The translations under genes were made by a program, and so were the position numbers. Source: an uncultured Methylomirabilota bacterium (GTDB taxonomy: Bacteria > Methylomirabilota > Methylomirabilia > Methylomirabilales > 2-02-FULL-66-22). Taken from it: 64,000 bases of DNA. The stretch spans positions 5,408,001 through 5,472,000 of the forward strand of contig OY970067.1 of assembly GCA_963705305.1 (NCBI GenBank). The letters run 5' to 3'. Shown here piece after piece: positions 1 through 64,000 of the stretch (position 1 is the stretch's first letter; each line of letters begins with the position of its first letter). The notes under the pieces are model-generated. The model searched no databases. It was not told the DNA's origin and was given only the letters and a program-made list of their open reading frames with translations.

Positions 1-1455
1 TCGCACGCCGAACAGGAAGTCCGTGTTCTCGATCTTCGGCATGCGAATCGGCGTCGAGTACAGGAACGGCCCTTTGGGGTCCGAAGGATTGCTCGCGCGC
101 ATCCGAGTCAGCCTTTCCTTCTGCGCTGCGGTCAGCGTCTGGCCGACCTTCGCAAATGCCGTGGCGTACAGGTATGACATCTCGCCGTCCAGTTCCCCAT
201 ACCGTTTCGACAGGGCCATAGCCTTGTGCCGGTCGGCGACCTCACCTCGCAGGAAGCGTCGCAATTCGGTGGCGATCGCCCGGCGGATCCGGACAATCTC
301 GTCGAGGTCCCGACGCTGCAGCTCTATCAGGCCCGTGATGTGCCCCCGTTGTGTATCTGTCAGCGCAGCTAGGAAGGCTTCGCCGCTGTCGCCGGTGAGG
401 GATGTGCTGATGGCGTAGTCCTGCTTCCCCATGGCCGGGGCGGTCTTCATGCCGAAGCCGCCGAAGTACATGCCGTGACGCTCCGGGCAGAAGTAGGCGT
501 CGGCCTCCAGGGAGCCAGCGTACCAGGAGAACATCTCGCTGGCGTAGGTCATCACGGCGACATTCACTTCGTGGGACATGCTCCGCTTGTCGAGCTGTTC
601 CAGGATATCCGGCCACGTCCGGGAATCGCCGAACTTCAGCCTGGCCAGGGTCGCCTTCTGCTGGTCATTCAGGCTGCGGAGGACGCCGCCCGTGACCTGG
701 GCTCGTTGAAACGCCAACAGGCCGTCCAGCGCGTACAGCTCGGCCGAGTACTGCATCACCGCGTTCTTGTCCAACCCGCTGCTGCCGGCGGGGATCTCGC
801 CCTGTAGGTTTTGCCGGAACGCCATGATGAGTGGCAGGCGCTTCTCAGCGAACTGCCGGATGTCCTTCTCCTGGGCCTTGGCCAAGCTCAGGAGCTCCGC
901 CTTCTGATGATCGTTCAGGACCGCCAGCATGTTCTGGGCGATCCGCGTCAGGAAGGAGGTGTTGTGGCCAGCCCCCCCGGCGTCGATGTCCCGCATGTAC
1001 TGAAAGCCGAAGTAGTCGGAGACCTTCCCGGGCGGCAGGAAAGTGTCGCTCCCGAAATCGCCCGTCAGAAAGGCGAGGCCGTCGAAGGCAATCGTGTGGA
1101 GTTGCGCCGTATCGGAGACAGCTTGCTCGATCGAGTACCGTTTCGCAGTGTCGAGTGGCGGCGCTCCTTGTGGAGCGGCAGACTGCCTCGGCCGTGCGTT
1201 TGGCGGGGCGCCCGATGGCTGGTTTGGCCGCGCCGCCAACCCCTGGGGTGATTCCACGCAGGTGGCGGCAACCTGGCCTTCGGGCGTCGTATGCTGAACC
1301 GTATCGCCAGCCTGCTTGCCCCGGCAATCCTCATAGGCCTGAGGCGGCGGTTCGTGACCGCCCGGAGGGAGGGCCTGCGTCGGCTGATCCTGCGCCATCG
1401 CGGCCCCCGCGCACGCGCTCAAGGCCAGCACGAGGACTGCCATTCTCGCTTTCAT
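1..1455 (-). CDS. Secreted hypothetical protein, 3' end runs off the window
   Basis: Manual translation of the - strand: ATG at 1455 after a GGGAGGTG RBS, signal peptide MKARMAVLVLALSACAGAAMA, open to position 1. Absent from the ORF track because no stop lies in the window. Confidence 0.8.
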   Translation of the reverse strand, partial: MKARMAVLVLALSACAGAAMAQDQPTQALPPGGHEPPPQAYEDCRGKQAGDTVQHTTPEGQVAATCVESPQGLAARPNQPSGAPPNARPRQSAAPQGAPPLDTAKRYSIEQAVSDTAQLHTIAFDGLAFLTGDFGSDTFLPPGKVSDYFGFQYMRDIDAGGAGHNTSFLTRIAQNMLAVLNDHQKAELLSLAKAQEKDIRQFAEKRLPLIMAFRQNLQGEIPAGSSGLDKNAVMQYSAELYALDGLLAFQRAQVTGGVLRSLNDQQKATLARLKFGDSRTWPDILEQLDKRSMSHEVNVAVMTYASEMFSWYAGSLEADAYFCPERHGMYFGGFGMKTAPAMGKQDYAISTSLTGDSGEAFLAALTDTQRGHITGLIELQRRDLDEIVRIRRAIATELRRFLRGEVADRHKAMALSKRYGELDGEMSYLYATAFAKVGQTLTAAQKERLTRMRASNPSDPKGPFLYSTPIRMPKIENTDFLFGVR

Positions 1456-1619
1456 CACTTCACCTCCCGTGGTCAGAGTGCCCTCCAGACTTCGCCCGCC
1501 CGCGACGATCCCGGCTACACCATGGGCAACCGCCGCGGACGCCGACGAGTCGGTGGTGGCCGTTGTACCCCCCCGCCTCGCCCCATCTGCCGCAGAAGCG
1601 CCACACCCGATTAGAGCCC

Positions 1620-1781
1620 CGCCGGCGGTGAACGTTTAACCGGAAGCTGCTCGTCCGCCGATCCGCGCGGACGCCGCCTGGCCCCCGTGCGACGTCCCCC
1701 CTTCGGGGGCCCCCGCAGGCTATCGAGAGCAGACGAATTCCCCTGCAGACCAAGCAACGCGTGTGCCGCACGAGGTGCCGG
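1620..1781 (+). ncRNA. Possible structured RNA with a rod-like fold and central bubble (6S-like?)
   Basis: Intergenic. Imperfect closing stem 1625-1637/1755-1769, inner stem CTGCTC(1647-1652)/GAGCAG(1727-1732), cUUCGg tetraloop 1701-1706. Confidence 0.25.
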
Positions 1782-1820
1782 AGGCCGATCCCCCAGAGGT
1801 TTGTAACGATTGTGGACGTT

Positions 1821-2943
1821 TATGGGACGTTGTGGCCTAATTGTCCTAATAACTTCTCTCCAGTTCCCTCCACCTCTCCCCCGCCGCCTGCCCACGCCGG
1901 GCCGCCTTATGCACCGACGATAGTTGGATCCCGAGCCGCCGCGCGAGGGGGCCCGCCGACTGCCCGTACACCTCCAGCCAGATATACGCGATGCCTTCCC
2001 GCACGCGCGCCACCGCCCGGCGCCGGCCGCTCCCTTCGACACTGCCAGGGTGAAGCCCGAGACGCGCGCAGATCCGGGCGACAAGGGCCGGCAGGTCCGG
2101 GTGCCGAGCGGCCGCTTGTTCGCGGGCCTCTACGGCCCGCAAGATCCCTGCAACGAAGTCGCTCCCTCCGAGGATCCGCTCGTCTGCAGCGAATGCCTCC
2201 CGGCCCCGCCGCAAGGCGGTTACAGCCGCCCAGCCTCCGGCGCTACGCCGCAGGCCGCCCCCCTGGAGCTCCGGACGCCGGCCCTGCGCAATTCCATCCT
2301 CCACAAACCGCCGGTACCCCGATCGCGCGGCAGACGGGCGGGATCCAAACCGTTGGAGGACAGCGGTCGTTGCTTGCCAGGTCCGCTCCTGGTGTCCCAG
2401 CAATGCGCTGTGCCCAGACCACGGATAGCGGTGCAGGGCCGCGGCGTCGGCCACGACCCTCGCCCGGAGTGGGTTCAGGTGAATATACCGGACCAACTCA
2501 AGAAAATACGCCTCCTCCTCCACCACGATCGATTTGTACCGATTCTGAAAGAGGTGGCCGTGTCGGCGATGCCGGCGGTTGAACCCGCCGGCATACGCCG
2601 TTAGGAGGCGCCGCATCACTCGGGCCAAGGGTGTCGACCCTGTGCGAAGGAGCAGATGGGCGTGGTTCGGCAGGAGTGCCCATGCGTATGCCGTGACGTC
2701 ATGCTGCACGACGAGCCCAGCGACTCGGTCGAGGAACGCGGCACGATCGACCTCATCTCGGAAGAGGGCACGCCCCTCGATCCCGCGGACCATGACGTGG
2801 TGCAGCGTCCCGGGTGCGTCTAGTCGAGCTGCACGCGGCATAAGCGTCTCACCTCCCCCCTTCCGGCCAGCCTGCGGTCACAGTCTCGTAGTGATGCCGA
2901 GGTTGCTATCATCGATAGGACAATTAGGCCACAACGTCCCATA
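1821..2943 (-). mobile_element. RAYT-like HUH transposase element 1 with perfect 28-bp terminal inverted repeats
   Basis: TATGGGACGTTGTGGCCTAATTGTCCTA at 1821-1848 and its exact reverse complement at 2916-2943 enclose a single transposase gene. Confidence 0.85.
1846..2841 (-). CDS. REP-associated tyrosine transposase-like protein (Y1_Tnp) with C-terminal HTH (DnaA domain IV-like)
   Basis: MPR..RLDAPG.LHHV..RG start, HUH motif NHAH, GHLFQNRYKS, catalytic Tyr in RYIHLNP, C-terminal helical HTH. Confidence 0.9.
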   Translation of the reverse strand: MPRAARLDAPGTLHHVMVRGIEGRALFRDEVDRAAFLDRVAGLVVQHDVTAYAWALLPNHAHLLLRTGSTPLARVMRRLLTAYAGGFNRRHRRHGHLFQNRYKSIVVEEEAYFLELVRYIHLNPLRARVVADAAALHRYPWSGHSALLGHQERTWQATTAVLQRFGSRPSAARSGYRRFVEDGIAQGRRPELQGGGLRRSAGGWAAVTALRRGREAFAADERILGGSDFVAGILRAVEAREQAAARHPDLPALVARICARLGLHPGSVEGSGRRRAVARVREGIAYIWLEVYGQSAGPLARRLGIQLSSVHKAARRGQAAGERWRELERSY

Positions 2944-3051
2944 GGTGTATTGGCTTCTCTATCACATGTGGAGCTGGAGGAGCAAGCGGAGAATGCGAAG
3001 AGGTGGTCTCGGCCCCGTCGCCCGCCGCCACGCGGGCGAGGCCTGACCGAC

Positions 3052-5403
3052 TTACCGCCATTTCTTCAGCACCTGAAACAGATTGCTGTAGTCGTCGGTC
3101 CATACCCTGATCCGGCGGGCGGCCGGGTTCCTCGGCGTCGCCGCCTCGACAATGTCGGATGCCTCCAGCGCGCGGGGATCCCGCGACAGCAGCATCCACG
3201 TGCTGCTGCTCTTGGTGTCATCGTCATCCTCGTCTGTGTCAACGAGAACGCAGGCAAGCCCGAACCCGTCGGCCAGCGCCCACACCTCGCCGCTCAAATC
3301 GAGGTACCGGTTGGAAATGTGAACGGCGAGGATGCTCTCCGGCGCGCGTAGATGTCTAAGGTAGAGCTGTATCGCCTCGCGCGTCAGCAGGTGCACCGGA
3401 ATCGCATCGCTGCTGAACGCGTCGATGGCCAGCACGTCGAATCTCTGGGGGTCGCCGCGCGCCAGCTCGCGCTCCAGGGACAAACGGGCGTCGCCCAAGA
3501 CGACATCCACGGTGGCGGGACAGTCCCGGAGGTACGAGAAATAGTTGCGCGGCCCGAGCGACAGCCGAACCACATCCGGGTTGATCTCGTAGAACCGAAC
3601 GTAATCGCCCGGGCGCGCGTAGGCGGCGGTGATGCCGACGCCGAGGCCGACGATGCCGATCCGCAGGGGCTGCCTTCCGCGCCCGGCGGCGCCGGCGCGC
3701 GGACCATGCTGAAGGGCCAGCCCGATGCCGCTGTCCTCGCTGTAATATGCGGTCGGCAGCCGCCGCTTGTCCTCGGCCCGGAACTGGAACCCGTGCTCGA
3801 TCCGCCCATGGCGCAGCGCGTAGCGCTCCAGCTCCGGGTCGCCGCGATCCCGATCCTCCACGGTCAGCACGCCATAGAAGTTCCGCGACGCCTCGACCGC
3901 CCCTTCCAGCGTCGTGTTCACATCGGAGACCAGCACGCCTCCGAGAAAGGCCAGGCTGACTCCCAGGTATGCGGCAGCCAGGGCCGCCCGGCCGCGAACC
4001 GGGAACCTGGCTCGCAGCCAGGGAATCACGAGCACCAGCGCCGTCAGGACGGCAAGAACGAGGGGACCCGTCAGCCACAGGTGCCGGGCGTCCCGCAGCC
4101 ACCCCCCGGTCACATTCGGAAGGCCGCCCCCCAGCAGGTGGATCGCCAGGGCGTCCGCCCCCGCAAGCGCGAGCGCCGCCGGCCACAGACCGCCCTCCCG
4201 CAGCCAGGAGCGAGGGTCGCGCACCCACACCAGGACGGCCAGCAGGCAGGTCAGCCAGAGACTGACATGCACCTCCCAATAGCCGCGAAACAGCCGCGGG
4301 GCGATCAGGCCGACCGCGACGCCGCCCAGCGCGCCCCCCGTCGCGACCATCAAGTAGAAGGCGGTGAGGTGCCGCGGATCGGGTTTCAGCCGTACCAACT
4401 CCCCGTGACACACCATGCAGCCGGCAAACAGCACGAGGCAGTACGCCGCCACCTGGGTGACGATGCCGATGCCGACACCCCCGTAGAGGACGATTGAGGC
4501 GGCGCCGACGGCCAGCGCCAGCAACGGTCCGAAGACCCCGCGAGCATACCACCTCTCGTGGTCGAAGCAGATGACGAGGGAGATCAGATAGAGGGCCAAT
4601 GGAAGGATCCAGAGAAAGGGAATCGCGGCGACATCCTCGCACATCTGGTTGGTGACCGCCAGGAGCAGCATCGACGCGCAGGCGGCCAGGCTGACCCACA
4701 GCCAGTATAGACGCCGGGAGCCCGACACGCCGGCTCCCGCCGGTTCGGCCAGCGTCACCCCCTCCTGCCGCGCCCCTACGCCCGGCGGGGCCGGATCGAC
4801 CGCCGGCGCCAGATGGAGACACCAGGCGCACAGGATCGTGAATCCGACGTATCCCGCCCCCCAGACGATCGCCTGCTCCCTGAGCGTCAGAGCCGGCTCG
4901 ACCACGAACGGATAGCTCAGGAGCGCCAGCAATGATCCCAGATTCGACAGCGCATACAGGCGATACGGCGACACGCCCGGGCGCAGGCGACGGAACCATG
5001 TCTGGAGCACTGGACTGGTCGTCGACAGCAGAAAGTACGGCAGCCCGATCCCGACGGCGAGCAGGCCGAGGATGTGCGCGATCGGACTCGCCGACCCATC
5101 CGGCCTCCAGGAGGTCGGCGGAAGGATCGGCGATTGCCATGCGAAGAGCAGCAGCACGGCCAATGCCGTCGAGGCGAACAGGAGCCCCACCTGAACCCGG
5201 CGCTGCACGCGCGGGTCGAGGCGGCTGACCGTCCAGTGCGAATATGCATATCCGCCCAGCAGCAGCAGCTGGTAGAACAGCATGCAGGTCGTCCAGACCG
5301 CCGGCGCCCCGCCGAACCAGGGCAGGAGGTACTTCCCCATCAATGGCTGAACCTGGAAGAGCAGGAAGGCGGATAGGAAGATCGTGAGGGCGTAGAAGAT
5401 CAC
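3052..5403 (-). CDS. Fused multi-TM membrane / spermidine synthase-like SAM-binding protein
   Basis: Many TM segments, then IGIVGLGVG, YEINP, LGDAR, DAFSSDAIPVHLLT and WTDDYSNL. GTG start at 5403 is inferred. Confidence 0.85.
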   Translation of the reverse strand: MIFYALTIFLSAFLLFQVQPLMGKYLLPWFGGAPAVWTTCMLFYQLLLLGGYAYSHWTVSRLDPRVQRRVQVGLLFASTALAVLLLFAWQSPILPPTSWRPDGSASPIAHILGLLAVGIGLPYFLLSTTSPVLQTWFRRLRPGVSPYRLYALSNLGSLLALLSYPFVVEPALTLREQAIVWGAGYVGFTILCAWCLHLAPAVDPAPPGVGARQEGVTLAEPAGAGVSGSRRLYWLWVSLAACASMLLLAVTNQMCEDVAAIPFLWILPLALYLISLVICFDHERWYARGVFGPLLALAVGAASIVLYGGVGIGIVTQVAAYCLVLFAGCMVCHGELVRLKPDPRHLTAFYLMVATGGALGGVAVGLIAPRLFRGYWEVHVSLWLTCLLAVLVWVRDPRSWLREGGLWPAALALAGADALAIHLLGGGLPNVTGGWLRDARHLWLTGPLVLAVLTALVLVIPWLRARFPVRGRAALAAAYLGVSLAFLGGVLVSDVNTTLEGAVEASRNFYGVLTVEDRDRGDPELERYALRHGRIEHGFQFRAEDKRRLPTAYYSEDSGIGLALQHGPRAGAAGRGRQPLRIGIVGLGVGITAAYARPGDYVRFYEINPDVVRLSLGPRNYFSYLRDCPATVDVVLGDARLSLERELARGDPQRFDVLAIDAFSSDAIPVHLLTREAIQLYLRHLRAPESILAVHISNRYLDLSGEVWALADGFGLACVLVDTDEDDDDTKSSSTWMLLSRDPRALEASDIVEAATPRNPAARRIRVWTDDYSNLFQVLKKWR

Positions 5404-5659
5404 TGGCTTAACGGAAGCTCTGATCGACGAGCATATGATGATCGTGAAGAGAGCCGGTCCCGGAACCGGGGAGCCGCATGCGCACCTCGCGGCCGACCCC
5501 CAGGCCGGCCGGGCCAAAACGGCGGAAGGATACCGCAACCGGGGCTCGGGCTGTCAAGCCGAAGCCAGTCATGGATTGTCCGCTCGTACAACAGACCTTG
5601 ACCCGTAGATGTCGACAGACCCGCAAGGCGTGCCCCTCGAGACCCCACCCGACATGCGT

Positions 5660-5718
5660 GACCGAAGCGCCTGCGACCCCGTGATGGTCGTGGCCCGCGC
5701 AGATTCGAATCCGTTCAG
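5660..5718 (-). pseudogene. Possible N-terminal remnant of the FAD-binding subunit of the xanthine dehydrogenase-family enzyme
   Basis: Overlaps the Mo-subunit stop (CTGA in place of ATGA) after a G-rich RBS; reads (L)NGFESARATTI, similar to the usual MxxFEYxRxxT start of such subunits. Confidence 0.4.
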
Positions 5719-8033
5719 GACGTGCCCCCCTTCTTGGCCTCCGCCAAAGCGGCCAGCACCCGGTCCGGGGTCATCGGAAGCTGCCGGATGCGAACCCCCG
5801 TCGCGTTGAAGACGGCATTCGCGATGGCAGCCAGGGTGGGCACGAACACGGGCTCGGCGATGCCGGTCGCCGAAGTGTTGTTTCCCGCATTGGCCCCGTC
5901 GATCAAGAACGGCACGGCCTTGAACATGTCTGCCGCCCCGAGGATCTTGTAGGCCTCGAGGTTGGGATTCACCATGGTCCCCACGTTCCGGTCCAGGGTG
6001 CGCTGCTCGAGCAGGGCCCACGAGGCGCCCTGGATCTGGGCGCCGATGAGCTGGTGCTCCGCCGCCAGGGTGTTGATGGGGATCCCGCAGTTGATCGCGC
6101 CGACCATCTTGAGGACGCGGATCACGCCGGTTTCCACGTCCACCTCCACCTCTGCGAACTGCGTCGCGGCCAAGTCATCGCGGAAGCTCTCGAACTGCCG
6201 CTTGCGGTCCGCCAGGCAGCTGATCACCTCCCCCGGCATGTTTTGCGCCGCCGCGCGGAAGGCCACCTGCCGCTCCGGGTGGGCGGCCACGATGATCTTG
6301 CCGTCCACAAACTCGAGATCCTCCGGCTCGGCGTTCAGGAGGGGGGCGGCCAGAGCTGCGATCCGCATCCGGGCGTCGTGCGCCGCGAGGCGCACGGCGG
6401 GCCCCGAGGAGTTGGTCGTGGTGCTCCCGCCGGAGTTCCATCCCGGCGGGAAGCGCGTGTCGCCGACATGGACCGTCACGTCGGCGGGCCGGAGGCCCAG
6501 CTCCTCGGCCGCGATGATCGCCAGCACGGTCCGAAGGCCAGTCCCCAGGTCCTGGGCGCCATGGAACAGCTCGACGCTACCGTCCCGGTATACGTGCACC
6601 TCGGCCGCCACGGGCTCGTGGACCATGACATACCAGTTGCCGTTGGCCATCCCGATACCGCGCTTCCGGGGGCCGGGGGTGGCGCCCGGCGTCACGTTGC
6701 GGCGGTCCCAGCCGATGGCCTTGGCGCCGACGTCGTAATAGAATTTCCGGAACGGATGCGAGTCGTTCCTCCGTCGGAACTCCAGTGGATCCATCCCGAG
6801 GCGGTGCGCCAGCTCGTCCACGGCGCTCTCCAGTGCGAACGCCCCCTGCGGGTGGCCGGGCGCCCGAAGCGCGCAGGCCGGGCCCGCGTTCGTGAAGACG
6901 TCGTATTCCTCCAGCTTCACGTTGGCACAGCGCTGATAGATGTTGGCGGCAGGCCCGCCCATGCGGGAGGATCCGGCGATGCCGCCTTCCTCGTACGCGC
7001 GGAAGTGAATGGCGGTGAGGGTGCCGTCGGCCTTGGCGCCGAGCCGGACCGTGATGTGCGCGCCGGGGGCGTTGCCGGTGCAGAGCTGCTCTTCGCGGCG
7101 GCCGAGCATGAGCTTCACCGGCGCGCCCGCTGTCTTGGCGAGCCGGCAAGCGATTAGGGCAAACGCGCTCCCGACGGCCGAGGGGGACGATTTGCTTCCG
7201 AACCCGCCGCCCATGTGCTTGGTGATCACCCGAACGTTCTTCCGGGCGAGGCCGAACGCCTCGGCCAGGCCGGCCCGGACCTGAAAGACACCTTGTGTGG
7301 AGGCATAGACCGTCAGCCGGTCTCCCTCCCAGTGGGCGACGACCCCGTGCGTCTCGAGCGTGGCGTGGGTGTGGACGGCGAGGCGGTACGTGGCCTCGTG
7401 GACCGTCGCGGCCTCGGCAAACCCCTTCTCGATATCGCCCCGGCTCCCCCCACGGGTGGGCACGCTCGGCGGGGGCACGAACGGCCCGCTCACGTTCCCC
7501 CGGCGGGGGACATTCGACGGGCCGGCGGCCGGTGCCCCCGCGTACACGAGGGGCGCATTGGGGGCCATGGCCTCCTCGAGCGTGGTGACGAAGGGGGTCT
7601 CCTCATATTGCACCTCCACCAGGCGGGCCGCATCCTCCGCAATCTCTTGCGACACGGCGGCGACGGCCGCGATGTCCTGGCCCGCGAAGCGGACCATCCG
7701 CGCGTCCGTCTTCCACACCGCCTTCACGCCCGTGAGTCGCTCGGCCTTGGACGCCTCGATCCGCAGGATCTTGCCGGCGGGAATCGGCGCCCGGACCATG
7801 ACAGCCCACAGCATGCCCGGGAGCCGCACGTCATACGTGTACATGGCCCGACCGGTCACCTTCTGCGCCGCGTCCAGCCGGGGATGCCTCCCCTTCACGG
7901 TGCGGAGGCGGGAATCGTTATCCCAGGGCTGTAGGTCGTCCGGCGCCGGGTGGACCTCCAGGGTCACCGGGTCGTCGACGGGGCCGACCTTGACCTGAAA
8001 CGTGGGGCCGCTGGCGGAGTCCTGCTTGGCCAT
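5715..8033 (-). CDS. Xanthine dehydrogenase family molybdopterin-binding subunit (YagR/PaoC-like)
   Basis: 772 aa. KVTGRAMY..D, MGGGFGSK, ALRAPGHPQG, QDLGTG, TGIAEP, NAVFNATGVRIRQLP. Confidence 0.92.
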   Translation of the reverse strand: MAKQDSASGPTFQVKVGPVDDPVTLEVHPAPDDLQPWDNDSRLRTVKGRHPRLDAAQKVTGRAMYTYDVRLPGMLWAVMVRAPIPAGKILRIEASKAERLTGVKAVWKTDARMVRFAGQDIAAVAAVSQEIAEDAARLVEVQYEETPFVTTLEEAMAPNAPLVYAGAPAAGPSNVPRRGNVSGPFVPPPSVPTRGGSRGDIEKGFAEAATVHEATYRLAVHTHATLETHGVVAHWEGDRLTVYASTQGVFQVRAGLAEAFGLARKNVRVITKHMGGGFGSKSSPSAVGSAFALIACRLAKTAGAPVKLMLGRREEQLCTGNAPGAHITVRLGAKADGTLTAIHFRAYEEGGIAGSSRMGGPAANIYQRCANVKLEEYDVFTNAGPACALRAPGHPQGAFALESAVDELAHRLGMDPLEFRRRNDSHPFRKFYYDVGAKAIGWDRRNVTPGATPGPRKRGIGMANGNWYVMVHEPVAAEVHVYRDGSVELFHGAQDLGTGLRTVLAIIAAEELGLRPADVTVHVGDTRFPPGWNSGGSTTTNSSGPAVRLAAHDARMRIAALAAPLLNAEPEDLEFVDGKIIVAAHPERQVAFRAAAQNMPGEVISCLADRKRQFESFRDDLAATQFAEVEVDVETGVIRVLKMVGAINCGIPINTLAAEHQLIGAQIQGASWALLEQRTLDRNVGTMVNPNLEAYKILGAADMFKAVPFLIDGANAGNNTSATGIAEPVFVPTLAAIANAVFNATGVRIRQLPMTPDRVLAALAEAKKGGTS

Positions 8034-8036
8034 GGG

Positions 8037-8133
8037 TCACCCCTTCTGCTGGGCTGCTTTTGGAACGGCCTCGAAAATGCGGGCATACGTCCCGCCTGAG
8101 AAGCGCCGTGAAGGCCTCGACGAAGCCCGGTGT
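8037..8133 (-). pseudogene. C-terminal remnant of a (2Fe-2S) subunit gene
   Basis: - strand reads TPGFVEAFTALL, then in a shifted frame GTYARIFEAVPKAAQQKG*, ending 4 nt before the Mo-subunit ATG. The Cys ligands are missing. Confidence 0.55.
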
Positions 8134-8409
8134 AAAGTGCCACGCGAGGATTCCTCGGAACGTTCTTGCCGTCAGAAGGGTTCCCCATGCAGCACCTCGT
8201 GGCTCACGGCAGCGAACCGGGTTGGGTCTCTGCCGGTCCTGATATCTTCCCCTGGAAGAGCGCTCGAATTCTATGCCCGTTGACCCCCGAAAGTCAAAAT
8301 CGAAGGGGCAGCCCCGAGCTCCGGCCAGGCGGGAGCACGGCGGGTCATCCTGTGCTGCACCCGATGAGTGAGGCGCGCCGCAGGCCGCCCCAGAAGCGCG
8401 AGAAATTCC

Positions 8410-8440
8410 TTGACACCTCCGCGATGGAGGTGGTATCCAT
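8410..8440 (+). promoter_or_regulatory. Putative sigma70 promoter of the aroF leader, with an inverted repeat in the spacer
   Basis: TTGACA 8410-8415, TGGTATCC near -10, CACCTCC-N5-GGAGGTG palindrome between them. Confidence 0.5.
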
Positions 8441-8468
8441 GCCTTGCCTCGAACCGGAGCGGTGTGCG

Positions 8469-8555
8469 ATGTCCAGTGCCTCTATTCGTGCTTATTACTT
8501 TTGGTTTAGCTTTGCGGGCGTCTGCCCTCTCGGCTCGAGGCGTCGGATGAGCTAA
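8469..8555 (+). CDS. Aromatic amino acid attenuator leader peptide MSSASIRAYYFWFSFAGVCPLGSRRRMS
   Basis: 28-aa ORF with a YYFWFSF run, GGAG RBS, directly upstream of a terminator and DAHP synthase. Confidence 0.85.
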   Translation: MSSASIRAYYFWFSFAGVCPLGSRRRMS

Positions 8556-8576
8556 ACCACCTCACATCCAACCACC

Positions 8577-8620
8577 AAGGGCCACGGGGCAGATGAAAGC
8601 CCCGTGGCCCTTTGTTTTTT
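8577..8620 (+). terminator. Attenuator (intrinsic) terminator
   Basis: Perfect 14-bp stem AAGGGCCACGGGGC/GCCCCGTGGCCCTT, 8-nt loop, followed by TGTTTTTT. Confidence 0.88.
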
Positions 8621-8668
8621 CCGGGCGCGGGGCGCCGTGGCGATTCCACAGAAGGAGGACGGGGGGAG

Positions 8669-9685
8669 ATGATCATCGTCATGAAGGGCAGCGCGCAGGA
8701 AGAGGAGATCCAGCAGGTCATCCAGACGGTCGTGGAGCTGGGCTACCAGCCCCACGTGATTCGCGGCACGCAGCGAACCGTCATCGGCGCCGTCGGGGAC
8801 GAGCGCGGCAAGGCCCGCCTGCGCTCCATGGAGGCCCTCCCCGGGGTGGAGAGCGTGGTCCCCATCCTCCAACCCTTCAAGCTGGCGGGCCGGGAATTCA
8901 AGTCCACGTCCAGCGTGGTGAAGGTCCGGGACGCGGAAATCGGAGGCGACCGACTGGCGGTCATCGCCGGGCCGTGCAGCGTGGAGAACGAGGAGCAGCT
9001 CATCGAGGTCGCCCGGGCCGTCAAGGGGGCGGGTGCCACGTTGTTGCGGGGCGGCGCCTTCAAGCCCCGCACCTCCCCCTACGCGTTCCAGGGGCTCGGA
9101 GAGGAGGGCCTCCGGCTGCTGCGGGTCGCCCGCGAGGAGACCGGGCTCCCCGTCGTGACCGAGGTGCTGAGGACGGAGGACGTGGATCTGGTGGCCGAGA
9201 CCGCCGATATGATCCAGATCGGCGCCCGGAACGTGCAGAACTTCGCCCTGCTGAAACGGGCCGGCGAGGTGCGAAAGCCGGTCCTGCTCAAGCGCGGGAT
9301 GGCCACCACCATCCAGGAGTTCCTGATGGCGGCCGAGTACGTCCTCTCGGAGGGCAACTACAACGTCGTGCTTTGCGAGCGGGGCATCCGGACCTTCGAG
9401 ACGGCCACCCGCTTCACCCTGGACCTGAACGCCGTCCCGGTCATCAAGAAGCTCAGCCACCTGCCTATCATCGTGGACCCCAGCCACGGCACGGGCCACT
9501 GGGAATACGTGATCCCCATGGCCAAGGCCGGCATTGCCTGCGGGGCGGACGGGCTGATGATTGAGGTCCACGTGCGGCCCGAGATCGCGGTGAGCGACGG
9601 CGTCCAGTCGCTCAAGCCAGCGATGTTCCGCCAGCTGATCCAGGAGGTCGCGCCCTTCGCCCAAGCCGCGGGACGGAAGCTATAG
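8669..9685 (+). CDS. aroF: 3-deoxy-7-phosphoheptulonate (DAHP) synthase, type I-beta with N-terminal regulatory domain
   Basis: [38 protein letters not shown]. Confidence 0.95.
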
Positions 9686-9842
9686 CAGGCTGCTGAAAAA
9701 CCCGTTTTCGCTCAGGCTGCTCAAAAAGGCCCAGATGCAAGGCGCCGCGCGATCCGGGGCGCGAGGCGTACTTCGTGCGTACGTTGCAGCGCCGCGGGAG
9801 CGCGGCAACGCCGCAGATGGGACTTTTTCAGCAGCCTGCTAG
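9683..9842. mobile_element. MITE-like repeat, copy 1
   Basis: Perfect 18-bp TIR TAGCAGGCTGCTGAAAAA (9683-9700 / 9824-9841) plus an internal TIR-like copy at 9713-9727. Homologous to 23932-24111 in the opposite orientation. Confidence 0.8.
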
Positions 9843-9917
9843 GGGCAAGACCCGGCTCCGCCGGCGCTTTTGGCCCGATGATCGCGGTCCGATGGGGGGC
9901 ACGCGCGGATGGCCGGG

Positions 9918-11690
9918 TCAGCCGGCGGCCTGTACCAGGCTCTCGTCGATCGATCTCGTCTCGGGCCGGATCGTCAGGCGGCGGTCGTGGAATCTGGCGA
10001 CGCCGGGGCGGTAGGCCACCGAGATCAGGGTGAGGTCCGGCAGGCGCTGTCGCACCAGGGCGTACAGTGCCTCCTCCGTCTGCTCGTCCAGCGCCGATGT
10101 CGCCTCGTCCATGAAAAGCCAGTCCGGCCGGTAGAGGAACACGCGCGCGAAGCCGATCCGTTGCTGCTCCCCGCCCGACAGCCCCAGCGACCAGTTGGCC
10201 TCCTCGTCCAGGCGGTCCGTCAGGTGGGGCAGCTGCGCATCGATCAGGGCCTGCCGGAGCGCCGCATCCGTGTGTCCCGCCGGCTGGTCCGGATACGCCA
10301 GAACCTCGCGCAGGGTGGCGATGGGCAGGTAGGGCTTCTGCGGAAGAAACAGCACGCGCTTTCCCTGCGGGATCGCCACCGTCCCTTTGCCGTACGGCCA
10401 GATGCCAGAGAGGGCGCGGAACAGCGTGCTCTTGCCGGCCCCGGACGGCCCGCTGACCACCACGCGATCCCCGGCCTGAATGCGCAGCGAGACGTGGTCG
10501 AGGATCGCCCGCTCGTCGGGCAGGCGCAGGGTCATGCTCTCGACGCTGAGGTCGGGGGCCGGGGTCCGGCTCACCTGGATGTCCGCCCGGGAGGCCGGCA
10601 GCCGCTTGGCCTCGATCAGCGCCTCGCCGAAGCCCATGAGCCGGTTCACGCTGGCCGACCACTGCGCGATGTCCGGATAGACCGTGACGAACCAGCTGAG
10701 CGCCGACTGCACCTGTCCGAAGGCGAAGGAGGTCTGCGTCAGCCCCCCCAGCTGGATGGCGCCCGAGAAGTAACGCGGAGCCGCCACCAGGATCGGGAAG
10801 ATGATCGCCGACTGGCTGTAGCCCGCAGTGAAGAAGGTCAACCGCATCTGGGTGTTCATCAGGCGAAACCAGGCGCGCCAGATGCCGCCGAACGACATCT
10901 TCAGCTGTTCCTCCTCGTCCGCCTCGCCCCCGTAGAATGCCACGCTCTCGGCGTTCTCCCGGATGCGGATCATGCGAAAGCGGAAGTCCGCGTTGTGCCG
11001 CTCCAGGTCGAAATTGATGCCGATGAGGGCCCGGCCGATGTAGTGGGTGAGGGTGGAGCCGAAGGCGGCATACAGGATCGCCACCCACAGCATGTAGCCG
11101 GGGATGGACAGCGCGAGCCCCGCCACGTGAAATGTCAGCGTTCCAGACAGGGTCCACAGCATGACCAGGAAAGAGACCAGGGTCAGCACCGCGTTGAGCA
11201 GCCCGATGCCGAGGTTCAGCGTCATGGTGGTGGTGATGCCGACATCGTCCTGGATGCGCTGCTCCGGGTTCTCGGCCTCGGACTTCTCGAGCTGGAGGAC
11301 GTAATACGAGCGATCGGCGAGCCAGTCCCGGTAGTACACCTCGGTGAGCCAGCGCCGCCAGCGAATCTGCAGCATCTGGTTGAAGTAGAGGGCGTAGACG
11401 GCACAAACGATGTAGACACCCGCCAGGACGGCAAACCGGACGAGCAGGTGCAAGAAATCAGGGTAGTTTCGCTCCTGCAGCGCGTTGAAGAACAATCGGT
11501 TCCAGTCCGCGAGGAGCACCATCACGTACACGGTGGCGACGTTCAGGCCGACGACCAGCAGGAGCAGCCCGCGTGCCGACCAGCGGTCCTCGGAGAACCA
11601 GTACGGCTTCATCAGGGCCCACAGCCGGACGAAATAGTTCCGCTGTCGCAGCGCAAACTGCAGGGCTGGCACATCGGGTGCGGTGCTCAT
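9918..11690 (-). CDS. Fused ABC transporter permease/ATPase (YddA / BacA-like ABCD type)
   Basis: NPEQRI, RIRENAESVAFY, Walker A GPSGAGKST, LSGGEQQR, DEATSALD. Confidence 0.9.
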   Translation of the reverse strand: MSTAPDVPALQFALRQRNYFVRLWALMKPYWFSEDRWSARGLLLLVVGLNVATVYVMVLLADWNRLFFNALQERNYPDFLHLLVRFAVLAGVYIVCAVYALYFNQMLQIRWRRWLTEVYYRDWLADRSYYVLQLEKSEAENPEQRIQDDVGITTTMTLNLGIGLLNAVLTLVSFLVMLWTLSGTLTFHVAGLALSIPGYMLWVAILYAAFGSTLTHYIGRALIGINFDLERHNADFRFRMIRIRENAESVAFYGGEADEEEQLKMSFGGIWRAWFRLMNTQMRLTFFTAGYSQSAIIFPILVAAPRYFSGAIQLGGLTQTSFAFGQVQSALSWFVTVYPDIAQWSASVNRLMGFGEALIEAKRLPASRADIQVSRTPAPDLSVESMTLRLPDERAILDHVSLRIQAGDRVVVSGPSGAGKSTLFRALSGIWPYGKGTVAIPQGKRVLFLPQKPYLPIATLREVLAYPDQPAGHTDAALRQALIDAQLPHLTDRLDEEANWSLGLSGGEQQRIGFARVFLYRPDWLFMDEATSALDEQTEEALYALVRQRLPDLTLISVAYRPGVARFHDRRLTIRPETRSIDESLVQAAG

Positions 11691-11976
11691 TCAGACGCTC
11701 CTGATCCTGGATGGGGAATGAAGGACGGGGCTCGCGTGCCGTCCGCACATCCTTGCCGGCGGATTGCCGCAAGGGATCGCCCGGGGCCATCGGATCGCCC
11801 CGCGGCCCGGAGAATCATACCAGAGCAGGGCGCCGCCGGATACCGGCGAGGCGGGGGAGACCTCGGCCCGCCGGACCCTGCGGGGCGGGTGGGCGGCGTC
11901 GGAACCGCATGGAACCCGGAAACGGGCGGAGGGACGCCGGGAGGGAATGCTGATCCGGTCCGTGGTTGCGGCGCGA

Positions 11977-12978
11977 TCAATGCGGGCGGAAATGATCCCA
12001 GCCTTTTGCCGTCAGCTCCCGGACGGCGCCGTCACGGCCCTTGAGCAGAATCCGGGCATCGCCTGTCATGACGCCGATCCGATGAAACACGCAGCCTCCC
12101 GACTGGAGGGCCCGCGCCAGGGCCTCTGCCGCTTTCTCCGGGACCGTGCCCAAGAGCACGTAGTCCTCCCCCACATGCAGGCAGAGACGCAGCGGATCCA
12201 GGCGGAACTGCTCGCAGTAGGCGCGGACCAGCGGGGACGTGGGAATGAGCGCCTCCTCGATGACGGCTCCCGTGCGGGACTCCTCGCAGATATGCCCCAG
12301 ATCCGAGGCCACGCCGTCGGAGACATCGATCAGGGCGGTGGCAAGCCGCTGGGTGGCGATGATCCGGCCTGCCCGCACGTGCGGCAGCGGGTCGTTGTGG
12401 GCGGCCAGCAGCGCTTCCTGTTCGGCATACGAGCGCTTTGTCAGAATGATGTCGAGGCCCGCCGCCGATGCCCCCACCGCTCCCGTCAGGAAGATCACGT
12501 CCCCCGGGCGGGCGCCCGACCTGTAGAGCACCTCCTCCTCCGGGGCCTCGCCGATCAGCGCCACGTTGATGACCAGGTGCTCCGGGGAGGCCGTGGTGTC
12601 TCCCCCCAGGAGATTGACCTCGAACTCCCTGGCGACGGCCTTCATCCCGTCATAGAGAGCGTCCAGGTATTCGACGTCCAGGCTCTTCGGAATGGCGATG
12701 GACACCGTCGCCTCGCGGGGGATGCCTCCCATGGCGGCGATGTCGGAGATGTTGACCGAGAGCGACTTCCTCCCCAGCGTGTACGGCGAGGCGGCATCCC
12801 GCAGGAAGTGGATGCCCTCCACCAGCATGTCCGTGGTCAGCAGGGCCACCAGATCGCCGGACATCCGGAAGACGCAGCAGTCATCGCCGATGCCTTTGAT
12901 GACGTTCTGGCTTCTGGTGAGACAGCCGACTTTGACCCTGTCGATGAACCCGAACTCTCCAATGTCCTTCAGCCTCAC
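11977..12978 (-). CDS. thiL: Thiamine-monophosphate kinase
   Basis: GEFGFI, GIGDDC, D.LVEG.HF, N.SDIAAMGG, IDVSDG, GEDY.L. Confidence 0.95.
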   Translation of the reverse strand: MRLKDIGEFGFIDRVKVGCLTRSQNVIKGIGDDCCVFRMSGDLVALLTTDMLVEGIHFLRDAASPYTLGRKSLSVNISDIAAMGGIPREATVSIAIPKSLDVEYLDALYDGMKAVAREFEVNLLGGDTTASPEHLVINVALIGEAPEEEVLYRSGARPGDVIFLTGAVGASAAGLDIILTKRSYAEQEALLAAHNDPLPHVRAGRIIATQRLATALIDVSDGVASDLGHICEESRTGAVIEEALIPTSPLVRAYCEQFRLDPLRLCLHVGEDYVLLGTVPEKAAEALARALQSGGCVFHRIGVMTGDARILLKGRDGAVRELTAKGWDHFRPH

Positions 12979-13661
12979 CGGCTTTCACCTCCCCCCTGCC
13001 CGTCTTCGCCGTGCACCGGCCGCCGGGCCCTCCGGATCTCCGTCTTGATGGCCTCGGCGGCAGCCCGCGGATCCGGGCGGGAGCAGATGGCGGATACCAC
13101 CGCCACCCCGTCGAGCCCGGCCCTGATCCCTTCGAAGGCGTTGCTCTCGTTCAGCCCCCCGATGCCCACCAGGGGGATTGCCACCGCGGCCCGGATGCGC
13201 GAGATCCCCTCCAAGCCGATCTGCTCCGTCAGCTCCGGCTTGGTCGGGGTGGTGAAGATGGGCGAGAGGCCCAGGTAGTTCGCCCCCTCGCCCTCCGCCT
13301 GCCTGGCCTCCTCCGGCGTGAAGACAGAGGCGCCGAGAATTTTCCCGTCCCCCAGGATCCGCCTGGCCACCGCGACCGGGACGTCGTCCTGACCGACATG
13401 CACCCCGTCCGCATCCAGCGCCAGGGCAATGTCGAGGCGGTCATTGATGATGAGCGGAACGCCGCGCACGGCCAGGAATCCCCGGATCTCGAGGCCCTCC
13501 CGGTAGAAGGCCCTGGCGGTGGCCTCCTTTTCCCGGAGCTGCACCACGCTCACCCCGCCTGCCACCGCGGCGCGGATCACGTCCAAGGTGCTCCGCCCCA
13601 GGGACAGGCTCCTGTCCGTGACAAGATACAGGGAGTAATCGATGGGGCGCTTCTCCCGCAT
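12975..13661 (-). CDS. thiE: Thiamine-phosphate synthase
   Basis: LYLVTD, VQLREK, IINDRLD, GVHVGQDD, TPTK. Confidence 0.95.
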   Translation of the reverse strand: MREKRPIDYSLYLVTDRSLSLGRSTLDVIRAAVAGGVSVVQLREKEATARAFYREGLEIRGFLAVRGVPLIINDRLDIALALDADGVHVGQDDVPVAVARRILGDGKILGASVFTPEEARQAEGEGANYLGLSPIFTTPTKPELTEQIGLEGISRIRAAVAIPLVGIGGLNESNAFEGIRAGLDGVAVVSAICSRPDPRAAAEAIKTEIRRARRPVHGEDGQGGGESR

Positions 13662-13727
13662 GGTGTCCCGCCCGTCTCTTCTCCGCCTTTGGCGGATTGC
13701 CCCCGGCCGCCCGACCAAAATGCCGGC

Positions 13728-14534
13728 CTATTCGGCGCTGCGCTCCAGGCGGGCATGCTCCTGAAACTCCCGGGGCGTCATGCGGTACAGGGCGTCGAGC
13801 AAGGCAACGCTGAAAGAGCCAGGGGCATCGGCCCGGCGGGCGGCGAGCTCGCCGGCCAGGCCGAAAAAGGCCAGGCCGGCCGCCGCCGCTTCCAGGGGAT
13901 CGGACGTGACCGCGGCAAACGCCGCAACGGTGGCGGTGGCGGCACATCCGGTCCCGGTGATCGAGCCCAGCAGCGGATGGCCGTTCCGGCAGCGGACGAC
14001 GATCTTCCCGTCGGTGATCACGTCCACCGCCCCGGTGATGGCGACCACGGCGCCGATCCGCCGGGCCATTGCCTTGGCGGTGTCGACGGCCTGGTCCACA
14101 CCATGGGCGGAATCCACCCCCTTCGTTTTGACGGAATCCGAGGCGATGGAAAGGACCTCGGACGGATTGCCGCGAATGACCGCCAGCCTCAGGTCGCGGG
14201 TCATCATTCGAAAGGTCTCGGTGCGCATGGAGGTCGCCCCCGACCCCACCGGATCCAGCACGATGGGCACGCCGACGGCATTGGCCTTCCGTCCCGCCTT
14301 GAGCATCGCTTCCACCCAGTGCTCGGAAAGCGTCCCGATGTTGATGACCAGGGCCCCGGCGAGGGACACCATCTCCTCGACCTCCCCGGCCGCGTGGGCC
14401 ATGACCGGGGAGGCCCCCATGGCCAAGAGCGTGTTGGCGGTGAAGTGCATCACCACGTAGTTGGTGATGTTGTGCACCAGCGGCCGCCGCGCCCTGAGGG
14501 ATTCCAAGAGCGGCGCCAATGCGAACTCAGACAT
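13728..14534 (-). CDS. thiM: Hydroxyethylthiazole kinase
   Basis: PLVHNITNYV, ANTLLA.GASPVM, LDPVG, ITGTGC. Confidence 0.95.
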   Translation of the reverse strand: MSEFALAPLLESLRARRPLVHNITNYVVMHFTANTLLAMGASPVMAHAAGEVEEMVSLAGALVINIGTLSEHWVEAMLKAGRKANAVGVPIVLDPVGSGATSMRTETFRMMTRDLRLAVIRGNPSEVLSIASDSVKTKGVDSAHGVDQAVDTAKAMARRIGAVVAITGAVDVITDGKIVVRCRNGHPLLGSITGTGCAATATVAAFAAVTSDPLEAAAAGLAFFGLAGELAARRADAPGSFSVALLDALYRMTPREFQEHARLERSAE

Positions 14535-14700
14535 GACCTTTCTCCACTCGACACCGCCGTATCGGCGAGAGCAGGCTGCGCGCACCGCCGCGGCTTGCCA
14601 TCGACCGCCCTCCGAAGCCGGGAGATCCCAGCCTCCGGCTGCCGGGGATCGACCGCCCCCGCTCGTCCGCAGGCGGCTGCCCGTCCACCGGCCGCCCGCC

Positions 14701-15783
14701 CTATCGCTGAATGCGCGCCGAGCCCCCCTTGGCGAAGGCCCGCACCTGCTCGACCGTTGCCATAGTAGTGTCGCCTGGGAAGGTGGTGATCAGGGCGCCG
14801 TGCGCCCATCCCAGCTTCACCGCCTCGTCCGGCGGCTCGCCCGTGAGCAGGCCGTAGAAGAGCCCGGCCGCGAAGCCATCCCCCCCGCCCACGCGGTCGT
14901 ATATATCCAGCTCGCAGGTCGGGGCGACGTGGGTCTTGCCGTTGATCCAGGCCACCGCGCTCCAGCTGTGCCGGTTCGTGGAGTGGACCTCGCGGAGGGT
15001 CGTGGCGACGATTTTGACCTGGGGGTGCAGCTCCACCACTCGATCGATCATCCCGAAGAAGGCGCTGGGGTCGAGCTTGGACTTGGCGGCAACCTCCGGC
15101 CCGGGAATGCCCAGCCCTTTCTGGAGGTCCTCCTCGTTTCCGACCAGCACGTCCACATTCTTCACGATGCGCCCGATCACTTTCACCGCGTGCTCATTGC
15201 CCCCCTGGAAGCTCCATAGCTTCTCCCGGAAGTTTAGGTCGAAGGAGACCACGGCCCCGGCAGCCTTGGCCGCCTGCATCCCCTCGATGATCACCTCCGG
15301 CGTCGTCGGCGAGAGGGCCGCGAAGATCCCGCCGCTGTGGAACCAGCGCACGCCGCCCGCGAAGATCGTCTTCCAATCGAAGTCGCCCGCCTTCAGCCGC
15401 CCCGCCGCCTCGTTGGAGCGGTTGTAGAATACCACCGGTGCCCGCACCCCCTGGCCGCGGTCGCTGTAGACCGTGGCGATGTTCGGACCGGACACTCCGT
15501 CGTGCTTGAACCGCTTGTAGAAGCCCCTGACGCCCATCGCCCTTACCCGCTCGGCGACGAGATCCCCGATCGGATAGTCAACCATCGCCGTCGCGATGCC
15601 GGTCTGAAGACGGAAGCAGTCCGCCAGGTTGGCGGCCACGTTGAACTCGCCGCCGCTCACGTGAATCTGGCACTCGGCGGCCTTGCGGAAGGGGATGATC
15701 CCCGGGTCCAGGCGGTGAATCATGGCACCGACCGACACGAAGTCCAATGCGCCTTCCTTCCGGATGTTCAGACCGTAGTCCAT
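14701..15783 (-). CDS. PfkB family sugar kinase (2-keto-3-deoxygluconate kinase-like)
   Basis: GGEFNVA, FDLNFR..LW, GNEED, DRVGGGDGFAAG. Confidence 0.9.
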   Translation of the reverse strand: MDYGLNIRKEGALDFVSVGAMIHRLDPGIIPFRKAAECQIHVSGGEFNVAANLADCFRLQTGIATAMVDYPIGDLVAERVRAMGVRGFYKRFKHDGVSGPNIATVYSDRGQGVRAPVVFYNRSNEAAGRLKAGDFDWKTIFAGGVRWFHSGGIFAALSPTTPEVIIEGMQAAKAAGAVVSFDLNFREKLWSFQGGNEHAVKVIGRIVKNVDVLVGNEEDLQKGLGIPGPEVAAKSKLDPSAFFGMIDRVVELHPQVKIVATTLREVHSTNRHSWSAVAWINGKTHVAPTCELDIYDRVGGGDGFAAGLFYGLLTGEPPDEAVKLGWAHGALITTFPGDTTMATVEQVRAFAKGGSARIQR

Positions 15784-16261
15784 GCGTTTCTCCCTTGTCC
15801 CTGCATTGCTGGTTTGGTGGATATCTCGAGCCCCATTTCACCTCGGCCCATGGCCCCTTCCGCCCTCGCCGGTCCCCTCCTCGCCTTCTCGCGCCGTCGC
15901 CCGGAGGGTCGGCCAATCCCGTGGACAGGGCCCGGTCCACCGGCGGCGGCCCGGAGGCCGTAGACAAGGCAAAAAGCATGCCGCAGCCGGGGCGGGCGTG
16001 TCAAGCCGAAACGGCTCGCAAAGCCGCATCCGAAGACGGGAACTACTGCAAGCTCCCCGGCCTGCCGCCTGCGACCTGTAAGCGTTGGCCCTTCTACATC
16101 ACGGAGGCGCGGAGACTGAACTCTCGGAGGAAAATGTGCTCATCAGAAGGCCGGATCGAGGTGAAGTGGCTCGCGGCCGGTGGCTGCCAGGAACGCGCAG
16201 GCCGAAACGGCACCTCCCTGCAACCCGGCAGTCCCGCCAGGCCGGGACGCCCCTCGCCCCT

Positions 16262-17527
16262 CTACAGGTTCCGCTGCTCGTCGGACACGCCGCTTTCGCC
16301 CATGATGGTGAAGCTGGCCACGGCGGCGACCATCCCGGGAAGCAGGGCCCACGGATTGCCACTGCTTTCCGCGATGAAGGCCACGGCGGCGACGGGGGCG
16401 CGGTACCCGGCCCCGAGAAACGCCGCCAGCCCGATCAGCGGATAGAGCGACCCCGTCGGCCCCTGCAGGATGTGCGAAAAGGCTGTGCCCAGAATCATTC
16501 CCATGGCCGCCAGGGGGAAGAAGATGCCCCCCGTCCCACCGCCGGCAAACGTGAAGGCCGTCGCAACGGCCTTGGCCGCCAGAAGGATCATGAGCAGCCA
16601 CAGCGGATCCCGGTGCACCAGCAGATGATGCATGAGCCTGTACCCTGGCCCAAAGAGGTAAGGCTCGCCGAATAGGATGAAGATCAACACCGTCAGCAGG
16701 CCCACGATACCTCCCGCAATCAAGGGCCGCATGGTGCCGGGCATGTCGACCATCCATCGCCTGGCGGTATGGTGCAACCAGGAAAACGCCCGGGCCCCGA
16801 AGCCGCAGCAGACTCCCAGGATGGCGGCCATGATCATGTCCTGGGTGGCGTAGCCGTGCGGGCCGGGATGCTCGAAGATGTGCTCGGTCCCCCCCAGCAG
16901 CACGGAGGTCACATAGCTCGACGCGGAGGCCAGCAGCGTCGGGACCAGGACCCTGCCGCGCACGCTATCCCTGTATGGGACTTCGACGGCAAAGATGATG
17001 CCGGTCAGCGGCGCCTTGAAGATGGCGGAAAGGCCCGCCGCCGCCCCGGCCACCATGAGCATCTTGGAGTCTTCCAGGGGAAAGTAGCGGTTGAAACGGA
17101 TTTGCAGCCACTCGCCGAGGGTGGCTCCCATGAATATGGAGGGGCCCTCCAGGCCGACGCTGCCCCCGAAGATGCTGGTGATGAACGAAGAGAACGCCTT
17201 GCCAGGCAGATTGCGCATGGGCATGGTCCGGTTGGGCTCATGGTAGGCCGCAATGAAGTCCTCCGTGAGCTCCCCTTCCCGGGTCGGCACCAGATACCGG
17301 ATGCAGAGGCAGGACAGGACAAGTCCGATCGCGGGCAACACCAGATACAAGCCCCAGTGGCGCGTCTCGTACAGGATGGGCTCCACCAGGTCCCGCACCA
17401 GGTACTGGAAGAGGGCAACCATGAGGCCCGTGCCCACCCCGGTGGCGACGGAAAGCACCACCCAGCGCAGCAGGCGCTCGCGATGGGCTTTCAGGGCCCG
17501 GTTCGCCTCCAGAAGAGTTACGGGCAT
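16262..17527 (-). CDS. ClC family chloride channel/antiporter
   Basis: GGSVGLEGP, AGAAAG..AIFKAPL.G, GGIFFP. Start chosen at MPVTLL after a GAGGGG RBS. Confidence 0.88.
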   Translation of the reverse strand: MPVTLLEANRALKAHRERLLRWVVLSVATGVGTGLMVALFQYLVRDLVEPILYETRHWGLYLVLPAIGLVLSCLCIRYLVPTREGELTEDFIAAYHEPNRTMPMRNLPGKAFSSFITSIFGGSVGLEGPSIFMGATLGEWLQIRFNRYFPLEDSKMLMVAGAAAGLSAIFKAPLTGIIFAVEVPYRDSVRGRVLVPTLLASASSYVTSVLLGGTEHIFEHPGPHGYATQDMIMAAILGVCCGFGARAFSWLHHTARRWMVDMPGTMRPLIAGGIVGLLTVLIFILFGEPYLFGPGYRLMHHLLVHRDPLWLLMILLAAKAVATAFTFAGGGTGGIFFPLAAMGMILGTAFSHILQGPTGSLYPLIGLAAFLGAGYRAPVAAVAFIAESSGNPWALLPGMVAAVASFTIMGESGVSDEQRNL

Positions 17528-17996
17528 CGTCGCACCCCCTCGACTCCTTGCGGCCGATCGGATGGCGGACCGACTCTCGCGCGACACACGGCGGACACAG
17601 CCGCCCTTCGATCCGCGGCCCCCGAAAGGATCGGCGGAACGAACCCGGGAAGTCTTCTCATGGGAACGCAACAGGAAGTGGCTTCCGGGTGAGCGAAGGC
17701 CGCACTGGACCGTTCCCTTTCAGGAGGAGGGTCCCGACCGAGACCACGCCGCAGTATTGTTTCAAGATGTCGCAGCAAGGGGTGCGGTGTCAAGCTGAAA
17801 TGCCCCTCCGCCCCGGCCGCAGGAGATGGCCGGGCGGCGGGCTGCGGCGGATGCCTCCTGCCGCAGCAGGGAAGCGCGCTGGAATGAAAGGCGTGCCGAG
17901 CCGGAACACCGCCCGCCCTGGCGGTCGAAAGGGGGGCTGATGCCTTACACCCGGGCTGCCGACGCCAGGCCCGAGCGGAGCTCTCAGCGGAGAGGG

Positions 17997-18548
17997 CTAC
18001 GTCCGGCCGGGAGGCGGGATTTCCATGTGCCGGTAACTCGGACGCCAGGGGCCGGTTTCCGGCAGGTACAGCTGGGCCGTGGTCAGGGTCAGCTGGCGGA
18101 TATGGGACAGATCGTGGACGACCCACTCCGCCAGGAGATTGCCCAAGGTGATCGTTCCCAGCTCCCCGTGGACCGCCTGCCGCCCCAGCTCATCCGGCAA
18201 AATCTCCCGGATGCGCTCCAGGCTTCTGGCGCGCAGCTCGATGAACCGGTCCAGCGACTTGAAGGGATCCTGGGCGGCATAGGACATCTCTGCGGCGCGC
18301 CTGTCGGGATCCATTACCGGGACGGGGTTCCCCGCGAGAATCAGCTCCACCCGCGCCTGGAAGCCCACGGCCTCGAAATCAGCGAGGTGGGCCAGAATTT
18401 CCGTCTGGGACCAGCCGCTCTCCGTGGGGCGTCGGCTCAAGAGGTCATGCGGCTGGCCGTAGATGTGGGCCCGCACGACGGCAGGGGTCCGGGTCAGCGC
18501 CTGTGCGACCACCTCCAACAGCGGTCGTCCATGCGGCAACGCCGACAT
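17997..18548 (-). CDS. DinB family protein
   Basis: WS..EILAHL.D.E and W..HDLSH..Q His motifs. Confidence 0.8.
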   Translation of the reverse strand: MSALPHGRPLLEVVAQALTRTPAVVRAHIYGQPHDLLSRRPTESGWSQTEILAHLADFEAVGFQARVELILAGNPVPVMDPDRRAAEMSYAAQDPFKSLDRFIELRARSLERIREILPDELGRQAVHGELGTITLGNLLAEWVVHDLSHIRQLTLTTAQLYLPETGPWRPSYRHMEIPPPGRT

Positions 18549-18626
18549 GCCACACCTCCCCCTCCGTGTTGCATGCCCGGAGGCCGGCCGGCGTTCCCGC
18601 CAGCCGATTCTCCCCGGTCCGCCAGA

Positions 18627-19610
18627 TCAGCGCCCCGGAACCGGCCTGAGGGCATGCCTGGCCCGTGTGCGCATGCGCCGCCAGGACACCCCGGGGATGG
18701 CGAGTCCCTGGCACACCCAGACCCCGCTGACCGTGAGGACGCCGCCGAACAGCTGGATTCCCGTCAGGCGCTCCCCCAGGATCCACCACGCCAGCATCAC
18801 CCCGAACACAGGAGTGAGGTCGCCGAAGACGGCGGTCCGCCCCGCTCCCACGCTCTGGATCCCGAGATTCCAGAAGAACGTGGCCAGCAGCGTGCAGGCG
18901 ACCACCAGGTAGGCAATGGAGAGCCAGGTTTCCGCACCGGCCTGGACGACGGATCCCCAGGGCTGCTCCCAGACTGCCAGGGGCAGCAAGCCCGCGGTTC
19001 CGATCGCCATCGCATACGTCAGGACGGTCAGCGCGCTCAAGCGCTCCATGGCGATCTTGGAGAAATACGCGTAGGTTCCCCAGGCCAGACCGCTGAGGAT
19101 AAGCAGAGCGTCTCCCTGCAGGGCGGCCTGCGTCATGCCGGCGCTGGTGACGTCCGCCCCGGCTACCAGCGCCACACCCAGCATGCACAGGAGGATGCCG
19201 GCGATTTGGGCGCGTGTGGTCCGCTCCCCCGCCAGGCGCGCTGCCAGGTACATGGTCCAGACGGGGCTGGTGGTGGGCGAGAGGATCGCCGCATGAGTCG
19301 CCGGCGCGGACACGAGGCCGAGGTAGAAAAAGACCTGGTTGAGCGCGATCCCGATGAGTCCCGCCCCCAGGAGATACCGCCACTCCCGCCGGGACAGCTC
19401 CGGCCACGTCGAAATCTCGCGCCCGAACAGGGCCACCAGCGTCAGCGCTGCCGCGCCGTAGCGAAGGACCCCGATCGTCATTGGGGGGATCTGCCGGAGC
19501 GCCAGTTTTCCGGCGACGGGCGATCCGCCCCACAAGGCCACCCCCAGCAGGATCAACAGGTAGATCTGGAGGGAGGAAAGAGACTTCACGTGCCGGTCAG
19601 CGGCGAACAC
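18627..19610 (-). CDS. DMT/EamA family transporter
   Basis: About 10 TM helices in two EamA repeats (GERTT, LGERLT). Confidence 0.88.
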   Translation of the reverse strand: MFAADRHVKSLSSLQIYLLILLGVALWGGSPVAGKLALRQIPPMTIGVLRYGAAALTLVALFGREISTWPELSRREWRYLLGAGLIGIALNQVFFYLGLVSAPATHAAILSPTTSPVWTMYLAARLAGERTTRAQIAGILLCMLGVALVAGADVTSAGMTQAALQGDALLILSGLAWGTYAYFSKIAMERLSALTVLTYAMAIGTAGLLPLAVWEQPWGSVVQAGAETWLSIAYLVVACTLLATFFWNLGIQSVGAGRTAVFGDLTPVFGVMLAWWILGERLTGIQLFGGVLTVSGVWVCQGLAIPGVSWRRMRTRARHALRPVPGR

Positions 19611-19756
19611 GATCTGTTCCTCTCGCCCCGCAACATTGCCGTAGCCGCGGCCGATTCTTCCCTGTTGACGCTAGGACGCCGCTCCGGCGCCGTCAAGGAA
19701 AAACCTCCGCCGGGTTGGCGGCGGTGCGAGGCGCAGGCCGGGGCCTCCCCGCTCGA

Positions 19757-20641
19757 TCAGGCTGGCAGGCTCCCCAACAGGTCACTGCTCAGCGTCCCCA
19801 CGCAGATCTCCGAGGCCGGGCCGGTCAGGACCAGATCCCAGCTGTTCGTCACGCTGACGGCCAGTTCCCCCCCCGGACTCTCGATGATCAGGCGACGGTC
19901 CGTGAAGCCGTTCTTCACACAGGCCGAGGCGACGGCGCAGGAGCTGGTGCCCGATGCCAGGGTGTAGCCGGCCCCCCGCTCCCAGATCAGGATGGACACC
20001 CGCTCCCGGGAGAGCACGTGCGCGAACTGCACGTTGATGCGGTTGGGAAAGCTGGGGTGGTGTTCGATCCGGGGGCCGAGGCGCCGCACCGTGTTCTCGT
20101 CCAGACGATCGGTGAAGACGACGCAGTGCGGATTGCCGACGGAGACGGCAGTCACCGTGAGCCACTCTCCCTCCACATCCAGCGGCTCCCCCACGACCTC
20201 GCGCCGGGGGCCGGCCACCGGGATCTCGGAGCTGACAAAAGTCGCCCGCCCCATGTCCATGGTGATCGCCCGCACCTGATCGCCGTCCACCTGTAGTCGA
20301 GCGGATGTGACTCCCCCCAGCGTGGAGATCGTGAACTCCGTGGCGGCGGCGTACCCGTGATCGTAGAGGAACTTGGCCAGGATGCGAAGCCCGTTGCCGC
20401 TCTTCTCGGCCTCCCCGCCGTCGGGATTGAAAATCCGGACGCCGAAATCCGCCCCGCTGCCCCGCGTGAGCAGCAGGATGCCGTCGGAGCCGACCCCGAA
20501 GTGCGGGTCGCAGATCCTCCGGACGGCCTCCGGGGTGATGGGCCGGGAAAGCTGAGCCTCATCCAGGACGATGTAATCGTTCCCGAGCGCGTGGGATTTT
20601 GCGAACTGGTGCAAGCCTAGCTGCGTTTTCATGAGAGGCAT
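19757..20641 (-). CDS. dapF: Diaminopimelate epimerase
   Basis: K.HALGNDY, GVGSDG, N.DG.EAEKSGNG, VGNPHC, ERGAG.TLASGT. Both usual catalytic Cys positions are Ser. Confidence 0.88.
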   Translation of the reverse strand: MPLMKTQLGLHQFAKSHALGNDYIVLDEAQLSRPITPEAVRRICDPHFGVGSDGILLLTRGSGADFGVRIFNPDGGEAEKSGNGLRILAKFLYDHGYAAATEFTISTLGGVTSARLQVDGDQVRAITMDMGRATFVSSEIPVAGPRREVVGEPLDVEGEWLTVTAVSVGNPHCVVFTDRLDENTVRRLGPRIEHHPSFPNRINVQFAHVLSRERVSILIWERGAGYTLASGTSSCAVASACVKNGFTDRRLIIESPGGELAVSVTNSWDLVLTGPASEICVGTLSSDLLGSLPA

Positions 20642-20932
20642 CCTCGTCTGGTGTGTCGGGTCTCTGCATCCGGCACAGGGCCAAGGTGGCAACCGGCCGA
20701 AACCCGAGGCAGGACACTAGCCGATCGGGCGCCGTCCCGTCAACCGGGAACCTCCGGCCCAACTGCGCCTGTCACGTCGGCGTGGCTTCGCCGTGGGGAC
20801 GTGGTTTCCCGGCCGCACGCACTTGGCCGGCCGGAGCGATTGTGGACCGCTGCGGGAGCGGCCTCCACCGCCCTAAACTCCTTGCATTGCGGGGGGGCTC
20901 TACTATACTTGTGGGCGATTTTCGAGGAGAAG

Positions 20933-22012
20933 ATGCCGCAGGTTGCCGCGTATATCACCGGTCATGGATTCGGGCACGCCACCCGGATGGCCGCCGTCCT
21001 GGCGGCGCTGGCCCGGCGGGTGCCAGGACTACGCGTCAGCCTGATCTCGCCCGCGCCGGAGTGGCTGTTCCGCTCGAACCTTGGCCTCCCCTTCGAATAC
21101 CGCCCCCAGGCGCTGGATGTCGGGGTCATCCAGCAGGATTCCCTGCATCTGGATGCCGGCGCCACTCTCGAGGCCTATGCGCAATTCCTCGACGGGCAGG
21201 CGACCATCCTGGCCAGGGAGGAAGCGGCCCTCCGCCGCAGCCGGCCGGATCTTCTCCTGGCCGATATTCCACCCGCCGCGTTCACCCTGGCGGCCCGCCT
21301 GGGCGTACCCGGCGTCGGCATCAGCAACTTTACCTGGGATTGGATCTACGCCGACTATGTCCGGCGGTTTCCGGATTACGCCCCGATTGTGGACGCCATC
21401 CGGCACGCCTACGCGCAGGCCGATCTGCTCCTGCGCCTGCCCTTCCACGGGCCCTGCGACGCCTTCAAGTCCGTGCGCGACATCCCCATGATCGCCCGCC
21501 GCGCCGAGCGGCCCCGGGACGAGATCAGGCGCACGCTGGGCCTGGATGGCTCGCGGCCGATGATCCTGTTATCCTTCGGCGGATTCGAGCTGGGAGGGGT
21601 TGACTTCCGCCGCGTGGGGGAACTGCGCGAATACCGGTTCGTCGTCACGCAGGCCCCGCCGCAGCCGCCGGACAACATCCGCGTCGTGCGAAACGGCAGC
21701 CTGCCGTATGTCGAGCTGGTGGCCGCGGCCGACGCGGTGATCACCAAGCCGGGCTACGGGATCGTGTCCGACTGCCTGGCCAACCGAACCCCGGTGCTGT
21801 ACACATCTCGCGGAGAGTTTGCTGAGTACGCCCCGCTGGTCGCGGGGCTGGAGCGGTACGGCGTCGCCGCCTTCATCGACAACCGGGATCTGCTGGCGGG
21901 CAACTGGCGGGACGGCCTGGGGGCGCTCCTCTCGAGGGAGCCCCACTGGCCCGAGCTGCCGGCACGCGGCGCCGAGGCGGCGGCGCAGATCCTGGGCGAA
22001 TACCTGGACTGA
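20933..22012 (+). CDS. GT-B glycosyltransferase-like protein (similar to the L-arabinokinase N-terminal domain)
   Basis: YITGHGFGHATR, SNFTWDWIY, TKPGYGIVSDC. Confidence 0.8.
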   Translation: MPQVAAYITGHGFGHATRMAAVLAALARRVPGLRVSLISPAPEWLFRSNLGLPFEYRPQALDVGVIQQDSLHLDAGATLEAYAQFLDGQATILAREEAALRRSRPDLLLADIPPAAFTLAARLGVPGVGISNFTWDWIYADYVRRFPDYAPIVDAIRHAYAQADLLLRLPFHGPCDAFKSVRDIPMIARRAERPRDEIRRTLGLDGSRPMILLSFGGFELGGVDFRRVGELREYRFVVTQAPPQPPDNIRVVRNGSLPYVELVAAADAVITKPGYGIVSDCLANRTPVLYTSRGEFAEYAPLVAGLERYGVAAFIDNRDLLAGNWRDGLGALLSREPHWPELPARGAEAAAQILGEYLD

Positions 22013-22067
22013 GGCGGGAGGGGCGAGGCCTCCCATACGCTCACTGTTCACTTTGAGGAGACGCGCC

Positions 22068-22475
22068 ATGCCCACAGCAGCCGAAGGGCGGAGTAATGCC
22101 GTTCTGGTGATCGACGACCAGGTATTCTTCCATACCATGCTCCGGAATACGCTCGAGCAGCATGGTTTCCAGGTTCAGACCGCCAGCAGCGGGAAAGAGG
22201 GATTGAAAATGGCCAGGCAGCACAAGCCTGACCTCATTCTCCTGGATATCGAGATGCCGGAGATGGACGGGTTCGCCGTCTGCCAGGAGCTGAAGAAGGA
22301 CCCGGCCCTCAAGGCCATCCCGGTCGTCATCCTGACGGCGACCAACGATACCAAGTTGAATGAGAAAGCGTTCCAGGCGGGGGCCACGATCACCGCGTCC
22401 AAGACCGTGTCGGGTGATCGGCTGATCAACACCCTGCGGCTGGCGCTGCTCAAGACCAAATCGCCAGGAGCGTAA
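22068..22475 (+). CDS. Single-domain response regulator (receiver)
   Basis: VLVIDD, PDLILLDIEMPEMDG, PVVILT. Confidence 0.9.
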   Translation: MPTAAEGRSNAVLVIDDQVFFHTMLRNTLEQHGFQVQTASSGKEGLKMARQHKPDLILLDIEMPEMDGFAVCQELKKDPALKAIPVVILTATNDTKLNEKAFQAGATITASKTVSGDRLINTLRLALLKTKSPGA

Positions 22476-22636
22476 GGGCCGCCCCGTCCTCCGGGCGGGC
22501 TGCGGCCCGGCCTCGTCGGAGGCGAGACGGGCAGGCGCCGGAAGGCGGCACACGCTCTGCGGTTGTCACTCTTGCGTGGCGGGAGGGCCGTTCTGCGCCT
22601 CAGTCGGAAGCGCCCCCGCAAAGAAAGGAGCAGGCC

Positions 22637-23935
22637 GTGGGACTGCTAGCGAAGCGAACCGGACTCATCGATACCGAGAATGCCTTCAAGGTCGGCCCCT
22701 ACATCCGCGCCCTTGAAGACCAGGGCAAGAAGGTCATCAAGTGCAACCTGGGCGAGCCGGATTTTCCCCTCCCGCAGTTCATGAAGGACGAGGTGAAGCG
22801 GCAGATCGACCTGGACAACACACACTACTGCGACCCCCAGGGGATCCTCCCCCTCCGCAAGGCGATCGCCAAGCATTTCAGCGACACCCGGTCCATTCCG
22901 GCGACGCCGGACCGGATCGTCGTCTTCCCCGGCGCCAAGCCCCCCATCGGACTCTGCCAGCAAACCTACTGCGACCCCGGGGACGAGGTGGTCTATCCCA
23001 GCCCGGGATTCCCCATCTACGAGTCCTTCATCGCCTACGTGGGGGCCCAGCCCGTGCCGGTGCACCTCAAGGAAGAGCAGAACTTCGCCCTCTCGGGAAA
23101 AGAGCTGGCGCCCCACCTCTCCAGGAAGACGAAGCTGGTCTACCTGAACTTCCCCTCCAACCCGACCGGCGGGGTGGCCTCCCAGGCCCAGCTCCGGGAG
23201 ATCGCCGAGGTCATCCAGGCGCAGTGCCAGGACGACGTGCGGGTATATTCTGACGAGGTGTACGAGGACATCCTCTTCGACGGCAGCCAGCACCAAAGCA
23301 TCATCTCCTGCCCCGGCATGGAGCGGCGCACCATCCTGGTCAGCGGCGCCTCCAAGAGCTATTCCTGGACGGGCGGCCGCATCGGCTGGGCCCTGTTCCC
23401 GACGGCGGAGGAGGCCGGGATCTTCCGCAACCTGAACATCAACTACTTCTCCTGCATTCCCGCCTACAACCAGGAGGGAGCCCGGCTGGGCCTGGAGTCC
23501 CCGCAGAGCCGCGAGGCCATCGGCCGGATGGTCGCCACCTTCCAGAAGCGGCGCGACCTGGTGGTGGCGGGACTGAACGCCATCGAGGGCATCCGCTGCC
23601 AGAATCCCAAGGGAGCGTTCTACGTCTTCCCCAACATCGCGGGCGTCTGCCGGCGCCTGGGCGTGATGGAGGCATTCGAGAGCCTGCCGCCCGAGATCCG
23701 GACGCGGACGAGCCCCTCGACGCTGTTCCAGTTGTTCCTGCTCTTCGAGTATCAGGTTGCAACGCTGGATCGGAAGTCCTTCGGACGGATCGGGACGGAA
23801 CAGCTGCACTACCTGCGCATCTCCATCGCCACGGAGACGGAGGAGCTCCGCGAAGGGGTGCGGCGGATTGGGGCGGCGGCCGAGGATCGGGAGGGCTTTC
23901 GGGCCTTCTTTGGCCGCGGCGAGCACCTGGCCTAG
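22637..23935 (+). CDS. Class I/II PLP-dependent aminotransferase
   Basis: LGEPDF, NFPSNPTG, SDEVY, SKSYSWTGGRIG. Confidence 0.92.
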   Translation: MGLLAKRTGLIDTENAFKVGPYIRALEDQGKKVIKCNLGEPDFPLPQFMKDEVKRQIDLDNTHYCDPQGILPLRKAIAKHFSDTRSIPATPDRIVVFPGAKPPIGLCQQTYCDPGDEVVYPSPGFPIYESFIAYVGAQPVPVHLKEEQNFALSGKELAPHLSRKTKLVYLNFPSNPTGGVASQAQLREIAEVIQAQCQDDVRVYSDEVYEDILFDGSQHQSIISCPGMERRTILVSGASKSYSWTGGRIGWALFPTAEEAGIFRNLNINYFSCIPAYNQEGARLGLESPQSREAIGRMVATFQKRRDLVVAGLNAIEGIRCQNPKGAFYVFPNIAGVCRRLGVMEAFESLPPEIRTRTSPSTLFQLFLLFEYQVATLDRKSFGRIGTEQLHYLRISIATETEELREGVRRIGAAAEDREGFRAFFGRGEHLA

Positions 23936-24111
23936 CAGGCTGCTGAAAAAACCCATCTGCAGCGTTGGCCCGCTCGGGCACTCGCTGCGGCGTACTGGAA
24001 GTGCGCTTCACTCGGCCCCGGGTACCCATCCCGAGGGATGGGTGAGGCCGCCTTGCATCTGGGCCCTTTTGAGCAGCCTGACGCAAATTGAGCTCTTCGG
24101 TGTCCTGCTAG
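23932..24111. mobile_element. MITE-like repeat, copy 2
   Basis: CTAGCAGGCTGCTGAAAAA...CCTTGCATCTGGGCCCTTTTGAGCAGCCTG...CCTGCTAG; aligns to the reverse complement of 9683-9842; right TIR degenerate. Confidence 0.75.
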
Positions 24112-24149
24112 TCCGCCGCGGCGTGCCGCGGGGTGCGGGATGGTCCCGG

Positions 24150-25388
24150 CTAGTCGTTGGGAGGGCCGGGCCGGTCGCCCGGATCTCGCGCCAGCGTCCA
24201 GGCCTGGACCCGGGGGATCAAGAGGAGGCCGGGCCAGGCCAGGATGAACGTGAGGGTGAAGTACAGAGCGTAGCCGAGCGCCTCGGTGGCCCATCCCGAG
24301 ACCGCCCCCGCTACGACCCGCGTCAGGCCGAAGATGGCGCTGAGGAGCGCATACTGGGTGGCGGCGTGAGCCTTGTCGCAAATGCTCATCAGGAAGGCCA
24401 GGAAGGGCGCCGTGCCGAGGCCGCCGCAGAACGACTCCACCAGGGAGGCGGCGTACATCAGCGGCACCGACGGCGGCAGCGCCGCGGCGGCGACATAGGC
24501 GAGGTTGGATCCTGCCTGGGCGATCCCCAGCACCCAGAGGGCGCGGAAGATTCCCCAGCGGGCCGTGAGGGTCCCGCCGAGAAGGGCGCCGGCGATCGTG
24601 GCCACCACACCCAGCGTCCCGGGAACGGCCCCGATCTGGAGCGGGGTGAAGTGCCGGTCCACCCAGAACGGCCGGATCATCGGCCCTATGGCCATGTCGC
24701 CGAGCTTGAACAGCAGCACGAAGAGGATGACCGCGGAGAACCCTCGCGACCCGAAGAATTGCTTCAGCGGCCGGCGAACCGCCCGCTCGAATATGCCCTC
24801 CTCGGGCAGGCCGCTCATCGCTCGGCCGGGCCGGGACACCCCCGGCATGCGGGTCGAGCGCAGGCAGAACACGACCATGATAACGCCCGCCAGAGCGAAG
24901 GCCGGCGACCATCCCACCAGGCCGGCCAGGGCCACAAACATTCCCCCGGCGGCAATGAGAGCCACCCGGTAGGCGGTGACGCGCACCCCGTTGGCCGGCC
25001 CCATCTCCCGCTCTTCCAAGAGCTCGATGGTGTAGGCGTCAATGGCGATATCCTGCGTGGCGGACGCCAGCGCCAGGAGGACCAGGACGGCCCAGAGCAG
25101 GAACGTCACCTGCGAGGGATCCAGGAACAGGAGGGCCAGCAGGCCGACGGCCAGCAGCGCCTGGCAGGTGATCACCCAGCTTCGCCGCTGGCCCAAGAGA
25201 TCCACGGCGGGCGCCCAGAGGAATTTCAGGGTCCAGGCCAGCCCGGCCAGGCTCAGCAGCCCGATGTCGGCCAGGCGGACCCCGTGCATCCGGAAGTAGA
25301 CCGGCAGGGCGTCGTTGACGATGCCGAAGGGAAATCCCTCGGCGAAGTAGAGCACGGCGACCCAGGCCAGCTTGGTCGTGGTAGTCAC
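24150..25388 (-). CDS. ampG: AmpG family muropeptide MFS transporter
   Basis: LYFAEGFPFG, WTLKFLWAP.VD, SATQDIAIDAY, ATQYALL. Confidence 0.88.
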   Translation of the reverse strand: MTTTTKLAWVAVLYFAEGFPFGIVNDALPVYFRMHGVRLADIGLLSLAGLAWTLKFLWAPAVDLLGQRRSWVITCQALLAVGLLALLFLDPSQVTFLLWAVLVLLALASATQDIAIDAYTIELLEEREMGPANGVRVTAYRVALIAAGGMFVALAGLVGWSPAFALAGVIMVVFCLRSTRMPGVSRPGRAMSGLPEEGIFERAVRRPLKQFFGSRGFSAVILFVLLFKLGDMAIGPMIRPFWVDRHFTPLQIGAVPGTLGVVATIAGALLGGTLTARWGIFRALWVLGIAQAGSNLAYVAAAALPPSVPLMYAASLVESFCGGLGTAPFLAFLMSICDKAHAATQYALLSAIFGLTRVVAGAVSGWATEALGYALYFTLTFILAWPGLLLIPRVQAWTLARDPGDRPGPPND

Positions 25389-25481
25389 ACCGCCTCGCAG
25401 TCGCGGGTGGGTCCCGCTCGACGGGACACCGGAGAAAGAACCGATCGGCCGCCCGTCCCTTATAGTGCGCGAGGCGGAGCC

Positions 25482-26261
25482 GTGTCAAATGATTCGGCGG
25501 GCGGGCGGCGATGTGCCTCCTCCGGCGCGGCCACCGGGCGCTCCTGCCGGCGGGCGCCCCTGGGGCTCGCGGCCCTCCTGCTGGTGCTGGTTCCCGCGAC
25601 TGCAGGGGCCTTCACGCTGGATGGGTTCGACATCCGGGATCCGGCCATCCGCGAGGTCGTGGAGGCGCCGACCATCGTCCACCCGCTGCAGCCGATCCAC
25701 TACTCCGGCACCCCCGCCATCACCGAATGGCTGTTGGATCGCCCCGTCCTCTCGGCTATCCTGGTCCGGCACCTGTACCCGCCGGTCGAGCGGTACCACA
25801 TCACGGATGCCGGACAGGGCCGATACGCCGTGGACGATCAGGGGGCGCTGCGGGGACAGTTCTGGCTGGTGGCCCACCAGGACAGTCGCCGGGTCTATTT
25901 CTGCCGGGGGACCTTCCGCTCGCTGGCCCGCCTGGTGGCCCTCACGGGTCGCCTGGTTTTCACCCTGGAGTATCACCAGGTCGCACCCGACGGCGGCCCG
26001 GCCATGGAGGCTGTCCCGACGCTCTATGTCCAGCTGGATAACGCTGTGGCCCACGGCGTGATGAAGACGCTGAGTCCCCTCCTCCACGGCATCATCGAGC
26101 GCCGCGTGGAGAACCTGAAGATTGCAACCCAGATTCTCGGCCGGCGCATCACCCTGGACCCGCAGGGATTGTACCGGGAGATGCAGTCGTGGTCCGATCT
26201 CCCGCCCGGCCAGCTCGAGGAGTACCACCGGGCCTTCCTGCGCGGAGGCGGCCGGCCGTGA
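25482..26261 (+). CDS. Exported hypothetical protein
   Basis: Signal peptide (LGLAALLLVLVPATAGA), host-like codon usage, stop overlaps the nagZ start. Start uncertain. Confidence 0.65.
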   Translation: MSNDSAGGRRCASSGAATGRSCRRAPLGLAALLLVLVPATAGAFTLDGFDIRDPAIREVVEAPTIVHPLQPIHYSGTPAITEWLLDRPVLSAILVRHLYPPVERYHITDAGQGRYAVDDQGALRGQFWLVAHQDSRRVYFCRGTFRSLARLVALTGRLVFTLEYHQVAPDGGPAMEAVPTLYVQLDNAVAHGVMKTLSPLLHGIIERRVENLKIATQILGRRITLDPQGLYREMQSWSDLPPGQLEEYHRAFLRGGGRP

Positions 26262-27361
26262 ACGCCTCCTCCGTGCCTCGAATCTTTGTGTTCGGGTTCG
26301 AGGGCCTCACGCCGCCCGACGAAGTGCGCCGCTGGCTGGAGGCGGGGCTGGGCGGCGTCATCCTCTTCCGCCGGAACCTCCGCGACCTGGAACAGATCTG
26401 CCGGCTTACCGGTGCGCTGCACGCCTCGGCGTCGGCCCCGCTCTTGGTGGGGGTGGATCAGGAAGGGGGACGCGTCGTGAGGCTGCCGGCCCCATTCCTG
26501 CCGCTGCCGGCGGCAGCCACGCTGGGCAGAGTGGAGGATGTCGGCCTGGTCCAGCGGCTGGCGGAGACCGTGGGGCGCGAGTTGCGGGCCGCGGGGATCA
26601 CGTGGAATCTGGCCCCGGTCCTAGACGTCCATACCAACCCATCCAATTCCGTCATCGGTGATCGGGCGTTCAGTGACAATCCGGAGCGCGTGGCCCGGTT
26701 GGGGCTCTCCGTGATCCAGGGGCTGACGGACGCCGGCGTCCTCTCCTCGGCCAAGCACTTCCCGGGGCACGGAGAGACGGCCGCCGACTCGCACCTCACG
26801 CTGCCGGAAAGCCCGCAGACCCGGGCCCGCTGGGAGACGGTGGAGTTCCTGCCCTTCCGCCGCGCCATCCGGGCGGGTGCGCCCTCGATCCTGGTGGCCC
26901 ACCTTCTCTGCCCTGCCCTGGACCCCCGGCAGCCCAGCAGCCTGTCGCGCACGATCCTCACCGACATTCTGCGAGGAGAGTTGGGGTTCGAGGGAGTGGT
27001 GGTGAGCGACGACATGGAGATGGACGCCATCGCCGCCCGATTCGACGTCGGCGAGGCCGCCGTGCGGTTCTTCCAGGCGGGAGGCGATCTGTGCCTGATC
27101 TGCCACCGCCAGGATCGGCAGCAGGCCGCGCTGCGCGCGGTCGAGGACGCCCTCCGCACCGGCCGCCTTTCCCGGGATCAAATCGAGGCGTCACTCCAGC
27201 GCATCGCCCGATTGCACCGCAGGCTTCCGGCCCCTTTGGCCGCCGCCGGCGTGCCGGCCGCCGCCGTCAGCGTGGGAGATGTCTCCCACCGGCGCCTTCT
27301 CGACACGGTTCTCATGGCCGCAGATGCAGGCCCTGGAGGGGGCGGCCCCCTCCACGGCTAA
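26258..27361 (+). CDS. nagZ: Beta-N-acetylhexosaminidase (GH3)
   Basis: GGVILF.RN, VDQEGGRV, APVLDV, KHFPGHG...DSH, SDDMEM. Confidence 0.93.
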   Translation: MNASSVPRIFVFGFEGLTPPDEVRRWLEAGLGGVILFRRNLRDLEQICRLTGALHASASAPLLVGVDQEGGRVVRLPAPFLPLPAAATLGRVEDVGLVQRLAETVGRELRAAGITWNLAPVLDVHTNPSNSVIGDRAFSDNPERVARLGLSVIQGLTDAGVLSSAKHFPGHGETAADSHLTLPESPQTRARWETVEFLPFRRAIRAGAPSILVAHLLCPALDPRQPSSLSRTILTDILRGELGFEGVVVSDDMEMDAIAARFDVGEAAVRFFQAGGDLCLICHRQDRQQAALRAVEDALRTGRLSRDQIEASLQRIARLHRRLPAPLAAAGVPAAAVSVGDVSHRRLLDTVLMAADAGPGGGGPLHG

Positions 27362-27535
27362 GCGATCGAGCAGCGACTGGGCTGGTGTCTTTATGTCAGA
27401 GAGGAAGCTTACACAGCGATCCTCGCAGCCGGGAAATCTCCTGGACTTCGAAAGGTTTGAACAGTGCAGTGTCCGATGTGGAAACCCGCTCACGGAGGGC
27501 CGAGCGAGGAGCAAGAGCCTGACTGGTCGCGAGTG

Positions 27536-28042
27536 CTAGGGCAGTTTTATGTAACCATTCAAGTATATGCTGATAACCTTGGAGCCAGTGCTTGTAGCCA
27601 CGGTGAGATTCAGAGGGTAGTTGACGTTGCCGGGATTTGCCAAGGCGCCCTGGTCGTTGAATCTCACCTCGTAGGCAGTTATGCTGGTATTCGATTTCAG
27701 ATTCGTGATGCTGGATCCCGAGTACGCGTTGGACAACACGACCCACTGGCCGAGCGCGGACCAGGTGGTTCCCCCGTTGGTGCTCTGCTCCAGACGGTAT
27801 TGGCCAACCAGGTTCACGGCGGGGTCGCTCCCCCAGTGAAGGCGCACGAGGCCACCGCGGGTCACGGCCATCGACTGGGCATTCCGAAGGTCATTGCCGA
27901 CCTGGCTTTCCGCACCCTCAAGGATCCGATTCGACTTGAAGGCTGTGAAGACAGGTATGCTCGCGGCCACCATGACCACGAAGACGGCAATCACGATCAC
28001 GAGCTCGACGACATTGAAGCCGCGGCCAGAGAATCTTCGCAT
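27536..28042 (-). CDS. FimT/GspH-like type IV minor pilin
   Basis: Prepilin motif RG|FNVVELVIVI; lower GC than the flanks. Confidence 0.85.
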   Translation of the reverse strand: MRRFSGRGFNVVELVIVIAVFVVMVAASIPVFTAFKSNRILEGAESQVGNDLRNAQSMAVTRGGLVRLHWGSDPAVNLVGQYRLEQSTNGGTTWSALGQWVVLSNAYSGSSITNLKSNTSITAYEVRFNDQGALANPGNVNYPLNLTVATSTGSKVISIYLNGYIKLP

Positions 28043-28083
28043 GCTTTTCTCTCTCGGCAGCAACTGGGCCCGAGACCATTGCT

Positions 28084-28099
28084 TGCGAGCCCCGTGCCA
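28084..28099 (-). promoter_or_regulatory. Putative sigma54 promoter for the FimT-like gene
   Basis: TGGCAC-GGGGC-TCGCA on the - strand (GG-N10-GC). Confidence 0.5.
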
Positions 28100-28675
28100 T
28101 AGTCTGGTTGCTACTACCGGAATCCACTCGCTATTACATATATTTCGAGGGGCCGGCCATCTATGGAACGCGTTGTTATCCCGCGTGTCTGTAGGATGTT
28201 GGGCAAGTCAAAAGGCTTGCCCCATGCCAGCCGGCCGACCCCCAGGAGCAGCAATGTGCCATTTTTTTCCTCGCGGTTACAAAGAATGACACATCCCCTA
28301 GCCTGGAGCACAGCCAAGGAAGTCGCCCGGCGGTAGCTAGACTCTCCCCCCATTTACCTGTCTTTGGACCCGGTTGGCGCGGGAATAGCAGCAGTCTAGC
28401 ACTGGTCCCCGATAGAATTCAAGTCTGCTGGCCGAAAGGAGGATTCTTCGGTATATTCTCTCTTGACGATTACCTGTCGTGATCTAAGGGTCCGTGTCCA
28501 ATCCACAGGGTAGCCTGGCGACCGTGGGTGGGCATATTTCTTGAGAACAAGTGTAGTCGCATTACCTGCCATACTTTCTCTAACCATGTCGTAATGACAT
28601 GGATGAGCTATTCAGAAGAGAACCCGAAGCTGGTAAGCACTTGCCAATTAGATAGAATTTGCTAAGATTTGATTT

Positions 28676-28691
28676 CGGCCCAACTCTTGCT
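28676..28691 (+). promoter_or_regulatory. Possible sigma54 promoter for the pilV-W-X operon
   Basis: CGGCCC-AACTC-TTGCT (GG-N10-GC) in an AT-rich intergenic region. Confidence 0.35.
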
Positions 28692-28791
28692 AGTAGATGC
28701 AGAGTACAGGTGTATGTATTGCCACTGGCTTTTGAGATAGAAACCGGCGGGGCCCTTGAGTTGTCCCGTGCAGACCGGGACGAGATGAGGG

Positions 28792-29370
28792 ATGCTGAAA
28801 TCTCCTGGAAGTCGTCAACTGAAGAAGATTAACCTGCTGCGCCATCCATGTCGGCCTCGTCCCCGAAGCGGCAGCGGATTTACGCTGGTCGAGCTACTTC
28901 TCGGGGCCAGCATCTTGGCCTTCGGCTTGCTCGCGCTGGCCAGCATGTTTTCAGCGGGGTACACCGATGTGAGCAAGGGGTCGCGACTCACCATGACCTC
29001 GGCCGCGGCCCGGCAGATCATCGAGGATACGCACCTCCTGCCGTTCGCCAACGTGGCGAACCTGAACGGCTTTGATACCAACAATGCAGCTTCACTGCCC
29101 GCCAACGATCCCGAGCGGACGGTGGCCCTGCGCTGGCGATATGCCCTGGCAGGTCCGGGAACGGGCTGGACGTTCACCGCGGCGCAGCAGTCGGCCTGGA
29201 CCAGGCTCTCGACCGAATCGGGCGCGTTCGGGGCCAGGGGACAGATCAGCGTCCAGGGCGCAGTCATCGGGGGTGTTGCGAGCACGACCCTGTGGCAGAT
29301 GACGGTTAAGATCACCGTCCCGGGCCAGACGAACACGATCCAGTTGACCACTTTCATCAGCAGTATGTAG
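28792..29370 (+). CDS. PilV-like minor pilin
   Basis: SG|FTLVELL prepilin motif. Confidence 0.82.
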   Translation: MLKSPGSRQLKKINLLRHPCRPRPRSGSGFTLVELLLGASILAFGLLALASMFSAGYTDVSKGSRLTMTSAAARQIIEDTHLLPFANVANLNGFDTNNAASLPANDPERTVALRWRYALAGPGTGWTFTAAQQSAWTRLSTESGAFGARGQISVQGAVIGGVASTTLWQMTVKITVPGQTNTIQLTTFISSM

Positions 29371-29372
29371 CC

Positions 29373-30068
29373 ATGAGAAAAATATCGCAGGCCCGCCAGA
29401 ACGGATTCACGCTGGTCGAGATGCTGATCTCCGTGGCAATCTTTCTGGTCATCCTGCTGGGGATCTACGAGGTGTTCGACACCAACCGGACCACCTATTT
29501 CAGCGGACGGATGCGGGCGAACGCCCAGCAGACCACCCGGCTGGCCCTGAACGAGATGGTGCGCCAGCTGCGCATGGCCGGCTACTTTCCAGAGAATTTT
29601 TCCGCCACGCCGCCAAGTCCCCTGCTGACCAACCCGATTCAGATCGCGACCAACAACGCCCTGGCCTTCTATGGAGATCCCATGGGGACGGGCACCAGCA
29701 CCATCACCATGTTTTGCCTGAGCGGGACCAGTCTGCTCATCGTCCAGGGCAACGCCGGCGTCCCCGCCACCTTCAACTGCACCACCGCCAACCCCACCAA
29801 CGGGGATCTCCTGGCCGAGAACATCACCAGGCTGAAGTTCACGTACTACGACGCGAATGGGAACACGATCCCGAATCCCCTCGTTGCCACTTTCCAGCTG
29901 GACGGCCAGTCGCCCGGCGCCCTTCCGTCCCTCGCAATTATGACACAGCGCGGAGCGGTGCACAGCGTCGCCATCTCGCTGGCAACGACGGCCCCGCAGA
30001 CGACACCCGGCCTCGCCACTCAAGTGTACACCCTGACCTCCGCGGTGAGGCTGCGGAACATCAATTGA
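29373..30068 (+). CDS. PilW-like minor pilin
   Basis: NG|FTLVEMLI, LRMAGY, ends V.LRN. Confidence 0.85.
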   Translation: MRKISQARQNGFTLVEMLISVAIFLVILLGIYEVFDTNRTTYFSGRMRANAQQTTRLALNEMVRQLRMAGYFPENFSATPPSPLLTNPIQIATNNALAFYGDPMGTGTSTITMFCLSGTSLLIVQGNAGVPATFNCTTANPTNGDLLAENITRLKFTYYDANGNTIPNPLVATFQLDGQSPGALPSLAIMTQRGAVHSVAISLATTAPQTTPGLATQVYTLTSAVRLRNIN

Positions 30069-30079
30069 CAGGAGGCACT

Positions 30080-30583
30080 ATGCGGCCAACGGAACCCAAG
30101 ATCGGAATCCAGCGGGAGGCGGCCGGGTCGGTCATCATCATCGCCCTTCTCGTCATCGCTTTGCTGTCGCTGTTGGGCCTGACATTGCTCACGGTGGGCG
30201 GCATGGGGCAGAGCATCGCCTACAATTCCATCTACTCCGAGGGGGCGCTGTTTGCGGCCGACGCAGGGGCCCAGGAAGGCATCAACCAGCTCGGCCCCAG
30301 CCCCACCACATCGATCACGGCGTATTCCTCGGTGGACAATCAATTCGGCTCCACATACCGGTTCTGGAGCGGCTCGCGGAGCAACAGTACTTACATTAGC
30401 CCTCAGCCCTTGCAGTTCGTCTCCACCCGGGTCGAGACGGGCTATTCCATCGCCATCGGCACGGGTTATAACCCCACCGGGTATGCCTTCTACTCCTACC
30501 AGATCGACGCCACCGGGTCGGGCCCGGGCTTTGCGCAGCGCCAAGTCGAAGTACGGGCCGAGTACGGGCCGGTGCCCCAGTGA
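30080..30583 (+). CDS. PilX-like minor pilin
   Basis: G|SVIIIALL (no Glu5), ALFAADAG, Y.IDATG. Confidence 0.85.
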   Translation: MRPTEPKIGIQREAAGSVIIIALLVIALLSLLGLTLLTVGGMGQSIAYNSIYSEGALFAADAGAQEGINQLGPSPTTSITAYSSVDNQFGSTYRFWSGSRSNSTYISPQPLQFVSTRVETGYSIAIGTGYNPTGYAFYSYQIDATGSGPGFAQRQVEVRAEYGPVPQ

Positions 30584-31275
30584 GGCGGGCCGTGAAAAGA
30601 GCGCTGGTTTTTTTGCTGGTCGGCGCCCTGACGATCCTCGTCGTCCCGGCGCGCGGGCATGCCGCACTGAATGAGGCGATCAAGCACAACAACTTCGGGG
30701 CGGATCTGCTCAAGCAGGGGCGGCTCGACGAGGCGATCGTGGAGCTCCTCCATGCCGTCGAGGTGGACCCGACCTACGCCGCCGCCTACCTGAACCTCGC
30801 CTACGCGTACGATCAGCAGGGCAAGGCGGAGGAGGCCATCGAGGCCTACAAGAAGGGGGTCTCCCTCGACCCCAAGAGTCTCTACGGGTTCAACAACCTG
30901 GGGGTCCTGTACAATCAGCTCGGCCGCTATGACGAGGCCATCACCGCGTTCCAGGAGGCGCTGCAGATCGACCCCTCGAACGAGACGGTCCTGAAGAATC
31001 TGGAGAGCGCCAAGAAGAACAAGGGCCTGACCCAGGACCGGGAGACCCGCATCGCCGAAGCGCGCAAACAAGTCGAGGCCAAGCCCAACGACCCGGAAGC
31101 CGCCTACAACCTGGCCCGGGTCTATGCCTCGTTCGGCGAAAAGGACCAGGCCTTCGAGTGGCTCTCGAAGGCGCGTATTCTCGGGTACAACAATCTGGAG
31201 TTCATCAAGGCGGATCCGGCCCTGGCCACACTGCGCGACGATCCGCGCTTCCAGGCCATATTGACGCGGAAGTAG
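30580..31275 (+). CDS. Exported tetratricopeptide repeat protein
   Basis: Signal peptide and several TPR repeats (NNFG, AYLNLA, NNLG, AYNLA). Confidence 0.9.
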   Translation: MRRAVKRALVFLLVGALTILVVPARGHAALNEAIKHNNFGADLLKQGRLDEAIVELLHAVEVDPTYAAAYLNLAYAYDQQGKAEEAIEAYKKGVSLDPKSLYGFNNLGVLYNQLGRYDEAITAFQEALQIDPSNETVLKNLESAKKNKGLTQDRETRIAEARKQVEAKPNDPEAAYNLARVYASFGEKDQAFEWLSKARILGYNNLEFIKADPALATLRDDPRFQAILTRK

Positions 31276-31557
31276 TGATCACGTCCCGCCCGCCGCCTGA
31301 CCGGCCCCGGTTTTCACCGGGGGAACCTCCAGCCGGATCCAATCCCCTCTTTGTCGCCCCGGCCAAGCCTCCGCGATCCCCGGAGTTCGACCGGCCTGAC
31401 TCCATGCTCCGGAACAGCCCATCAGGAGGCCTGACGCGGGTCCAGTACCTGGGCGTTTCGCCCATTCCCGCCACGGACGTTCTTGGCGCCCTGCAGCTGA
31501 CAAATCTTCGGAATACGGTGAGGTGTCCGAGAGAGATCGAGACCGGGGAGCGGGGAT

Positions 31558-32301
31558 TCAGCCCCGCGTTGCGCGGAAGGCGTCGGCCGCAGCGACCAGC
31601 GCCCTGAACAACGCCAGGTGCTCGGAGTGGTCTTGGTATATCCGCTCGGGGTGCCACTGCACCGCCACCAGGAAGGGGTGGTCGGCTGCCTCGATCCCCT
31701 CCACAATGCCGTCCTCGATGCTCCAGGCGACTGCGCGGAATCCCGGCGCAAGCTCCTTGACCAGTTGATGGTGGGTGCTGGTGACGCGGGACTCTGGAAC
31801 GCCCATGATAGCGCGAAGCCGCGTCCCCGGCTTGATGTGCACGCCGTGGATCGGCGTGCGCCGCGCTTCGCTCGGGGCGGCGTGATGGGAGAGCGTCCCC
31901 GGCCGGCAGGCGATGTCCTGGTAGAGCGTCCCGCCTCCGGCCACATTGAGGAGCTGGAGGCCGCGGCAGATCCCCAGGGTCGGCACCCGCTGTGCCATGG
32001 CTACGCGCGCCAGGTGGATCTCGAAAAGGTCCCGGTCGGGGTCGGGCTCTTGGCAGCGGGGATCCTTCGGCTCGCCGTAGTACGCCGGCGCCACGTCCTC
32101 CCCGCCGCTGAACAGCAATCCGTCCACCGCGCCCAGAATATCGGACAGCACCGCCGGATCGTCATCCGTGATGGGCAGGATGACCGGAAGGCCGCTCGCC
32201 GCCCGGACGGCTCCCGTGTACGTATCCCGGATCGCTTCCCAGCGCTCCAGGCCGTCTTTATCGTTCCGGTGCCAGGAAGTGACGCCGATGCGCGGTCGCA
32301 T
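31558..32301 (-). CDS. Peptidase C26 / gamma-glutamyl-GABA hydrolase family glutamine amidotransferase
   Basis: GLLFSGGED, LGICRGLQ, HHQ, VQWHPE. Confidence 0.9.
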   Translation of the reverse strand: MRPRIGVTSWHRNDKDGLERWEAIRDTYTGAVRAASGLPVILPITDDDPAVLSDILGAVDGLLFSGGEDVAPAYYGEPKDPRCQEPDPDRDLFEIHLARVAMAQRVPTLGICRGLQLLNVAGGGTLYQDIACRPGTLSHHAAPSEARRTPIHGVHIKPGTRLRAIMGVPESRVTSTHHQLVKELAPGFRAVAWSIEDGIVEGIEAADHPFLVAVQWHPERIYQDHSEHLALFRALVAAADAFRATRG

Positions 32302-32435
32302 GGTTTCCCTCGAAAGAACGCTCCGCTTGGCGACGGTTCAGAATGCCGGCAATCCGGAGGCCCTTGAACGGCCGAACGGTCGAGCGTGCGCGATATTCAC
32401 CCCTGCTCTGTCCCAGAAGCCGCACATCGGCCGCA

Positions 32436-34592
32436 TCAGACAGGAGGCAGAGGCGGCTGGGCCGCCTCACCGGCCGCCGCGCGCCGCTCCTGGTCGGCCA
32501 TGACCTGTAGGAACGCCTCTACGACCTTGGGGTCGAACGTCCGGCCGCTGCGCTCCAGGACGTACTCGATCACCTGCGGGTGGTCCATCCCCTGACGATA
32601 CGGGCGGTCGGAGCTCATCGCATCGACCACGTCGGCCACGCTGAAAATGCGGGCCCCCAGATCGATGGCCTCACCCTTCAGCCCGTCGGGATACCCGGCC
32701 CCGTCAAAGGCCTCGTGGTGCTGCAGCACAATGGGCAGCGCCTCGGCAAAGGCGGCAATGGGCTCCAGGATCCGCACTCCTATCCGGGTGTGGTCGCGCA
32801 TGATCCGGGCCTCATCCTCGGTCAGTTTCCCGGGCTTGTCCAGAATTTCCGGAGAGATCCCGATCTTGCCGATGTCGTGGAGCAGCCCTCCGCGACGCAG
32901 CACCTCCAGTTCCTTGATGCCCAGGCCCATGGCCAGGCCGATCTCCAGGGCCAGGTTGGTCACCCGCTCGGAATGACCCGCCGTCCAGGGGGATTTGGCG
33001 TCAATGGTCCGGGCCAGGGCGGTGAGGGTGCCCCAATTGAGCCGCTCCAGCTCGTCCAGCAGCCGGGCGTTGGACAGCCCAACCGCCACCTGATCGGCCA
33101 GCTGCCGGGCATGGGCCAGGTCGTCTTGATCGGGGGTCCGGATATTGAGGTAGCCGAGGATGATCACCGCGGAGATTCGCTGTTCCACAGCCACGGGCAG
33201 GATGGCGCAGGACTGGATGCCCCGGCGCGCATAGGCTAGAAGATAGCTGGGCATCTCCGGCTCTCCCTGAACCACGGTGCAAGGATGGGTGCGCAGGAAC
33301 GCCACATCCCCCGATTTCAGCAGGACCGGCTCCTCCCCCATTGCGCCCGCGGCGCCGCCGCTCCCAGAATAGAGCGTGGCCGCCCCGATCTCGGCCCGGG
33401 CGGGAAGCAGCACGCCGACCTGGTCGCAGGGACAGACGTCCTGCATCCGCGCCAGGATTGTCTCCACGATCTGCCTCACATCGAAAGAGGATAGTACTGC
33501 CTGCGTGATTCCTGTCAGAGCGGCCTGGGCGTGAAACTGCCGCCCCAGGCGCGAGGCCATGGTGTTGAAGGAGGTCGCCAGCTCTTCGAACTCGTCCCCG
33601 CTGTCGACGCTCACCCGGCTGTCGAAATCCCGTGTGGCGATCCGCCGTGTGCCCTCCTGCAATCTTTCCAGAGGGACGAGGCTGCGCCGGATCTGCCTGA
33701 TGCTCAGCAGGGTCACCACCAGAAAGGAGAGGATCACGAGGGGAAGAAAGAGGGCTCTGAAGTAGGCCAGAGGCGCCAGAACGTTTGCCCTCGACTCGCT
33801 GAGCACCACCGTCCACGAGGCCCCGGCGAACCTGGCCGGCATGAAGATCTGCCACGCGCTGGCCATGTAACGCTCTTCGCCATCCCTCCACTCGAACTGC
33901 ACCGCTTTCGAGCGGCTCCTCGTCTGGATGCCCCGCGTTAGTTCGGCAGGAGGAATCGGAATCGTGCACAGCAGAACAAGGTCCGAGGATTGGAGGACGC
34001 ACAGCTCGGTCAGGGGAGGTATCGGATTGTCTTCTCCCCCCCACAAGTAGTTGGAATTGACCTCTCCCAGCAGGATGGTTTCGCCGGTGCCGGCAGGATC
34101 GAGGGTCCTGGCCATGAAGACACGCGTCGGCTCTGGCGGGCGGGCCCGGGTGAATATGGCCGTTCTGCCCGAGCGGAGTTCGCGCCGCTCTTCGGGGGTG
34201 AGGTCCACAGGAGGCCGGATTTGACCCAGGAGGGGATCCGCCGCTCCCGTCCCATCCATCAGGGCCAGGCCGACGAACTGTTGGAGCATATGCTCCTCGA
34301 AGACATGGCCTGCGCGGGCTGTCCGTCCTCGCCGGCCCGGCGCCACGGTCTCCCCGAGGCCCTCCATCTGCGTCTCGAGGAACAGCAGCCGCTCGTGGAT
34401 GGCCATGCCCACTACCTTGCCAGCCTGGTGGAGCTGTTCCCGGGCCTGGTCCTGGAGCTGTCGCGTCACGCTGCCGTAGGACAGGACGGCCAGCGCCGTG
34501 ATGGGAAGAAGGGCGCAGCCTATAAACAGGAGGAAGATCCGCCGGGCCACCTTGCTGCGCAGAAACGCGGCATCGATCCTCACGAGGCGCAC
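32436..34592 (-). CDS. Membrane HAMP/GAF/HD-GYP phosphodiesterase
   Basis: Two TM segments, HAMP (DEFEELA..FN.M), GAF, LLHDIGK, HHE..DGAGYPDG, RPYR. Confidence 0.9.
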   Translation of the reverse strand: MRLVRIDAAFLRSKVARRIFLLFIGCALLPITALAVLSYGSVTRQLQDQAREQLHQAGKVVGMAIHERLLFLETQMEGLGETVAPGRRGRTARAGHVFEEHMLQQFVGLALMDGTGAADPLLGQIRPPVDLTPEERRELRSGRTAIFTRARPPEPTRVFMARTLDPAGTGETILLGEVNSNYLWGGEDNPIPPLTELCVLQSSDLVLLCTIPIPPAELTRGIQTRSRSKAVQFEWRDGEERYMASAWQIFMPARFAGASWTVVLSESRANVLAPLAYFRALFLPLVILSFLVVTLLSIRQIRRSLVPLERLQEGTRRIATRDFDSRVSVDSGDEFEELATSFNTMASRLGRQFHAQAALTGITQAVLSSFDVRQIVETILARMQDVCPCDQVGVLLPARAEIGAATLYSGSGGAAGAMGEEPVLLKSGDVAFLRTHPCTVVQGEPEMPSYLLAYARRGIQSCAILPVAVEQRISAVIILGYLNIRTPDQDDLAHARQLADQVAVGLSNARLLDELERLNWGTLTALARTIDAKSPWTAGHSERVTNLALEIGLAMGLGIKELEVLRRGGLLHDIGKIGISPEILDKPGKLTEDEARIMRDHTRIGVRILEPIAAFAEALPIVLQHHEAFDGAGYPDGLKGEAIDLGARIFSVADVVDAMSSDRPYRQGMDHPQVIEYVLERSGRTFDPKVVEAFLQVMADQERRAAAGEAAQPPLPPV

Positions 34593-34632
34593 CCTCTCCG
34601 AAAAACCACAGGCCAGACCAGCTGTGGCCGTT

Positions 34633-36238
34633 TTAGGCGGTCGCCCGCCGCAGGATCTGCCCGGGCCGGGCCCCGGTGTGCTGCCCGCCCTCCACGGCCG
34701 CGACGCCGTTCACCAGAACCATCTCTATGCCGGCGGGGTACCGGATCGGCTCTTCGTACGTGGCGGTATCGTTCACGCGATCGGGATCGAACAGAACCAC
34801 GTCGGCCTTGCAGCCCGGCCGCAGCCGGCCGCGATCGGCGATCCCCAGCCGGCGGCAGGGATCGGAGGTCATCTTGCGGATGGCGGTGGGAAGATCGAAC
34901 AGTCGCTCGTCGCGGGCGTACCGGCCCAGGATCCTGGCAAAGCTCCCGAAGGTGCGGGGGTGCGGGCGTCCCGTGGAGAGCGGCCCGTAGTGGGCCCGGC
35001 AGCCGGAATCGGAGCCGATCATCACGTAGGGCTTTTGCAGGATCAGCCGCAGGTTGTCTTCGCTCATGACGAAGTAGATGGCGTCCACCTCGGTCTTCTC
35101 GGCATGCAGGAGATCCAGGACGAACTCCAGCGTCTCCTGGCCGGCCAGGCGCGCCGCCGCGTCCACGCGGAGCCCCTGGTAGCGGCGATGCTGCGGCAGT
35201 GTGACCTCGGAGATCATCACCTGGCTCCACGCCCGTCCCTGCGGCCGGTCGCCGATCGCCTCCCGAATCCGGGCGCGCGCGTCTGGGTCCGCCAGGCGGG
35301 CGGTCTGCTCGGCCTTGTCTCCCTCCAGAACCCAGCGCGGCAGCATCGCCTGCAGTCCCGTGTTCGATGCCGTGTAGGGATAGCGATCGGCCGTCACGTC
35401 CACGCCGCGGCGCCGGGCCCCTTCGATCAGATCGAAGGCCCGCTGCAGCTTCCCCCAGTTTCCTTCGCCGGCGGTCTTGAGATGCGAGAATCTCGAGCGG
35501 AGCGTGCGCCGTCTCGGCGGCGGCGATGACCTCCCGGATCGCTTCCAGCAGGCCGTCCTCCTCGCTCCGCATATGGGTGGTCAGGAGGCCCCCTTTTCGC
35601 GCTGCGACAGCGGCCAGCGTCGCCAGCTCGCCGGGCGGCGAGAAACAGGCCGGCGAGTAGATCAGACCCGTCGACAGGCCCAGCGCCCCCTCGTCCATCC
35701 CCCGCTCCAGCGCCCCGATCATGGCCTCCAGCTCTGCCGGGGTGGCGGTCCGATCCGCCCCGCCCATGGCCGACCCGCGCAGGGTGTTGTGGCCGACCAG
35801 CAGGCCGAAGTTGATCGAGATGCCGGAATCCAGGAGGCGCCGGAAGTACTCCCCCACCTCGTGCCAGCCGTGGTCCAGGCCGTACACTTCGCGGACGATC
35901 CTGGACCGGTCCTCCCACCAGGGCCCCCAGATGGGGGCGGCCGCGTACCCGCAGTTTCCCCCGACCTCGCTGGTCACCCCTTGGAGGACGGCGCTCTCGG
36001 CCGTGGGGGTCAGGAGCAGGTGGTAATCGGAGTGGCCGTGGATGTCCACAAAGCCAGGGCAGGCCGCCAGCCCCTGCGCCTGGATGATCCGGCGGGCGGT
36101 CGCCCCTTCGGCCTCCTTGCCCACGGCCAGAATGCGATCCCCGTCGATGGCGATGTCGCCGGCCAGCGGGGGAGTCCCGCTGCCGTCGAAGATGGCGGCC
36201 CCGCGAATCAGGATATCCAGCTTGCCGGAGTGGCTCAC
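34633..36238 (-). pseudogene. N-acyl-D-amino-acid deacylase family amidohydrolase with a 1-bp frameshift at ~35489 (possible sequencing error)
   Basis: PGFVDIHGHSD, GNCG, HMRSE in one frame; removing one base gives EISHLKTAG and continues through D.YPY, GSD and HPRTFG. Confidence 0.85.
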
Positions 36239-36428
36239 GGTCTATGGGTAGCGCTCAACACAACCGGCAACGAACACCGCGCAACCGGTCGGTGGTCGGA
36301 GCGACCGGTTCTCGGTTGTCGGCTGCCGGTTTTTTCTGCCGAAGGAGGATTCTGATCTACCTGTTATCGGTTTCGTGCCTCGGTTTTCCGTTGTCAGTTT
36401 TACATTGTCAGTTCCCAATCCCCTAACC

Positions 36429-37106
36429 TCACGGCTTGGGAATGAGCAGAACCTGCCCTACCTGCAACTTGAGATCGTTGCCGATGAAGTCCCGATTGGC
36501 TTCATAGATCCTCGTCCATTCGTCGGCATTCCCATAGATGTCCGGTCGCGCGGCAATCTTCGGCAGCGTGTCCCTGCGCTTGACCACGTAATGCGAGAAC
36601 GAGGTCAGGGGTGGTGGGGCCTGAGCGGCCGCAGCCTGCTGCTGAAGCCGGTACACTTCCTGCTCTGTTCGGACGGCCCGGTTCTCGGCCTGCGACGCCT
36701 GGACCTGGGCCGCGTGCGCCGCCTCGCCGGCTGCGGCCGCGCTGGATGCCGCACGGGAGGCTTCCTGCCGGGCCGCCTCGGCCACGCCCTGGGTCTTCTC
36801 CAAATCCGCCCGCTGCCTGGCGGTGACCGCCGCCGAAATGGCCGCCGCCTCTGCCAGGGTCGCCCGATGGCCCGCCCGCACGAGGCTCACAACGTTCCCG
36901 GCGGCGAGGAGCGCCTCACTCTGTTTGAGGTTCTGCTCGGCCTGCTGGAACTCTTCGGGGGCGCGCGTTGGGGCGCCCGCGGCGCGCGCAGCTTCCACCG
37001 CGTTCCTGGCCTCGTCAACCCGCTCGGACACCAGCGGCGCGCACGCCGCCAGGGCCAGAATGACCAGGCTGAGGACGCTCAGGATGCGAAATTCTGGTGT
37101 GCGCAT
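36429..37106 (-). CDS. LysM-domain lipoprotein with a DUF4398-like helical region
   Basis: Lipobox LAAC; C-terminal YVVKRRDTL..IA...YG....W..IYEAN. Confidence 0.88.
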   Translation of the reverse strand: MRTPEFRILSVLSLVILALAACAPLVSERVDEARNAVEAARAAGAPTRAPEEFQQAEQNLKQSEALLAAGNVVSLVRAGHRATLAEAAAISAAVTARQRADLEKTQGVAEAARQEASRAASSAAAAGEAAHAAQVQASQAENRAVRTEQEVYRLQQQAAAAQAPPPLTSFSHYVVKRRDTLPKIAARPDIYGNADEWTRIYEANRDFIGNDLKLQVGQVLLIPKP

Positions 37107-37172
37107 GATGACCCTCCTTCCCCGGCAAATCGGCCCTCGGCCGTCTGATTGCAGGCCGCCGGATTCATTCTC

Positions 37173-38402
37173 CTATCCGATGTCCAGGCCTCGGAAGCTG
37201 CGACCGGGCACGATGCACCCCAGCACGCGGCGGCCGGCCGCCCCGGTCACAGCCGGAAGATTGCCTGCCCGGCCGGCGGCTGTCAAGTAGGCCAGCACCG
37301 CAAACGCCACTGCCTCGATGGCGCGGGCGGGGCAGCCCGCTTCTTCGCCCGGAACGATCCCGCAGCCCGGCAGGGATCGGGCCAGCTCCCGCATGAGATA
37401 CCCATTCCTGGCCCCCCCGCCCACGACCACCACCTCGCCGACCGCCGTCGCGGGAAAAACAAACGCCATGAGGTTCTCGGCCACCGAGGCGACCGTGAAG
37501 GCCGCCAGCGTCGCCAGGCCGTCCCGCGGCTCCCGGCCGGCGGCCGCGACACGGGCCCGGACCTCCGCCGCCAGTGCCGGCCCGAAGGCCTCGCGGCCGG
37601 TGGACTTGGGAGGCGGCCGGCGGATGAACGGGTGCCGGAGGAGGTCCTCTAGCAGCCGCGCGTCCACCCGGCCGCTCTCCGCCAGGCGTCCATCCTCGTC
37701 ATAGCCCGCTTCCGACAGGCGGGCCGCCCGCACGAACTCATCCAGCAGGACGTTTCCCGGTCCGGTGTCGAACCCGGTCACTTCGGCCGCGGCGGCCCCG
37801 GCGGGAAGGATCGTGACGTTGGCGATGCCGCCCAGGTTGAGGATCACGCGCCCGCGATCCGGGCGCCCGAACAGCAGGTGGTGCGCCAGCGGCGTCAGCG
37901 GAGCCCCCTCGCCGCCGGCGGCGAGGTCGCGCGGGCGAAAGTCCGCGATGGTCGTGATGCCCGTGCGCTCTGCGATCACCGCTGGCTGGCCGATCTGGAG
38001 GGTGGACCGCACGGCGTGGCGCCCCTCCTGCCGCGGAGCCGGCAGATGGTGGATCGTCTGGCCGTGCGATCCGATCAGGTCCACGCTCTCCAGCGGCAGA
38101 CCGGCCGTACGCGCGATGCCGATGGCGGCCTCGGCGAACAGCTCGCCCAGATAGGCGTTCAGGTGGCAGACCTCCTCCGTGGCGCCCGCGGTCGCCGCGG
38201 CCAGGATGCGCTCCCGCAGGCCCGCCGGAAACGGTGTCGTCTCGAACGCGAGAACGCGGATGGCGGGCCGGTCCCCGACGGGCTCCACCTCGACCAGCGC
38301 CGCATCCACGCCGTCGGCCGAGGTGCCGGACATCAGGCCGATGACCGTGAGGGCGTGAGAGCCGCGGGACGGTCTCGCCGGATCCGTACGCTGACCGATC
38401 AC
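37173..38402 (-). CDS. anmK: Anhydro-N-acetylmuramic acid kinase
   Basis: IGLMSGTSADGVD, GSHGQT, DFR..DLAAGGEGAPL, FDTGPGN, PKSTGRE. Confidence 0.95.
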   Translation of the reverse strand: MIGQRTDPARPSRGSHALTVIGLMSGTSADGVDAALVEVEPVGDRPAIRVLAFETTPFPAGLRERILAAATAGATEEVCHLNAYLGELFAEAAIGIARTAGLPLESVDLIGSHGQTIHHLPAPRQEGRHAVRSTLQIGQPAVIAERTGITTIADFRPRDLAAGGEGAPLTPLAHHLLFGRPDRGRVILNLGGIANVTILPAGAAAAEVTGFDTGPGNVLLDEFVRAARLSEAGYDEDGRLAESGRVDARLLEDLLRHPFIRRPPPKSTGREAFGPALAAEVRARVAAAGREPRDGLATLAAFTVASVAENLMAFVFPATAVGEVVVVGGGARNGYLMRELARSLPGCGIVPGEEAGCPARAIEAVAFAVLAYLTAAGRAGNLPAVTGAAGRRVLGCIVPGRSFRGLDIG

Positions 38403-38805
38403 AACAGACCTCCCCGGGAATTTCGACGAGCCCGTTCAGGATAAGCCGCCGCCCCACGCGGCGGGGGGGAATCACGCGGCACACCATACCATGCGGCCGC
38501 TGATCCGGACAAGCGCCGGAACGGCCGAGCGCAGCGGTGCGCGTTTCCCCGTTTCTCCGTCTCCCGTCTCCCCCTCGCCCCAGCGTTTTTTCGCCTCTGC
38601 GTTCTCTTCCTCGTCTCCCGTCTCCGGTCCCCCGTCTCCCGTAACGTGCGGGTTGCCTGGAACTCCCGATGATCTTGCCGGCGGACGGTCGCGGATGTTT
38701 ACCACGCACCCGGTTGTGGGTATGGTAGGATCGGTGCTGCCGGACTGCGCGACATTGCTAAGTGTTCGATTGCGCAGATTCTATCATTATCCATCGACCG
38801 CATAA

Positions 38806-39007
38806 CTCCCGGCCCCTCGGGCCGACCCGAGACGCTGCGCCCGCGGGTTAGCCGGGTCCGGTCGCCGCGGCCTCATAGGAATCAGGTGGCTTATAGATAG
38901 GCGCTCCGCGGCGCGACGTGCCCCCTTGGGGCAGCGGCGCCGGAGCAAGGCTGACCGGTTGTCGACGAGGCGCTAGGCGTCCGAGGGACGGTCCGGGGGG
39001 CCGGGAG
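38806..39007 (+). ncRNA. Unrecognised structured element, copy A
   Basis: Nested stems. Shares CGGGTCCGGTCGCCGCGG and CGCCGGAGCAAG with 40504-40711, with compensatory changes in the stems. Confidence 0.6.
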
Positions 39008-39086
39008 ATACCACCATAATCCCGGCCAACTCGCGAACTATTGGGGATTGGTGACTGGTCGCCGACCGCTGACCGGAGGAGCCGGC

Positions 39087-39614
39087 ATGCTGGACCATGA
39101 CAGGTACTACTTCACCTACGCCGACATCCACGAAACCATGCGCCGGCTGGCCGAGCAGCTGGAGCAGTCTTCCTTCACGCCGGATGTGATCGTGGCCATC
39201 GGCACCGGCGGCTTCATCCCCGCCCGGATCCTGCGGACCTACATCAAGAAGCCTATTCTCACCGTCGGGCTGGCCTACTACGACGCCGACAACAAGCCCA
39301 CCGGGATCCCCCAGAAAGTGCAGTGGATCGACGAGGTCCAGCAGAAACTGGAGGGGAAGCGCGTCCTCCTCGTGGACGAGGTGGACGACAGCCGCGCAAC
39401 CCTCGAATACTGCCTGCGAGAGCTGCTGGCCAGCCGGCCGCTGGAGGTCGCGGTCATGGTTCTCCACAACAAGCGCAAGCCCAAGCGGGGAAGCCTCCCG
39501 CCGGAGATCCGCCACTACTGGGCCGGCGAAGAGCTGGAGGACCACTGGATCTGCTATCCCTGGGACGCCATCGACATCGCGGCCCACGAGGCCTGGTCCC
39601 GGGGCGAGCGGTAG
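39087..39614 (+). CDS. Type I phosphoribosyltransferase (xanthine/hypoxanthine PRT-like)
   Basis: GGFIPARI, PRPP motif VLLVDEVDDSRATL, W..YPWD. Confidence 0.9.
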   Translation: MLDHDRYYFTYADIHETMRRLAEQLEQSSFTPDVIVAIGTGGFIPARILRTYIKKPILTVGLAYYDADNKPTGIPQKVQWIDEVQQKLEGKRVLLVDEVDDSRATLEYCLRELLASRPLEVAVMVLHNKRKPKRGSLPPEIRHYWAGEELEDHWICYPWDAIDIAAHEAWSRGER

Positions 39615-39706
39615 CGCGCTCGTTCTCCGATTTCACCCTTTCGAATCATCTACTTGCAAATTTCCAGTTCTTTTTCTCTCCCATCCGGCGAAGTTTCCAT
39701 TTTACA

Positions 39707-39724
39707 ACCAAACATATGTTTGGT
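39707..39724. promoter_or_regulatory. Perfect 18-bp palindrome, putative LexA/SOS operator
   Basis: ACCAAACATATGTTTGGT directly after TTTACA (-35-like) and 12 nt before the ATG. Core AAAC-N4-GTTT resembles GAAC-N4-GTTC boxes. Confidence 0.6.
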
Positions 39725-39735
39725 ATTTGTGCTCC

Positions 39736-40491
39736 ATGGCCTGGGTGGGTGCCGTCACCGAAGAGAGAGGTCGTGGTCTCCTGGGCGCCGTGAGCTCTCT
39801 GGCGGAAGGGACCTCGCCGGAACTGGCGAGAGACCGCAAAGGGGTGCGGGCGGGTCTGTCCCTGCTGGCCGGTCCCCCGTTCATCCTGGATTTGGGCACT
39901 ACCCTGGCCGGCCGGGCCGCCCTTGGCGGCCTTATGGTCCTGTACGTGGACGGGGCCAACGCCTTCGACCCCTATATCCTCTCGCGCCTCGCTCGGGAGG
40001 CCGGCCAGCCTCCCGAGCCACTGCTGCGGCGCCTGCACCTCTCCAGGGCCTTCACCTGCCACCAGCTCGAGACCCTCATCGTGGAGCGCCTGCCCGCGGC
40101 CATCCTGCACTACCGCCCGGGCCTGGTGGTGATCTCTGGCTGGAGCCACCTGTTTCACGACGAGAACGTTCCCACGCGCGAGGCGCTCCGCCTGCTCCAG
40201 AACACCGCGCGACGGATCCGGTCGCTCGCCGAGGCCGGCCAGCCGATCCTGGCCACCCATCCCGACGAGCCGGCCACGCCGCGGCTTCAGCCCCTCGGCG
40301 AGATTCTGGCCCGCGCCGCCGACGGCGTCCTTCGTCTGCGCGAGGAGGACGGCCTGATCCTGGCCGTCCAGGAAAAGCCGCCGGACCCGGACGCCCGCTC
40401 GCTGGTCCTTTCGCCGGAAGACTGCCGGCTGTGGATCCACGGCCGCCATTACCAGGAATTGCCGGCGGCGTACCCATGGTCGGGGCGGTGA
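39736..40491 (+). CDS. Inactivated RecA/RadA-like protein
   Basis: VLYVDGANAFDPY and LSRAFTCHQL motifs; no intact Walker A. Confidence 0.75.
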   Translation: MAWVGAVTEERGRGLLGAVSSLAEGTSPELARDRKGVRAGLSLLAGPPFILDLGTTLAGRAALGGLMVLYVDGANAFDPYILSRLAREAGQPPEPLLRRLHLSRAFTCHQLETLIVERLPAAILHYRPGLVVISGWSHLFHDENVPTREALRLLQNTARRIRSLAEAGQPILATHPDEPATPRLQPLGEILARAADGVLRLREEDGLILAVQEKPPDPDARSLVLSPEDCRLWIHGRHYQELPAAYPWSGR

Positions 40492-40503
40492 GGGACGAGC
40501 TTT

Positions 40504-40711
40504 CCGCAATGCCCCCGGGGTCGCCCTGACACGCTGGCCCCGCGGGGACGGTCGGGTCCGGTCGCCGCGGAGACTAAGGTCCCGACGTGATTCCCAGCAT
40601 TGCCCCACGGCGCGGCGTGCCCCATCCCCTCGGGGCAGCGCCGCCGGAGCAAGACCGTCCCGGCAACGTCGGAGGCCAGCAGTAGGAAGGGCGGCCCCGG
40701 GGGCATTGCGG
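40504..40711 (+). ncRNA. Unrecognised structured element, copy B
   Basis: 24-bp closing stem with one G-U; inner stems GCTGGCC/GGCCAGC and GGGACGGTC/GACCGTCCC; core shared with copy A. Confidence 0.6.
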
Positions 40712-40740
40712 TTGTCCTTGGAAGTGATGAAGGAAAAGTC

Positions 40741-41094
40741 ATGGGACGTACCGTCGCGCCGTTCAGCCAGGTCCTGGAGGCCGAGTTCGAGAGCTGGAGC
40801 AAGTTCCGCCGCGCCCTGCGCCGGGAGGACCAGGAGGCCTTCGACCGGCTCTTTGCCGCCGCCAAGTACCACGTGGCCGCCATGGTCTACGCCTCGCGCC
40901 TGACCCCTCTGGAGGCCATCCTCATGGGCATCCTGGTGGAGCACCAGAAGACCATCGGCCGGCTTGCGACCCGGGTCCGGGATCTGGAGGCGGCGGTCCG
41001 GCCCCCGCTTGTGCTGACCACGCCGGATGGGCAGCTGTCAGCGGTCAGTGGTCAGCAGTCAGCCCGTGAACATCCTCCGGTCGTTGATGGCTGA
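40741..41094 (+). CDS. Small helical protein of the family normally encoded with PolB2-type polymerases (arCOG07300-like)
   Basis: MGRTV..F.......W.KFRRALRREDQEAFDRLF..A..H. Confidence 0.75.
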   Translation: MGRTVAPFSQVLEAEFESWSKFRRALRREDQEAFDRLFAAAKYHVAAMVYASRLTPLEAILMGILVEHQKTIGRLATRVRDLEAAVRPPLVLTTPDGQLSAVSGQQSAREHPPVVDG

Positions 41095-41115
41095 TAGCTG
41101 AAGGCTGAACGCCCC

Positions 41116-42249
41116 ATGGATACCTTGTTTTCCGAACCGCAATCACCGGCCAAAGGCATCGAGCGTCTGGCGCGCGAGGCGGACCCGCTGCTCTCCAAGC
41201 GCGCCGCCACGTATCTCGGCCTGGAGGTCCGATCGGTCCTCAATCGCTGCTCCAGCGACCGCATGCCCTTCGCCTGGACCATCAATCCCTATCGGGGATG
41301 CGAGTACGGCTGCCGGTACTGCTATGCCCGCTACACCCACGAGTTCATGGGCCTCACGCAGTGGCAGGAGTTCGAGGAAAAGATTTACGTCAAGCGGGAT
41401 GCGGCCCGGATCCTGGCGCGCGAGCTGTCCCCCCGGCGCCTGGCCGGCCAGCGCATCGCCCTGGGGACCGCCACCGATCCCTACCAGCCGGCAGAGCGGC
41501 GCTACCGCGTGACGCGCAGCCTGCTGGAGGTCATGGCGCGGGCCCGCGACCTTCGCCTCTCCATCACCACCAAGAGCGATCTCGTCGTGCGCGACCTGGA
41601 CCTCCTCCGGCGGATCGCCGAACAGAGCAGCCTGCATGTCCACTTCACCGTCACCGCCCTCGACCGCCGCCTGGCGCGGATCCTGGAATTCCGCGCCCCC
41701 ACGCCGGACCTGCGCCTCAACGCCCTGCGGCGGCTGCGCGCGGCGGGAATCGCCGCCGGCGTCACCATCTCCCCGATCCTCCCGGACATCACCGACAGCC
41801 GGGCCAGCCTGGAGGCCGTCGTCGTCGTCGCCAAGGCGCACGACGCCAGCCACGTCTCCGCCAGCGTCCTGTTCCTCAAGCCGGCCGCCCAGCAGGCCTT
41901 CTTCCCGTTCCTGGCGCGTCACTTCCCCCATCTCGCCGCTCGGTACAGGGCCCGCTTCACCCGCTCGGCCTTCCTGGACCGGGGGTACAAGGACCGCATC
42001 TCACGGCTCGTGGCAGAGCTGAAGGCGAAGCACGGCTTCTCCGAGGCCAGCCACGACGAGCCCCCCACCGCCCTGCACGAGCCCGAGCCGGAACAGCTCT
42101 CCCTGCTCCAGACCGAATCCCCCGCAGGGAGAATCCTGCCCGTCGGCGCCCCTCCCGTGCGGCATCCACGGCCGGATGCCCAGACACGGCCGCAACTCTG
42201 TCCGCCCCCAATCAGAAGAGCCCGCCCCGGCAAAGAGGCCTGTCAATGA
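41116..42249 (+). CDS. Radical SAM protein, SplB/Rv2578c-like DNA-repair-associated family
   Basis: INPYRGCEYGCRYCYAR, GTATDPYQPAE, ITTKS. Confidence 0.9.
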   Translation: MDTLFSEPQSPAKGIERLAREADPLLSKRAATYLGLEVRSVLNRCSSDRMPFAWTINPYRGCEYGCRYCYARYTHEFMGLTQWQEFEEKIYVKRDAARILARELSPRRLAGQRIALGTATDPYQPAERRYRVTRSLLEVMARARDLRLSITTKSDLVVRDLDLLRRIAEQSSLHVHFTVTALDRRLARILEFRAPTPDLRLNALRRLRAAGIAAGVTISPILPDITDSRASLEAVVVVAKAHDASHVSASVLFLKPAAQQAFFPFLARHFPHLAARYRARFTRSAFLDRGYKDRISRLVAELKAKHGFSEASHDEPPTALHEPEPEQLSLLQTESPAGRILPVGAPPVRHPRPDAQTRPQLCPPPIRRARPGKEACQ

Positions 42250-42270
42250 CCACTGTATCGATCGGAACGC

Positions 42271-42325
42271 TTGACAGGGAACCTCCAAGAGCGTAGCCTA
42301 GAAACCATAATGGTTCCATAATGAT
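42271..42325 (+). promoter_or_regulatory. TA operon promoter and probable operator
   Basis: TTGACA(42271)-17 bp-TAGCCT(42294); AACCAT-A-ATGGTT palindrome 42303-42315; CCATAATG occurs twice. Confidence 0.65.
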
Positions 42326-42346
42326 ACCAGAGAGCGAGGTCCGGAT

Positions 42347-42589
42347 ATGCCGACGATCACACTCAAGAATATCCCCGACAAATTGTACGAACGGCTGAAA
42401 CAGAGCGCCGCCGAGCACCGACGCAGCCTCAACAGCGAGATGATCGTCCGGCTCGAGCAGGCGGTTCTGAGTGCGCGGATCGAGCCTGACGCGTATCTCG
42501 CCAGGGTTGATGCGCGACGCAGGCAGTTGGCCCTTCCCCCGCTGACCGAGCGACGTTTGAAGACGATCAAGACCGCGGGGCGGCCATGA
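42347..42589 (+). CDS. Arc/FitA-like ribbon-helix-helix antitoxin
   Basis: MPTITLKNIPDKLYERLK..A..HRRSLNSE; overlaps the toxin start. Confidence 0.88.
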   Translation: MPTITLKNIPDKLYERLKQSAAEHRRSLNSEMIVRLEQAVLSARIEPDAYLARVDARRRQLALPPLTERRLKTIKTAGRP

Positions 42590-42993
42590 TCGTCGCTGAC
42601 ACCAACATGGTGGCCTACCTTCTCTTGGGAGGGGAAAAGACCCAAGGCGCGCGTTTGGCCTTCCGCAAGGATCCGGCATGGGCTGCCCCCCTTCTCTGGC
42701 GGAGTGAATTCCGTAACGTCCTGGCGACGTACCTGCGTCGCGGGAGGCTAAGCCTTTCCGAGGCAATCGAGGTAATGGGGGATGCCGAGACACTCTTCCG
42801 TGGCGCCGAGTACAGCGTGGACTCCGACCAGGTGCTTAAGCTCGCCTCCGAATCGGGCTGCTCGGCCTACGACTGCGAATTCGTTGCCCTGGCCCAACAG
42901 CTCGACGTGCCCCTGCTCACCTCGGACGCAGAGATCTTGAAGGAGTTCCCGCAGACGGCAACCTCGCTAGAGGCCTTCAGTAAGACACGCTAG
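42586..42993 (+). CDS. vapC: VapC family PIN-domain toxin
   Basis: IVADTN, SEF.NV, SAYDCEFVALA, L.TSD. Confidence 0.9.
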   Translation: MIVADTNMVAYLLLGGEKTQGARLAFRKDPAWAAPLLWRSEFRNVLATYLRRGRLSLSEAIEVMGDAETLFRGAEYSVDSDQVLKLASESGCSAYDCEFVALAQQLDVPLLTSDAEILKEFPQTATSLEAFSKTR

Positions 42994-43275
42994 GAGGCTT
43001 TTCGTCGCACCCGCCCTGTCGCGCCCACCCCTGACACTGCCGCCGGGTTGAGAGTAGCGTTGGGCGACTTCGGCGCTCGTCCGGTCCGTCCAGGGGAAGG
43101 CAGTCGGATGAGAGTATTTGAAACGACGGCGCACGTCGCACAGTCCGCGGTCACCCTTGCGCGAGGGGATCCCCTCCACTCCGCGGTCCCGCACTCTTTC
43201 GCACGCCCTTCCCCATCGGGACTTCGAGCAACCCCTACGACTCCCGCCCCTCCCCCTGCGCCCTTCGCTGGCTCA

Positions 43276-43476
43276 TCACGAACCACCTATCATACGTTCC
43301 GGCATTCAGGAGTTTATCCCGCATTATGCGCGACCACTCATGTGCTGGAAGCCGGGTATGACATTCGCACCGTGCAGGAACTGCTCGGACATCAGGATGT
43401 GCGAACCACCATGATCTACACCCATGTCCTGAATCGCGGAGGCAGGGGCGTTCGCAGTCCGGCTGACACGCTGTGA
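43276..43476 (+). pseudogene. intI: Integron integrase C-terminal remnant
   Basis: HTFRHS-[insert][44 protein letters not shown]. The rest of the gene is absent. Confidence 0.88.
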
Positions 43477-43496
43477 TGACGCCGATTGGTGTATGT

Positions 43497-43664
43497 CTTA
43501 TGCCGATCCGTATAGAATGCCATGGTAAAACGGCCCCAACCGAGGGACAGGTTGAAGAATTCACACCTTGGGTGCGATCGCGTTCGCGTATGAACCCGCG
43601 TGTTATCCTGACAGGGATTCAGGGGTTTCGTCCTTACGCGGACCCATATACTCAATAGTTAGGC
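43497..43664 (+). other. Candidate attI region downstream of intI
   Basis: GTTAGGC core 43658-43664 precedes the first cassette; imperfect 18-bp direct repeats at 43497-43514 and 43633-43650 (14/18 identical). Confidence 0.55.
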
Positions 43665-43687
43665 CACAGCGAGTACTTTCCGATTTT

Positions 43688-43930
43688 ATGAAGCCTGGCA
43701 TTGTCGAAGATGGAGAGTCGAGATTACGGAGCAGCCCGGAGTTTCAGGCGCGCTTGCGTGAGTTGCGAGATTCCATTCGAGCGCGTCACGCGGCGGAGTT
43801 GGCAGCGGCAGGATTTTTTCAGCGTTTGGTTTTGCGCTGGCGGATTGCAGCCGAGTATCGGCGAGAACGCCGGAAGATTGTCCCGTCACCGCATTCACTT
43901 TACAACAGTCATATTTCGGAGCGAGTTTGA
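43688..43930 (+). CDS. Hypothetical protein, first gene cassette
   Basis: 80-aa ORF between the GTTAGGC core and attC1. Confidence 0.65.
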   Translation: MKPGIVEDGESRLRSSPEFQARLRELRDSIRARHAAELAAAGFFQRLVLRWRIAAEYRRERRKIVPSPHSLYNSHISERV

Positions 43931-43945
43931 GATATGACGCCCAAG

Positions 43946-44038
43946 GTCTAACTCGCGGCTGGAGCGGGCCGGCGGCGGAGTGGCTCTTCTTGGGCGGACA
44001 GGCTCCGCCGCCCGCCGCTCAGCCGCAGGACGTTCGCT
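43946..44038 (+). other. attC site 1
   Basis: GTCTAAC-5nt-GCTGGAGC...GCTCAGC...GTTCGCT with an internal stem GGCGGCGGAG/CTCCGCCGCC. Confidence 0.85.
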
Positions 44039-44108
44039 TAAAGTATGAACAGGGCGGTAACCGGAATCTCGCAGCCCGGCTCTGCCGGCGGCTGATTGCT
44101 GACGCTAG

Positions 44109-44521
44109 CCATCGCATGCGCAGCCCGTGGCTCGATATTCCGTTGGCCGAGTACGAAGGGCACATGTCTTTGCCCGCCGTCGGGCAGGCAGAGATGCTTG
44201 CGGCCCAATTCGCCGAGTTGCTCGTCGAGTACTCTCCGCCATCCGTCGCCGTGATCGGGTGCGCCGGCGGCAACGGCTTTGATCGTATCTCCCCGGGAAG
44301 AACACGCCGCGTTGTCGGAGTCGACATCAACCCAGGCTACATTGAGGAAGCGTCACGCCGGTACGCGAGGAGCCTTCCGGGCTTGGAGCTTTACGTCGGC
44401 GACATTCAACAATCCGGTCTGTCCTGTGAGCCGGTCGATCTCATCTACGCCGCCCTGGTGTTCGAATACATCGAGCCGGAGCCGAGCTTTCAGGCCCTCA
44501 AGTCCCTTTGCAAACCGAACG
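44109..44521 (+). repeat. 413-bp direct repeat, copy 1 (truncated methyltransferase, ATG 44116)
   Basis: Matches 47024-47436 by inspection; identity ends 7 bp before the transposase TIR. Confidence 0.9.
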
Positions 44522-44528
44522 TGGTTAA

Positions 44529-45620
44529 GGGACGCTGGTAAGAAAATAAATATACACTTGGTGTATGTTGTGGTATAGAGAGACGTATGCCTAGATTGGC
44601 TCGTCTTGACGCGCCCGGTGCTTTGCACCACATCATAATCCGGGGGATAGATCGTCGGAAGATATTCCTGAGCGGGAAGGATTACGAAGACTTTCTGGAG
44701 CGTCTCGCAAGTCTTCTTCCGGAGACGAAAACTGCGTGCTATGCGTGGGCCTTATTACCGAACCACGCCCACCTTCTCCTTTGCTCGGGGGCGGTCCCAC
44801 TTGCCCGCCTGATGAGCAGGCTGCTTACCGGCTATGCGGTCGGTTTCAACCGCCGGTACAAGCGCCATGGGCATCTCTTCCAGAATCGGTACAAGTCGAT
44901 CATCTGTCAGGAAGATGTCTATCTGAGAGAATTGGTTCGCTATATTCACTTGAACCACCTCAGGGCCCGCATAGTCGCTGACGTTGCTGAACTGAATGGC
45001 TATTCCTATACCGGCCACAGCGCATTGATGGGGAGGGCGGACAGGCCGTGGCAGGACGCGGGGTACGTGCTTAAGTATTTTGGGGAAACGGTTCGAAGGG
45101 CGAGAAAGGCCTACCTTGCGCATCTCGAGGAAGGAATTGAGCAAGGGCGGCGAGAGGACTTGACGGGCGGTGGATTGATACGGAGTCTTGGGGGGTGGTC
45201 GGAGGCAAAGAAACTCGGAGGCAAGGGAAGAGATCACGTCATGAGCGACGAACGTATTCTGGGGGATACGGACTTTGTGGATTCAGTGCTTTCCCGGGCA
45301 GGAGAAGCATGTGAGCGGCGATATGAGCTGAAGCGACGTGGGTATGATTTGGAACGGATTGCCGGGAGGGTGGCGGAAATCTGTGGTATGGAAGAGAATG
45401 AGGTGTTTTCAAAGGGACGTCAGAAGGAAAAAGTGAGGGCCAGGAGCCTTCTCTGTTATTGGGCGGCCGGCGAGGCGGGGATATCGCTCAGGGCCTTGGC
45501 GAAACGATTGGGGATCAGCGCTCCAGGGGTTGGGTACGCGGTTGCAAGAGGAGAGGCCATGGTCCGGGAGAATCGCTTTGAGTTGATCCAGTGATTTAAT
45601 TACTTTCTTACGAGCGTCCC
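44529..45620 (+). mobile_element. RAYT-like HUH transposase element 2 with 21-bp imperfect TIRs
   Basis: GGGACGCTGGTAAGAAAATAA (44529-44549) versus the reverse complement of 45600-45620, 2 mismatches; lower GC than the host. Confidence 0.75.
44587..45594 (+). CDS. REP-associated tyrosine transposase-like protein with C-terminal HTH
   Basis: NHAH, GHLFQNRYKS, RYIHLN. Confidence 0.9.
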   Translation: MPRLARLDAPGALHHIIIRGIDRRKIFLSGKDYEDFLERLASLLPETKTACYAWALLPNHAHLLLCSGAVPLARLMSRLLTGYAVGFNRRYKRHGHLFQNRYKSIICQEDVYLRELVRYIHLNHLRARIVADVAELNGYSYTGHSALMGRADRPWQDAGYVLKYFGETVRRARKAYLAHLEEGIEQGRREDLTGGGLIRSLGGWSEAKKLGGKGRDHVMSDERILGDTDFVDSVLSRAGEACERRYELKRRGYDLERIAGRVAEICGMEENEVFSKGRQKEKVRARSLLCYWAAGEAGISLRALAKRLGISAPGVGYAVARGEAMVRENRFELIQ

Positions 45621-45657
45621 CTTTTTTCTACATCGAAAGGGAAAGCGAGGGAGAGTC

Positions 45658-45738
45658 ATGGCAAAAGGTAAGGGCGTCCAGAAGAGAGAGACCAGGAAGC
45701 CGAAGAAGGGCACGGCCAAGGGCAGCAAGAAGAAGTAG
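45658..45738 (+). CDS. 26-aa Lys-rich peptide MAKGKGVQKRETRKPKKGTAKGSKKK
   Basis: GAGGGAG RBS, ATG to TAG, followed by attC2. Confidence 0.55.
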   Translation: MAKGKGVQKRETRKPKKGTAKGSKKK

Positions 45739-45769
45739 GCCCAACTTGCTCCGATGGGCGGACGCCGTC

Positions 45770-45862
45770 GCCGAACTAGCGGTTGCACCGGAGTCGGCGC
45801 ACACAGATGCTCATTCCCCGTCCGGTGCCGTCGCGCCGGCCCGGTGAACCTTCTCGTTGGGC
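45770..45862 (+). other. attC site 2
   Basis: GCCGAAC-5nt-GTTGCACC...GGTGAAC-6nt-GTTGGGC. Confidence 0.82.
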
Positions 45863-45918
45863 CCCGTCGTTGAGCTCCATCACCTATTTTCAGTTGAATC
45901 AGTTGGAGGGATTTTCTC

Positions 45919-46125
45919 ATGACTGAAACCATGCCCGACAACACCTGCCCAAAATGTGGGGGCGAGCTACACCAAACAGACAAGAACACATTCACGGGGG
46001 AAGTGTGGCGGGAGTACACCTGCCGCTCCTGTGGGCATGTTTTGGATGTCAATGAGGGCATAGCACTCTGGCAGGTTCTCCACAATTATGCAGAGAACGC
46101 AAAGCAGGAAAAAGATAAGAAATGA
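45919..46125 (+). CDS. Small zinc-ribbon protein (cassette gene)
   Basis: CPKC...CRSC, GGAGG RBS. Confidence 0.75.
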   Translation: MTETMPDNTCPKCGGELHQTDKNTFTGEVWREYTCRSCGHVLDVNEGIALWQVLHNYAENAKQEKDKK

Positions 46126-46556
46126 GAACGTCTCCGCCTCACCCTTCGTTCAACTCGGACTCAACAGCCACGGACAGATCTCGCCTTCGCACATCCTACC
46201 CGAGCGAGCATGGACTCGTTTTGTTCCCGGATGCCTCAATCAAGACCAGGTCGATACCTTGGTGCTTTCCGGCAACCAACGGATTTGGGGTCATTGCCTA
46301 CAACGTAAACATACCCATCACCGATCCGGGCACCCTCTCACTGGCGCCGTCCGACATCAGGCCGGCCACACAGTTTGCCGCCGTGAGCATCGATGGGACG
46401 TGCGCGGGCAACAATACGGGCAAGACGTTTCTCCGCCTCGGATATGGCACACAGTGGTCAATGGCCGTCGAGCCCGGCAACTACTGTCTTACCCTGGGTA
46501 AGGCGGCGAATCATGCGGAGGGTGTGTGGTTTACCCTGACCGCGACCCGACCGTGA
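46122..46556 (+). CDS. Hypothetical ORF, possibly a fragment
   Basis: Open frame whose 5' end overlaps a degenerate attC half (GCCTCACCCTTCGTTCAACTCGG). Confidence 0.35.
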   Translation: MRTSPPHPSFNSDSTATDRSRLRTSYPSEHGLVLFPDASIKTRSIPWCFPATNGFGVIAYNVNIPITDPGTLSLAPSDIRPATQFAAVSIDGTCAGNNTGKTFLRLGYGTQWSMAVEPGNYCLTLGKAANHAEGVWFTLTATRP

Positions 46557-46578
46557 TCTGTGGATCTGGGACGCAGGC

Positions 46579-46662
46579 GCCCAACGAGGCGTTTCATCCG
46601 GCATCTCTGCCGACGCCGCTTTCCCCCTCCGGGGGAGCCACGGGTGAACTTGTGCATCATGG
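46579..46662 (+). other. Degenerate attC site 3
   Basis: GCCCAAC-5nt-GTTTCATCC...GGGTGAAC; R' GTT lost. GCCCAAC is the exact complement of the attC2 R' GTTGGGC. Confidence 0.6.
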
Positions 46663-46679
46663 CATCAAGGGGACATCCC

Positions 46680-47018
46680 GTGCAGTACCTGCTGATCATC
46701 TGCCACGATGACGCCTTCACTCCGACGGAGACTCTGGTGAAGGAGATCCGCGACTGGATCACGACCATGGGAGGGCGGGGAATCTGGGTGTACGGTAACC
46801 CGCTGCGACCGCCCGGCGATGCCACGACCGTGCGAGTGCGCGAAGGCAAGCTGGTGCTCACTCCTGGGCCATTCACCGAGTCCAGAGAACACATGTGCGC
46901 GTACGAGCTGATAGAATGCGCAAGCCCCGAAGAGGCCATTGAGGTGGCGTCCCGGCATCCTATGGCAAAGGCGGCCACGATCGAGGTGCGGCCGATTTGG
47001 CGAGAATTGGCCGGCTGA
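46680..47018 (+). CDS. YciI family protein
   Basis: L.P...ATTVRVR.G.....GPFTES.E, IEVRP. Confidence 0.88.
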   Translation: MQYLLIICHDDAFTPTETLVKEIRDWITTMGGRGIWVYGNPLRPPGDATTVRVREGKLVLTPGPFTESREHMCAYELIECASPEEAIEVASRHPMAKAATIEVRPIWRELAG

Positions 47019-47030
47019 GGGACCCATCGC

Positions 47031-47705
47031 ATGCGCAGCCCGTGGCTCGATATTCCGTTGGCCGAGTACGAAGGGCACATGTCTTTGCCCGCCGTCGGGC
47101 AGGCAGAGATGCTTGCGGCCCAATTCGCCGAGTTGCTCGTCGAGTACTCTCCGCCATCCGTCGCCGTGATCGGGTGCGCCGGCGGCAACGGCTTTGATCG
47201 TATCTCCCCGGGAAGAACACGCCGCGTTGTCGGAGTCGACATCAACCCAGGCTACATTGAGGAAGCGTCACGCCGGTACGCGAGGAGCCTTCCGGGCTTG
47301 GAGCTTTACGTCGGCGACATTCAACAATCCGGTCTGTCCTGTGAGCCGGTCGATCTCATCTACGCCGCCCTGGTGTTCGAATACATCGAGCCGGAGCCGA
47401 GCTTTCAGGCCCTCAAGTCCCTTTGCAAACCGAACGGAATTCTGGCCACCGTGCTTCAGTTGCCCTCCCAATCAGTCGCGGCGGTGTCGCCTTCACCTTT
47501 CACCAGCCTTCAGGCGCTCGGTCCGGTCATGCGCCTCATATCGCCAGGCACCCTAAACGCCCAGGCGGAGCAGGCTGGGTTTGTGCTATTGTCATCCCGC
47601 CAGGTTGCCTTGCCTTCGCACAAGGAGTTCGCGGTGCAGGTGTTCCAGCTACCAACGGCGAACCCTTCGCCCCACGGGACGTTCCGACAAGCGGCGCGTC
47701 CCTGA
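47031..47705 (+). CDS. Class I SAM-dependent methyltransferase (complete copy)
   Basis: VIGCAGGNG, GVDIN, DLIYAALVFEY; reads through attC4. Confidence 0.85.
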   Translation: MRSPWLDIPLAEYEGHMSLPAVGQAEMLAAQFAELLVEYSPPSVAVIGCAGGNGFDRISPGRTRRVVGVDINPGYIEEASRRYARSLPGLELYVGDIQQSGLSCEPVDLIYAALVFEYIEPEPSFQALKSLCKPNGILATVLQLPSQSVAAVSPSPFTSLQALGPVMRLISPGTLNAQAEQAGFVLLSSRQVALPSHKEFAVQVFQLPTANPSPHGTFRQAARP

Positions 47706-47720
47706 ACCTGGACGTTGGGC
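47657..47720 (+). other. attC site 4
   Basis: GGCGAAC-CCTTC...GGGACG/CGTCCC stem...TGAAC-6nt-GTTGGGC. Confidence 0.7.
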
Positions 47721-47810
47721 TCAGGGAGAAGGTCATATTTCGTGAGAGGCTTCGAAGCCTGAAGACCATTGCTCGCTCCACACCGCATGGGCGCTGACAA
47801 GGAGAAACAG

Positions 47811-49160
47811 ATGAGGCAAAAGAAGGGGAACGACGTCGCATCGCACTGCTTGACCCGACGGGAGGCCCTACGGCTCGGGGCCGCGGCGGGGGCGGCCATC
47901 GGACCGTTCGCCTCGACGCCGGCCCGCGCGCAAGCCTTCAACTGGCAGCGCTTCAAGGGCAAAGAGGTGTACCTGATCTTTCTCAAGCATCCGTGGGTGG
48001 ACGAGATCGTCCCGCATATCCCGGAATTCGAGTCGCTCACCGGCATCAAGGTGCAGTATGAGGTCCTGCCGGAAATCCAGGCCCGCCAGAAGCTCACGGT
48101 GGAGTTTCTCTCCGGCTCCGGGGGTATAGATGCATTCATCACCAGCCTGCATGTGGAGAAGCGCCGGTTCTGGAAGGTGGGTTGGTACGAGCCCCTGAAC
48201 AAGTACCTCGCGGACAAGACGCTCACTGCGCCCGATTATGACTGGGATGACTTCACGCCCACCGCCAAGGCGGCGGCCACGCAGCCCGACAAAACCGTGA
48301 GCGCGATTCCGACTTACGTGGACCCCGACATCCTGTTCTACCGGAAAGACATCTTCCAGCAGCAGGGTCTCAAGCCCCCCAAGACCCTGCAGGAGCTGGA
48401 GGCACTGGCGCAGAAGCTCCACAATCCGCCGACCATGTACGGTTTTGTCTCACGGGGGCTCAAGAATGCCAACGCCTCCCCGTGGGCGTACGTGGTGTTT
48501 GCCTTCGGCGGCGAGTACCTCACCCCCGACCGGAAGTCCGCCATCAACTCGCCGGCCTGGGTGAAGGGCCTCGAATGGTATTCGGGGATGCTCCGCCGCT
48601 TCGCCCCGCCCGGCGTCGTGAACTTCAACTGGTACGAATGCAGCTCCGCCTTCATGCAGGGCCAGGTCGCCCTATACTACGACGGGGTGAACTTCGCGAC
48701 CCAGTTCGAGGACAAGGAGAAATCCAAGGTGGCGGGAAAGGTCGGCTACACCCTGCTGCCGGCGGGCCCGGGCGGTCTCCACACCTGCATGTTCACCACG
48801 GGCTTGTCCATCAGCGCCCAGAGCAGGAACAAGGAGGCGGCCTGGCTCTTCATCCAGTGGGCCACCACGAAGCAGAACTGTGTCCGCGAGCTGGTGGCAG
48901 GCGTCGGCGGCGGCCGCGGCTCCATCTGGAACAATCCCGAGGTCAAGGCCAGGCCGCGGATGCCGGCCGACTGGTACACGGCCTTCCAGGAAAGCCTGAA
49001 GATCGGGCGGAACGGCCTGCCCGAGATCGTGGACGTCACGCAGTACCGGGACATCATCGGGCTGGCCATCCAGAAGGCGATCGAGGGGACCAAACCGGCG
49101 GACGCCATCGCCCAGGCACACAAAGAGTTTCAGGAAATGCTGGACAAGACCGAGACGTAG
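47811..49160 (+). CDS. Carbohydrate ABC transporter substrate-binding protein with Tat signal
   Basis: TRREAL twin-Arg signal, FYRKD.F, AF.QG.VA, AWLFIQW. Confidence 0.9.
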   Translation: MRQKKGNDVASHCLTRREALRLGAAAGAAIGPFASTPARAQAFNWQRFKGKEVYLIFLKHPWVDEIVPHIPEFESLTGIKVQYEVLPEIQARQKLTVEFLSGSGGIDAFITSLHVEKRRFWKVGWYEPLNKYLADKTLTAPDYDWDDFTPTAKAAATQPDKTVSAIPTYVDPDILFYRKDIFQQQGLKPPKTLQELEALAQKLHNPPTMYGFVSRGLKNANASPWAYVVFAFGGEYLTPDRKSAINSPAWVKGLEWYSGMLRRFAPPGVVNFNWYECSSAFMQGQVALYYDGVNFATQFEDKEKSKVAGKVGYTLLPAGPGGLHTCMFTTGLSISAQSRNKEAAWLFIQWATTKQNCVRELVAGVGGGRGSIWNNPEVKARPRMPADWYTAFQESLKIGRNGLPEIVDVTQYRDIIGLAIQKAIEGTKPADAIAQAHKEFQEMLDKTET

Positions 49161-49299
49161 ATGCGTACCGCTCGGAACGCTGTGTAGTGGGCGACGAAGT
49201 CGTTGAACAGTGTAGTAATTGTGCCGGATCACTCAGCCGTGGGCATCCGGGCTATCGCGTGAACACCATCTACATCCGCCTGCGTTGGCGAAGGGTGTC

Positions 49300-49959
49300 A
49301 TGAACGCGTTTCAGCGTCTCGTGCGCGCTGCGGTCATCGGGGCCCTGCGGGATACGTCCCGGGCCCCGACGGCCGCGGCGCTCGCCACCGCGCTCGGGGC
49401 GACCGAGGGGGATGTCTCGGCGGCATTGCGGGCCCTGGCGGCCGGGCATCGCCTGGTCCTGACCCCGGGGACCGATACGGTGTGGATGGCGCATCCGTTC
49501 TCGGGCATCCGGACGGACTTCCGCGTGGAAATCGGCACTCGCCGCTGGTTCGCGAACTGCGTGTGGGATGGGCTGTCGATCCTGGCCCTGCTGGGTGACG
49601 GCACGCTCGACACGCACTCGCCGGCTACCGGGGACGCCATCCGCTTCGCGGCGGCCGCCGGCCGGGTCTCCGGCGAGGCGCTCGTCCATTTCCTGGTACC
49701 GGCCCGGCGCTTCTGGGACGACATTGGGTTCACCTGAGCCAACATCACCGCCTTCCGGTCGGAGGGCGAGCTGGATGCCTGGCTGCGGGCCGGAGGGTAC
49801 CAGAAGGGCGCGATCGTAACCCCGCAGGCCCTCTACGAGCTGGGAGCGGAATGGTACGCGACGCGGCTCGACGTGGACTGGGAGCCGGCGAGCGCGACCG
49901 AGGCCACGGCGCTATTCGGCCGCCACGGCCTGACGGGACCCTTCTGGACGCTCGCGTAG
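49300..49959 (+). CDS. MerB (organomercurial lyase)-like selenoprotein, Sec UGA at 49735-49737
   Basis: WMAHPFS, ANC.WD, WDDIGFT-UGA-ANI..FRSE; the frame continues to GLTGPFW; SECIS-like hairpin 49750-49767. Confidence 0.8.
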
Positions 49960-49972
49960 GCAGGGTGCCACC

Positions 49973-51022
49973 ATGCGGCGACTCGGGGAGATGTCCGCCC
50001 TCCAGAGCTGCCTTTCCCAATGGCGCGCGCGGTCCGGAGCTCCAGGTGTCTCGGCGGCCGTGCGGCTGAACGGCCGCCCGCACTGGACAAGCTCGGATTC
50101 GGGGGACGGCGTCCTCGCGGGGGGCGCCCGGTTCCCCATCTACAGCATCACCAAGACCCTGACCGCCATCTGCGTCCTGCATCTCTGGGAGACCGGGCCG
50201 CTGGAGATCGCCGATCCCGTCCGAAAGTGGCTTCCCGATGTTCGCATCCCGCACGACATCACCCTGGTCCATTTGATGCGCCATACCAGCGGATTGGGCG
50301 ACTACGGCCCCCTTCCCGAATATCACCAGGCGCTGCGTTCGCAGCCGGGCGTGCCGTGGAGCCGTCAGTAGTTCCTCGATGCGGTCCTCGCGCAGGGCAG
50401 GCTCTTCCCGCCCGGCGGCGGGTGGGCCTACTCGAACGTCGGGTACCTGCTGCTCGTTCAGGTGCTGGAGCGCGCAACGGGCAGGCCCTTTGCGGACATC
50501 TTGAGGGAAATCGTATTCGCCCCCTTGGACCTGCACCACACGTTTCTTCTCGAAGGAATCTCGGATTGGTCGACCTGCGTTCCGGGATACGGGTCCGAGG
50601 TCGACAGGGACGGCCGGGTGGTCGATGTCCGCAGCGTCTACCATCCGGGCTGGTGTGCCCCGGGCGTCGCGGCGTCCAACGCGGAGGAGACCGCACAGGT
50701 GTTCGACGCCCTGTTCGCGGGGAGCGTTCTGAAGCCGGCCACCCTGCAGGAGATGCTCACGGTCGTGCTCGCTCCCGGCGTGCATCCGCCGGGGACGTCC
50801 CCGGCCTACGGCATGGGCATCATGTCGGACCGCAGTTCTCCGCATGGGGCGCAGTACGGCCACGGGGGAAACGGGCCCGGATTCGATCTGCGGGTGGCGG
50901 TGTTGCCGGAGACGCCACTCGGCCGAGTCTCGGTGGCCGCATTCGTGAACACCAGTGGCGGCCCGAGGGCCAAAGATGCCGAGGCGGCGCTCCGCGCAGC
51001 CCTGTTCGAGGGGGCCGGATGA
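49973..51022 (+). pseudogene. Serine hydrolase / beta-lactamase-like protein with in-frame TAG at 50369-50371
   Basis: SITK, HTSGL, YSN and HGG motifs all in one frame across the TAG. Confidence 0.8.
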
Positions 51023-51069
51023 CAAAGACGCGCGGCCGACGACAGCGGCACAACGCGGGGAGGCACGTG

Positions 51070-51293
51070 GATATGGCTTGCATGACGGCCCCCTTGACGA
51101 AGAGCGCGCTCTTGCAAGCGCGGTCAACATGACGGACCCGCGTGGCGTGTATCCGCTTCGCGCGGCCACCGAATTCGGTCAGGCAGGGGTTGCAGGAATC
51201 CTCCTGGGACTTGGGGCGGATGCGTCGCCCGACGGCGAGATATTTCCGACATGGGGCCGACTGCCGAGCCACCCGACTCCGGCTTCCAGCTGA
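51070..51293 (+). pseudogene. Ankyrin-repeat fragment
   Basis: VN..D.RG.YPL..A..FG...VA.ILL..GAD, a single repeat. Confidence 0.45.
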
Positions 51294-51453
51294 CGACGCC
51301 CTCGCTTTGCCCAGGCTATCGTAGCCGAAACCTGGTACAATGCGTTCGCGCTCGCTCGGAGCGTAGGGGCCGTTCCATCACGGCGCCGCCCGCTCGGCCC
51401 CCGATCGTTGGCCGCCTGGGCATCCAAACGGAAGCGAGGCAGAGAGGTTCTGA

Positions 51454-52224
51454 ATGGGGCCCAATCTGAGGATCGGGATCATTGGCGATTTCGACCCATC
51501 ATCTGTCCCTCACACGGCGACGAATGCCTCTCTTGACCACGCGGCCTCCTCTCTGGGCCTGTCCCTTGATGTCTCGTGGGTGCCGACGCCCAGCCTGGCG
51601 GACAGGCCGGCGTCCACCCTCGCGGCATTCGACGGCCTCTGGTGCTCGCCCGCCAGCCCGTACAGGAGCATGGACGGCGCGCTCGCGGGAATCCGATTCG
51701 CCCGGGAGCACGGGTGGCCCTATTTCGCCACCTGAGGCGGGTTCCAACATACTCTGGTAGAGTATGCCCGCAATGTTCTCGGCATGGAGGAAGCGGACCA
51801 CGAGGAATCGTCGCCCCAGGCGGCCACGTTGCTGATCAGCCGATTGGAGTGCTCCATCGCCGGGCAGGCCCAGACCGTTCGACTGGCGCCCGGCACCATA
51901 ACCGGACGGGCCTACGGGCGGACGGAGTCCCGGGAGGAGTTCCGGTGCAACTTCGGCCTGAACCCGAATTACCGGGAGCAGGTTTTGAGCGCGCCCCTCC
52001 GGGTTGTCGGCGTCGATGCCGCCGACGAGGTGCGGGCCGTCGAGCTGGACCGCCATCCGTTTTTCGTGGCCACGCTGTACTTGCCGCAGCTCTCGTCGAC
52101 GCCCGCAGCGCCCCACACGCTGGTGGTGGCCTTCCTGCGGGCCGCCGGTGCTTTTCGCGACGCACGGGACGGCCGCCGGCCCATCGAGCATCCCGGCGCG
52201 GCGCCAGAGCGGGCCGGTGGGTAG
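51454..52224 (+). CDS. CTP synthase C-terminal (GATase)-like selenoprotein, Sec UGA at 51733-51735
   Basis: PASPYRSMDGAL, PYFAT-UGA-GGFQH at the nucleophile position, EYARNV, HPFFVATLY.PQ; SECIS-like hairpin 51748-51766. Confidence 0.85.
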
Positions 52225-52341
52225 GCGGCTCTGCACTGCGCGCTCACCGGGCGCTCCACTCCGCCCGGCCTGGGGGGTTCGGCCGTGCGCAAGTGTTGTC
52301 CGGATGCATCCCTGGGGCACTGGCCGAGACGCCGGATACGC

Positions 52342-53061
52342 ATGACGCAACCGATGCTCGCCTTGCTGCCATTATTCCTTGTTCCCGCACTGTGCGCCTG
52401 CACCGCGAGGAACGTGGCCGCCCCGGCTGCGTTCCAGGGGCCGGCCCAGACGGTGTACCTCCCCGCCGCCGGCCGGGGGCCGATCGTCGTGGTGATCTCC
52501 GGCCACTCGGGGCCACACCTGTATCAAGACTTCAGCGCCAACGTGGCCCAGCTCGGCTACCTCACCGTCCTCATCAACGGCAACGACATCCTCAGCCGGC
52601 ACCAGGACGGCGCCCTGAATCTCCGGACGGTGATCGCCCGCGCCCAGGCCTCGCCCCACGCCGTGCCCGGCAAAGCCGCCGTGATCGGTCTCTCCCAGGG
52701 CGGGGGCGGCGCGCTGGCCCATGCCGCCGCCATGCCCGAGCTTGTGTCGGCCGTCATCGCGTACTACCCGCAGACCAATTGGTGGAGCGACATGCGGCTG
52801 CTGGCAGAACGCTTCCGGGTTCCCGTCCTCGTGCTGGCCGGCGTCCGCGACCGATACCACAACTGCTGCCTGATCGAATCGATGCGCCGGCTCGAAGCGG
52901 CGGCCCGAGAGCGCCAGGTGCCGTTCCAACTCGTCGAATACCCCCACGCAGGCCACGGCTTCAACCTGGCGGTGTCTGGCTATCGGAGCGAGGACGCCGC
53001 GGACGCGTGGCGCCGAACGACCGAGATGCTCGCCCGGTACCAGCCGCTGGGTGAGGGGTAA
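52342..53061 (+). CDS. Dienelactone hydrolase family lipoprotein
   Basis: GLSQGG nucleophile elbow, YPHAGHGF, DAWRRT. Confidence 0.85.
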   Translation: MTQPMLALLPLFLVPALCACTARNVAAPAAFQGPAQTVYLPAAGRGPIVVVISGHSGPHLYQDFSANVAQLGYLTVLINGNDILSRHQDGALNLRTVIARAQASPHAVPGKAAVIGLSQGGGGALAHAAAMPELVSAVIAYYPQTNWWSDMRLLAERFRVPVLVLAGVRDRYHNCCLIESMRRLEAAARERQVPFQLVEYPHAGHGFNLAVSGYRSEDAADAWRRTTEMLARYQPLGEG

Positions 53062-53242
53062 GCTCCTCGTGGCCGACGCAGACTTGAAATTCTTGCCCCT
53101 TCAGGCCGGGGCGCGGAGGGCGCCTTCCACTCCAGGCAGTCGCACTCGGGCCTCCCACCGCCGGCGGCCCGCGCCATTGCCGTCCGCCGGCACGGTTGCG
53201 CCGCGTGAAGACCGAGTGGCGGTTGGTCAAGGGAGACACCCC

Positions 53243-53302
53243 GTGCAGTTCCTCCTGATCATCTGCCACGATGACGCCTTTTGGAACGAACTGGCCGGCT
53301 GA
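53243..53302 (+). pseudogene. Internally deleted yciI homolog (19 codons)
   Basis: RBS plus VQFLLIICHDDAF fused in frame to WNELAG*, i.e. both ends of the gene at 46680-47018. Confidence 0.8.
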
Positions 53303-53408
53303 CGGAGCATGTGGCGGCTTCGGCCGATACCCGTTGTGCGATTCGGTGCATTCCCGGACGCGCGCGATGGGCCCGCACGCCGGCGAATTCACAAGGCGGG
53401 CCGAAACA

Positions 53409-53756
53409 TTGAGCGTCATCCCTGCATTCGCTAAGACACCCAAGCCACCGTACTACGCTGTGATCTTTTCCTCGCAGCGCACCGAAGGTGACAACGGGTA
53501 CGCCAAGATGGCCGGACGAATGGTTGAACTCGCAGCCCGCCAGCCCGGCTTTCTCGGCGTTGAAAGCGTCAGAGGAGCCGATGGCTTCGGCATCACGGTC
53601 TCATACTGGGCATCCGTCGAGGCCATCGCCCACTGGAAGGCCGATGTCGAACACCTCGCCGCCCAGGAGATGGGGAGGCGGGCGTGGTATGCGCACTACG
53701 AGCTCCGGGTGGCAAAGGTGGAGCGCGCATACGCCAAGCCGCCGGCCGAACCATGA
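53409..53756 (+). CDS. Antibiotic biosynthesis monooxygenase family protein
   Basis: PPYYAVIFSS, QPGFLGVES, GITVSYW, H..AQ..G...WY. Confidence 0.88.
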   Translation: MSVIPAFAKTPKPPYYAVIFSSQRTEGDNGYAKMAGRMVELAARQPGFLGVESVRGADGFGITVSYWASVEAIAHWKADVEHLAAQEMGRRAWYAHYELRVAKVERAYAKPPAEP

Positions 53757-53963
53757 ATGTCGGCCGCCTGCCGTCGCGTGTTTGAAAGCCGTTCCCGCCG
53801 ATGGTAGTGTCCTGCCGCCAACCGGCTGCGGCACCGCCGTACGCTCTTCCGCGCGGGGCCAGGCGGCCGCCGGGCGGCTGTTTCGGAATAGTGCCCGTCG
53901 GATGAACGGTCCGTGGCGATGCGTGCGCCCATCTGTGCGGGAGAGGACTGCGGGGACGGGATC

Positions 53964-54758
53964 ATGCCGACGGAACAGGACCTGGCGCGCGCCTACGCAC
54001 TCCTCGAGGAGGATCCCCTTCGAAACGTAGTGACTCTCAAGATGCTCAATAGCCACTCGCAGGACATGAGCATTCGTCTCTTACAGGAGGGGCACGACTG
54101 GGCCCTGCTGTCGCTCCTCCCGGTTTCCGTTTCCGAGTGGGATCGCAAGACCTATCCGGATGCCAACCTCGCAGTTTTCATCGATGGGAGCAACACCGAG
54201 CTCATGGGCATCCTCTTCGACACCATTCCAAAGACAACGGTTGTGATAAAGACGGGCGACGGCTTCCTCAAACAGCGAATCGCCCGACAGCCGCACGCAA
54301 CCAGGACGACGGCGTACCTCTCCTTCACGACAGAACGCACATCTGGGAGTCGGATCCCGCATCCTGCGGTACGGCAGTCCGATGCGTACGATGAACGCGC
54401 GTGGCAGCTTTTCTTGAGGAACGGATACGGGCCGGACGAGTTGAGCCGCCATTTCCAGAATGGGGCCCGGTGGTTCAGCATCGATCGGGGCGGATCCCGG
54501 GTCGCGGTGTGCCTTGTCTTCCAGAACTACAAGCAGATCTGGGAAATAGCCGGCGTTCATACAGAGCCGGAGTTCCGAGGGCAAGGCCTTGCGCGAAGCG
54601 TCGTCTTGTCCGCCCTCGCGTATCTCGAGGTGAGAGGCCTCGTTCCGAGATATCAAGCCAGATGGAACAATCACGGTTCGATCCGTCTCGCCGAATCGTG
54701 CGGCCTTTCCGAGTTCCTCCGGGTCGACCATTTCCTCCTGCGCCCGGCTGAGCCCTAG
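53964..54758 (+). CDS. GNAT family N-acetyltransferase
   Basis: V.T.PEFRGQGLA, N..S.RLAE.CG. Confidence 0.82.
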   Translation: MPTEQDLARAYALLEEDPLRNVVTLKMLNSHSQDMSIRLLQEGHDWALLSLLPVSVSEWDRKTYPDANLAVFIDGSNTELMGILFDTIPKTTVVIKTGDGFLKQRIARQPHATRTTAYLSFTTERTSGSRIPHPAVRQSDAYDERAWQLFLRNGYGPDELSRHFQNGARWFSIDRGGSRVAVCLVFQNYKQIWEIAGVHTEPEFRGQGLARSVVLSALAYLEVRGLVPRYQARWNNHGSIRLAESCGLSEFLRVDHFLLRPAEP

Positions 54759-54773
54759 GCGGCACTCTCACCG

Positions 54774-55893
54774 CTAGGGGACGTAGTAGACTTAATAGAC
54801 TTATTCCGTTGACCCGGCCTTCGCCATCAGTTACGCTCCACTGATGCCGCGCGGCCCACGCTTGGATGCCCCTGGGGCCCTGCACCACGTGATGGCCCGG
54901 GGAATCGAGAAAACACTGCTCTTCCGGACCGACGAGGACCGGCGCGACTTTGTCCATCGGTTGGCCGCACAGGTGGAGGCTGGAGGCGCGCACTTGCTCG
55001 CCTGGGCCCTGCTCCCCACCCACTTCCACCTCCTCCTGCGAACGGGTCCTCGCCCACTGGCCGCCCTGATGCGCCGCTTGCTTACCGGCTATGCGGCGGC
55101 CTTCAACCGGCGCCACCATCGTCATGGCCACCTGTTCCAGAATCGCTACCGATCAATCGTCGTGGAGGAGGAGCCGTACCTCCTCGAACTGGTCCGCTAC
55201 CTCCACCTCAATCCTCTGCGGGCAATGTGTGTACCCGACCTGCCTGCCCTTGAGCGCTACCCTTGGAGCGGCCACAGCGCCCTCCTTGGACGGGTCACCC
55301 GCCCCTGGCAGGCGATTGAAGAGGTCCTGAGATACTTTGGCCCAACCCCGCGTACCGCGCAGCAACGCTACGCCCAGTTCGTCGCATCGGGTGTCGCCCG
55401 GGGGCGCCGCCCCGAACTGCAGGGGGGCGGCCTCCGCCGGAGCGCCGGCGGCTGGACTGCCCTTGCAGCTCTGCGTCGTGGTCGGGAGCTTTGGAGCTTC
55501 GACGAGCGGGTCCTCGGCACCGGCCCCTTCGTGGAGCACCTCCTCACGGAAGCTGGCCGAGCCATCCAGGTCCCTTCGGCGACTGCCGCTTGGCAGGCGC
55601 TGCCACGCATCACTCAACGCGTTGCAGCCGTTTTTCAGGTCGCCGTGGGCGAACTCACCGGTGGGAGCCGCCGCCGAGAGGTGGCCAACGCACGCGCCGC
55701 GGCCGGGGCCGTGGCGGTCAGGCACCTCGGCCTGCCCGTCTCCCGGGTGGCCGCGGCTTTCGGGGTCACCAGCATGGCAATCCTCCGCGGTATCGACCGC
55801 GGTTTGGCCGCCCTTCAGGAACACGGCGTTGGTCTGGATCAGCTGGTAAAGGAAGGGCTACAATAAGTCTATTAAGTCTACTACGTCCCCTAG
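54774..55893 (+). mobile_element. RAYT-like HUH transposase element 3 with perfect 32-bp TIRs
   Basis: CTAGGGGACGTAGTAGACTTAATAGACTTATT (54774-54805) and its exact reverse complement at 55862-55893. Confidence 0.85.
54844..55866 (+). CDS. REP-associated tyrosine transposase-like protein with C-terminal HTH
   Basis: THFH, GHLFQNRYRS, RYLHLNP. Confidence 0.9.
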   Translation: MPRGPRLDAPGALHHVMARGIEKTLLFRTDEDRRDFVHRLAAQVEAGGAHLLAWALLPTHFHLLLRTGPRPLAALMRRLLTGYAAAFNRRHHRHGHLFQNRYRSIVVEEEPYLLELVRYLHLNPLRAMCVPDLPALERYPWSGHSALLGRVTRPWQAIEEVLRYFGPTPRTAQQRYAQFVASGVARGRRPELQGGGLRRSAGGWTALAALRRGRELWSFDERVLGTGPFVEHLLTEAGRAIQVPSATAAWQALPRITQRVAAVFQVAVGELTGGSRRREVANARAAAGAVAVRHLGLPVSRVAAAFGVTSMAILRGIDRGLAALQEHGVGLDQLVKEGLQ

Positions 55894-55917
55894 ACACTCC
55901 GAGAAAGGAGGGCTGCC

Positions 55918-56985
55918 ATGATCAAACCGTATACCGCCGTCGGGCTGATCCCAACCGTGCGGGGCATCCGCAAGCGCGCCGACATCAAGCGGAACCTCGA
56001 TCACCTTGCCCATTTGGTCAAGGCGGCGGCCTGGCTGTCCAGCTTGGATTTGCCGGTCCGCTTGATCGCTTTCCCCGAAGGTGCACTCCAGGCCTTCAAC
56101 GATGAGGTCCTCGACCTGGACCACGTGCAATTTGCGCGCGAGTGCGCCGTCGACATCCCTGGGGAAGAGACCGAGGCGCTGGGTCGGATCGCAAGCATCT
56201 ACGATGCGTTTATCATGGCCCAAGCCAAGGCGCGGCATCCTGATCTCAAGGACCGCTTCTTCAATGTCGGGTTCATCCTCAACCCGAAAGGGGAGGTCAT
56301 TCTGAAGCATTACAAGGTGTCGCCGCTCTTCCCGGTTGAGCACTCCGTCTGCCCGCATGATGTCTACGACTGGTGGGTGGAAAAGTACGGCCGCACCCTT
56401 AACGCCTTCTGGCCGGTGGTGGATACAGAGATTGGCCGCCTGGGAATCATGATGGCGAACGAAGGCTCGTACCCCGAAAATGCGCGAGCGCTGGCCCTGA
56501 ACGGTGCAGAAGTGGTGTATCGGGCGTCCTATCCGCATCCGGCCACAGGCAACGAGATGTTCGAGATTCAAAGTCGGGCTCGCGCCCTAGACAACAACCT
56601 GTACATCGTGGCCCCGAACATGGGGACCTACTACCTCTTCCCTGAAGAGACCACGCCGATTGATACCTTCGGCGGGCGCTCCTTCATCATCAATTACAAG
56701 GGCCAGATTGTTGGCCGGCAGGACTACGGAGCCGGCTCAACCTACGTGGCCGGAGTGATTGACATCGAGGCGTTGCGCGATCACCGCGCCCGAGCGCAGT
56801 GGGACAACTACCTGAAGGACCTGCGCACGGAACTTTACCAGCTGCTTTACGAGCAGCCCATCTATCCGAAGAACCTGTATCTCGATCGGGAACCGATGAA
56901 GCACGCGGAGTATCGCGAGAAGGTCATTGCGCGCCAGATCCAATTGATGCACGAGCGCGGCATCTGGGTGAAGCCCGAGCGCTAG
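55918..56985 (+). CDS. Nitrilase-related carbon-nitrogen hydrolase (nucleophile position Ala)
   Basis: FPEG, HYK, DTEIGRLGIMMANE, ARALALNGAE. Confidence 0.85.
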   Translation: MIKPYTAVGLIPTVRGIRKRADIKRNLDHLAHLVKAAAWLSSLDLPVRLIAFPEGALQAFNDEVLDLDHVQFARECAVDIPGEETEALGRIASIYDAFIMAQAKARHPDLKDRFFNVGFILNPKGEVILKHYKVSPLFPVEHSVCPHDVYDWWVEKYGRTLNAFWPVVDTEIGRLGIMMANEGSYPENARALALNGAEVVYRASYPHPATGNEMFEIQSRARALDNNLYIVAPNMGTYYLFPEETTPIDTFGGRSFIINYKGQIVGRQDYGAGSTYVAGVIDIEALRDHRARAQWDNYLKDLRTELYQLLYEQPIYPKNLYLDREPMKHAEYREKVIARQIQLMHERGIWVKPER

Positions 56986-57107
56986 GCGGCTGGCGCTGCT
57001 TTTCATCAAGGCGCCAAGAATGCCAGGGCTACAATAAGCGCAGCGCCCAGCGACCGGAGCCGCGTCAAGGGGATGTCTCTTTTTCTGTGCTCTGGGCGGG
57101 GACCCCT

Positions 57108-57665
57108 ATGACCACCGTTTCCGGCTACTTCCTGACGACCGAGCGATTGGGATTCCGCTGGTGGGTCGAAAGCGACCTCGATCTGGCGCTGGGGCTCTGG
57201 GGCGACCCGGAGGTGACACGTTTGATCGTCGCCAGCGGAACCCTCTCGAACGAGCAAGTCCGTGAGCGCCTCCAGCACGAGATCGCCACCGCCCAGTCCC
57301 ACGGGATGCAGTACTGGCCGATCTTCCTCGTGGAAGACGGCGAGCATGTCGGCTGCTGTGGACTGCGGCCGTACGATCCTTCCAGGGGCATCCTCGAAGT
57401 GGGGGTTCATATCCGTTCGGGTCACTGGAACCGCGGGTATGCCCTGGAGGCGACGCGGGCGGTGATGGCGTACGCGTTCGATACGCTCTCCGCCGCCGCC
57501 CTCTTTGCCGGCCACAACCCCACCAACGTGGGCTCCCGCCGACTGTTGACCAAGCTGGGGTTTCGATACACCCACGACGAGTTTTACGAGCCCACTGGAC
57601 TGCATCATCCATCCTATCTTCTCACCGCCGAGGAATTCGCCCGGCTGGGGGACTGCCGGCAGTAA
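57108..57665 (+). CDS. RimJ/RimL-type GNAT acetyltransferase
   Basis: TERL.FR, EVG......WNRGYALEA, N..S.RLL.KLGF. Confidence 0.88.
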   Translation: MTTVSGYFLTTERLGFRWWVESDLDLALGLWGDPEVTRLIVASGTLSNEQVRERLQHEIATAQSHGMQYWPIFLVEDGEHVGCCGLRPYDPSRGILEVGVHIRSGHWNRGYALEATRAVMAYAFDTLSAAALFAGHNPTNVGSRRLLTKLGFRYTHDEFYEPTGLHHPSYLLTAEEFARLGDCRQ

Positions 57666-57863
57666 CGGATGCAGAGGCGCTGGGTGGAGCCGGCGGACCT
57701 GCCGGCGCCCTCTCCCGAAAACCCCCTTCTCCTTCCGCCTTAATGAAGTATGATTGAAGACGGTCTTCGTCCGGTACGGTAAACGCTTCGCCGGTCAAGG
57801 CTGAGGGTCCCATGTGCTGCGGCTCCGGCCTGCCCGGTAGTGTCTCGCGGAGGAATTCCGGGG

Positions 57864-58472
57864 ATGATGGATACCCGACCCGTCGGCCTCGAGGGCACGC
57901 ATGTCCGTCTCGTCCCGCTCACCCTGGATCACCACGCCGCGCTGTGCGAGGTTGGGCTGGATGAAGAGCTGTGGCGACTCACGACCTCCGCCGTGCGCAC
58001 GCCGGAGGACATGCGCCGGTACATCCAGGAGGCGCTGGATGTGCAGGCGCAGGGCAGCGCCCTTCCCTTCGCCATGCTGGACAGGCGTTCCGGGAAGGTC
58101 GCGGGCAGCACCCGCTATGCGAATATCGCGCGCGAACACCGCCGCCTGGAGATCGGCTGGACGTGGGTCGCCCGGCCGTGGCAGCGCACCGTGGTGAATA
58201 CCGAATCGAAATACCTGATGCTCACACACGCCTTCCAGGCGCTGGGCTGCATCCGGGTCGAGTTCAAGACCGACTCCCTCAACGAGACCTCTCGCCGTGC
58301 GCTCCTTCGCATCGGGGCCAAGGAAGAGGGCGTCTTCCGGAACCACATGGTCGTCCAGAGTGGGCGGTTTCGGCACTCCGTGTACTTCAGCATCATTCAC
58401 TCCGAGTGGCCGGAGGTGAAGGCCGGTCTGGAGGCGAAGATCGCCGGTTGCCCTCGGCCGCAGATCGCGTAG
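57864..58472 (+). CDS. RimJ/RimL-type GNAT family protein
   Basis: GSTRY, LEIGWTW, NTESKYLML, RVEFKTD, EG.FR.H. Confidence 0.9.
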   Translation: MMDTRPVGLEGTHVRLVPLTLDHHAALCEVGLDEELWRLTTSAVRTPEDMRRYIQEALDVQAQGSALPFAMLDRRSGKVAGSTRYANIAREHRRLEIGWTWVARPWQRTVVNTESKYLMLTHAFQALGCIRVEFKTDSLNETSRRALLRIGAKEEGVFRNHMVVQSGRFRHSVYFSIIHSEWPEVKAGLEAKIAGCPRPQIA

Positions 58473-58526
58473 CCCCGTCGGACTGCGGAACCCCGCAGGC
58501 TAGGTGTGAGCCGAGCAGGTTGTCGA

Positions 58527-58730
58527 ATGGATGCTTCAACGCTGTTTCTCGGATTGATCTTCGGTTCCGTTGGGGCTGGGTATTTCATCTATGGGAAGAG
58601 GCAGCAAAGGATCATGGCCCTGGTGTCGGGGATAATACTCTGCGCAATTCCCTACGTCGTATCGAGCGTAGCTGTGCTGACTATCGCGGGTCTTGTCGCT
58701 GCAGCACTGCCCTTCTTCATCAAAAGCTGA
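58527..58730 (+). CDS. Small membrane protein
   Basis: 67 aa, three hydrophobic segments, G.GYFIYGK.Q. Confidence 0.75.
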   Translation: MDASTLFLGLIFGSVGAGYFIYGKRQQRIMALVSGIILCAIPYVVSSVAVLTIAGLVAAALPFFIKS

Positions 58731-58927
58731 CGTTCCTGGGACTGCTCTGCAATGACCGCGCGCCGATCCGCCTGCGGGGGATCGGCTTGAAGGGACGGGG
58801 TGACCATGGGGACCGGTCAACGACGATTCGTTGCGCAATGCCTCATCATCCATCTTCCGCTCGCGAGCCCCCACCACCGTGTGTCCGTCAATTGCGCGCC
58901 GAGTGACATCTGTCCAGGAGGCCAGCC

Positions 58928-59401
58928 ATGGCTGATCACAGCACGTCTGAAGGTTCGTCGTCCCGGGTCCTGTTTGGGTGGATCGCCGGGTTCTTCGCCA
59001 CACTGATTTTCCACCAGTTGACGCTGGGGCTGTTGTGGGAGATGGGACTCGCTCCCTTCGCGCCGTACGGCATGGCCGCCAGCCACCCCTTCGGCGTTCC
59101 GGCGGTCCTCTCCCTGGCGTTCTGGGGCGGGGTCTGGGGCATTGTGTTCGCCCTGGTCGACGGGAAGTTCCCTCGCCATGCCGGCTACTGGGTGACGGCG
59201 TTTGTATTCGGCGCCATCTTTCCGTCGCTGGTGGCGCTGCTGGTGGTGGTGCCGCTCAAGGGCGGCCCGATCGGAGGGGGCTGGCACCTCTTCCTCTGGG
59301 CGAGGGCGTTTCTCATTAACGGCATGTGGGGCATCGGCACCGGGGTATTCCTGAGCCTGTTGAGAGGCTGGTTCGGCAAACTGCGCCCCGCAACTGCCTG
59401 A
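58928..59401 (+). CDS. Membrane hypothetical protein
   Basis: Four TM segments, GGAGG RBS, PFGVP..LS..FWGG.WG. Confidence 0.8.
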   Translation: MADHSTSEGSSSRVLFGWIAGFFATLIFHQLTLGLLWEMGLAPFAPYGMAASHPFGVPAVLSLAFWGGVWGIVFALVDGKFPRHAGYWVTAFVFGAIFPSLVALLVVVPLKGGPIGGGWHLFLWARAFLINGMWGIGTGVFLSLLRGWFGKLRPATA

Positions 59402-59694
59402 GCCGACGGAGCTGCCCGACGCCCGGCTGCACCATATTCCTTCCCCCTCGACGAAGCCTGCAGCCGTCCAAGCGGGCGGAGAGGGATGTGTCCGCGCACC
59501 ACCCGGGCTGCTCCTCCACACGGCAGAGTGGTGGCAATGAAGAAGGCGATTGTCGTCACGACCGGCGAATCGAACCGCCTGTTCCCCTGGAGGGCATTCT
59601 CGGGTATGATATGCCGAAATAGGGGGCACCGGGGTCGTAGGGCTGGGCGGCGGGATCGCCCGGTCCGGCCGCAGGTGCGCACTACCCAACGACA

Positions 59695-61818
59695 ATGGAC
59701 ACATTGCGCGCATACCTGCCACGCCTTCTCGACCGGCTCCAACCCACCGAGCGCGTAGTACTCCTCGGGACCTCGATGCTCGTCGGCGCGGGGACCGGCC
59801 TGGGTGCGGTCTTCTTCATCTATCTCATCAGCCTCATCCAGACCGGCTTTTTCGAGAAAGCCGCCGCTCCCTTCGGTTTCCTCGGCCATGGGCTGTTCAT
59901 TCTGGCGCCCGCCGTCGGCGGACTCCTGGCTGGCCCGATAATCGCCTACTACGCCAAGGAGGCCAAGGGACATGGCGTTCCGGAAGTCATGCAGGCGATG
60001 GCGCTGCGCGGCGGGCGGATTCGCCCTCGCGTCGTGCTTGCCAAGGTCGCCGCCTCCGCCCTGTGCATTGGCAGCGGGGGATCTGCCGGTCGCGAGGGTC
60101 CCATCGTACAGGTAGGCGCCGCCCTCGGCTCGACACTCGGCCAGTGGTTCGACCTCTCCGAAGCTCGCATCCAAAACCTGGTGGCCTGCGGCGCAGCCGC
60201 AGGTATCGCCGCCACCTTCAATGCCCCCATCGCCGGCACCCTCTTCGCCATGGAGATCATCCTGGGCGAACTGCGCCTGATGGACATGGGTACCGTGGTG
60301 GTCTCGGCAGTAAGCGGCTCCACCGTGGCACGCGCTTTTCTCGGCCAGCGGCCCGCCTTCTCCATCCCACGCTACACGGTCCTGAATGCCTGGGAGACCC
60401 TATTGTGCGCCCTCCTGGGGCTGCTCGCCGCCCTCGCCGCGATCGGCTTCATCCGCCTCCTGTATTGGTGCGAGGAACAATTCGACCATTGGCGGTTTCC
60501 CGAGGTGCTCAAACCCGGCATGGGGGGCCTGCTCCTTGGTCTGGTGGCCTACGCCTATCCCTATGTCCTCGGCTTGGGATTCGTGCCTGGCATCGACACC
60601 CGTCTCGGCCTCCCGATCTCCGCAAGCATCCCCCATGTCTTTGGGTCGGGGTTCCCCGTGATCGAGAACACCCTCCTGGGGAACTTTTCACTCGGCCTCC
60701 TCCTCGCTCTGATCGTCCTCAAACCCCTCGCGACCTCCCTCACGCTGGGCTCCGGAAATTCGGGCGGGGTGTTCGCGCCGGCTCTCTTCACCGGCGCCGT
60801 TCTCGGCAGCGCCTTCGGGAAGATGATTGGGCTGCTCCTGCCGGGGGTCACGGCCCAGCCGGGAGCTTTCGCCACGGTGGGCATGGCCGCGGTCTTCGCG
60901 GGGGCCGCCCACGCCCCATTCACCGCCATCCTGATCGTCCTGGAAATGACTGACGACTATGGCCTGATCCTCCAGCTGATGACGGGCGTCGTGGCGAGCT
61001 ACCTTGTTTCCGAGTATCTTCACCCCGAGTCCATTTACACGCTCAAGCTCACCCTTCGCGGCATTCGACTGGTCCGCGGGCGCGACGTGGACGCGATGGA
61101 CAGCGTGCGGGTCGAAGAGGTGATGGTTCGGGAGCCGCACACGGTCCCGGCGGACCTGCCCATCAAGTGCCTCGCGAGCGAATTCCTGGAAACGAGCCAG
61201 CACGGTTTCCCGGTCATTGACGTGGATGGGCGCCTTCTGGGGATGGTGTGTGTGGAGGACTACCGCCGCGCCCTGCTCAATGGCGGCCCCCCGACAACCG
61301 AGCTCCTCGTCCGCGATATCGCTTCGCGCGAGCTCGTGACCGCCTACCCCGATGAGACCGTGGGAACCGTCATGCGCCGGATGGCCCCCCGCGACCTCTC
61401 CCGGCTCCCGGTGGTGGAACGGACGAACCCCCATCGCCTCGTCGGGCTCGTACGCCGCAATGACATTGTCCGGGCCCATGACATCGCACTCACGCGGCGG
61501 GCGATTGCGGAACTCTCCCCGACCGAGGGTCGCCTCTGGGCGCGGGCCGCTACGAGCGTAGAGGAGATCCCGGTGGAGCTCGATTCCGCGGCTGCGGGCA
61601 AGCGGGTGGATGAGGTGCCATGGCCCCAGACCTCGGCCCTCGCCCTGATCCAGAGGCAGGGAGAGATGACGGTTCCTCAGGGCGACTCGACCATCGCGAC
61701 CGGGGACGTTCTCATCGTCGTCGGCGACCGCACAGGCTGCGATCAGATCCGTCGGCTCTGTGCCTCCGGGACAATCCGCAGGAACGGCGAAGAACTCCCA
61801 GGCAATAGGGACCGCTGA
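59695..61818 (+). CDS. ClC chloride/proton antiporter with CBS pair and TrkA-C domain
   Basis: GHGVPE, GGSAGREGP, GGVFAP, two CBS domains, C-terminal RCK-C. Confidence 0.92.
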   Translation: MDTLRAYLPRLLDRLQPTERVVLLGTSMLVGAGTGLGAVFFIYLISLIQTGFFEKAAAPFGFLGHGLFILAPAVGGLLAGPIIAYYAKEAKGHGVPEVMQAMALRGGRIRPRVVLAKVAASALCIGSGGSAGREGPIVQVGAALGSTLGQWFDLSEARIQNLVACGAAAGIAATFNAPIAGTLFAMEIILGELRLMDMGTVVVSAVSGSTVARAFLGQRPAFSIPRYTVLNAWETLLCALLGLLAALAAIGFIRLLYWCEEQFDHWRFPEVLKPGMGGLLLGLVAYAYPYVLGLGFVPGIDTRLGLPISASIPHVFGSGFPVIENTLLGNFSLGLLLALIVLKPLATSLTLGSGNSGGVFAPALFTGAVLGSAFGKMIGLLLPGVTAQPGAFATVGMAAVFAGAAHAPFTAILIVLEMTDDYGLILQLMTGVVASYLVSEYLHPESIYTLKLTLRGIRLVRGRDVDAMDSVRVEEVMVREPHTVPADLPIKCLASEFLETSQHGFPVIDVDGRLLGMVCVEDYRRALLNGGPPTTELLVRDIASRELVTAYPDETVGTVMRRMAPRDLSRLPVVERTNPHRLVGLVRRNDIVRAHDIALTRRAIAELSPTEGRLWARAATSVEEIPVELDSAAAGKRVDEVPWPQTSALALIQRQGEMTVPQGDSTIATGDVLIVVGDRTGCDQIRRLCASGTIRRNGEELPGNRDR

Positions 61819-62147
61819 CGATGTCTCCGCGGGCTCGCGCCCGCAGCGTGCCTGCTCCCCCTCCGTCTCTCTGCTGCCCGCCGGCGACGTGCGGCTCCCC
61901 TTTCCCGCACTGGGGAAGATAGGGTCGACAAATGGGGCCGCGGGAAAGAGGGGGCCAAGAATGGCCAGCCGGCAGGCACTGGACATTCGCCGCTGCGGGC
62001 GCGCGCTGAGCCATACGGTTCCGCAATTCCGGGTGGGCCGAAACCTCGCCTGGAGCGATTCGCCTTGGCTCGATACAATGCGAAAACCGCCGAATGCGGG
62101 CGATCGGAAGCGCGGATTTCTACCTATGGATGAAACGGGAGGCCGGG

Positions 62148-62591
62148 ATGACCCAGCAGGAGGCCAACCAGTGGATCGTTGAACAGGTCTACGCCGCCTT
62201 CGGACGGGGAGACCTGACGCGCATCGTGAACGCCATGGCGGGAGACGTTGAGTGGCGGTGTCCCCGGCTGAGGGATATGCCCTGGGGCGGCGAGCATCGC
62301 GGCCACGGGGGAGTTGCGGAGTTTCTCGAGGCGATCGCCGTGACTCTCACCGTCGAGCGGTTCACGCCGCTGGAGTTCCTGGCCGTGGATGACCGGGTGG
62401 TCGTCTTCGGTCGCGAGCGGATGCGCGTCCGGGCCACCGGCCGGGCGTACGAGGCCGACTGGGTCCACGTCTGGACGGTGCGGGACGGGAAGGTGACACA
62501 CTTCCGCGAGTACACCGACACCGCCGCAATCGTCGAGGCCGCACTGGCGCGGGAGCCGATCCGGGCGGCGGCGCCCCCGGAGGCTCCATGA
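62148..62591 (+). CDS. NTF2/SnoaL-like protein
   Basis: YAAF.RGD, DVEW, HVWTVRDGK...FREY.DT. Confidence 0.88.
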   Translation: MTQQEANQWIVEQVYAAFGRGDLTRIVNAMAGDVEWRCPRLRDMPWGGEHRGHGGVAEFLEAIAVTLTVERFTPLEFLAVDDRVVVFGRERMRVRATGRAYEADWVHVWTVRDGKVTHFREYTDTAAIVEAALAREPIRAAAPPEAP

Positions 62592-63271
62592 CCGCTCCCC
62601 GCGGCGGCGGCAGGAGGTTCCTCGACCTCAGCCATGCGATCGAGGCGGGGATGATCACCTACCCCGGCCTCCCCGGCCCGGTGATCGGCGACCATCTCAG
62701 CCGCGAGCAATCGCGCAGTCACTACGGGCCGGGGACGGAGTTTCATATCGGCAAGATCGACATGGTGGCGAACACCGGGACGTACATCGATGCCCCCTTC
62801 CACCGGTACGCCGACCGGCCCGACCTGTCCGGGTTCGCCCTCTCCGCTGTGGCCGATCTGGTAGGCCTCCTGGTCCGCGCTCCCTGGACCGCGGGGCGCG
62901 CCGTGGACCGGCCCGCCCTCGATGGGTGCGACCTGCAGGGAAAGGCCGTCCTAGTGCACACGGGCTGGGACGCGTTCTGGCGGACCGATCGCTACGCCGT
63001 CGGGCACCCGTACCTCACCCGGGGCGCCGCGCAACTTCTGGCGGAGGCCGGCGCCGGACTCGTCGGCATCGACTCGCTGAATATCGACGATACCACCGAC
63101 GCCTGGCGCCCGGCCCACACCATCCTGCTGGCCGCAGGCATCCCCATCGTCGAGCACCTCTGCAACCTGGCCGAGCTGCCGGATCGCGGCTTCCGGTTCT
63201 TCGCGGTGCCCCCCCGGGTGAAGGGCCTGGGATCCTTTCCGGTTCGCGCCTTCGCCATCACGGAGGCCTAG
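62588..63271 (+). CDS. Cyclase family (kynurenine formamidase-like) protein
   Basis: DLSH, NTGTYIDAPFH, VGIDS, H..LL...IPIVE.L. Confidence 0.9.
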   Translation: MTAPRGGGRRFLDLSHAIEAGMITYPGLPGPVIGDHLSREQSRSHYGPGTEFHIGKIDMVANTGTYIDAPFHRYADRPDLSGFALSAVADLVGLLVRAPWTAGRAVDRPALDGCDLQGKAVLVHTGWDAFWRTDRYAVGHPYLTRGAAQLLAEAGAGLVGIDSLNIDDTTDAWRPAHTILLAAGIPIVEHLCNLAELPDRGFRFFAVPPRVKGLGSFPVRAFAITEA

Positions 63272-64000
63272 ATGGGCGCGCCCGCGAAGAAGCCCGTCCC
63301 TTGCCCGGCGCGCCCGGATCCGCTCCTCCCGCGGGGGCGGCGGACGCTCCGGATCGCGTGCGGCGTGTGCCTGCTGCTCCTCGCCGGACCTCCACCCGCG
63401 CTCGCCGCGGACCGGGGGGCGGAGGTGGCCCGGGTGTACGATGGGGACACGGTGCTGCTCCAGGACGGCCGGCACGTCCGGTACCTGGGGATCAACGCCC
63501 CGGAATTCCAGGAGCCCTTCTACCGCAAGGCCAAGCAGTTCAACGAGGCGCTGGTCCTGTATCGGGAGGTCCGCCTCGAGACCGAACGCGAAGCGGTGGA
63601 CGCCTACGATCGCCTGCTGGCCTACGTGTTTGCCGACGATCGAATGGTCAACGCGGCTCTCCTCGAGCGCGGCTTGGCCCACGCGTTCTTCATCGGCCCG
63701 AGGCGCGCGTACGATCAGCTCTTCCTCCGGCTCCAGGCCGAGGCCAAGCGGCGCCGCGTGGGCATGTGGTCGGTCCGGGGGTGGGCCAAGGATTCTCAAG
63801 ATCACCGGCGTCCGCCTCCCCGACCGCGAGCGCCCGGATCTCCACGCGCCCCACGTTCGCATCGCGAATCTCGCGGACGCAACTGTGCGCCTGGACGGGT
63901 ACACGCTCGCCAGCGAGGACGGCCGGCGCTACCGTTTCCCCGATGTGAGCCTCCCCCCGGGCTACACGGTGATCGTGGCCAGCACCCCCGGCCCCGACGG
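63272..64000 (+). CDS. Thermonuclease (SNase) plus lamin-tail domain protein; 1-bp frameshift at ~63794; runs off the window
   Basis: VYDGDT, VRYLGINAPE, D.Y.RLLAYV, G.W. Removing one T gives DLKITGV...VRIANL...LDGYTL...YRFP...LPPG (LTD-like). Confidence 0.8.
   Translation, partial: MGAPAKKPVPCPARPDPLLPRGRRTLRIACGVCLLLLAGPPPALAADRGAEVARVYDGDTVLLQDGRHVRYLGINAPEFQEPFYRKAKQFNEALVLYREVRLETEREAVDAYDRLLAYVFADDRMVNAALLERGLAHAFFIGPRRAYDQLFLRLQAEAKRRRVGMWSVRGWAKDSQDHRRPPPRPRAPGSPRAPRSHRESRGRNCAPGRVHARQRGRPALPFPRCEPPPGLHGDRGQHPRPRR

Follow-up and report, generated by a model that had tools for sequence, protein, structure and literature searches.

What kind of element carries a RAYT-like Y1 transposase gene between inverted repeats of its own, and how might such an enzyme find its ends? 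The window analysed here, a 64,000-nt stretch from the genome of an uncultured Methylomirabilota bacterium, poses this question three times (Table 1). A repeat search confirmed the three elements and terminal inverted repeats (TIRs) described in the first-pass annotation: 54774-54805/55862-55893 (32 nt, 100%) and 1821-1848/2916-2943 (28 nt, 100%) ranked first among nine inverted-repeat pairs in the window, and the arms of element 2 match over 21 nt with 2 mismatches. As had been noted, GGGACG is present in all six ends (starts 1824, 2935, 44529, 45615, 54778 and 55884), and five of them read TA-N-GGGACG from the outside, the exception being the right end of element 2 (AAG-GGGACG). The tandem 9-mers of elements 1 and 3 were likewise recovered, as were the stop codons of these two genes inside a TIR arm. 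The three proteins (331, 335 and 340 aa) share 50-54% identity with that of element 1. GGGACG by itself is no commoner in the window than chance predicts (86 copies against 85.7 expected), whereas the longer box GGGGACGTTG occurs in 61 + 62 copies in the genome against ~12 expected per strand. The end signal is thus position plus the longer box, not the frequency of GGGACG.

Our preferred reading, to which we assign a probability of about 0.8, is that the elements are TIRtrons, ~1.1-kb single-gene transposons with bipartite ends and HTH-guided nicking that have been active in this lineage. Their enzyme, a TIRYT, combines a RAYT-type Y1 HUH single-strand nuclease with a C-terminal helix-turn-helix (HTH) resembling that of DnaA domain IV. 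Each end consists of a short tip, a GGGGACG box that is kept across phyla, 3 nt of spacer and a tandem pair of 8-9-bp repeats particular to the subfamily. With the ends in inverted orientation, one end carries the box on one strand and the other end carries it on the opposite strand. The HTH may read both repeats as double-stranded DNA, one per dimer subunit, with the covariation described below in support, and the HUH/Tyr site would thereby be placed to nick the DNA at the box or immediately after it, GGGGACG^T. This logic would follow Rep origins, where specific iterons adjoin a conserved nick site, and not the way in which IS608 and REP/RAYT enzymes recognise hairpins. In the origins of geminiviruses and circoviruses (iterons) and of AAV (RBE + trs), a conserved nick site stands beside element-specific tandem repeats that set specificity. 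The likeness to Rep origins and to IS91/ISCR, which extends to a possible one-ended mobilisation, is offered as an analogy and not as membership: these belong to other HUH subfamilies, and in several of them it is the HUH domain itself or another domain, not a DnaA-IV-like HTH, that reads the iterons.

Table 1. Positions in the window of the three elements, their genes and ends, and the duplication beside element 2.
Feature	Position	Strand	Remarks
Element 1 (E01), TIRtron	1821..2943	-	1123 bp; single ORF, Pfam Y1_Tnp; perfect 28-nt TIRs
TIRYT gene, element 1	1846..2841	-	331 aa; HUH = HAH; catalytic Tyr in QNRYKS; C-terminal HTH
Element 1, 3'-side end	1821..1850	+	Tip TAT, box GGGACG 1824-1829, then TTG; contains stop codon
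Element 1, 9-mers	TGGCCTAAT 1833-1841, TGTCCTAAT 1842-1850	+	Tandem, after GGGACG TTG
Element 1, 5'-side (gene-upstream) TIR arm	2916..2943	-	Box 2935-2940
Element 2 (E13), TIRtron	44526..45623	+	54.7% G+C vs 66.1% in the genome
TIRYT gene, element 2	44587..45594	+	335 aa; Y1_Tnp E=2.5e-9
Element 2, left TIR arm	44529..44549	+	GGGACGCTGGTAAGAAAATAA
Element 2, right TIR arm	45600..45620	-	21 nt, 2 mismatches to left arm
Element 3 (E11), TIRtron	54774..55893	+	1120 bp; perfect 32-nt TIRs
TIRYT gene, element 3	54844..55866	+	340 aa; modelled RAYT-like N-domain and DnaA-domain-IV-like C-domain
Element 3, left TIR	54774..54805	+	Tip CTAG, box GGGACG 54778-54783, then TAG
Element 3, 9-mers	TAGACTTAA 54787-54795, TAGACTTAT 54796-54804	+	Tandem, after GGGACG TAG
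Element 3, right TIR	55862..55893	-	Contains the gene's stop codon
413-bp perfect direct repeat, copy 1	44109..44521	+	Ends at outer tip of element 2 left TIR
413-bp direct repeat, copy 2	47024..47436	+	Runs on into intact SAM methyltransferase gene (47031-47705)

The protein family is large: 1,121 clusters at 50% identity match the element 3 protein at E <= 1e-30, and homologous loci come from Methylomirabilia, Desulfobacterota, Nitrospirae, Chlorobium, Cytophagales and a Geoglobus MAG. Pfam Y1_Tnp scored above its cut-off in two of the three window proteins and at 22.4 against a cut-off of 23 in the third, while the best NCBIfam family, REP_Tyr_transpos, gave 52.2-64.2 bits and did not reach its cut-off of 80. 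Across 60 sequences H60, H62, Q99, N100 and R101 are invariant, and the HUH and Tyr regions are conserved. An AF2 model of the element 3 protein (pLDDT 87) has E. coli TnpA_REP (4er8; TM 0.72 by target) as its best PDB fold match, followed at ranks 2-19 by HUH/Y1 folds of the IS200/IS605 type (IS608 and ISDra2 TnpA). The DnaA-like C-terminal domain proposed in the first-pass annotation is upheld by profile and by predicted fold: the family profile matches DnaA domain IV at E=3.3e-4, and the modelled domain matches the DNA-binding domain of DnaA in 3pvp_B (TM 0.64) and 1j1v_A (TM 0.66). Hits to Bac_DnaA_C and HTH_23, those of the element 2 protein included, lie below the Pfam cut-offs. R284, the sole invariant residue of the C-domain, aligns with the Arg that DnaA conserves in its ARxxAMYL helix. 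The DnaA box TTATCCACA is absent from the ends, and the repeats vary between subfamilies.

The end plan is kept well beyond this genome. When a TIR was anchored at GGGAC and at least 18 of 26 matches were required, 71 of 90 loci carried one (19 failed), comprising 62 of 79 loci from other genomes, whose homologues keep TIRs headed by GGGAC(G), and 9 of 11 from our own. The two own paralogues that the anchored test missed are L003, whose left box is degenerate (GGACG), and L004, whose ORF start was misassigned; two more, L005 and L007, were left out of the 90-locus set by the start-motif filter. Tandem repeats with a period of 7-9 were present in 58 of 70 ends (mean score 3.33, against 1.21 +/- 0.17 for shuffles). 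A hairpin signal was absent from the 34-nt ends, with a mean DNA-fold z of +0.41 and 1 of 70 under -2, and REP-like hairpin ends were rejected on this ground. In the wider locus set, 14 of 70 gene-upstream ends but 0 of 70 downstream ends carried a strict sigma-70-like site pointing inward. All 14 come from other genomes, and for the three elements of the window a consensus scan called no such promoter. TTGAC is present in 20 of 70 upstream ends versus 5 of 70 downstream.

The repeats were expected to covary with the C-terminal domain, and they do. Distances between repeats correlated with those of the C-domain (Mantel r 0.62) and of the N-domain (0.50; n=70), the C-domain being the more variable of the two overall (mean p-distance 0.70 vs 0.36). 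In partial Mantel tests (n=70) the C-domain given the N-domain retained r=0.42 (p=0.0005) and the reverse gave 0.07 (p=0.08). Per-column association was likewise highest in the C-domain (entropy-matched median z 5.9 vs 3.7 and 3.35), with positions 310, 311 and 315, which fall in the predicted recognition helix, among the top-associated columns; many N-domain columns are high too. The covariation as a whole is confounded by shared descent. With this caveat, the alignments support a closer covariation of the subfamily repeats with the C-terminal domain than with the nuclease domain.

The host genome (5.65 Mb) holds 13 full-length paralogues, three of them in the window, and ~10 fragments. All 13 show the same end plan of tip (mostly TAG), GGGGACG, 3 nt and tandem 8-9-mers of their own, identical at both ends of one element, so that the TIR-bounded Y1/HUH class with a common end plan, first suggested from the window, holds throughout. 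One common box is combined with 12 distinct repeat sets; coexisting subfamilies have no repeats in common, and the repeat family of each paralogue numbers 2-20 copies. Twelve of the 13 paralogues are single-copy, at 51-64% identity to the element 1 protein, a pattern that would equally suit long-established residents in place of transposons still active today.

The mobility claimed for the elements is shown for the past by three kinds of remains. Elements E08 and E09 match at 100% identity along 1083 bp and lie in unrelated flanks, a MITE of ~230 bp occurs in three copies, and 114 of the 136 ends in the genome are solo, mostly 26-32 nt long. Past activity in this lineage has left an identical pair, MITEs and more than 100 solo ends of about 30 nt. 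The distribution of subfamilies within the genus is patchy: the TIR subfamily of element 1 has 7 copies in this genome and was found in none of 20 further genomes from the genus, that of element 3 has 7 copies and was found in 5 of the 20, and the best cross-genome identity to the element 1 protein is 62-63%. This patchiness, together with the low G+C of element 2, also supports past mobility. A search of this genome found no solo copies of the ends of element 2. With origin and terminus placed roughly by GC skew, solo ends showed no replication-strand bias (41:35 and 20:18 by replichore).

Where the enzyme cuts is suggested by the ends themselves. Just outside the end, a tandem duplication of flank and box was found at 9 of 136 ends compared with 68 of 6807 other GGGACG sites (odds ratio 7, p=1.7e-5), and 7 of the 9 duplications end directly after GGGAC(G). 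Because the box is invariant and because these short duplications have their boundaries there, we infer that GGGACG would be the cleavage site. The TA target of the first-pass annotation is not supported as an obligate one. T stands at -3 in 86 of 136 ends and A at -2 in 90 of 136, and whole subfamilies have TGG or TCC at that place; a TA target duplication as a rule was therefore rejected. The search for empty sites in relatives, proposed at the same time, found none in 20 genomes of the genus. For element 3, DNA of the region matched only transposase paralogues in these genomes, and neither the nitrilase-like gene to its right nor the methyltransferase to the left of element 2 was found in any of the 20. 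When 123 elements and ends were searched genome-wide for paralogous filled and empty sites, a single candidate pair emerged, which differs by an 82-nt indel and not by a clean unit. Two public DNA runs (<0.2 of words) yielded contigs of 86-382 nt at low depth, among which there were no joints at element ends.

There are three other ways to read these loci. The genes might belong to a domesticated REP/RAYT-like system in which each immobile paralogue keeps its own short repeats, either for the host or as vertically inherited REPIN-like replicators. The diverged single-copy state of 12 of the 13 paralogues, their separate repeat families and the TnpA_REP-like fold of the N-domain all fit such a system, as does the form of the solo ends, which are discrete ~30-nt modules and not random deletion remnants. 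We nevertheless consider it unlikely. The ends are non-palindromic, one identical pair of elements sits at two loci, subfamilies are patchy in the genus (0/20 and 5/20 genomes) with cross-genome identities to the element 1 protein of at best 62-63%, the G+C of element 2 is foreign, and the neighbour genes of elements 2 and 3 were not found in 20 other genomes of the genus. Even less can be said for an invertible switch, in which the enzyme would flip the segment between its own TIRs. Geometry alone, inverted repeats around the gene of a DNA-cleaving enzyme, speaks for it, whereas solo ends, MITEs and duplicated elements indicate dispersal and not switching, and no Y1 HUH enzyme is known to invert DNA; we regard this reading as extremely improbable.

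The remaining possibility concerns single ends. As a doubtful extension of the TIRtron reading, the ends may be origin-like sites at which one end suffices to start strand transfer, which would allow both self-movement and one-ended mobilisation of neighbouring DNA. This would explain the short duplications that end at the box and two further features. Solo ends form same-orientation arrays with two alternating subfamilies (4320769-4340097 and 4383166-4392690 in this genome), between whose ends lie toxin-antitoxin pairs (PemK/MazF twice, DUF5615 three times, once adjoining DUF433, and PIN+RHH). Element 2 sits with four extra ORFs as passengers in a 2.5-kb low-G+C block that is bracketed by a perfect 413-bp duplication, on this reading a target duplication, and has an edge, ...GAGGGAC, oriented like the left TIR. 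The rival built on the same features is a rolling-circle-like mobiliser, comparable to IS91/ISCR or integron cassettes, in which one end starts strand transfer and the next same-orientation box terminates it, producing cassette arrays and passengers. The direct orientation of 29 of 43 pairs of neighbouring solo ends (<=3 kb apart) and a paralogous segment whose end coincides precisely with a solo-end tip also point this way. Against it, the array genes face both ways, one array is partly a segmental duplication, so that its pairs are not independent, and the one block edge with GGGAC is an isolated instance. A search of 251 phylum genomes with the 1.4 kb to the right of element 2, moreover, recovered only its small basic ORF, in other contexts and with no donor arrangement. 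We judge this mobiliser improbable.

The element class put forward from the window, with the remark that inverted repeats next to HTH-bearing RAYTs may already be partly described, is not an undescribed one. RAYT-like Y1 genes closely flanked by TIRs were named TIRYTs, and the elements TIRtrons, in Di Nocera et al. 2013 (BMC Genomics 14:522, PMC3733652). Passages of Quentin, Siguier, Chandler and Fichant 2018 (PMC6006769) equate TIRYTs with TnpA_REP subclass 2.1 (2.1.2) and link them to DnaA-like/HTH tails; they describe the GGGG motif as unlike a DnaA box and leave the role of the domain open. The class is therefore known, and the window elements are members of it. With the TIRtrons of the 2013 text they share TIRs in place of REPs, a GGGG-headed TIR motif, several TIRYTs with different TIRs per genome, and TIR copies scattered singly, as dimers or in groups (here 114 of 136 solo, MITEs and arrays). 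They differ in that one genome holds 13 paralogues and in that their ends read GGGGACGT or GGGGACGC, that is GGGGACG(T/C), which agrees with the consensus GGGGWSAS given for some TIRs (PMC3733652) in its first six letters but departs from it in the last two. A division of the end into a conserved box and subfamily-specific tandem 8-9-mers has no counterpart in the passages of that paper considered here. With subclass 2.1.2, as characterised in the 2018 passages, they share a long Y1 protein, a C-terminal domain like Bac_DnaA_C, HTH_23 or HTH_28 and the lack of a nearby REP, to which we add a candidate HTH target, the adjacent tandem repeats, with covariation in support. None of the RAYT groups in the passages considered from Bertels et al. 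2017 (PMC5581495) could be mapped to these elements.

Two better-studied relatives are set apart by their ends. RAYT/REP(IN) systems share the N-domain fold (4er8), one gene type per repeat family and dispersed short non-autonomous repeats; here, in contrast, there are no GTAG-tagged hairpins, the ends are tandem direct repeats, the protein has an extra HTH domain and falls below the REP_Tyr_transpos cut-off, and the genes are multi-paralogue and patchy where RAYTs are typically single-copy and vertically inherited. IS200/IS605 elements (IS608, ISDra2 TnpA) have the same HUH/Y1 fold, but they use subterminal hairpins on one strand and lack TIRs, and their TnpA has ~130-150 aa and no HTH, whereas the elements here have TIRs without hairpins and proteins of 331-340 aa with an added HTH.

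As a genome feature, the elements are otherwise an ordinary mobile-element family. What is added here is the GGGAC box heading the TIRs at most loci from other genomes, the covariation of C-domain and repeats, and the evidence of past mobility. TIRYTs are a large family, and no experiment on them was found in the literature searched. With 13 paralogues, one box and 12 repeat sets, this genome is a natural panel for asking whether an HUH enzyme owes its end specificity to a DnaA-type HTH. If it does, Y1 transposases would have a second logic of end recognition besides hairpins, and the family would provide a set of orthogonal nicking modules.

The window contains three elements that add new members to the TIRYT/TIRtron kind, a class that has already been described. 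Sections of Di Nocera, De Gregorio and Rocco 2013 (PMC3733652) name RAYT-like genes lying between terminal inverted repeats (TIRs) "TIRtrons" and their proteins "TIRYT", give GGGGWSAS as a motif shared by some TIRs, and report TIR families dispersed as singles, dimers or groups as well as genomes with several TIRYTs, each with different TIRs. Passages of Quentin et al. 2018 (PMC6006769) place TIRYT in TnpA_REP subclass 2.1 with a Bac_DnaA_C/HTH_23/HTH_28-like C-terminal domain, whose role they leave open because the GGGG motif is unlike a DnaA box. Our literature search found no experimental study of TIRYT, or of TIR-flanked HUH/HTH tyrosine transposases since 2018.

GGGACG is present at all six ends of elements 1-3, and five of the six read TA-N-GGGACG from the outside in. 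The TIRs of elements 1 and 3 contain tandem 9-mers and the transposase stop codons. In all of this, repeat and motif searches agreed with the first-pass annotation, and a repeat search of the whole window returned the TIRs of elements 3 and 1 as its top two inverted repeats. GGGACG itself occurs at chance level in the window (86 seen vs 85.7 expected), and the longer box GGGGACGTTG has 61+62 copies in the genome vs ~12 expected per strand. The signal of the box, the GGGGACG/GGGACG that heads each TIR, is its constant placement within ends, not the frequency of GGGACG.

Positions of the elements' ends and of other features (window coordinates unless marked as source genome)
Feature	Position	Arrangement	Length and match
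Element 1 TIR pair	1821-1848/2916-2943	inverted	28 nt, perfect
Element 2 TIR pair	44529-44549/45600-45620	inverted	21 nt, 2 mismatches
Element 3 TIR pair	54774-54805/55862-55893	inverted	32 nt, perfect
Repeat unrelated to TIRtrons	9683-9700/9824-9841	inverted, arms 123 nt apart	18 nt, perfect
Repeat unrelated to TIRtrons	40504-40527/40688-40711	inverted, arms 160 nt apart	24 nt, 96% identity
REARRANGEMENT repeat at element 2, copies 1 and 2	44109-44521/47024-47436	direct	413 bp, perfect
Low-G+C block	44526-47023		
Small ORF bracketed with element 2: basic, lysine-rich	45659-45739		26 aa
Small ORF bracketed with element 2: zinc ribbon			
Small ORF bracketed with element 2: unknown			
Small ORF bracketed with element 2: YCII protein			
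E08 (source genome)	480996-482078		1083 bp, identical to E09
E09 (source genome)	502026-503108		1083 bp, identical to E08
MITE copies (source genome)	3156914-3157125; 4911109-4911320; 4919455-4919665		~230 bp
Solo-end arrays, L113-L115 (source genome)	4320769-4340097; 4383166-4392690	one orientation	
Orphan ends GGGACGTTGTAACCTTAATTACCTT, examples (source genome)	4322289; 4325345; 4384428		

The ORFs of elements 1, 2 and 3 encode proteins of 331, 335 and 340 aa with 50-54% identity to that of element 1. They match Pfam Y1_Tnp; their top NCBIfam family is REP_Tyr_transpos, with a score under the family cut-off, and their C-termini give weak Bac_DnaA_C and HTH_23 matches, likewise under the cut-offs. 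For the protein of element 3, AlphaFold modelling from a 60-sequence alignment reached a pLDDT of 87.4, with low confidence at residues 195-218. Among PDB structures the model is closest to 4er8, the REP-associated tyrosine transposase of E. coli (TM 0.72 by target), with the ISDra2, IS608 and IS200 transposases next, and its C-domain resembles the DnaA DNA-binding domain (3pvp_B, TM 0.64; 1j1v_A, TM 0.66). A family profile searched against PDB sequences matched DnaA domain IV (E=3.3e-4), and R284, the sole invariant C-domain residue, aligns with the conserved Arg of the DnaA ARxxAMYL helix. These comparisons show TIRYT to be a two-domain protein, a RAYT-type HUH/Y1 nuclease (N-domain) joined to a DnaA-IV-like HTH (C-domain). 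The linker between them (residues ~187-230 of element 3's protein) carries a strongly conserved motif, GGGL.RS.GGW ... DERILG..F.

The source genome is a single contig of 5.65 Mb with 66% G+C (the window is G000:C1:5408001-5472000). A protein search found 13 full-length TIRYT paralogues, E01-E13, with 51-64% identity to element 1's protein, and ~10 fragments. All 13 have TIRs built alike: a short tip leads into GGGGACG, then come three bases, mostly TTG, and last an inner part that matches between an element's two ends and varies from element to element; E03 and E07 have one degenerate box each. De novo clustering of the sequence after every genomic GGGACG yielded 136 TIRtron ends in ~15 subfamilies, 114 of which are solo ends (TIR-like ends without a gene). 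BLAST of full elements showed most solo copies to be discrete modules of 26-32 nt rather than decayed genes. Elements 1 and 3 have seven end copies each, element 2 only its own two, and the orphan subfamily GGGACGTTGTAACCTTAATTACCTT occupies ~20 sites with no cognate full-length gene there. A separate, G+C-rich repeat family starting GGGACGTAGGGGACTTCGGCCCAGGCCCGGAT (27 sites) is not TIRtron-like.

The family is present in 18/18 genus relatives of a first draw, mostly in multiple copies, and 1,121 clusters among 1.84 billion representatives match at E <= 1e-30 (phmmer). A contig scan gave 79 homologous loci, mostly from Desulfobacterota, with further hosts among Nitrospirae, a Methylomirabilia MAG (62% identity), Chlorobium, Cytophagales and a Geoglobus MAG. 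Without anchoring, an inverted repeat was detected at 67/78 testable loci; a stricter test (GGGAC required at each end, with 18/26 or more matches) was passed by 62/79 foreign and 9/11 own loci, 71/90 in all. From this anchored test, the box is conserved across phyla, and the three following bases and inner repeats are variable. In 58/70 ends, the inner part consists of direct repeats in tandem, with a period of 8 (35), 9 (17) or 7 (6) and a mean score of 3.33 vs 1.21 +/- 0.17 in shuffles; hairpin folding is absent from these ends (mean z +0.41; 1/70 below -2). The ends are shown to be bipartite, with subfamily-specific repeats alike at both ends of one element. The TIR-bounded Y1 class proposed in the first-pass annotation is real, but it was already described in the two papers.

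We infer that the HTH would read the subfamily-specific repeats. Across 70 elements, repeat distance correlated with C-domain distance at r=0.62 and with N-domain distance at r=0.50; the partial r with the C-domain given the N-domain was 0.42 (p=0.0005), and the reverse 0.07 (p=0.08). Covariation between repeats and HTH, suggested beforehand as a check, is supported. Per-column association peaks in the C-domain, with predicted recognition-helix positions 310, 311 and 315 among the top columns, although descent confounds this signal because several N-domain columns rank high too. Strict sigma-70-like sites facing the gene lie on or beside the repeats at 14/70 upstream vs 0/70 downstream ends in the wider set, which suggests autoregulation in some family members; none was called in elements 1-3.

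The box, the invariant portion of the end, would be the nick site. Tandem duplications of 5-7 nt of flank plus box lie just outside 9/136 ends vs 68/6807 other GGGACG sites (odds ratio 7, p=1.7e-5), and 7/9 stop directly after GGGAC(G); a less strict criterion, any second GGGAC no more than 30 nt away, gave 15/136 ends vs 5.1% (p=0.006). The duplications may have arisen, for example, through repair of staggered cuts or through slippage where a protein blocks the fork. The inverted arrangement of the ends puts one box on each strand, in contrast to IS608, which is cut twice on the same strand.

Several observations bear on mobility. E08 and E09 have unrelated flanks, and the flanks of the ~230-bp MITE, whose ends are related and exist in two slightly different versions (GGGACGTTGCATTATCTGTC and GGGACGTAGCATTATTTGTATAATC), differ at each of its three copies. 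Several MITE copies carry terminal tandem duplications of 13-20 nt. The element 1 subfamily is limited to the source genome (0/20 other genus genomes), and that of element 3 is found in 5/20. TA, put forward initially as the target, is ruled out as obligate: of the 136 ends, 86 have T at -3, 90 have A at -2 and 102 have G at -1, and in entire subfamilies these positions are TGG or TCC. We take these bases to belong to the end itself. No empty site was found in the genus genomes or at paralogous sites within the source genome. Public DNA runs yielded contigs of 86-382 nt, none of which showed a junction at the tip of an element.

The 413-bp repeat brackets element 2 and four small ORFs. Copy 1 stops exactly at the left TIR tip, and copy 2 extends into an intact SAM methyltransferase gene. 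Element 2 has 54.7% G+C and the remaining 1.4 kb of the block 59.2%, vs 61-65% in the flanks and 66.1% in the genome; the right edge of the block reads ...GAGGGAC, in the same orientation as the left TIR. Judged from sequence, element 2 and its passenger DNA look like a recent insertion with a long target duplication, though the repeat may instead reflect copy-paste of 413 bp. The 26-aa ORF has a conserved leader, and its DNA recurs at 75-85% identity in three genus relatives, in unrelated contexts and once beside a ~230-bp MITE copy.

In the solo-end arrays, ends of two subfamilies alternate, with toxin-antitoxin cassettes (PemK/MazF, DUF5615/DUF433, PIN/RHH) between them. Part of one array is duplicated, and for the array subfamily TAACCTTAATTACC (~20 copies) the genome contains no full-length gene. 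The arrangement fits either ends piling up in a tolerant island or one-ended mobilisation, by which the ends would have moved the cassettes they flank; the second of these seems to us improbable. At the array edge, an ORF (L113:10950-11999) carries a TOTE conflict-system archaeo-eukaryotic primase domain (E=1.6e-96).

To the described class, this analysis adds (i) the box/repeat split of ends across phyla, (ii) co-variation between repeats and DnaA-like domain, (iii) the end duplications and (iv) the 413-bp rearrangement at element 2. We consider the significance moderate, because the TIRYT family is large and the source genome serves as a natural panel of specificities.

Follow-up and report, generated by a model that had tools for sequence, protein, structure and literature searches.

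The window analysed here is a 64,000-nt stretch of the genome designated G000 (G000:5408001-5472000). In it, two structured elements, A and B, sit between genes and contain no transposase (Table 1). The gene neighbouring A has no close ortholog in the genus, the best candidates reaching 25-32% identity. The product of the gene upstream of B itself matches no Pfam or NCBIfam profile, and the profile carried by some of its homologs, PF08423, is Rad51; among 120 homologs of the gene beside B, two are named, as "candidate division NC10" and "Candidatus Methylomirabilis", which makes membership of the host in that group likely. A search of 38400-41200 for sigma-70-type promoters returned none. Elsewhere in the window, an amidohydrolase-like gene on the minus strand at 34580-36238 is apparently split over two frames by a frameshift or a sequencing error, and a ribbon-helix-helix and PIN gene pair at 42347-42993 (+) forms a toxin-antitoxin module of the VapBC/FitAB type. 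An ORF end at 43048-43476 (-), which from its translation we take to resemble the C-terminus of an integron integrase, precedes short cassette-like genes at 43.5-47 kb, and a Y1_Tnp/RAYT-like gene lying below the NCBIfam cut-off is found at 44587-45594 (+).

Table 1. Copies A and B and neighbouring features, in window coordinates
Feature	Position	Strand	Basis
Copy A, full extent (~286 nt); decayed ends, left end of C-TNA-G subtype	38758..39043 (right boundary approximate)	+	Alignment to intact copy
A, closed rod of outer covarying stems (extent in first-pass annotation)	38806..39007	+	Fold
A, conserved core: bulged stem, GGG/GCAA loop, three-way junction, side hairpin	38828..38982	+	Model R1, 149.7 bits (A is a seed member)
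A, variable 35-nt loop closed by 8-bp stem	38871..38905	+	
Phosphoribosyltransferase gene downstream of A	39087..39614	+	Profile match
Palindrome ahead of B's operon, like that upstream of lexA; probable LexA box	39707..39724	.	Sequence pattern
Gene upstream of B	39727..40491	+	Some homologs carry Pfam PF08423
Copy B (~229 nt), beginning at stop codon of upstream gene	40491..40719	+	Fold
B, conserved core	40527..40686	+	Model R1, 105.8 bits (B is a seed member)
B, variable 34-nt loop	40571..40604	+	

The first-pass annotation of this DNA had placed B inside a probable SOS operon. The palindrome used for comparison lies upstream of lexA at G000:2498100, and, of 12 relative loci, 10 have a similar LexA-type box; the same pattern found no such box upstream of recA. 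With a lexA-like box before the operon, control by LexA and the SOS label are plausible. B, however, is not a conserved part of the operon: by eye, it is missing at the orthologous site in all ten relatives that have both flanking genes, which marks it as an insertion rather than an operon component and led us to reject an SOS role for it. The genome G020 carries a copy of the same family one gene beyond the site of B. At the site where G000 has B, G013 (L381) carries a copy of a second MITE-like family, which has CAGGCTGCT..AAAAAG ends and is also present at G000:788530-788700, G000:3692330-3692500 and many other places.

A and B share an 18-mer (38853-38870 and 40553-40570) and a 12-mer (38938-38949 and 40642-40653) exactly as first described, and the loop lengths of 35 and 34 nt are likewise exact. 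The two loops had been called unrelated, and an ungapped comparison bears this out, with 10 of 34 positions shared, which is near chance; by eye, the B loop resembles a subfamily of 33-34-nt loops in relatives and metagenomes. Both copies are strongly structured (z -6.4 for A and -8.5 for B, with none of 200 dinucleotide shuffles folding as well), and in each, long stems close the element and the GGG/GCAA internal loop is present. The proposed three-way junction appears in the single-sequence fold of B and in the consensus fold of the family, but the minimum-energy fold of A pairs this region differently. The original extent of about 205 nt proved too short, since A reaches approximately 38758-39043, its left 85 nt aligning with an intact TNA-type copy at G000:1802454-1802755, and intact copies measure about 268 nt.

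Comparison with Rfam 15 identified no known riboswitch, ribozyme or sRNA family at the gathering threshold, either in the window or at eight loci searched at E up to 5, where two weak matches only (E 1.2 and 1.4) fell below the gathering score. Literature searches, whose coverage largely excluded subscription papers, found no description of the family. The element is real, but the initial count of two copies was too low. BLAST and nhmmer located a dozen or more additional copies in G000, and a core covariance model, R1, built from 17 seed sequences that include A and B, gave 16 hits in this genome. Hits to R1 were obtained in 14 of 20 same-genus genomes and in none of 143 genomes from other families of the phylum; BLAST with A as query found matches in 17 of 20 same-genus genomes compared with none of 20 outside genomes. 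A tight sequence pattern recovered 118 metagenome loci and no viral contigs, and R1 scored 98 matches at E < 1e-10 in the 100 loci tested. Among the metagenome loci of at least 2 kb, 58 of 63 have a protein match in G000, with a median identity of 69%, so that their source organisms fit close kin of G000. The first pattern used for collection was too loose: of its genome hits, numbering at least 118, only one among those listed (L098) was scored by the model, as were none of its 22 viral hits. L098, the sole hit in another phylum, lies on a 4.9-kb contig as the one copy of its genome, and none of 40 relatives carries a copy; misbinning is thus likely, and the hit does not establish a wider spread. 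These sequences constitute a small non-coding MITE family restricted to one genus of NC10 (Methylomirabilota), with a core G+C content of 72-74%. For the analyses that follow, 186 raw pattern matches were reduced to 135 by a downstream-motif filter and deduplication, and both ends were called in 88 of these; dereplication at loops at least 80% alike reduced sets of 67, 88 and 88 to 37, 52 and 53 elements, respectively.

Intact members have a length mode of 268 nt, with a second cluster 19-22 nt longer in which a small GGGTACC hairpin module replaces a bulge or the tip of the side hairpin. CTAG is found at both ends in 42 of the 88 elements with both ends called, and in 42 of 135 copies the termini are inverted repeats that pair at 11 or more of 16 letters, each end carrying TA. 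One type of end matches a truncated transposase gene at G000:533705; intact copies of this type are present in G020 (four) and G001 (one) and are assigned to IS630 by NCBIfam NF033545, with 255 bits where the cut-off is 100. The truncated element itself (G000:533705-534325) has an intact left end and stops at a convergent gene for an ATPase, in which a Walker A motif is present. A second IS630 type accounts for nine Pfam hits in G000, eight of which were read, and other IS630 elements of G000, G010 and G020 provide three further end types, four in total. G020 is rich in insertion sequences generally, with 64 DDE_3 and 27 IS110 matches. Of 12 G000 copies, six resemble IS630 ends of the L404/L408, L407 and L026 types on one side or both, with 19-25 of 30 letters matching, and another two score 19 of 30, giving eight of 12 at 19-25, compared with 13-17 in 299 of 300 random windows. 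Over the 88 elements the best end match centres on 11 of 17 letters versus 6-7 at 2744 genomic CTAG sites, the former figure being biased upward by the templates used to call ends.

Copies of the C-TNA-G subtype show evidence of a 3-bp target duplication, as the left and right 3-mers are identical in 18 of 25 copies where 10.2 would be expected; in the CTAG subtypes, duplication of TA and of CTAG can be told apart only with an exact empty site. The 3-bp duplication of the TNA subtype departs from the pattern described for IS630 elements, in which TA is duplicated (PMC2170065). Many copies begin a few bases from the end of the upstream gene, which fits TAG or TAA stop codons lying within the target. 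The family has apparently been moved by IS630-type transposases. A and B themselves match IS630 ends at 16 + 16 and 13 + 15 of 30 letters, within the background of random windows, and no IS630-like end is recognizable in B. Their membership in the family therefore rests on the core and, for A, also on the alignment to the intact copy. Judged by sequence, A and B are old, worn MITE copies whose own ends have decayed. The suggestion in the first-pass annotation of a non-autonomous mobile element with a conserved fold is supported by the inverted ends and their match to IS630, by duplication of the target, by patchy occurrence and by the covariation found here.

Conservation of the fold is evident across the family. 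A plain MAFFT alignment (33 sequences) shows changes on both sides at 24 of 54 pairs, with 96.5% of cells paired; none of 500 shuffles reaches this, and slid partners give 8-11 pairs. A model-fitted alignment of 86 distinct rows agrees, with 15 of 40 pairs changing on both sides. These controls leave relatedness in, and the search pattern included the loop-closing stem. Almost no variation is seen in the bulges or in the internal loop. The bias toward G-U mismatches on the plus strand, first noted in A and B, is true of the whole family, in which 32 chosen stem pairs, scored over 33 sequences, show 60 G.T versus 17 A.C. Under RNA energies 59 of 87 elements favour the same strand for folding, a number that rises to 81 of 87 under DNA energies. 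Orientation was called for 69 copies with a crude gene caller: 54 lie between co-directional genes (31 sense and 23 antisense), 10 between convergent genes and five between divergent genes. Because copies face both ways in transcripts, a purely RNA-level reason for a one-strand fold is weakened, and the mixed orientation together with the strand energies makes both RNA and single-stranded DNA possible as the form that matters.

The interior also behaves as a unit apart from the ends. In 55 close pairs, which are not independent and whose binning favours low values outside the loop, the change rate is 0.091 in the loop, 0.044 in the ends and 0.029 in the core; copies were collected through the core, so its conservation is partly built in. 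The core is common to at least four end types. Loops at least 80% alike were found in 102 pairs, and in 11 of these the surrounding shells are less than 65% alike, nine of them involving L348. In L348, the two arms of an L349-type shell enclose a loop and core of the L275 family; L240 is the converse chimera, a near-identical shell with a different loop. These two elements indicate swapping of the core between shells, though chimeric assembly of single contigs is a possible source. The interior is a conserved, exchangeable, one-strand fold. Separately, a 24-26-nt hairpin module starting with GGGTACC, recorded at G000:242304, G000:788569, G000:3692366 and about 40 more places, replaces fixed bulges in this family and is also found inside the second repeat family; the genome has 45 matches to the pattern.

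The variable loop is held to a narrow range of lengths. Its 122 distinct sequences measure 33 nt (n = 11), 34 nt (n = 18), 35 nt (n = 88) or 36 nt (n = 5); the pattern used on metagenomes admitted 33-38 nt and could therefore miss shorter loops there. When 3-120 nt were permitted, all 13 loops in G000 measured 34-36 nt and 24 of 31 in relatives measured 33-36 nt, the other seven being 15-16-nt inner hairpins of a shorter subfamily. A 239-nt subfamily (L015, L358-L362) lacks the side hairpin and keeps the 35-nt spacing between the same stem motifs, filled with short hairpins; it may represent the ancestral form of the loop. Among 52 dereplicated loops the mean identity is 37% (27.5% for random sequences), compared with 91.5% in the adjoining stem region, and the loop signature is weak, consisting of G at positions 8-9, C at 13 (88%) and G or A at 14. 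No fold was detected within the 52 loops (mean z 0.05). A 2-bp pairing signal between positions 3-4 and 14-15 beat 200 column shuffles, but it is not tree-corrected and faded when 3 or 4 bp were demanded (10 and 56 of 200 shuffles). Changes in the loop are scattered and rich in transitions (304 of 595), and unrelated sites can hold near-identical loops, whose divergence is gradual. Such gradual, scattered point changes indicate that the loop drifts and is not replaced in the manner of a spacer. Neutral drift does not explain the fixed length.

The constant scaffold and variable loop had led the first-pass annotation to propose a guide or antisense RNA, a proposal that did not hold up. The guides in bridge RNAs are described as having been revealed by covariation of the loops over thousands of pairs (PMC11208160); our tests used 37-53 elements, far fewer, and are blind to unsampled phages. 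Within that range, the loop does not covary with the insertion target (observed value reached by 42 of 100 shuffles with 37 elements and 77 of 300 with 53) or with the donor/end junction (14 of 100 and 250 of 300, respectively), and no covariation with flanks exceeded shuffles. Among eight regions tested, two arm regions were borderline (reached by 2 and 5 of 100 shuffles), which we attribute to shared descent. A search of G000 for loop targets, contiguous or split 8+8, returned nothing beyond shuffles: the best off-element loop scores resemble those of shuffles (mean 29.9 versus 28.4 bits) except for one match to another copy. The loops matched nothing in phage and plasmid records. The core was absent from 67 IS110, Y1 and IS630 loci, 22 of them IS110 (best E 0.18), and motif hits near Y1 loci were few, consisting of single short matches. 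A bridge, seek or TIGR-style guide was rejected for lack of covariation, of a split target and of the core at IS110 loci, and a CRISPR-like spacer carrier was rejected given the gradual point changes, the absence of phage or plasmid matches and the absence of the core in viral contigs. The loop shows no sign of guide action.

We consider it probable that A and B are old copies of a MITE with ends moved by IS630 transposases, a fold kept in transcripts, a core homogenized by conversion and a loop left free to drift. The transposases would act in trans, binding the ends and placing the element at CTAG or C-TNA-G sites. They would need the ends only, as in ISY100, where mini-transposons with 30 bp of each end are described as working as well as the full element (PMC2170065), and the loop would not choose the insertion site. 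The fold would be kept since copies often lie in transcripts, the rod being either tolerated or used as a signal for nuclease processing or stability, as in Correia, ERIC and bcr1 elements, with RUP as a further analogy for selection on the fold; precedents for RNase processing of folded MITE transcripts have been described (PMC2229807, PMC3049150, PMC3184786). Gene conversion among copies would spread and homogenize the core. The 33-36-nt loop would serve as an unpaired spacer, free to change its letters but constrained in length and at a few positions by junction geometry or by that of a bound protein.

Since IS630 needs only the ends, and the interior changes more slowly than the ends, occurs in four end types and is swapped whole, a selective force other than transposition would appear to act on it. 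The same behaviour, together with a near-constant length across 122 distinct loops, their low identity beside a conserved stem and the favoured bases at positions 13 and 14, would also suit a core that is an independent, exchangeable RNA or single-stranded-DNA device hitchhiking in several IS630 MITE shells. A trans-acting protein would read its scaffold and be shown the fixed-length, free-sequence loop as a decoy or as a guide, with targets outside the data searched, such as the uncultured phages of the host, or transcripts paired imperfectly. We regard this as unlikely given that the loop covaries with neither flanks, target site nor end junction, finds no target in G000, phages or plasmids, and diverges gradually between near-identical copies at unrelated sites, and given that the core is absent from the 67 transposase loci. 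The fold might instead matter as single-stranded DNA, the bulged stem being a site for an HUH (Y1/RAYT) or tyrosine enzyme, with interiors swapped at the stem and GGGTACC modules inserted at fixed bulges. The more consistent strand asymmetry under DNA energies, the lack of a strong bias in orientation to transcription, the replacement of the same bulges by hairpin modules in many copies, the L348 breakpoints at paired positions (by eye) and the 16 Y1_Tnp matches in G000 are in keeping with such a site. Against this, no Y1 locus has the core, motif hits near those loci are single and short, and ordinary gene conversion at the edges of homology also yields symmetric breakpoints; this account too seems improbable to us.

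It could also be argued that nothing inside the element is selected, and that template switching at inverted repeats produces the compensating changes while conversion homogenizes the core and the loop drifts. The scattered, transition-rich loop changes, the existence of conversion-like chimeras and the inflation of core conservation by collection through the core are all compatible with this. Correction of palindromes should, however, erase bulges, yet these and the internal loop hardly vary; the variable loop is near sequence saturation, yet its length varies by only 3 nt; and G.T exceeds A.C by 60 to 17. We therefore consider an unselected interior very unlikely. Whichever force maintains the interior, the family, with more than 120 natural loop variants, lends itself to testing why elaborate folds persist in bacterial MITEs. 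If it were true that a protein reads the loop, the core would be a new guide scaffold, and a new kind of mobile one; on present evidence it belongs to an unusual but lineage-restricted repeat.

A comparison with described systems shows both likenesses and differences. One such system is RUP, a MITE proposed to be moved by IS630-Spn1 (PMC2229807, PMC3049150), which is likewise a small, non-coding, dispersed repeat with ends like those of a resident IS630 and a tight fold with paired ends. As described in those sources, RUP is a simple element of 107 bp, whereas the A/B family is G+C-rich, measures about 268 nt and contains a three-way junction and a variable loop of fixed length; also unlike RUP, it has one core common to at least four end types. 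The Correia/NEMIS and ERIC elements resemble it in their TA termini, long stem-loop and position beside genes (PMC2229807, PMC10969869), and processing of their transcripts by RNase III or RNase E has been described in the same papers. Those elements are A+T-rich and under 200 bp, features reported as typical of MITEs (PMC2229807) rather than strict; the A/B family differs from them in its G+C-rich core, its length mode of 268 nt and its presence in both orientations in transcripts. The bcr1 repeat of Bacillus is likewise mobile and keeps a branched fold through compensating changes, but is described as about 155 bp long, flanked by 5-bp direct repeats and transcribed, and a variable loop of fixed length is not among the features described (PMC3184786). 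The bridge RNA of IS110 also joins a conserved scaffold to a loop of low conservation; it is described as lying in the IS110 end and as carrying two internal loops whose sequences covary with those of target and donor (PMC11208160), whereas the A/B family has one terminal loop, no such covariation and no link to IS110 loci. Relative to known MITEs, then, the family is unusual in possessing a conserved, covarying and exchanged interior with a loop of near-fixed length.
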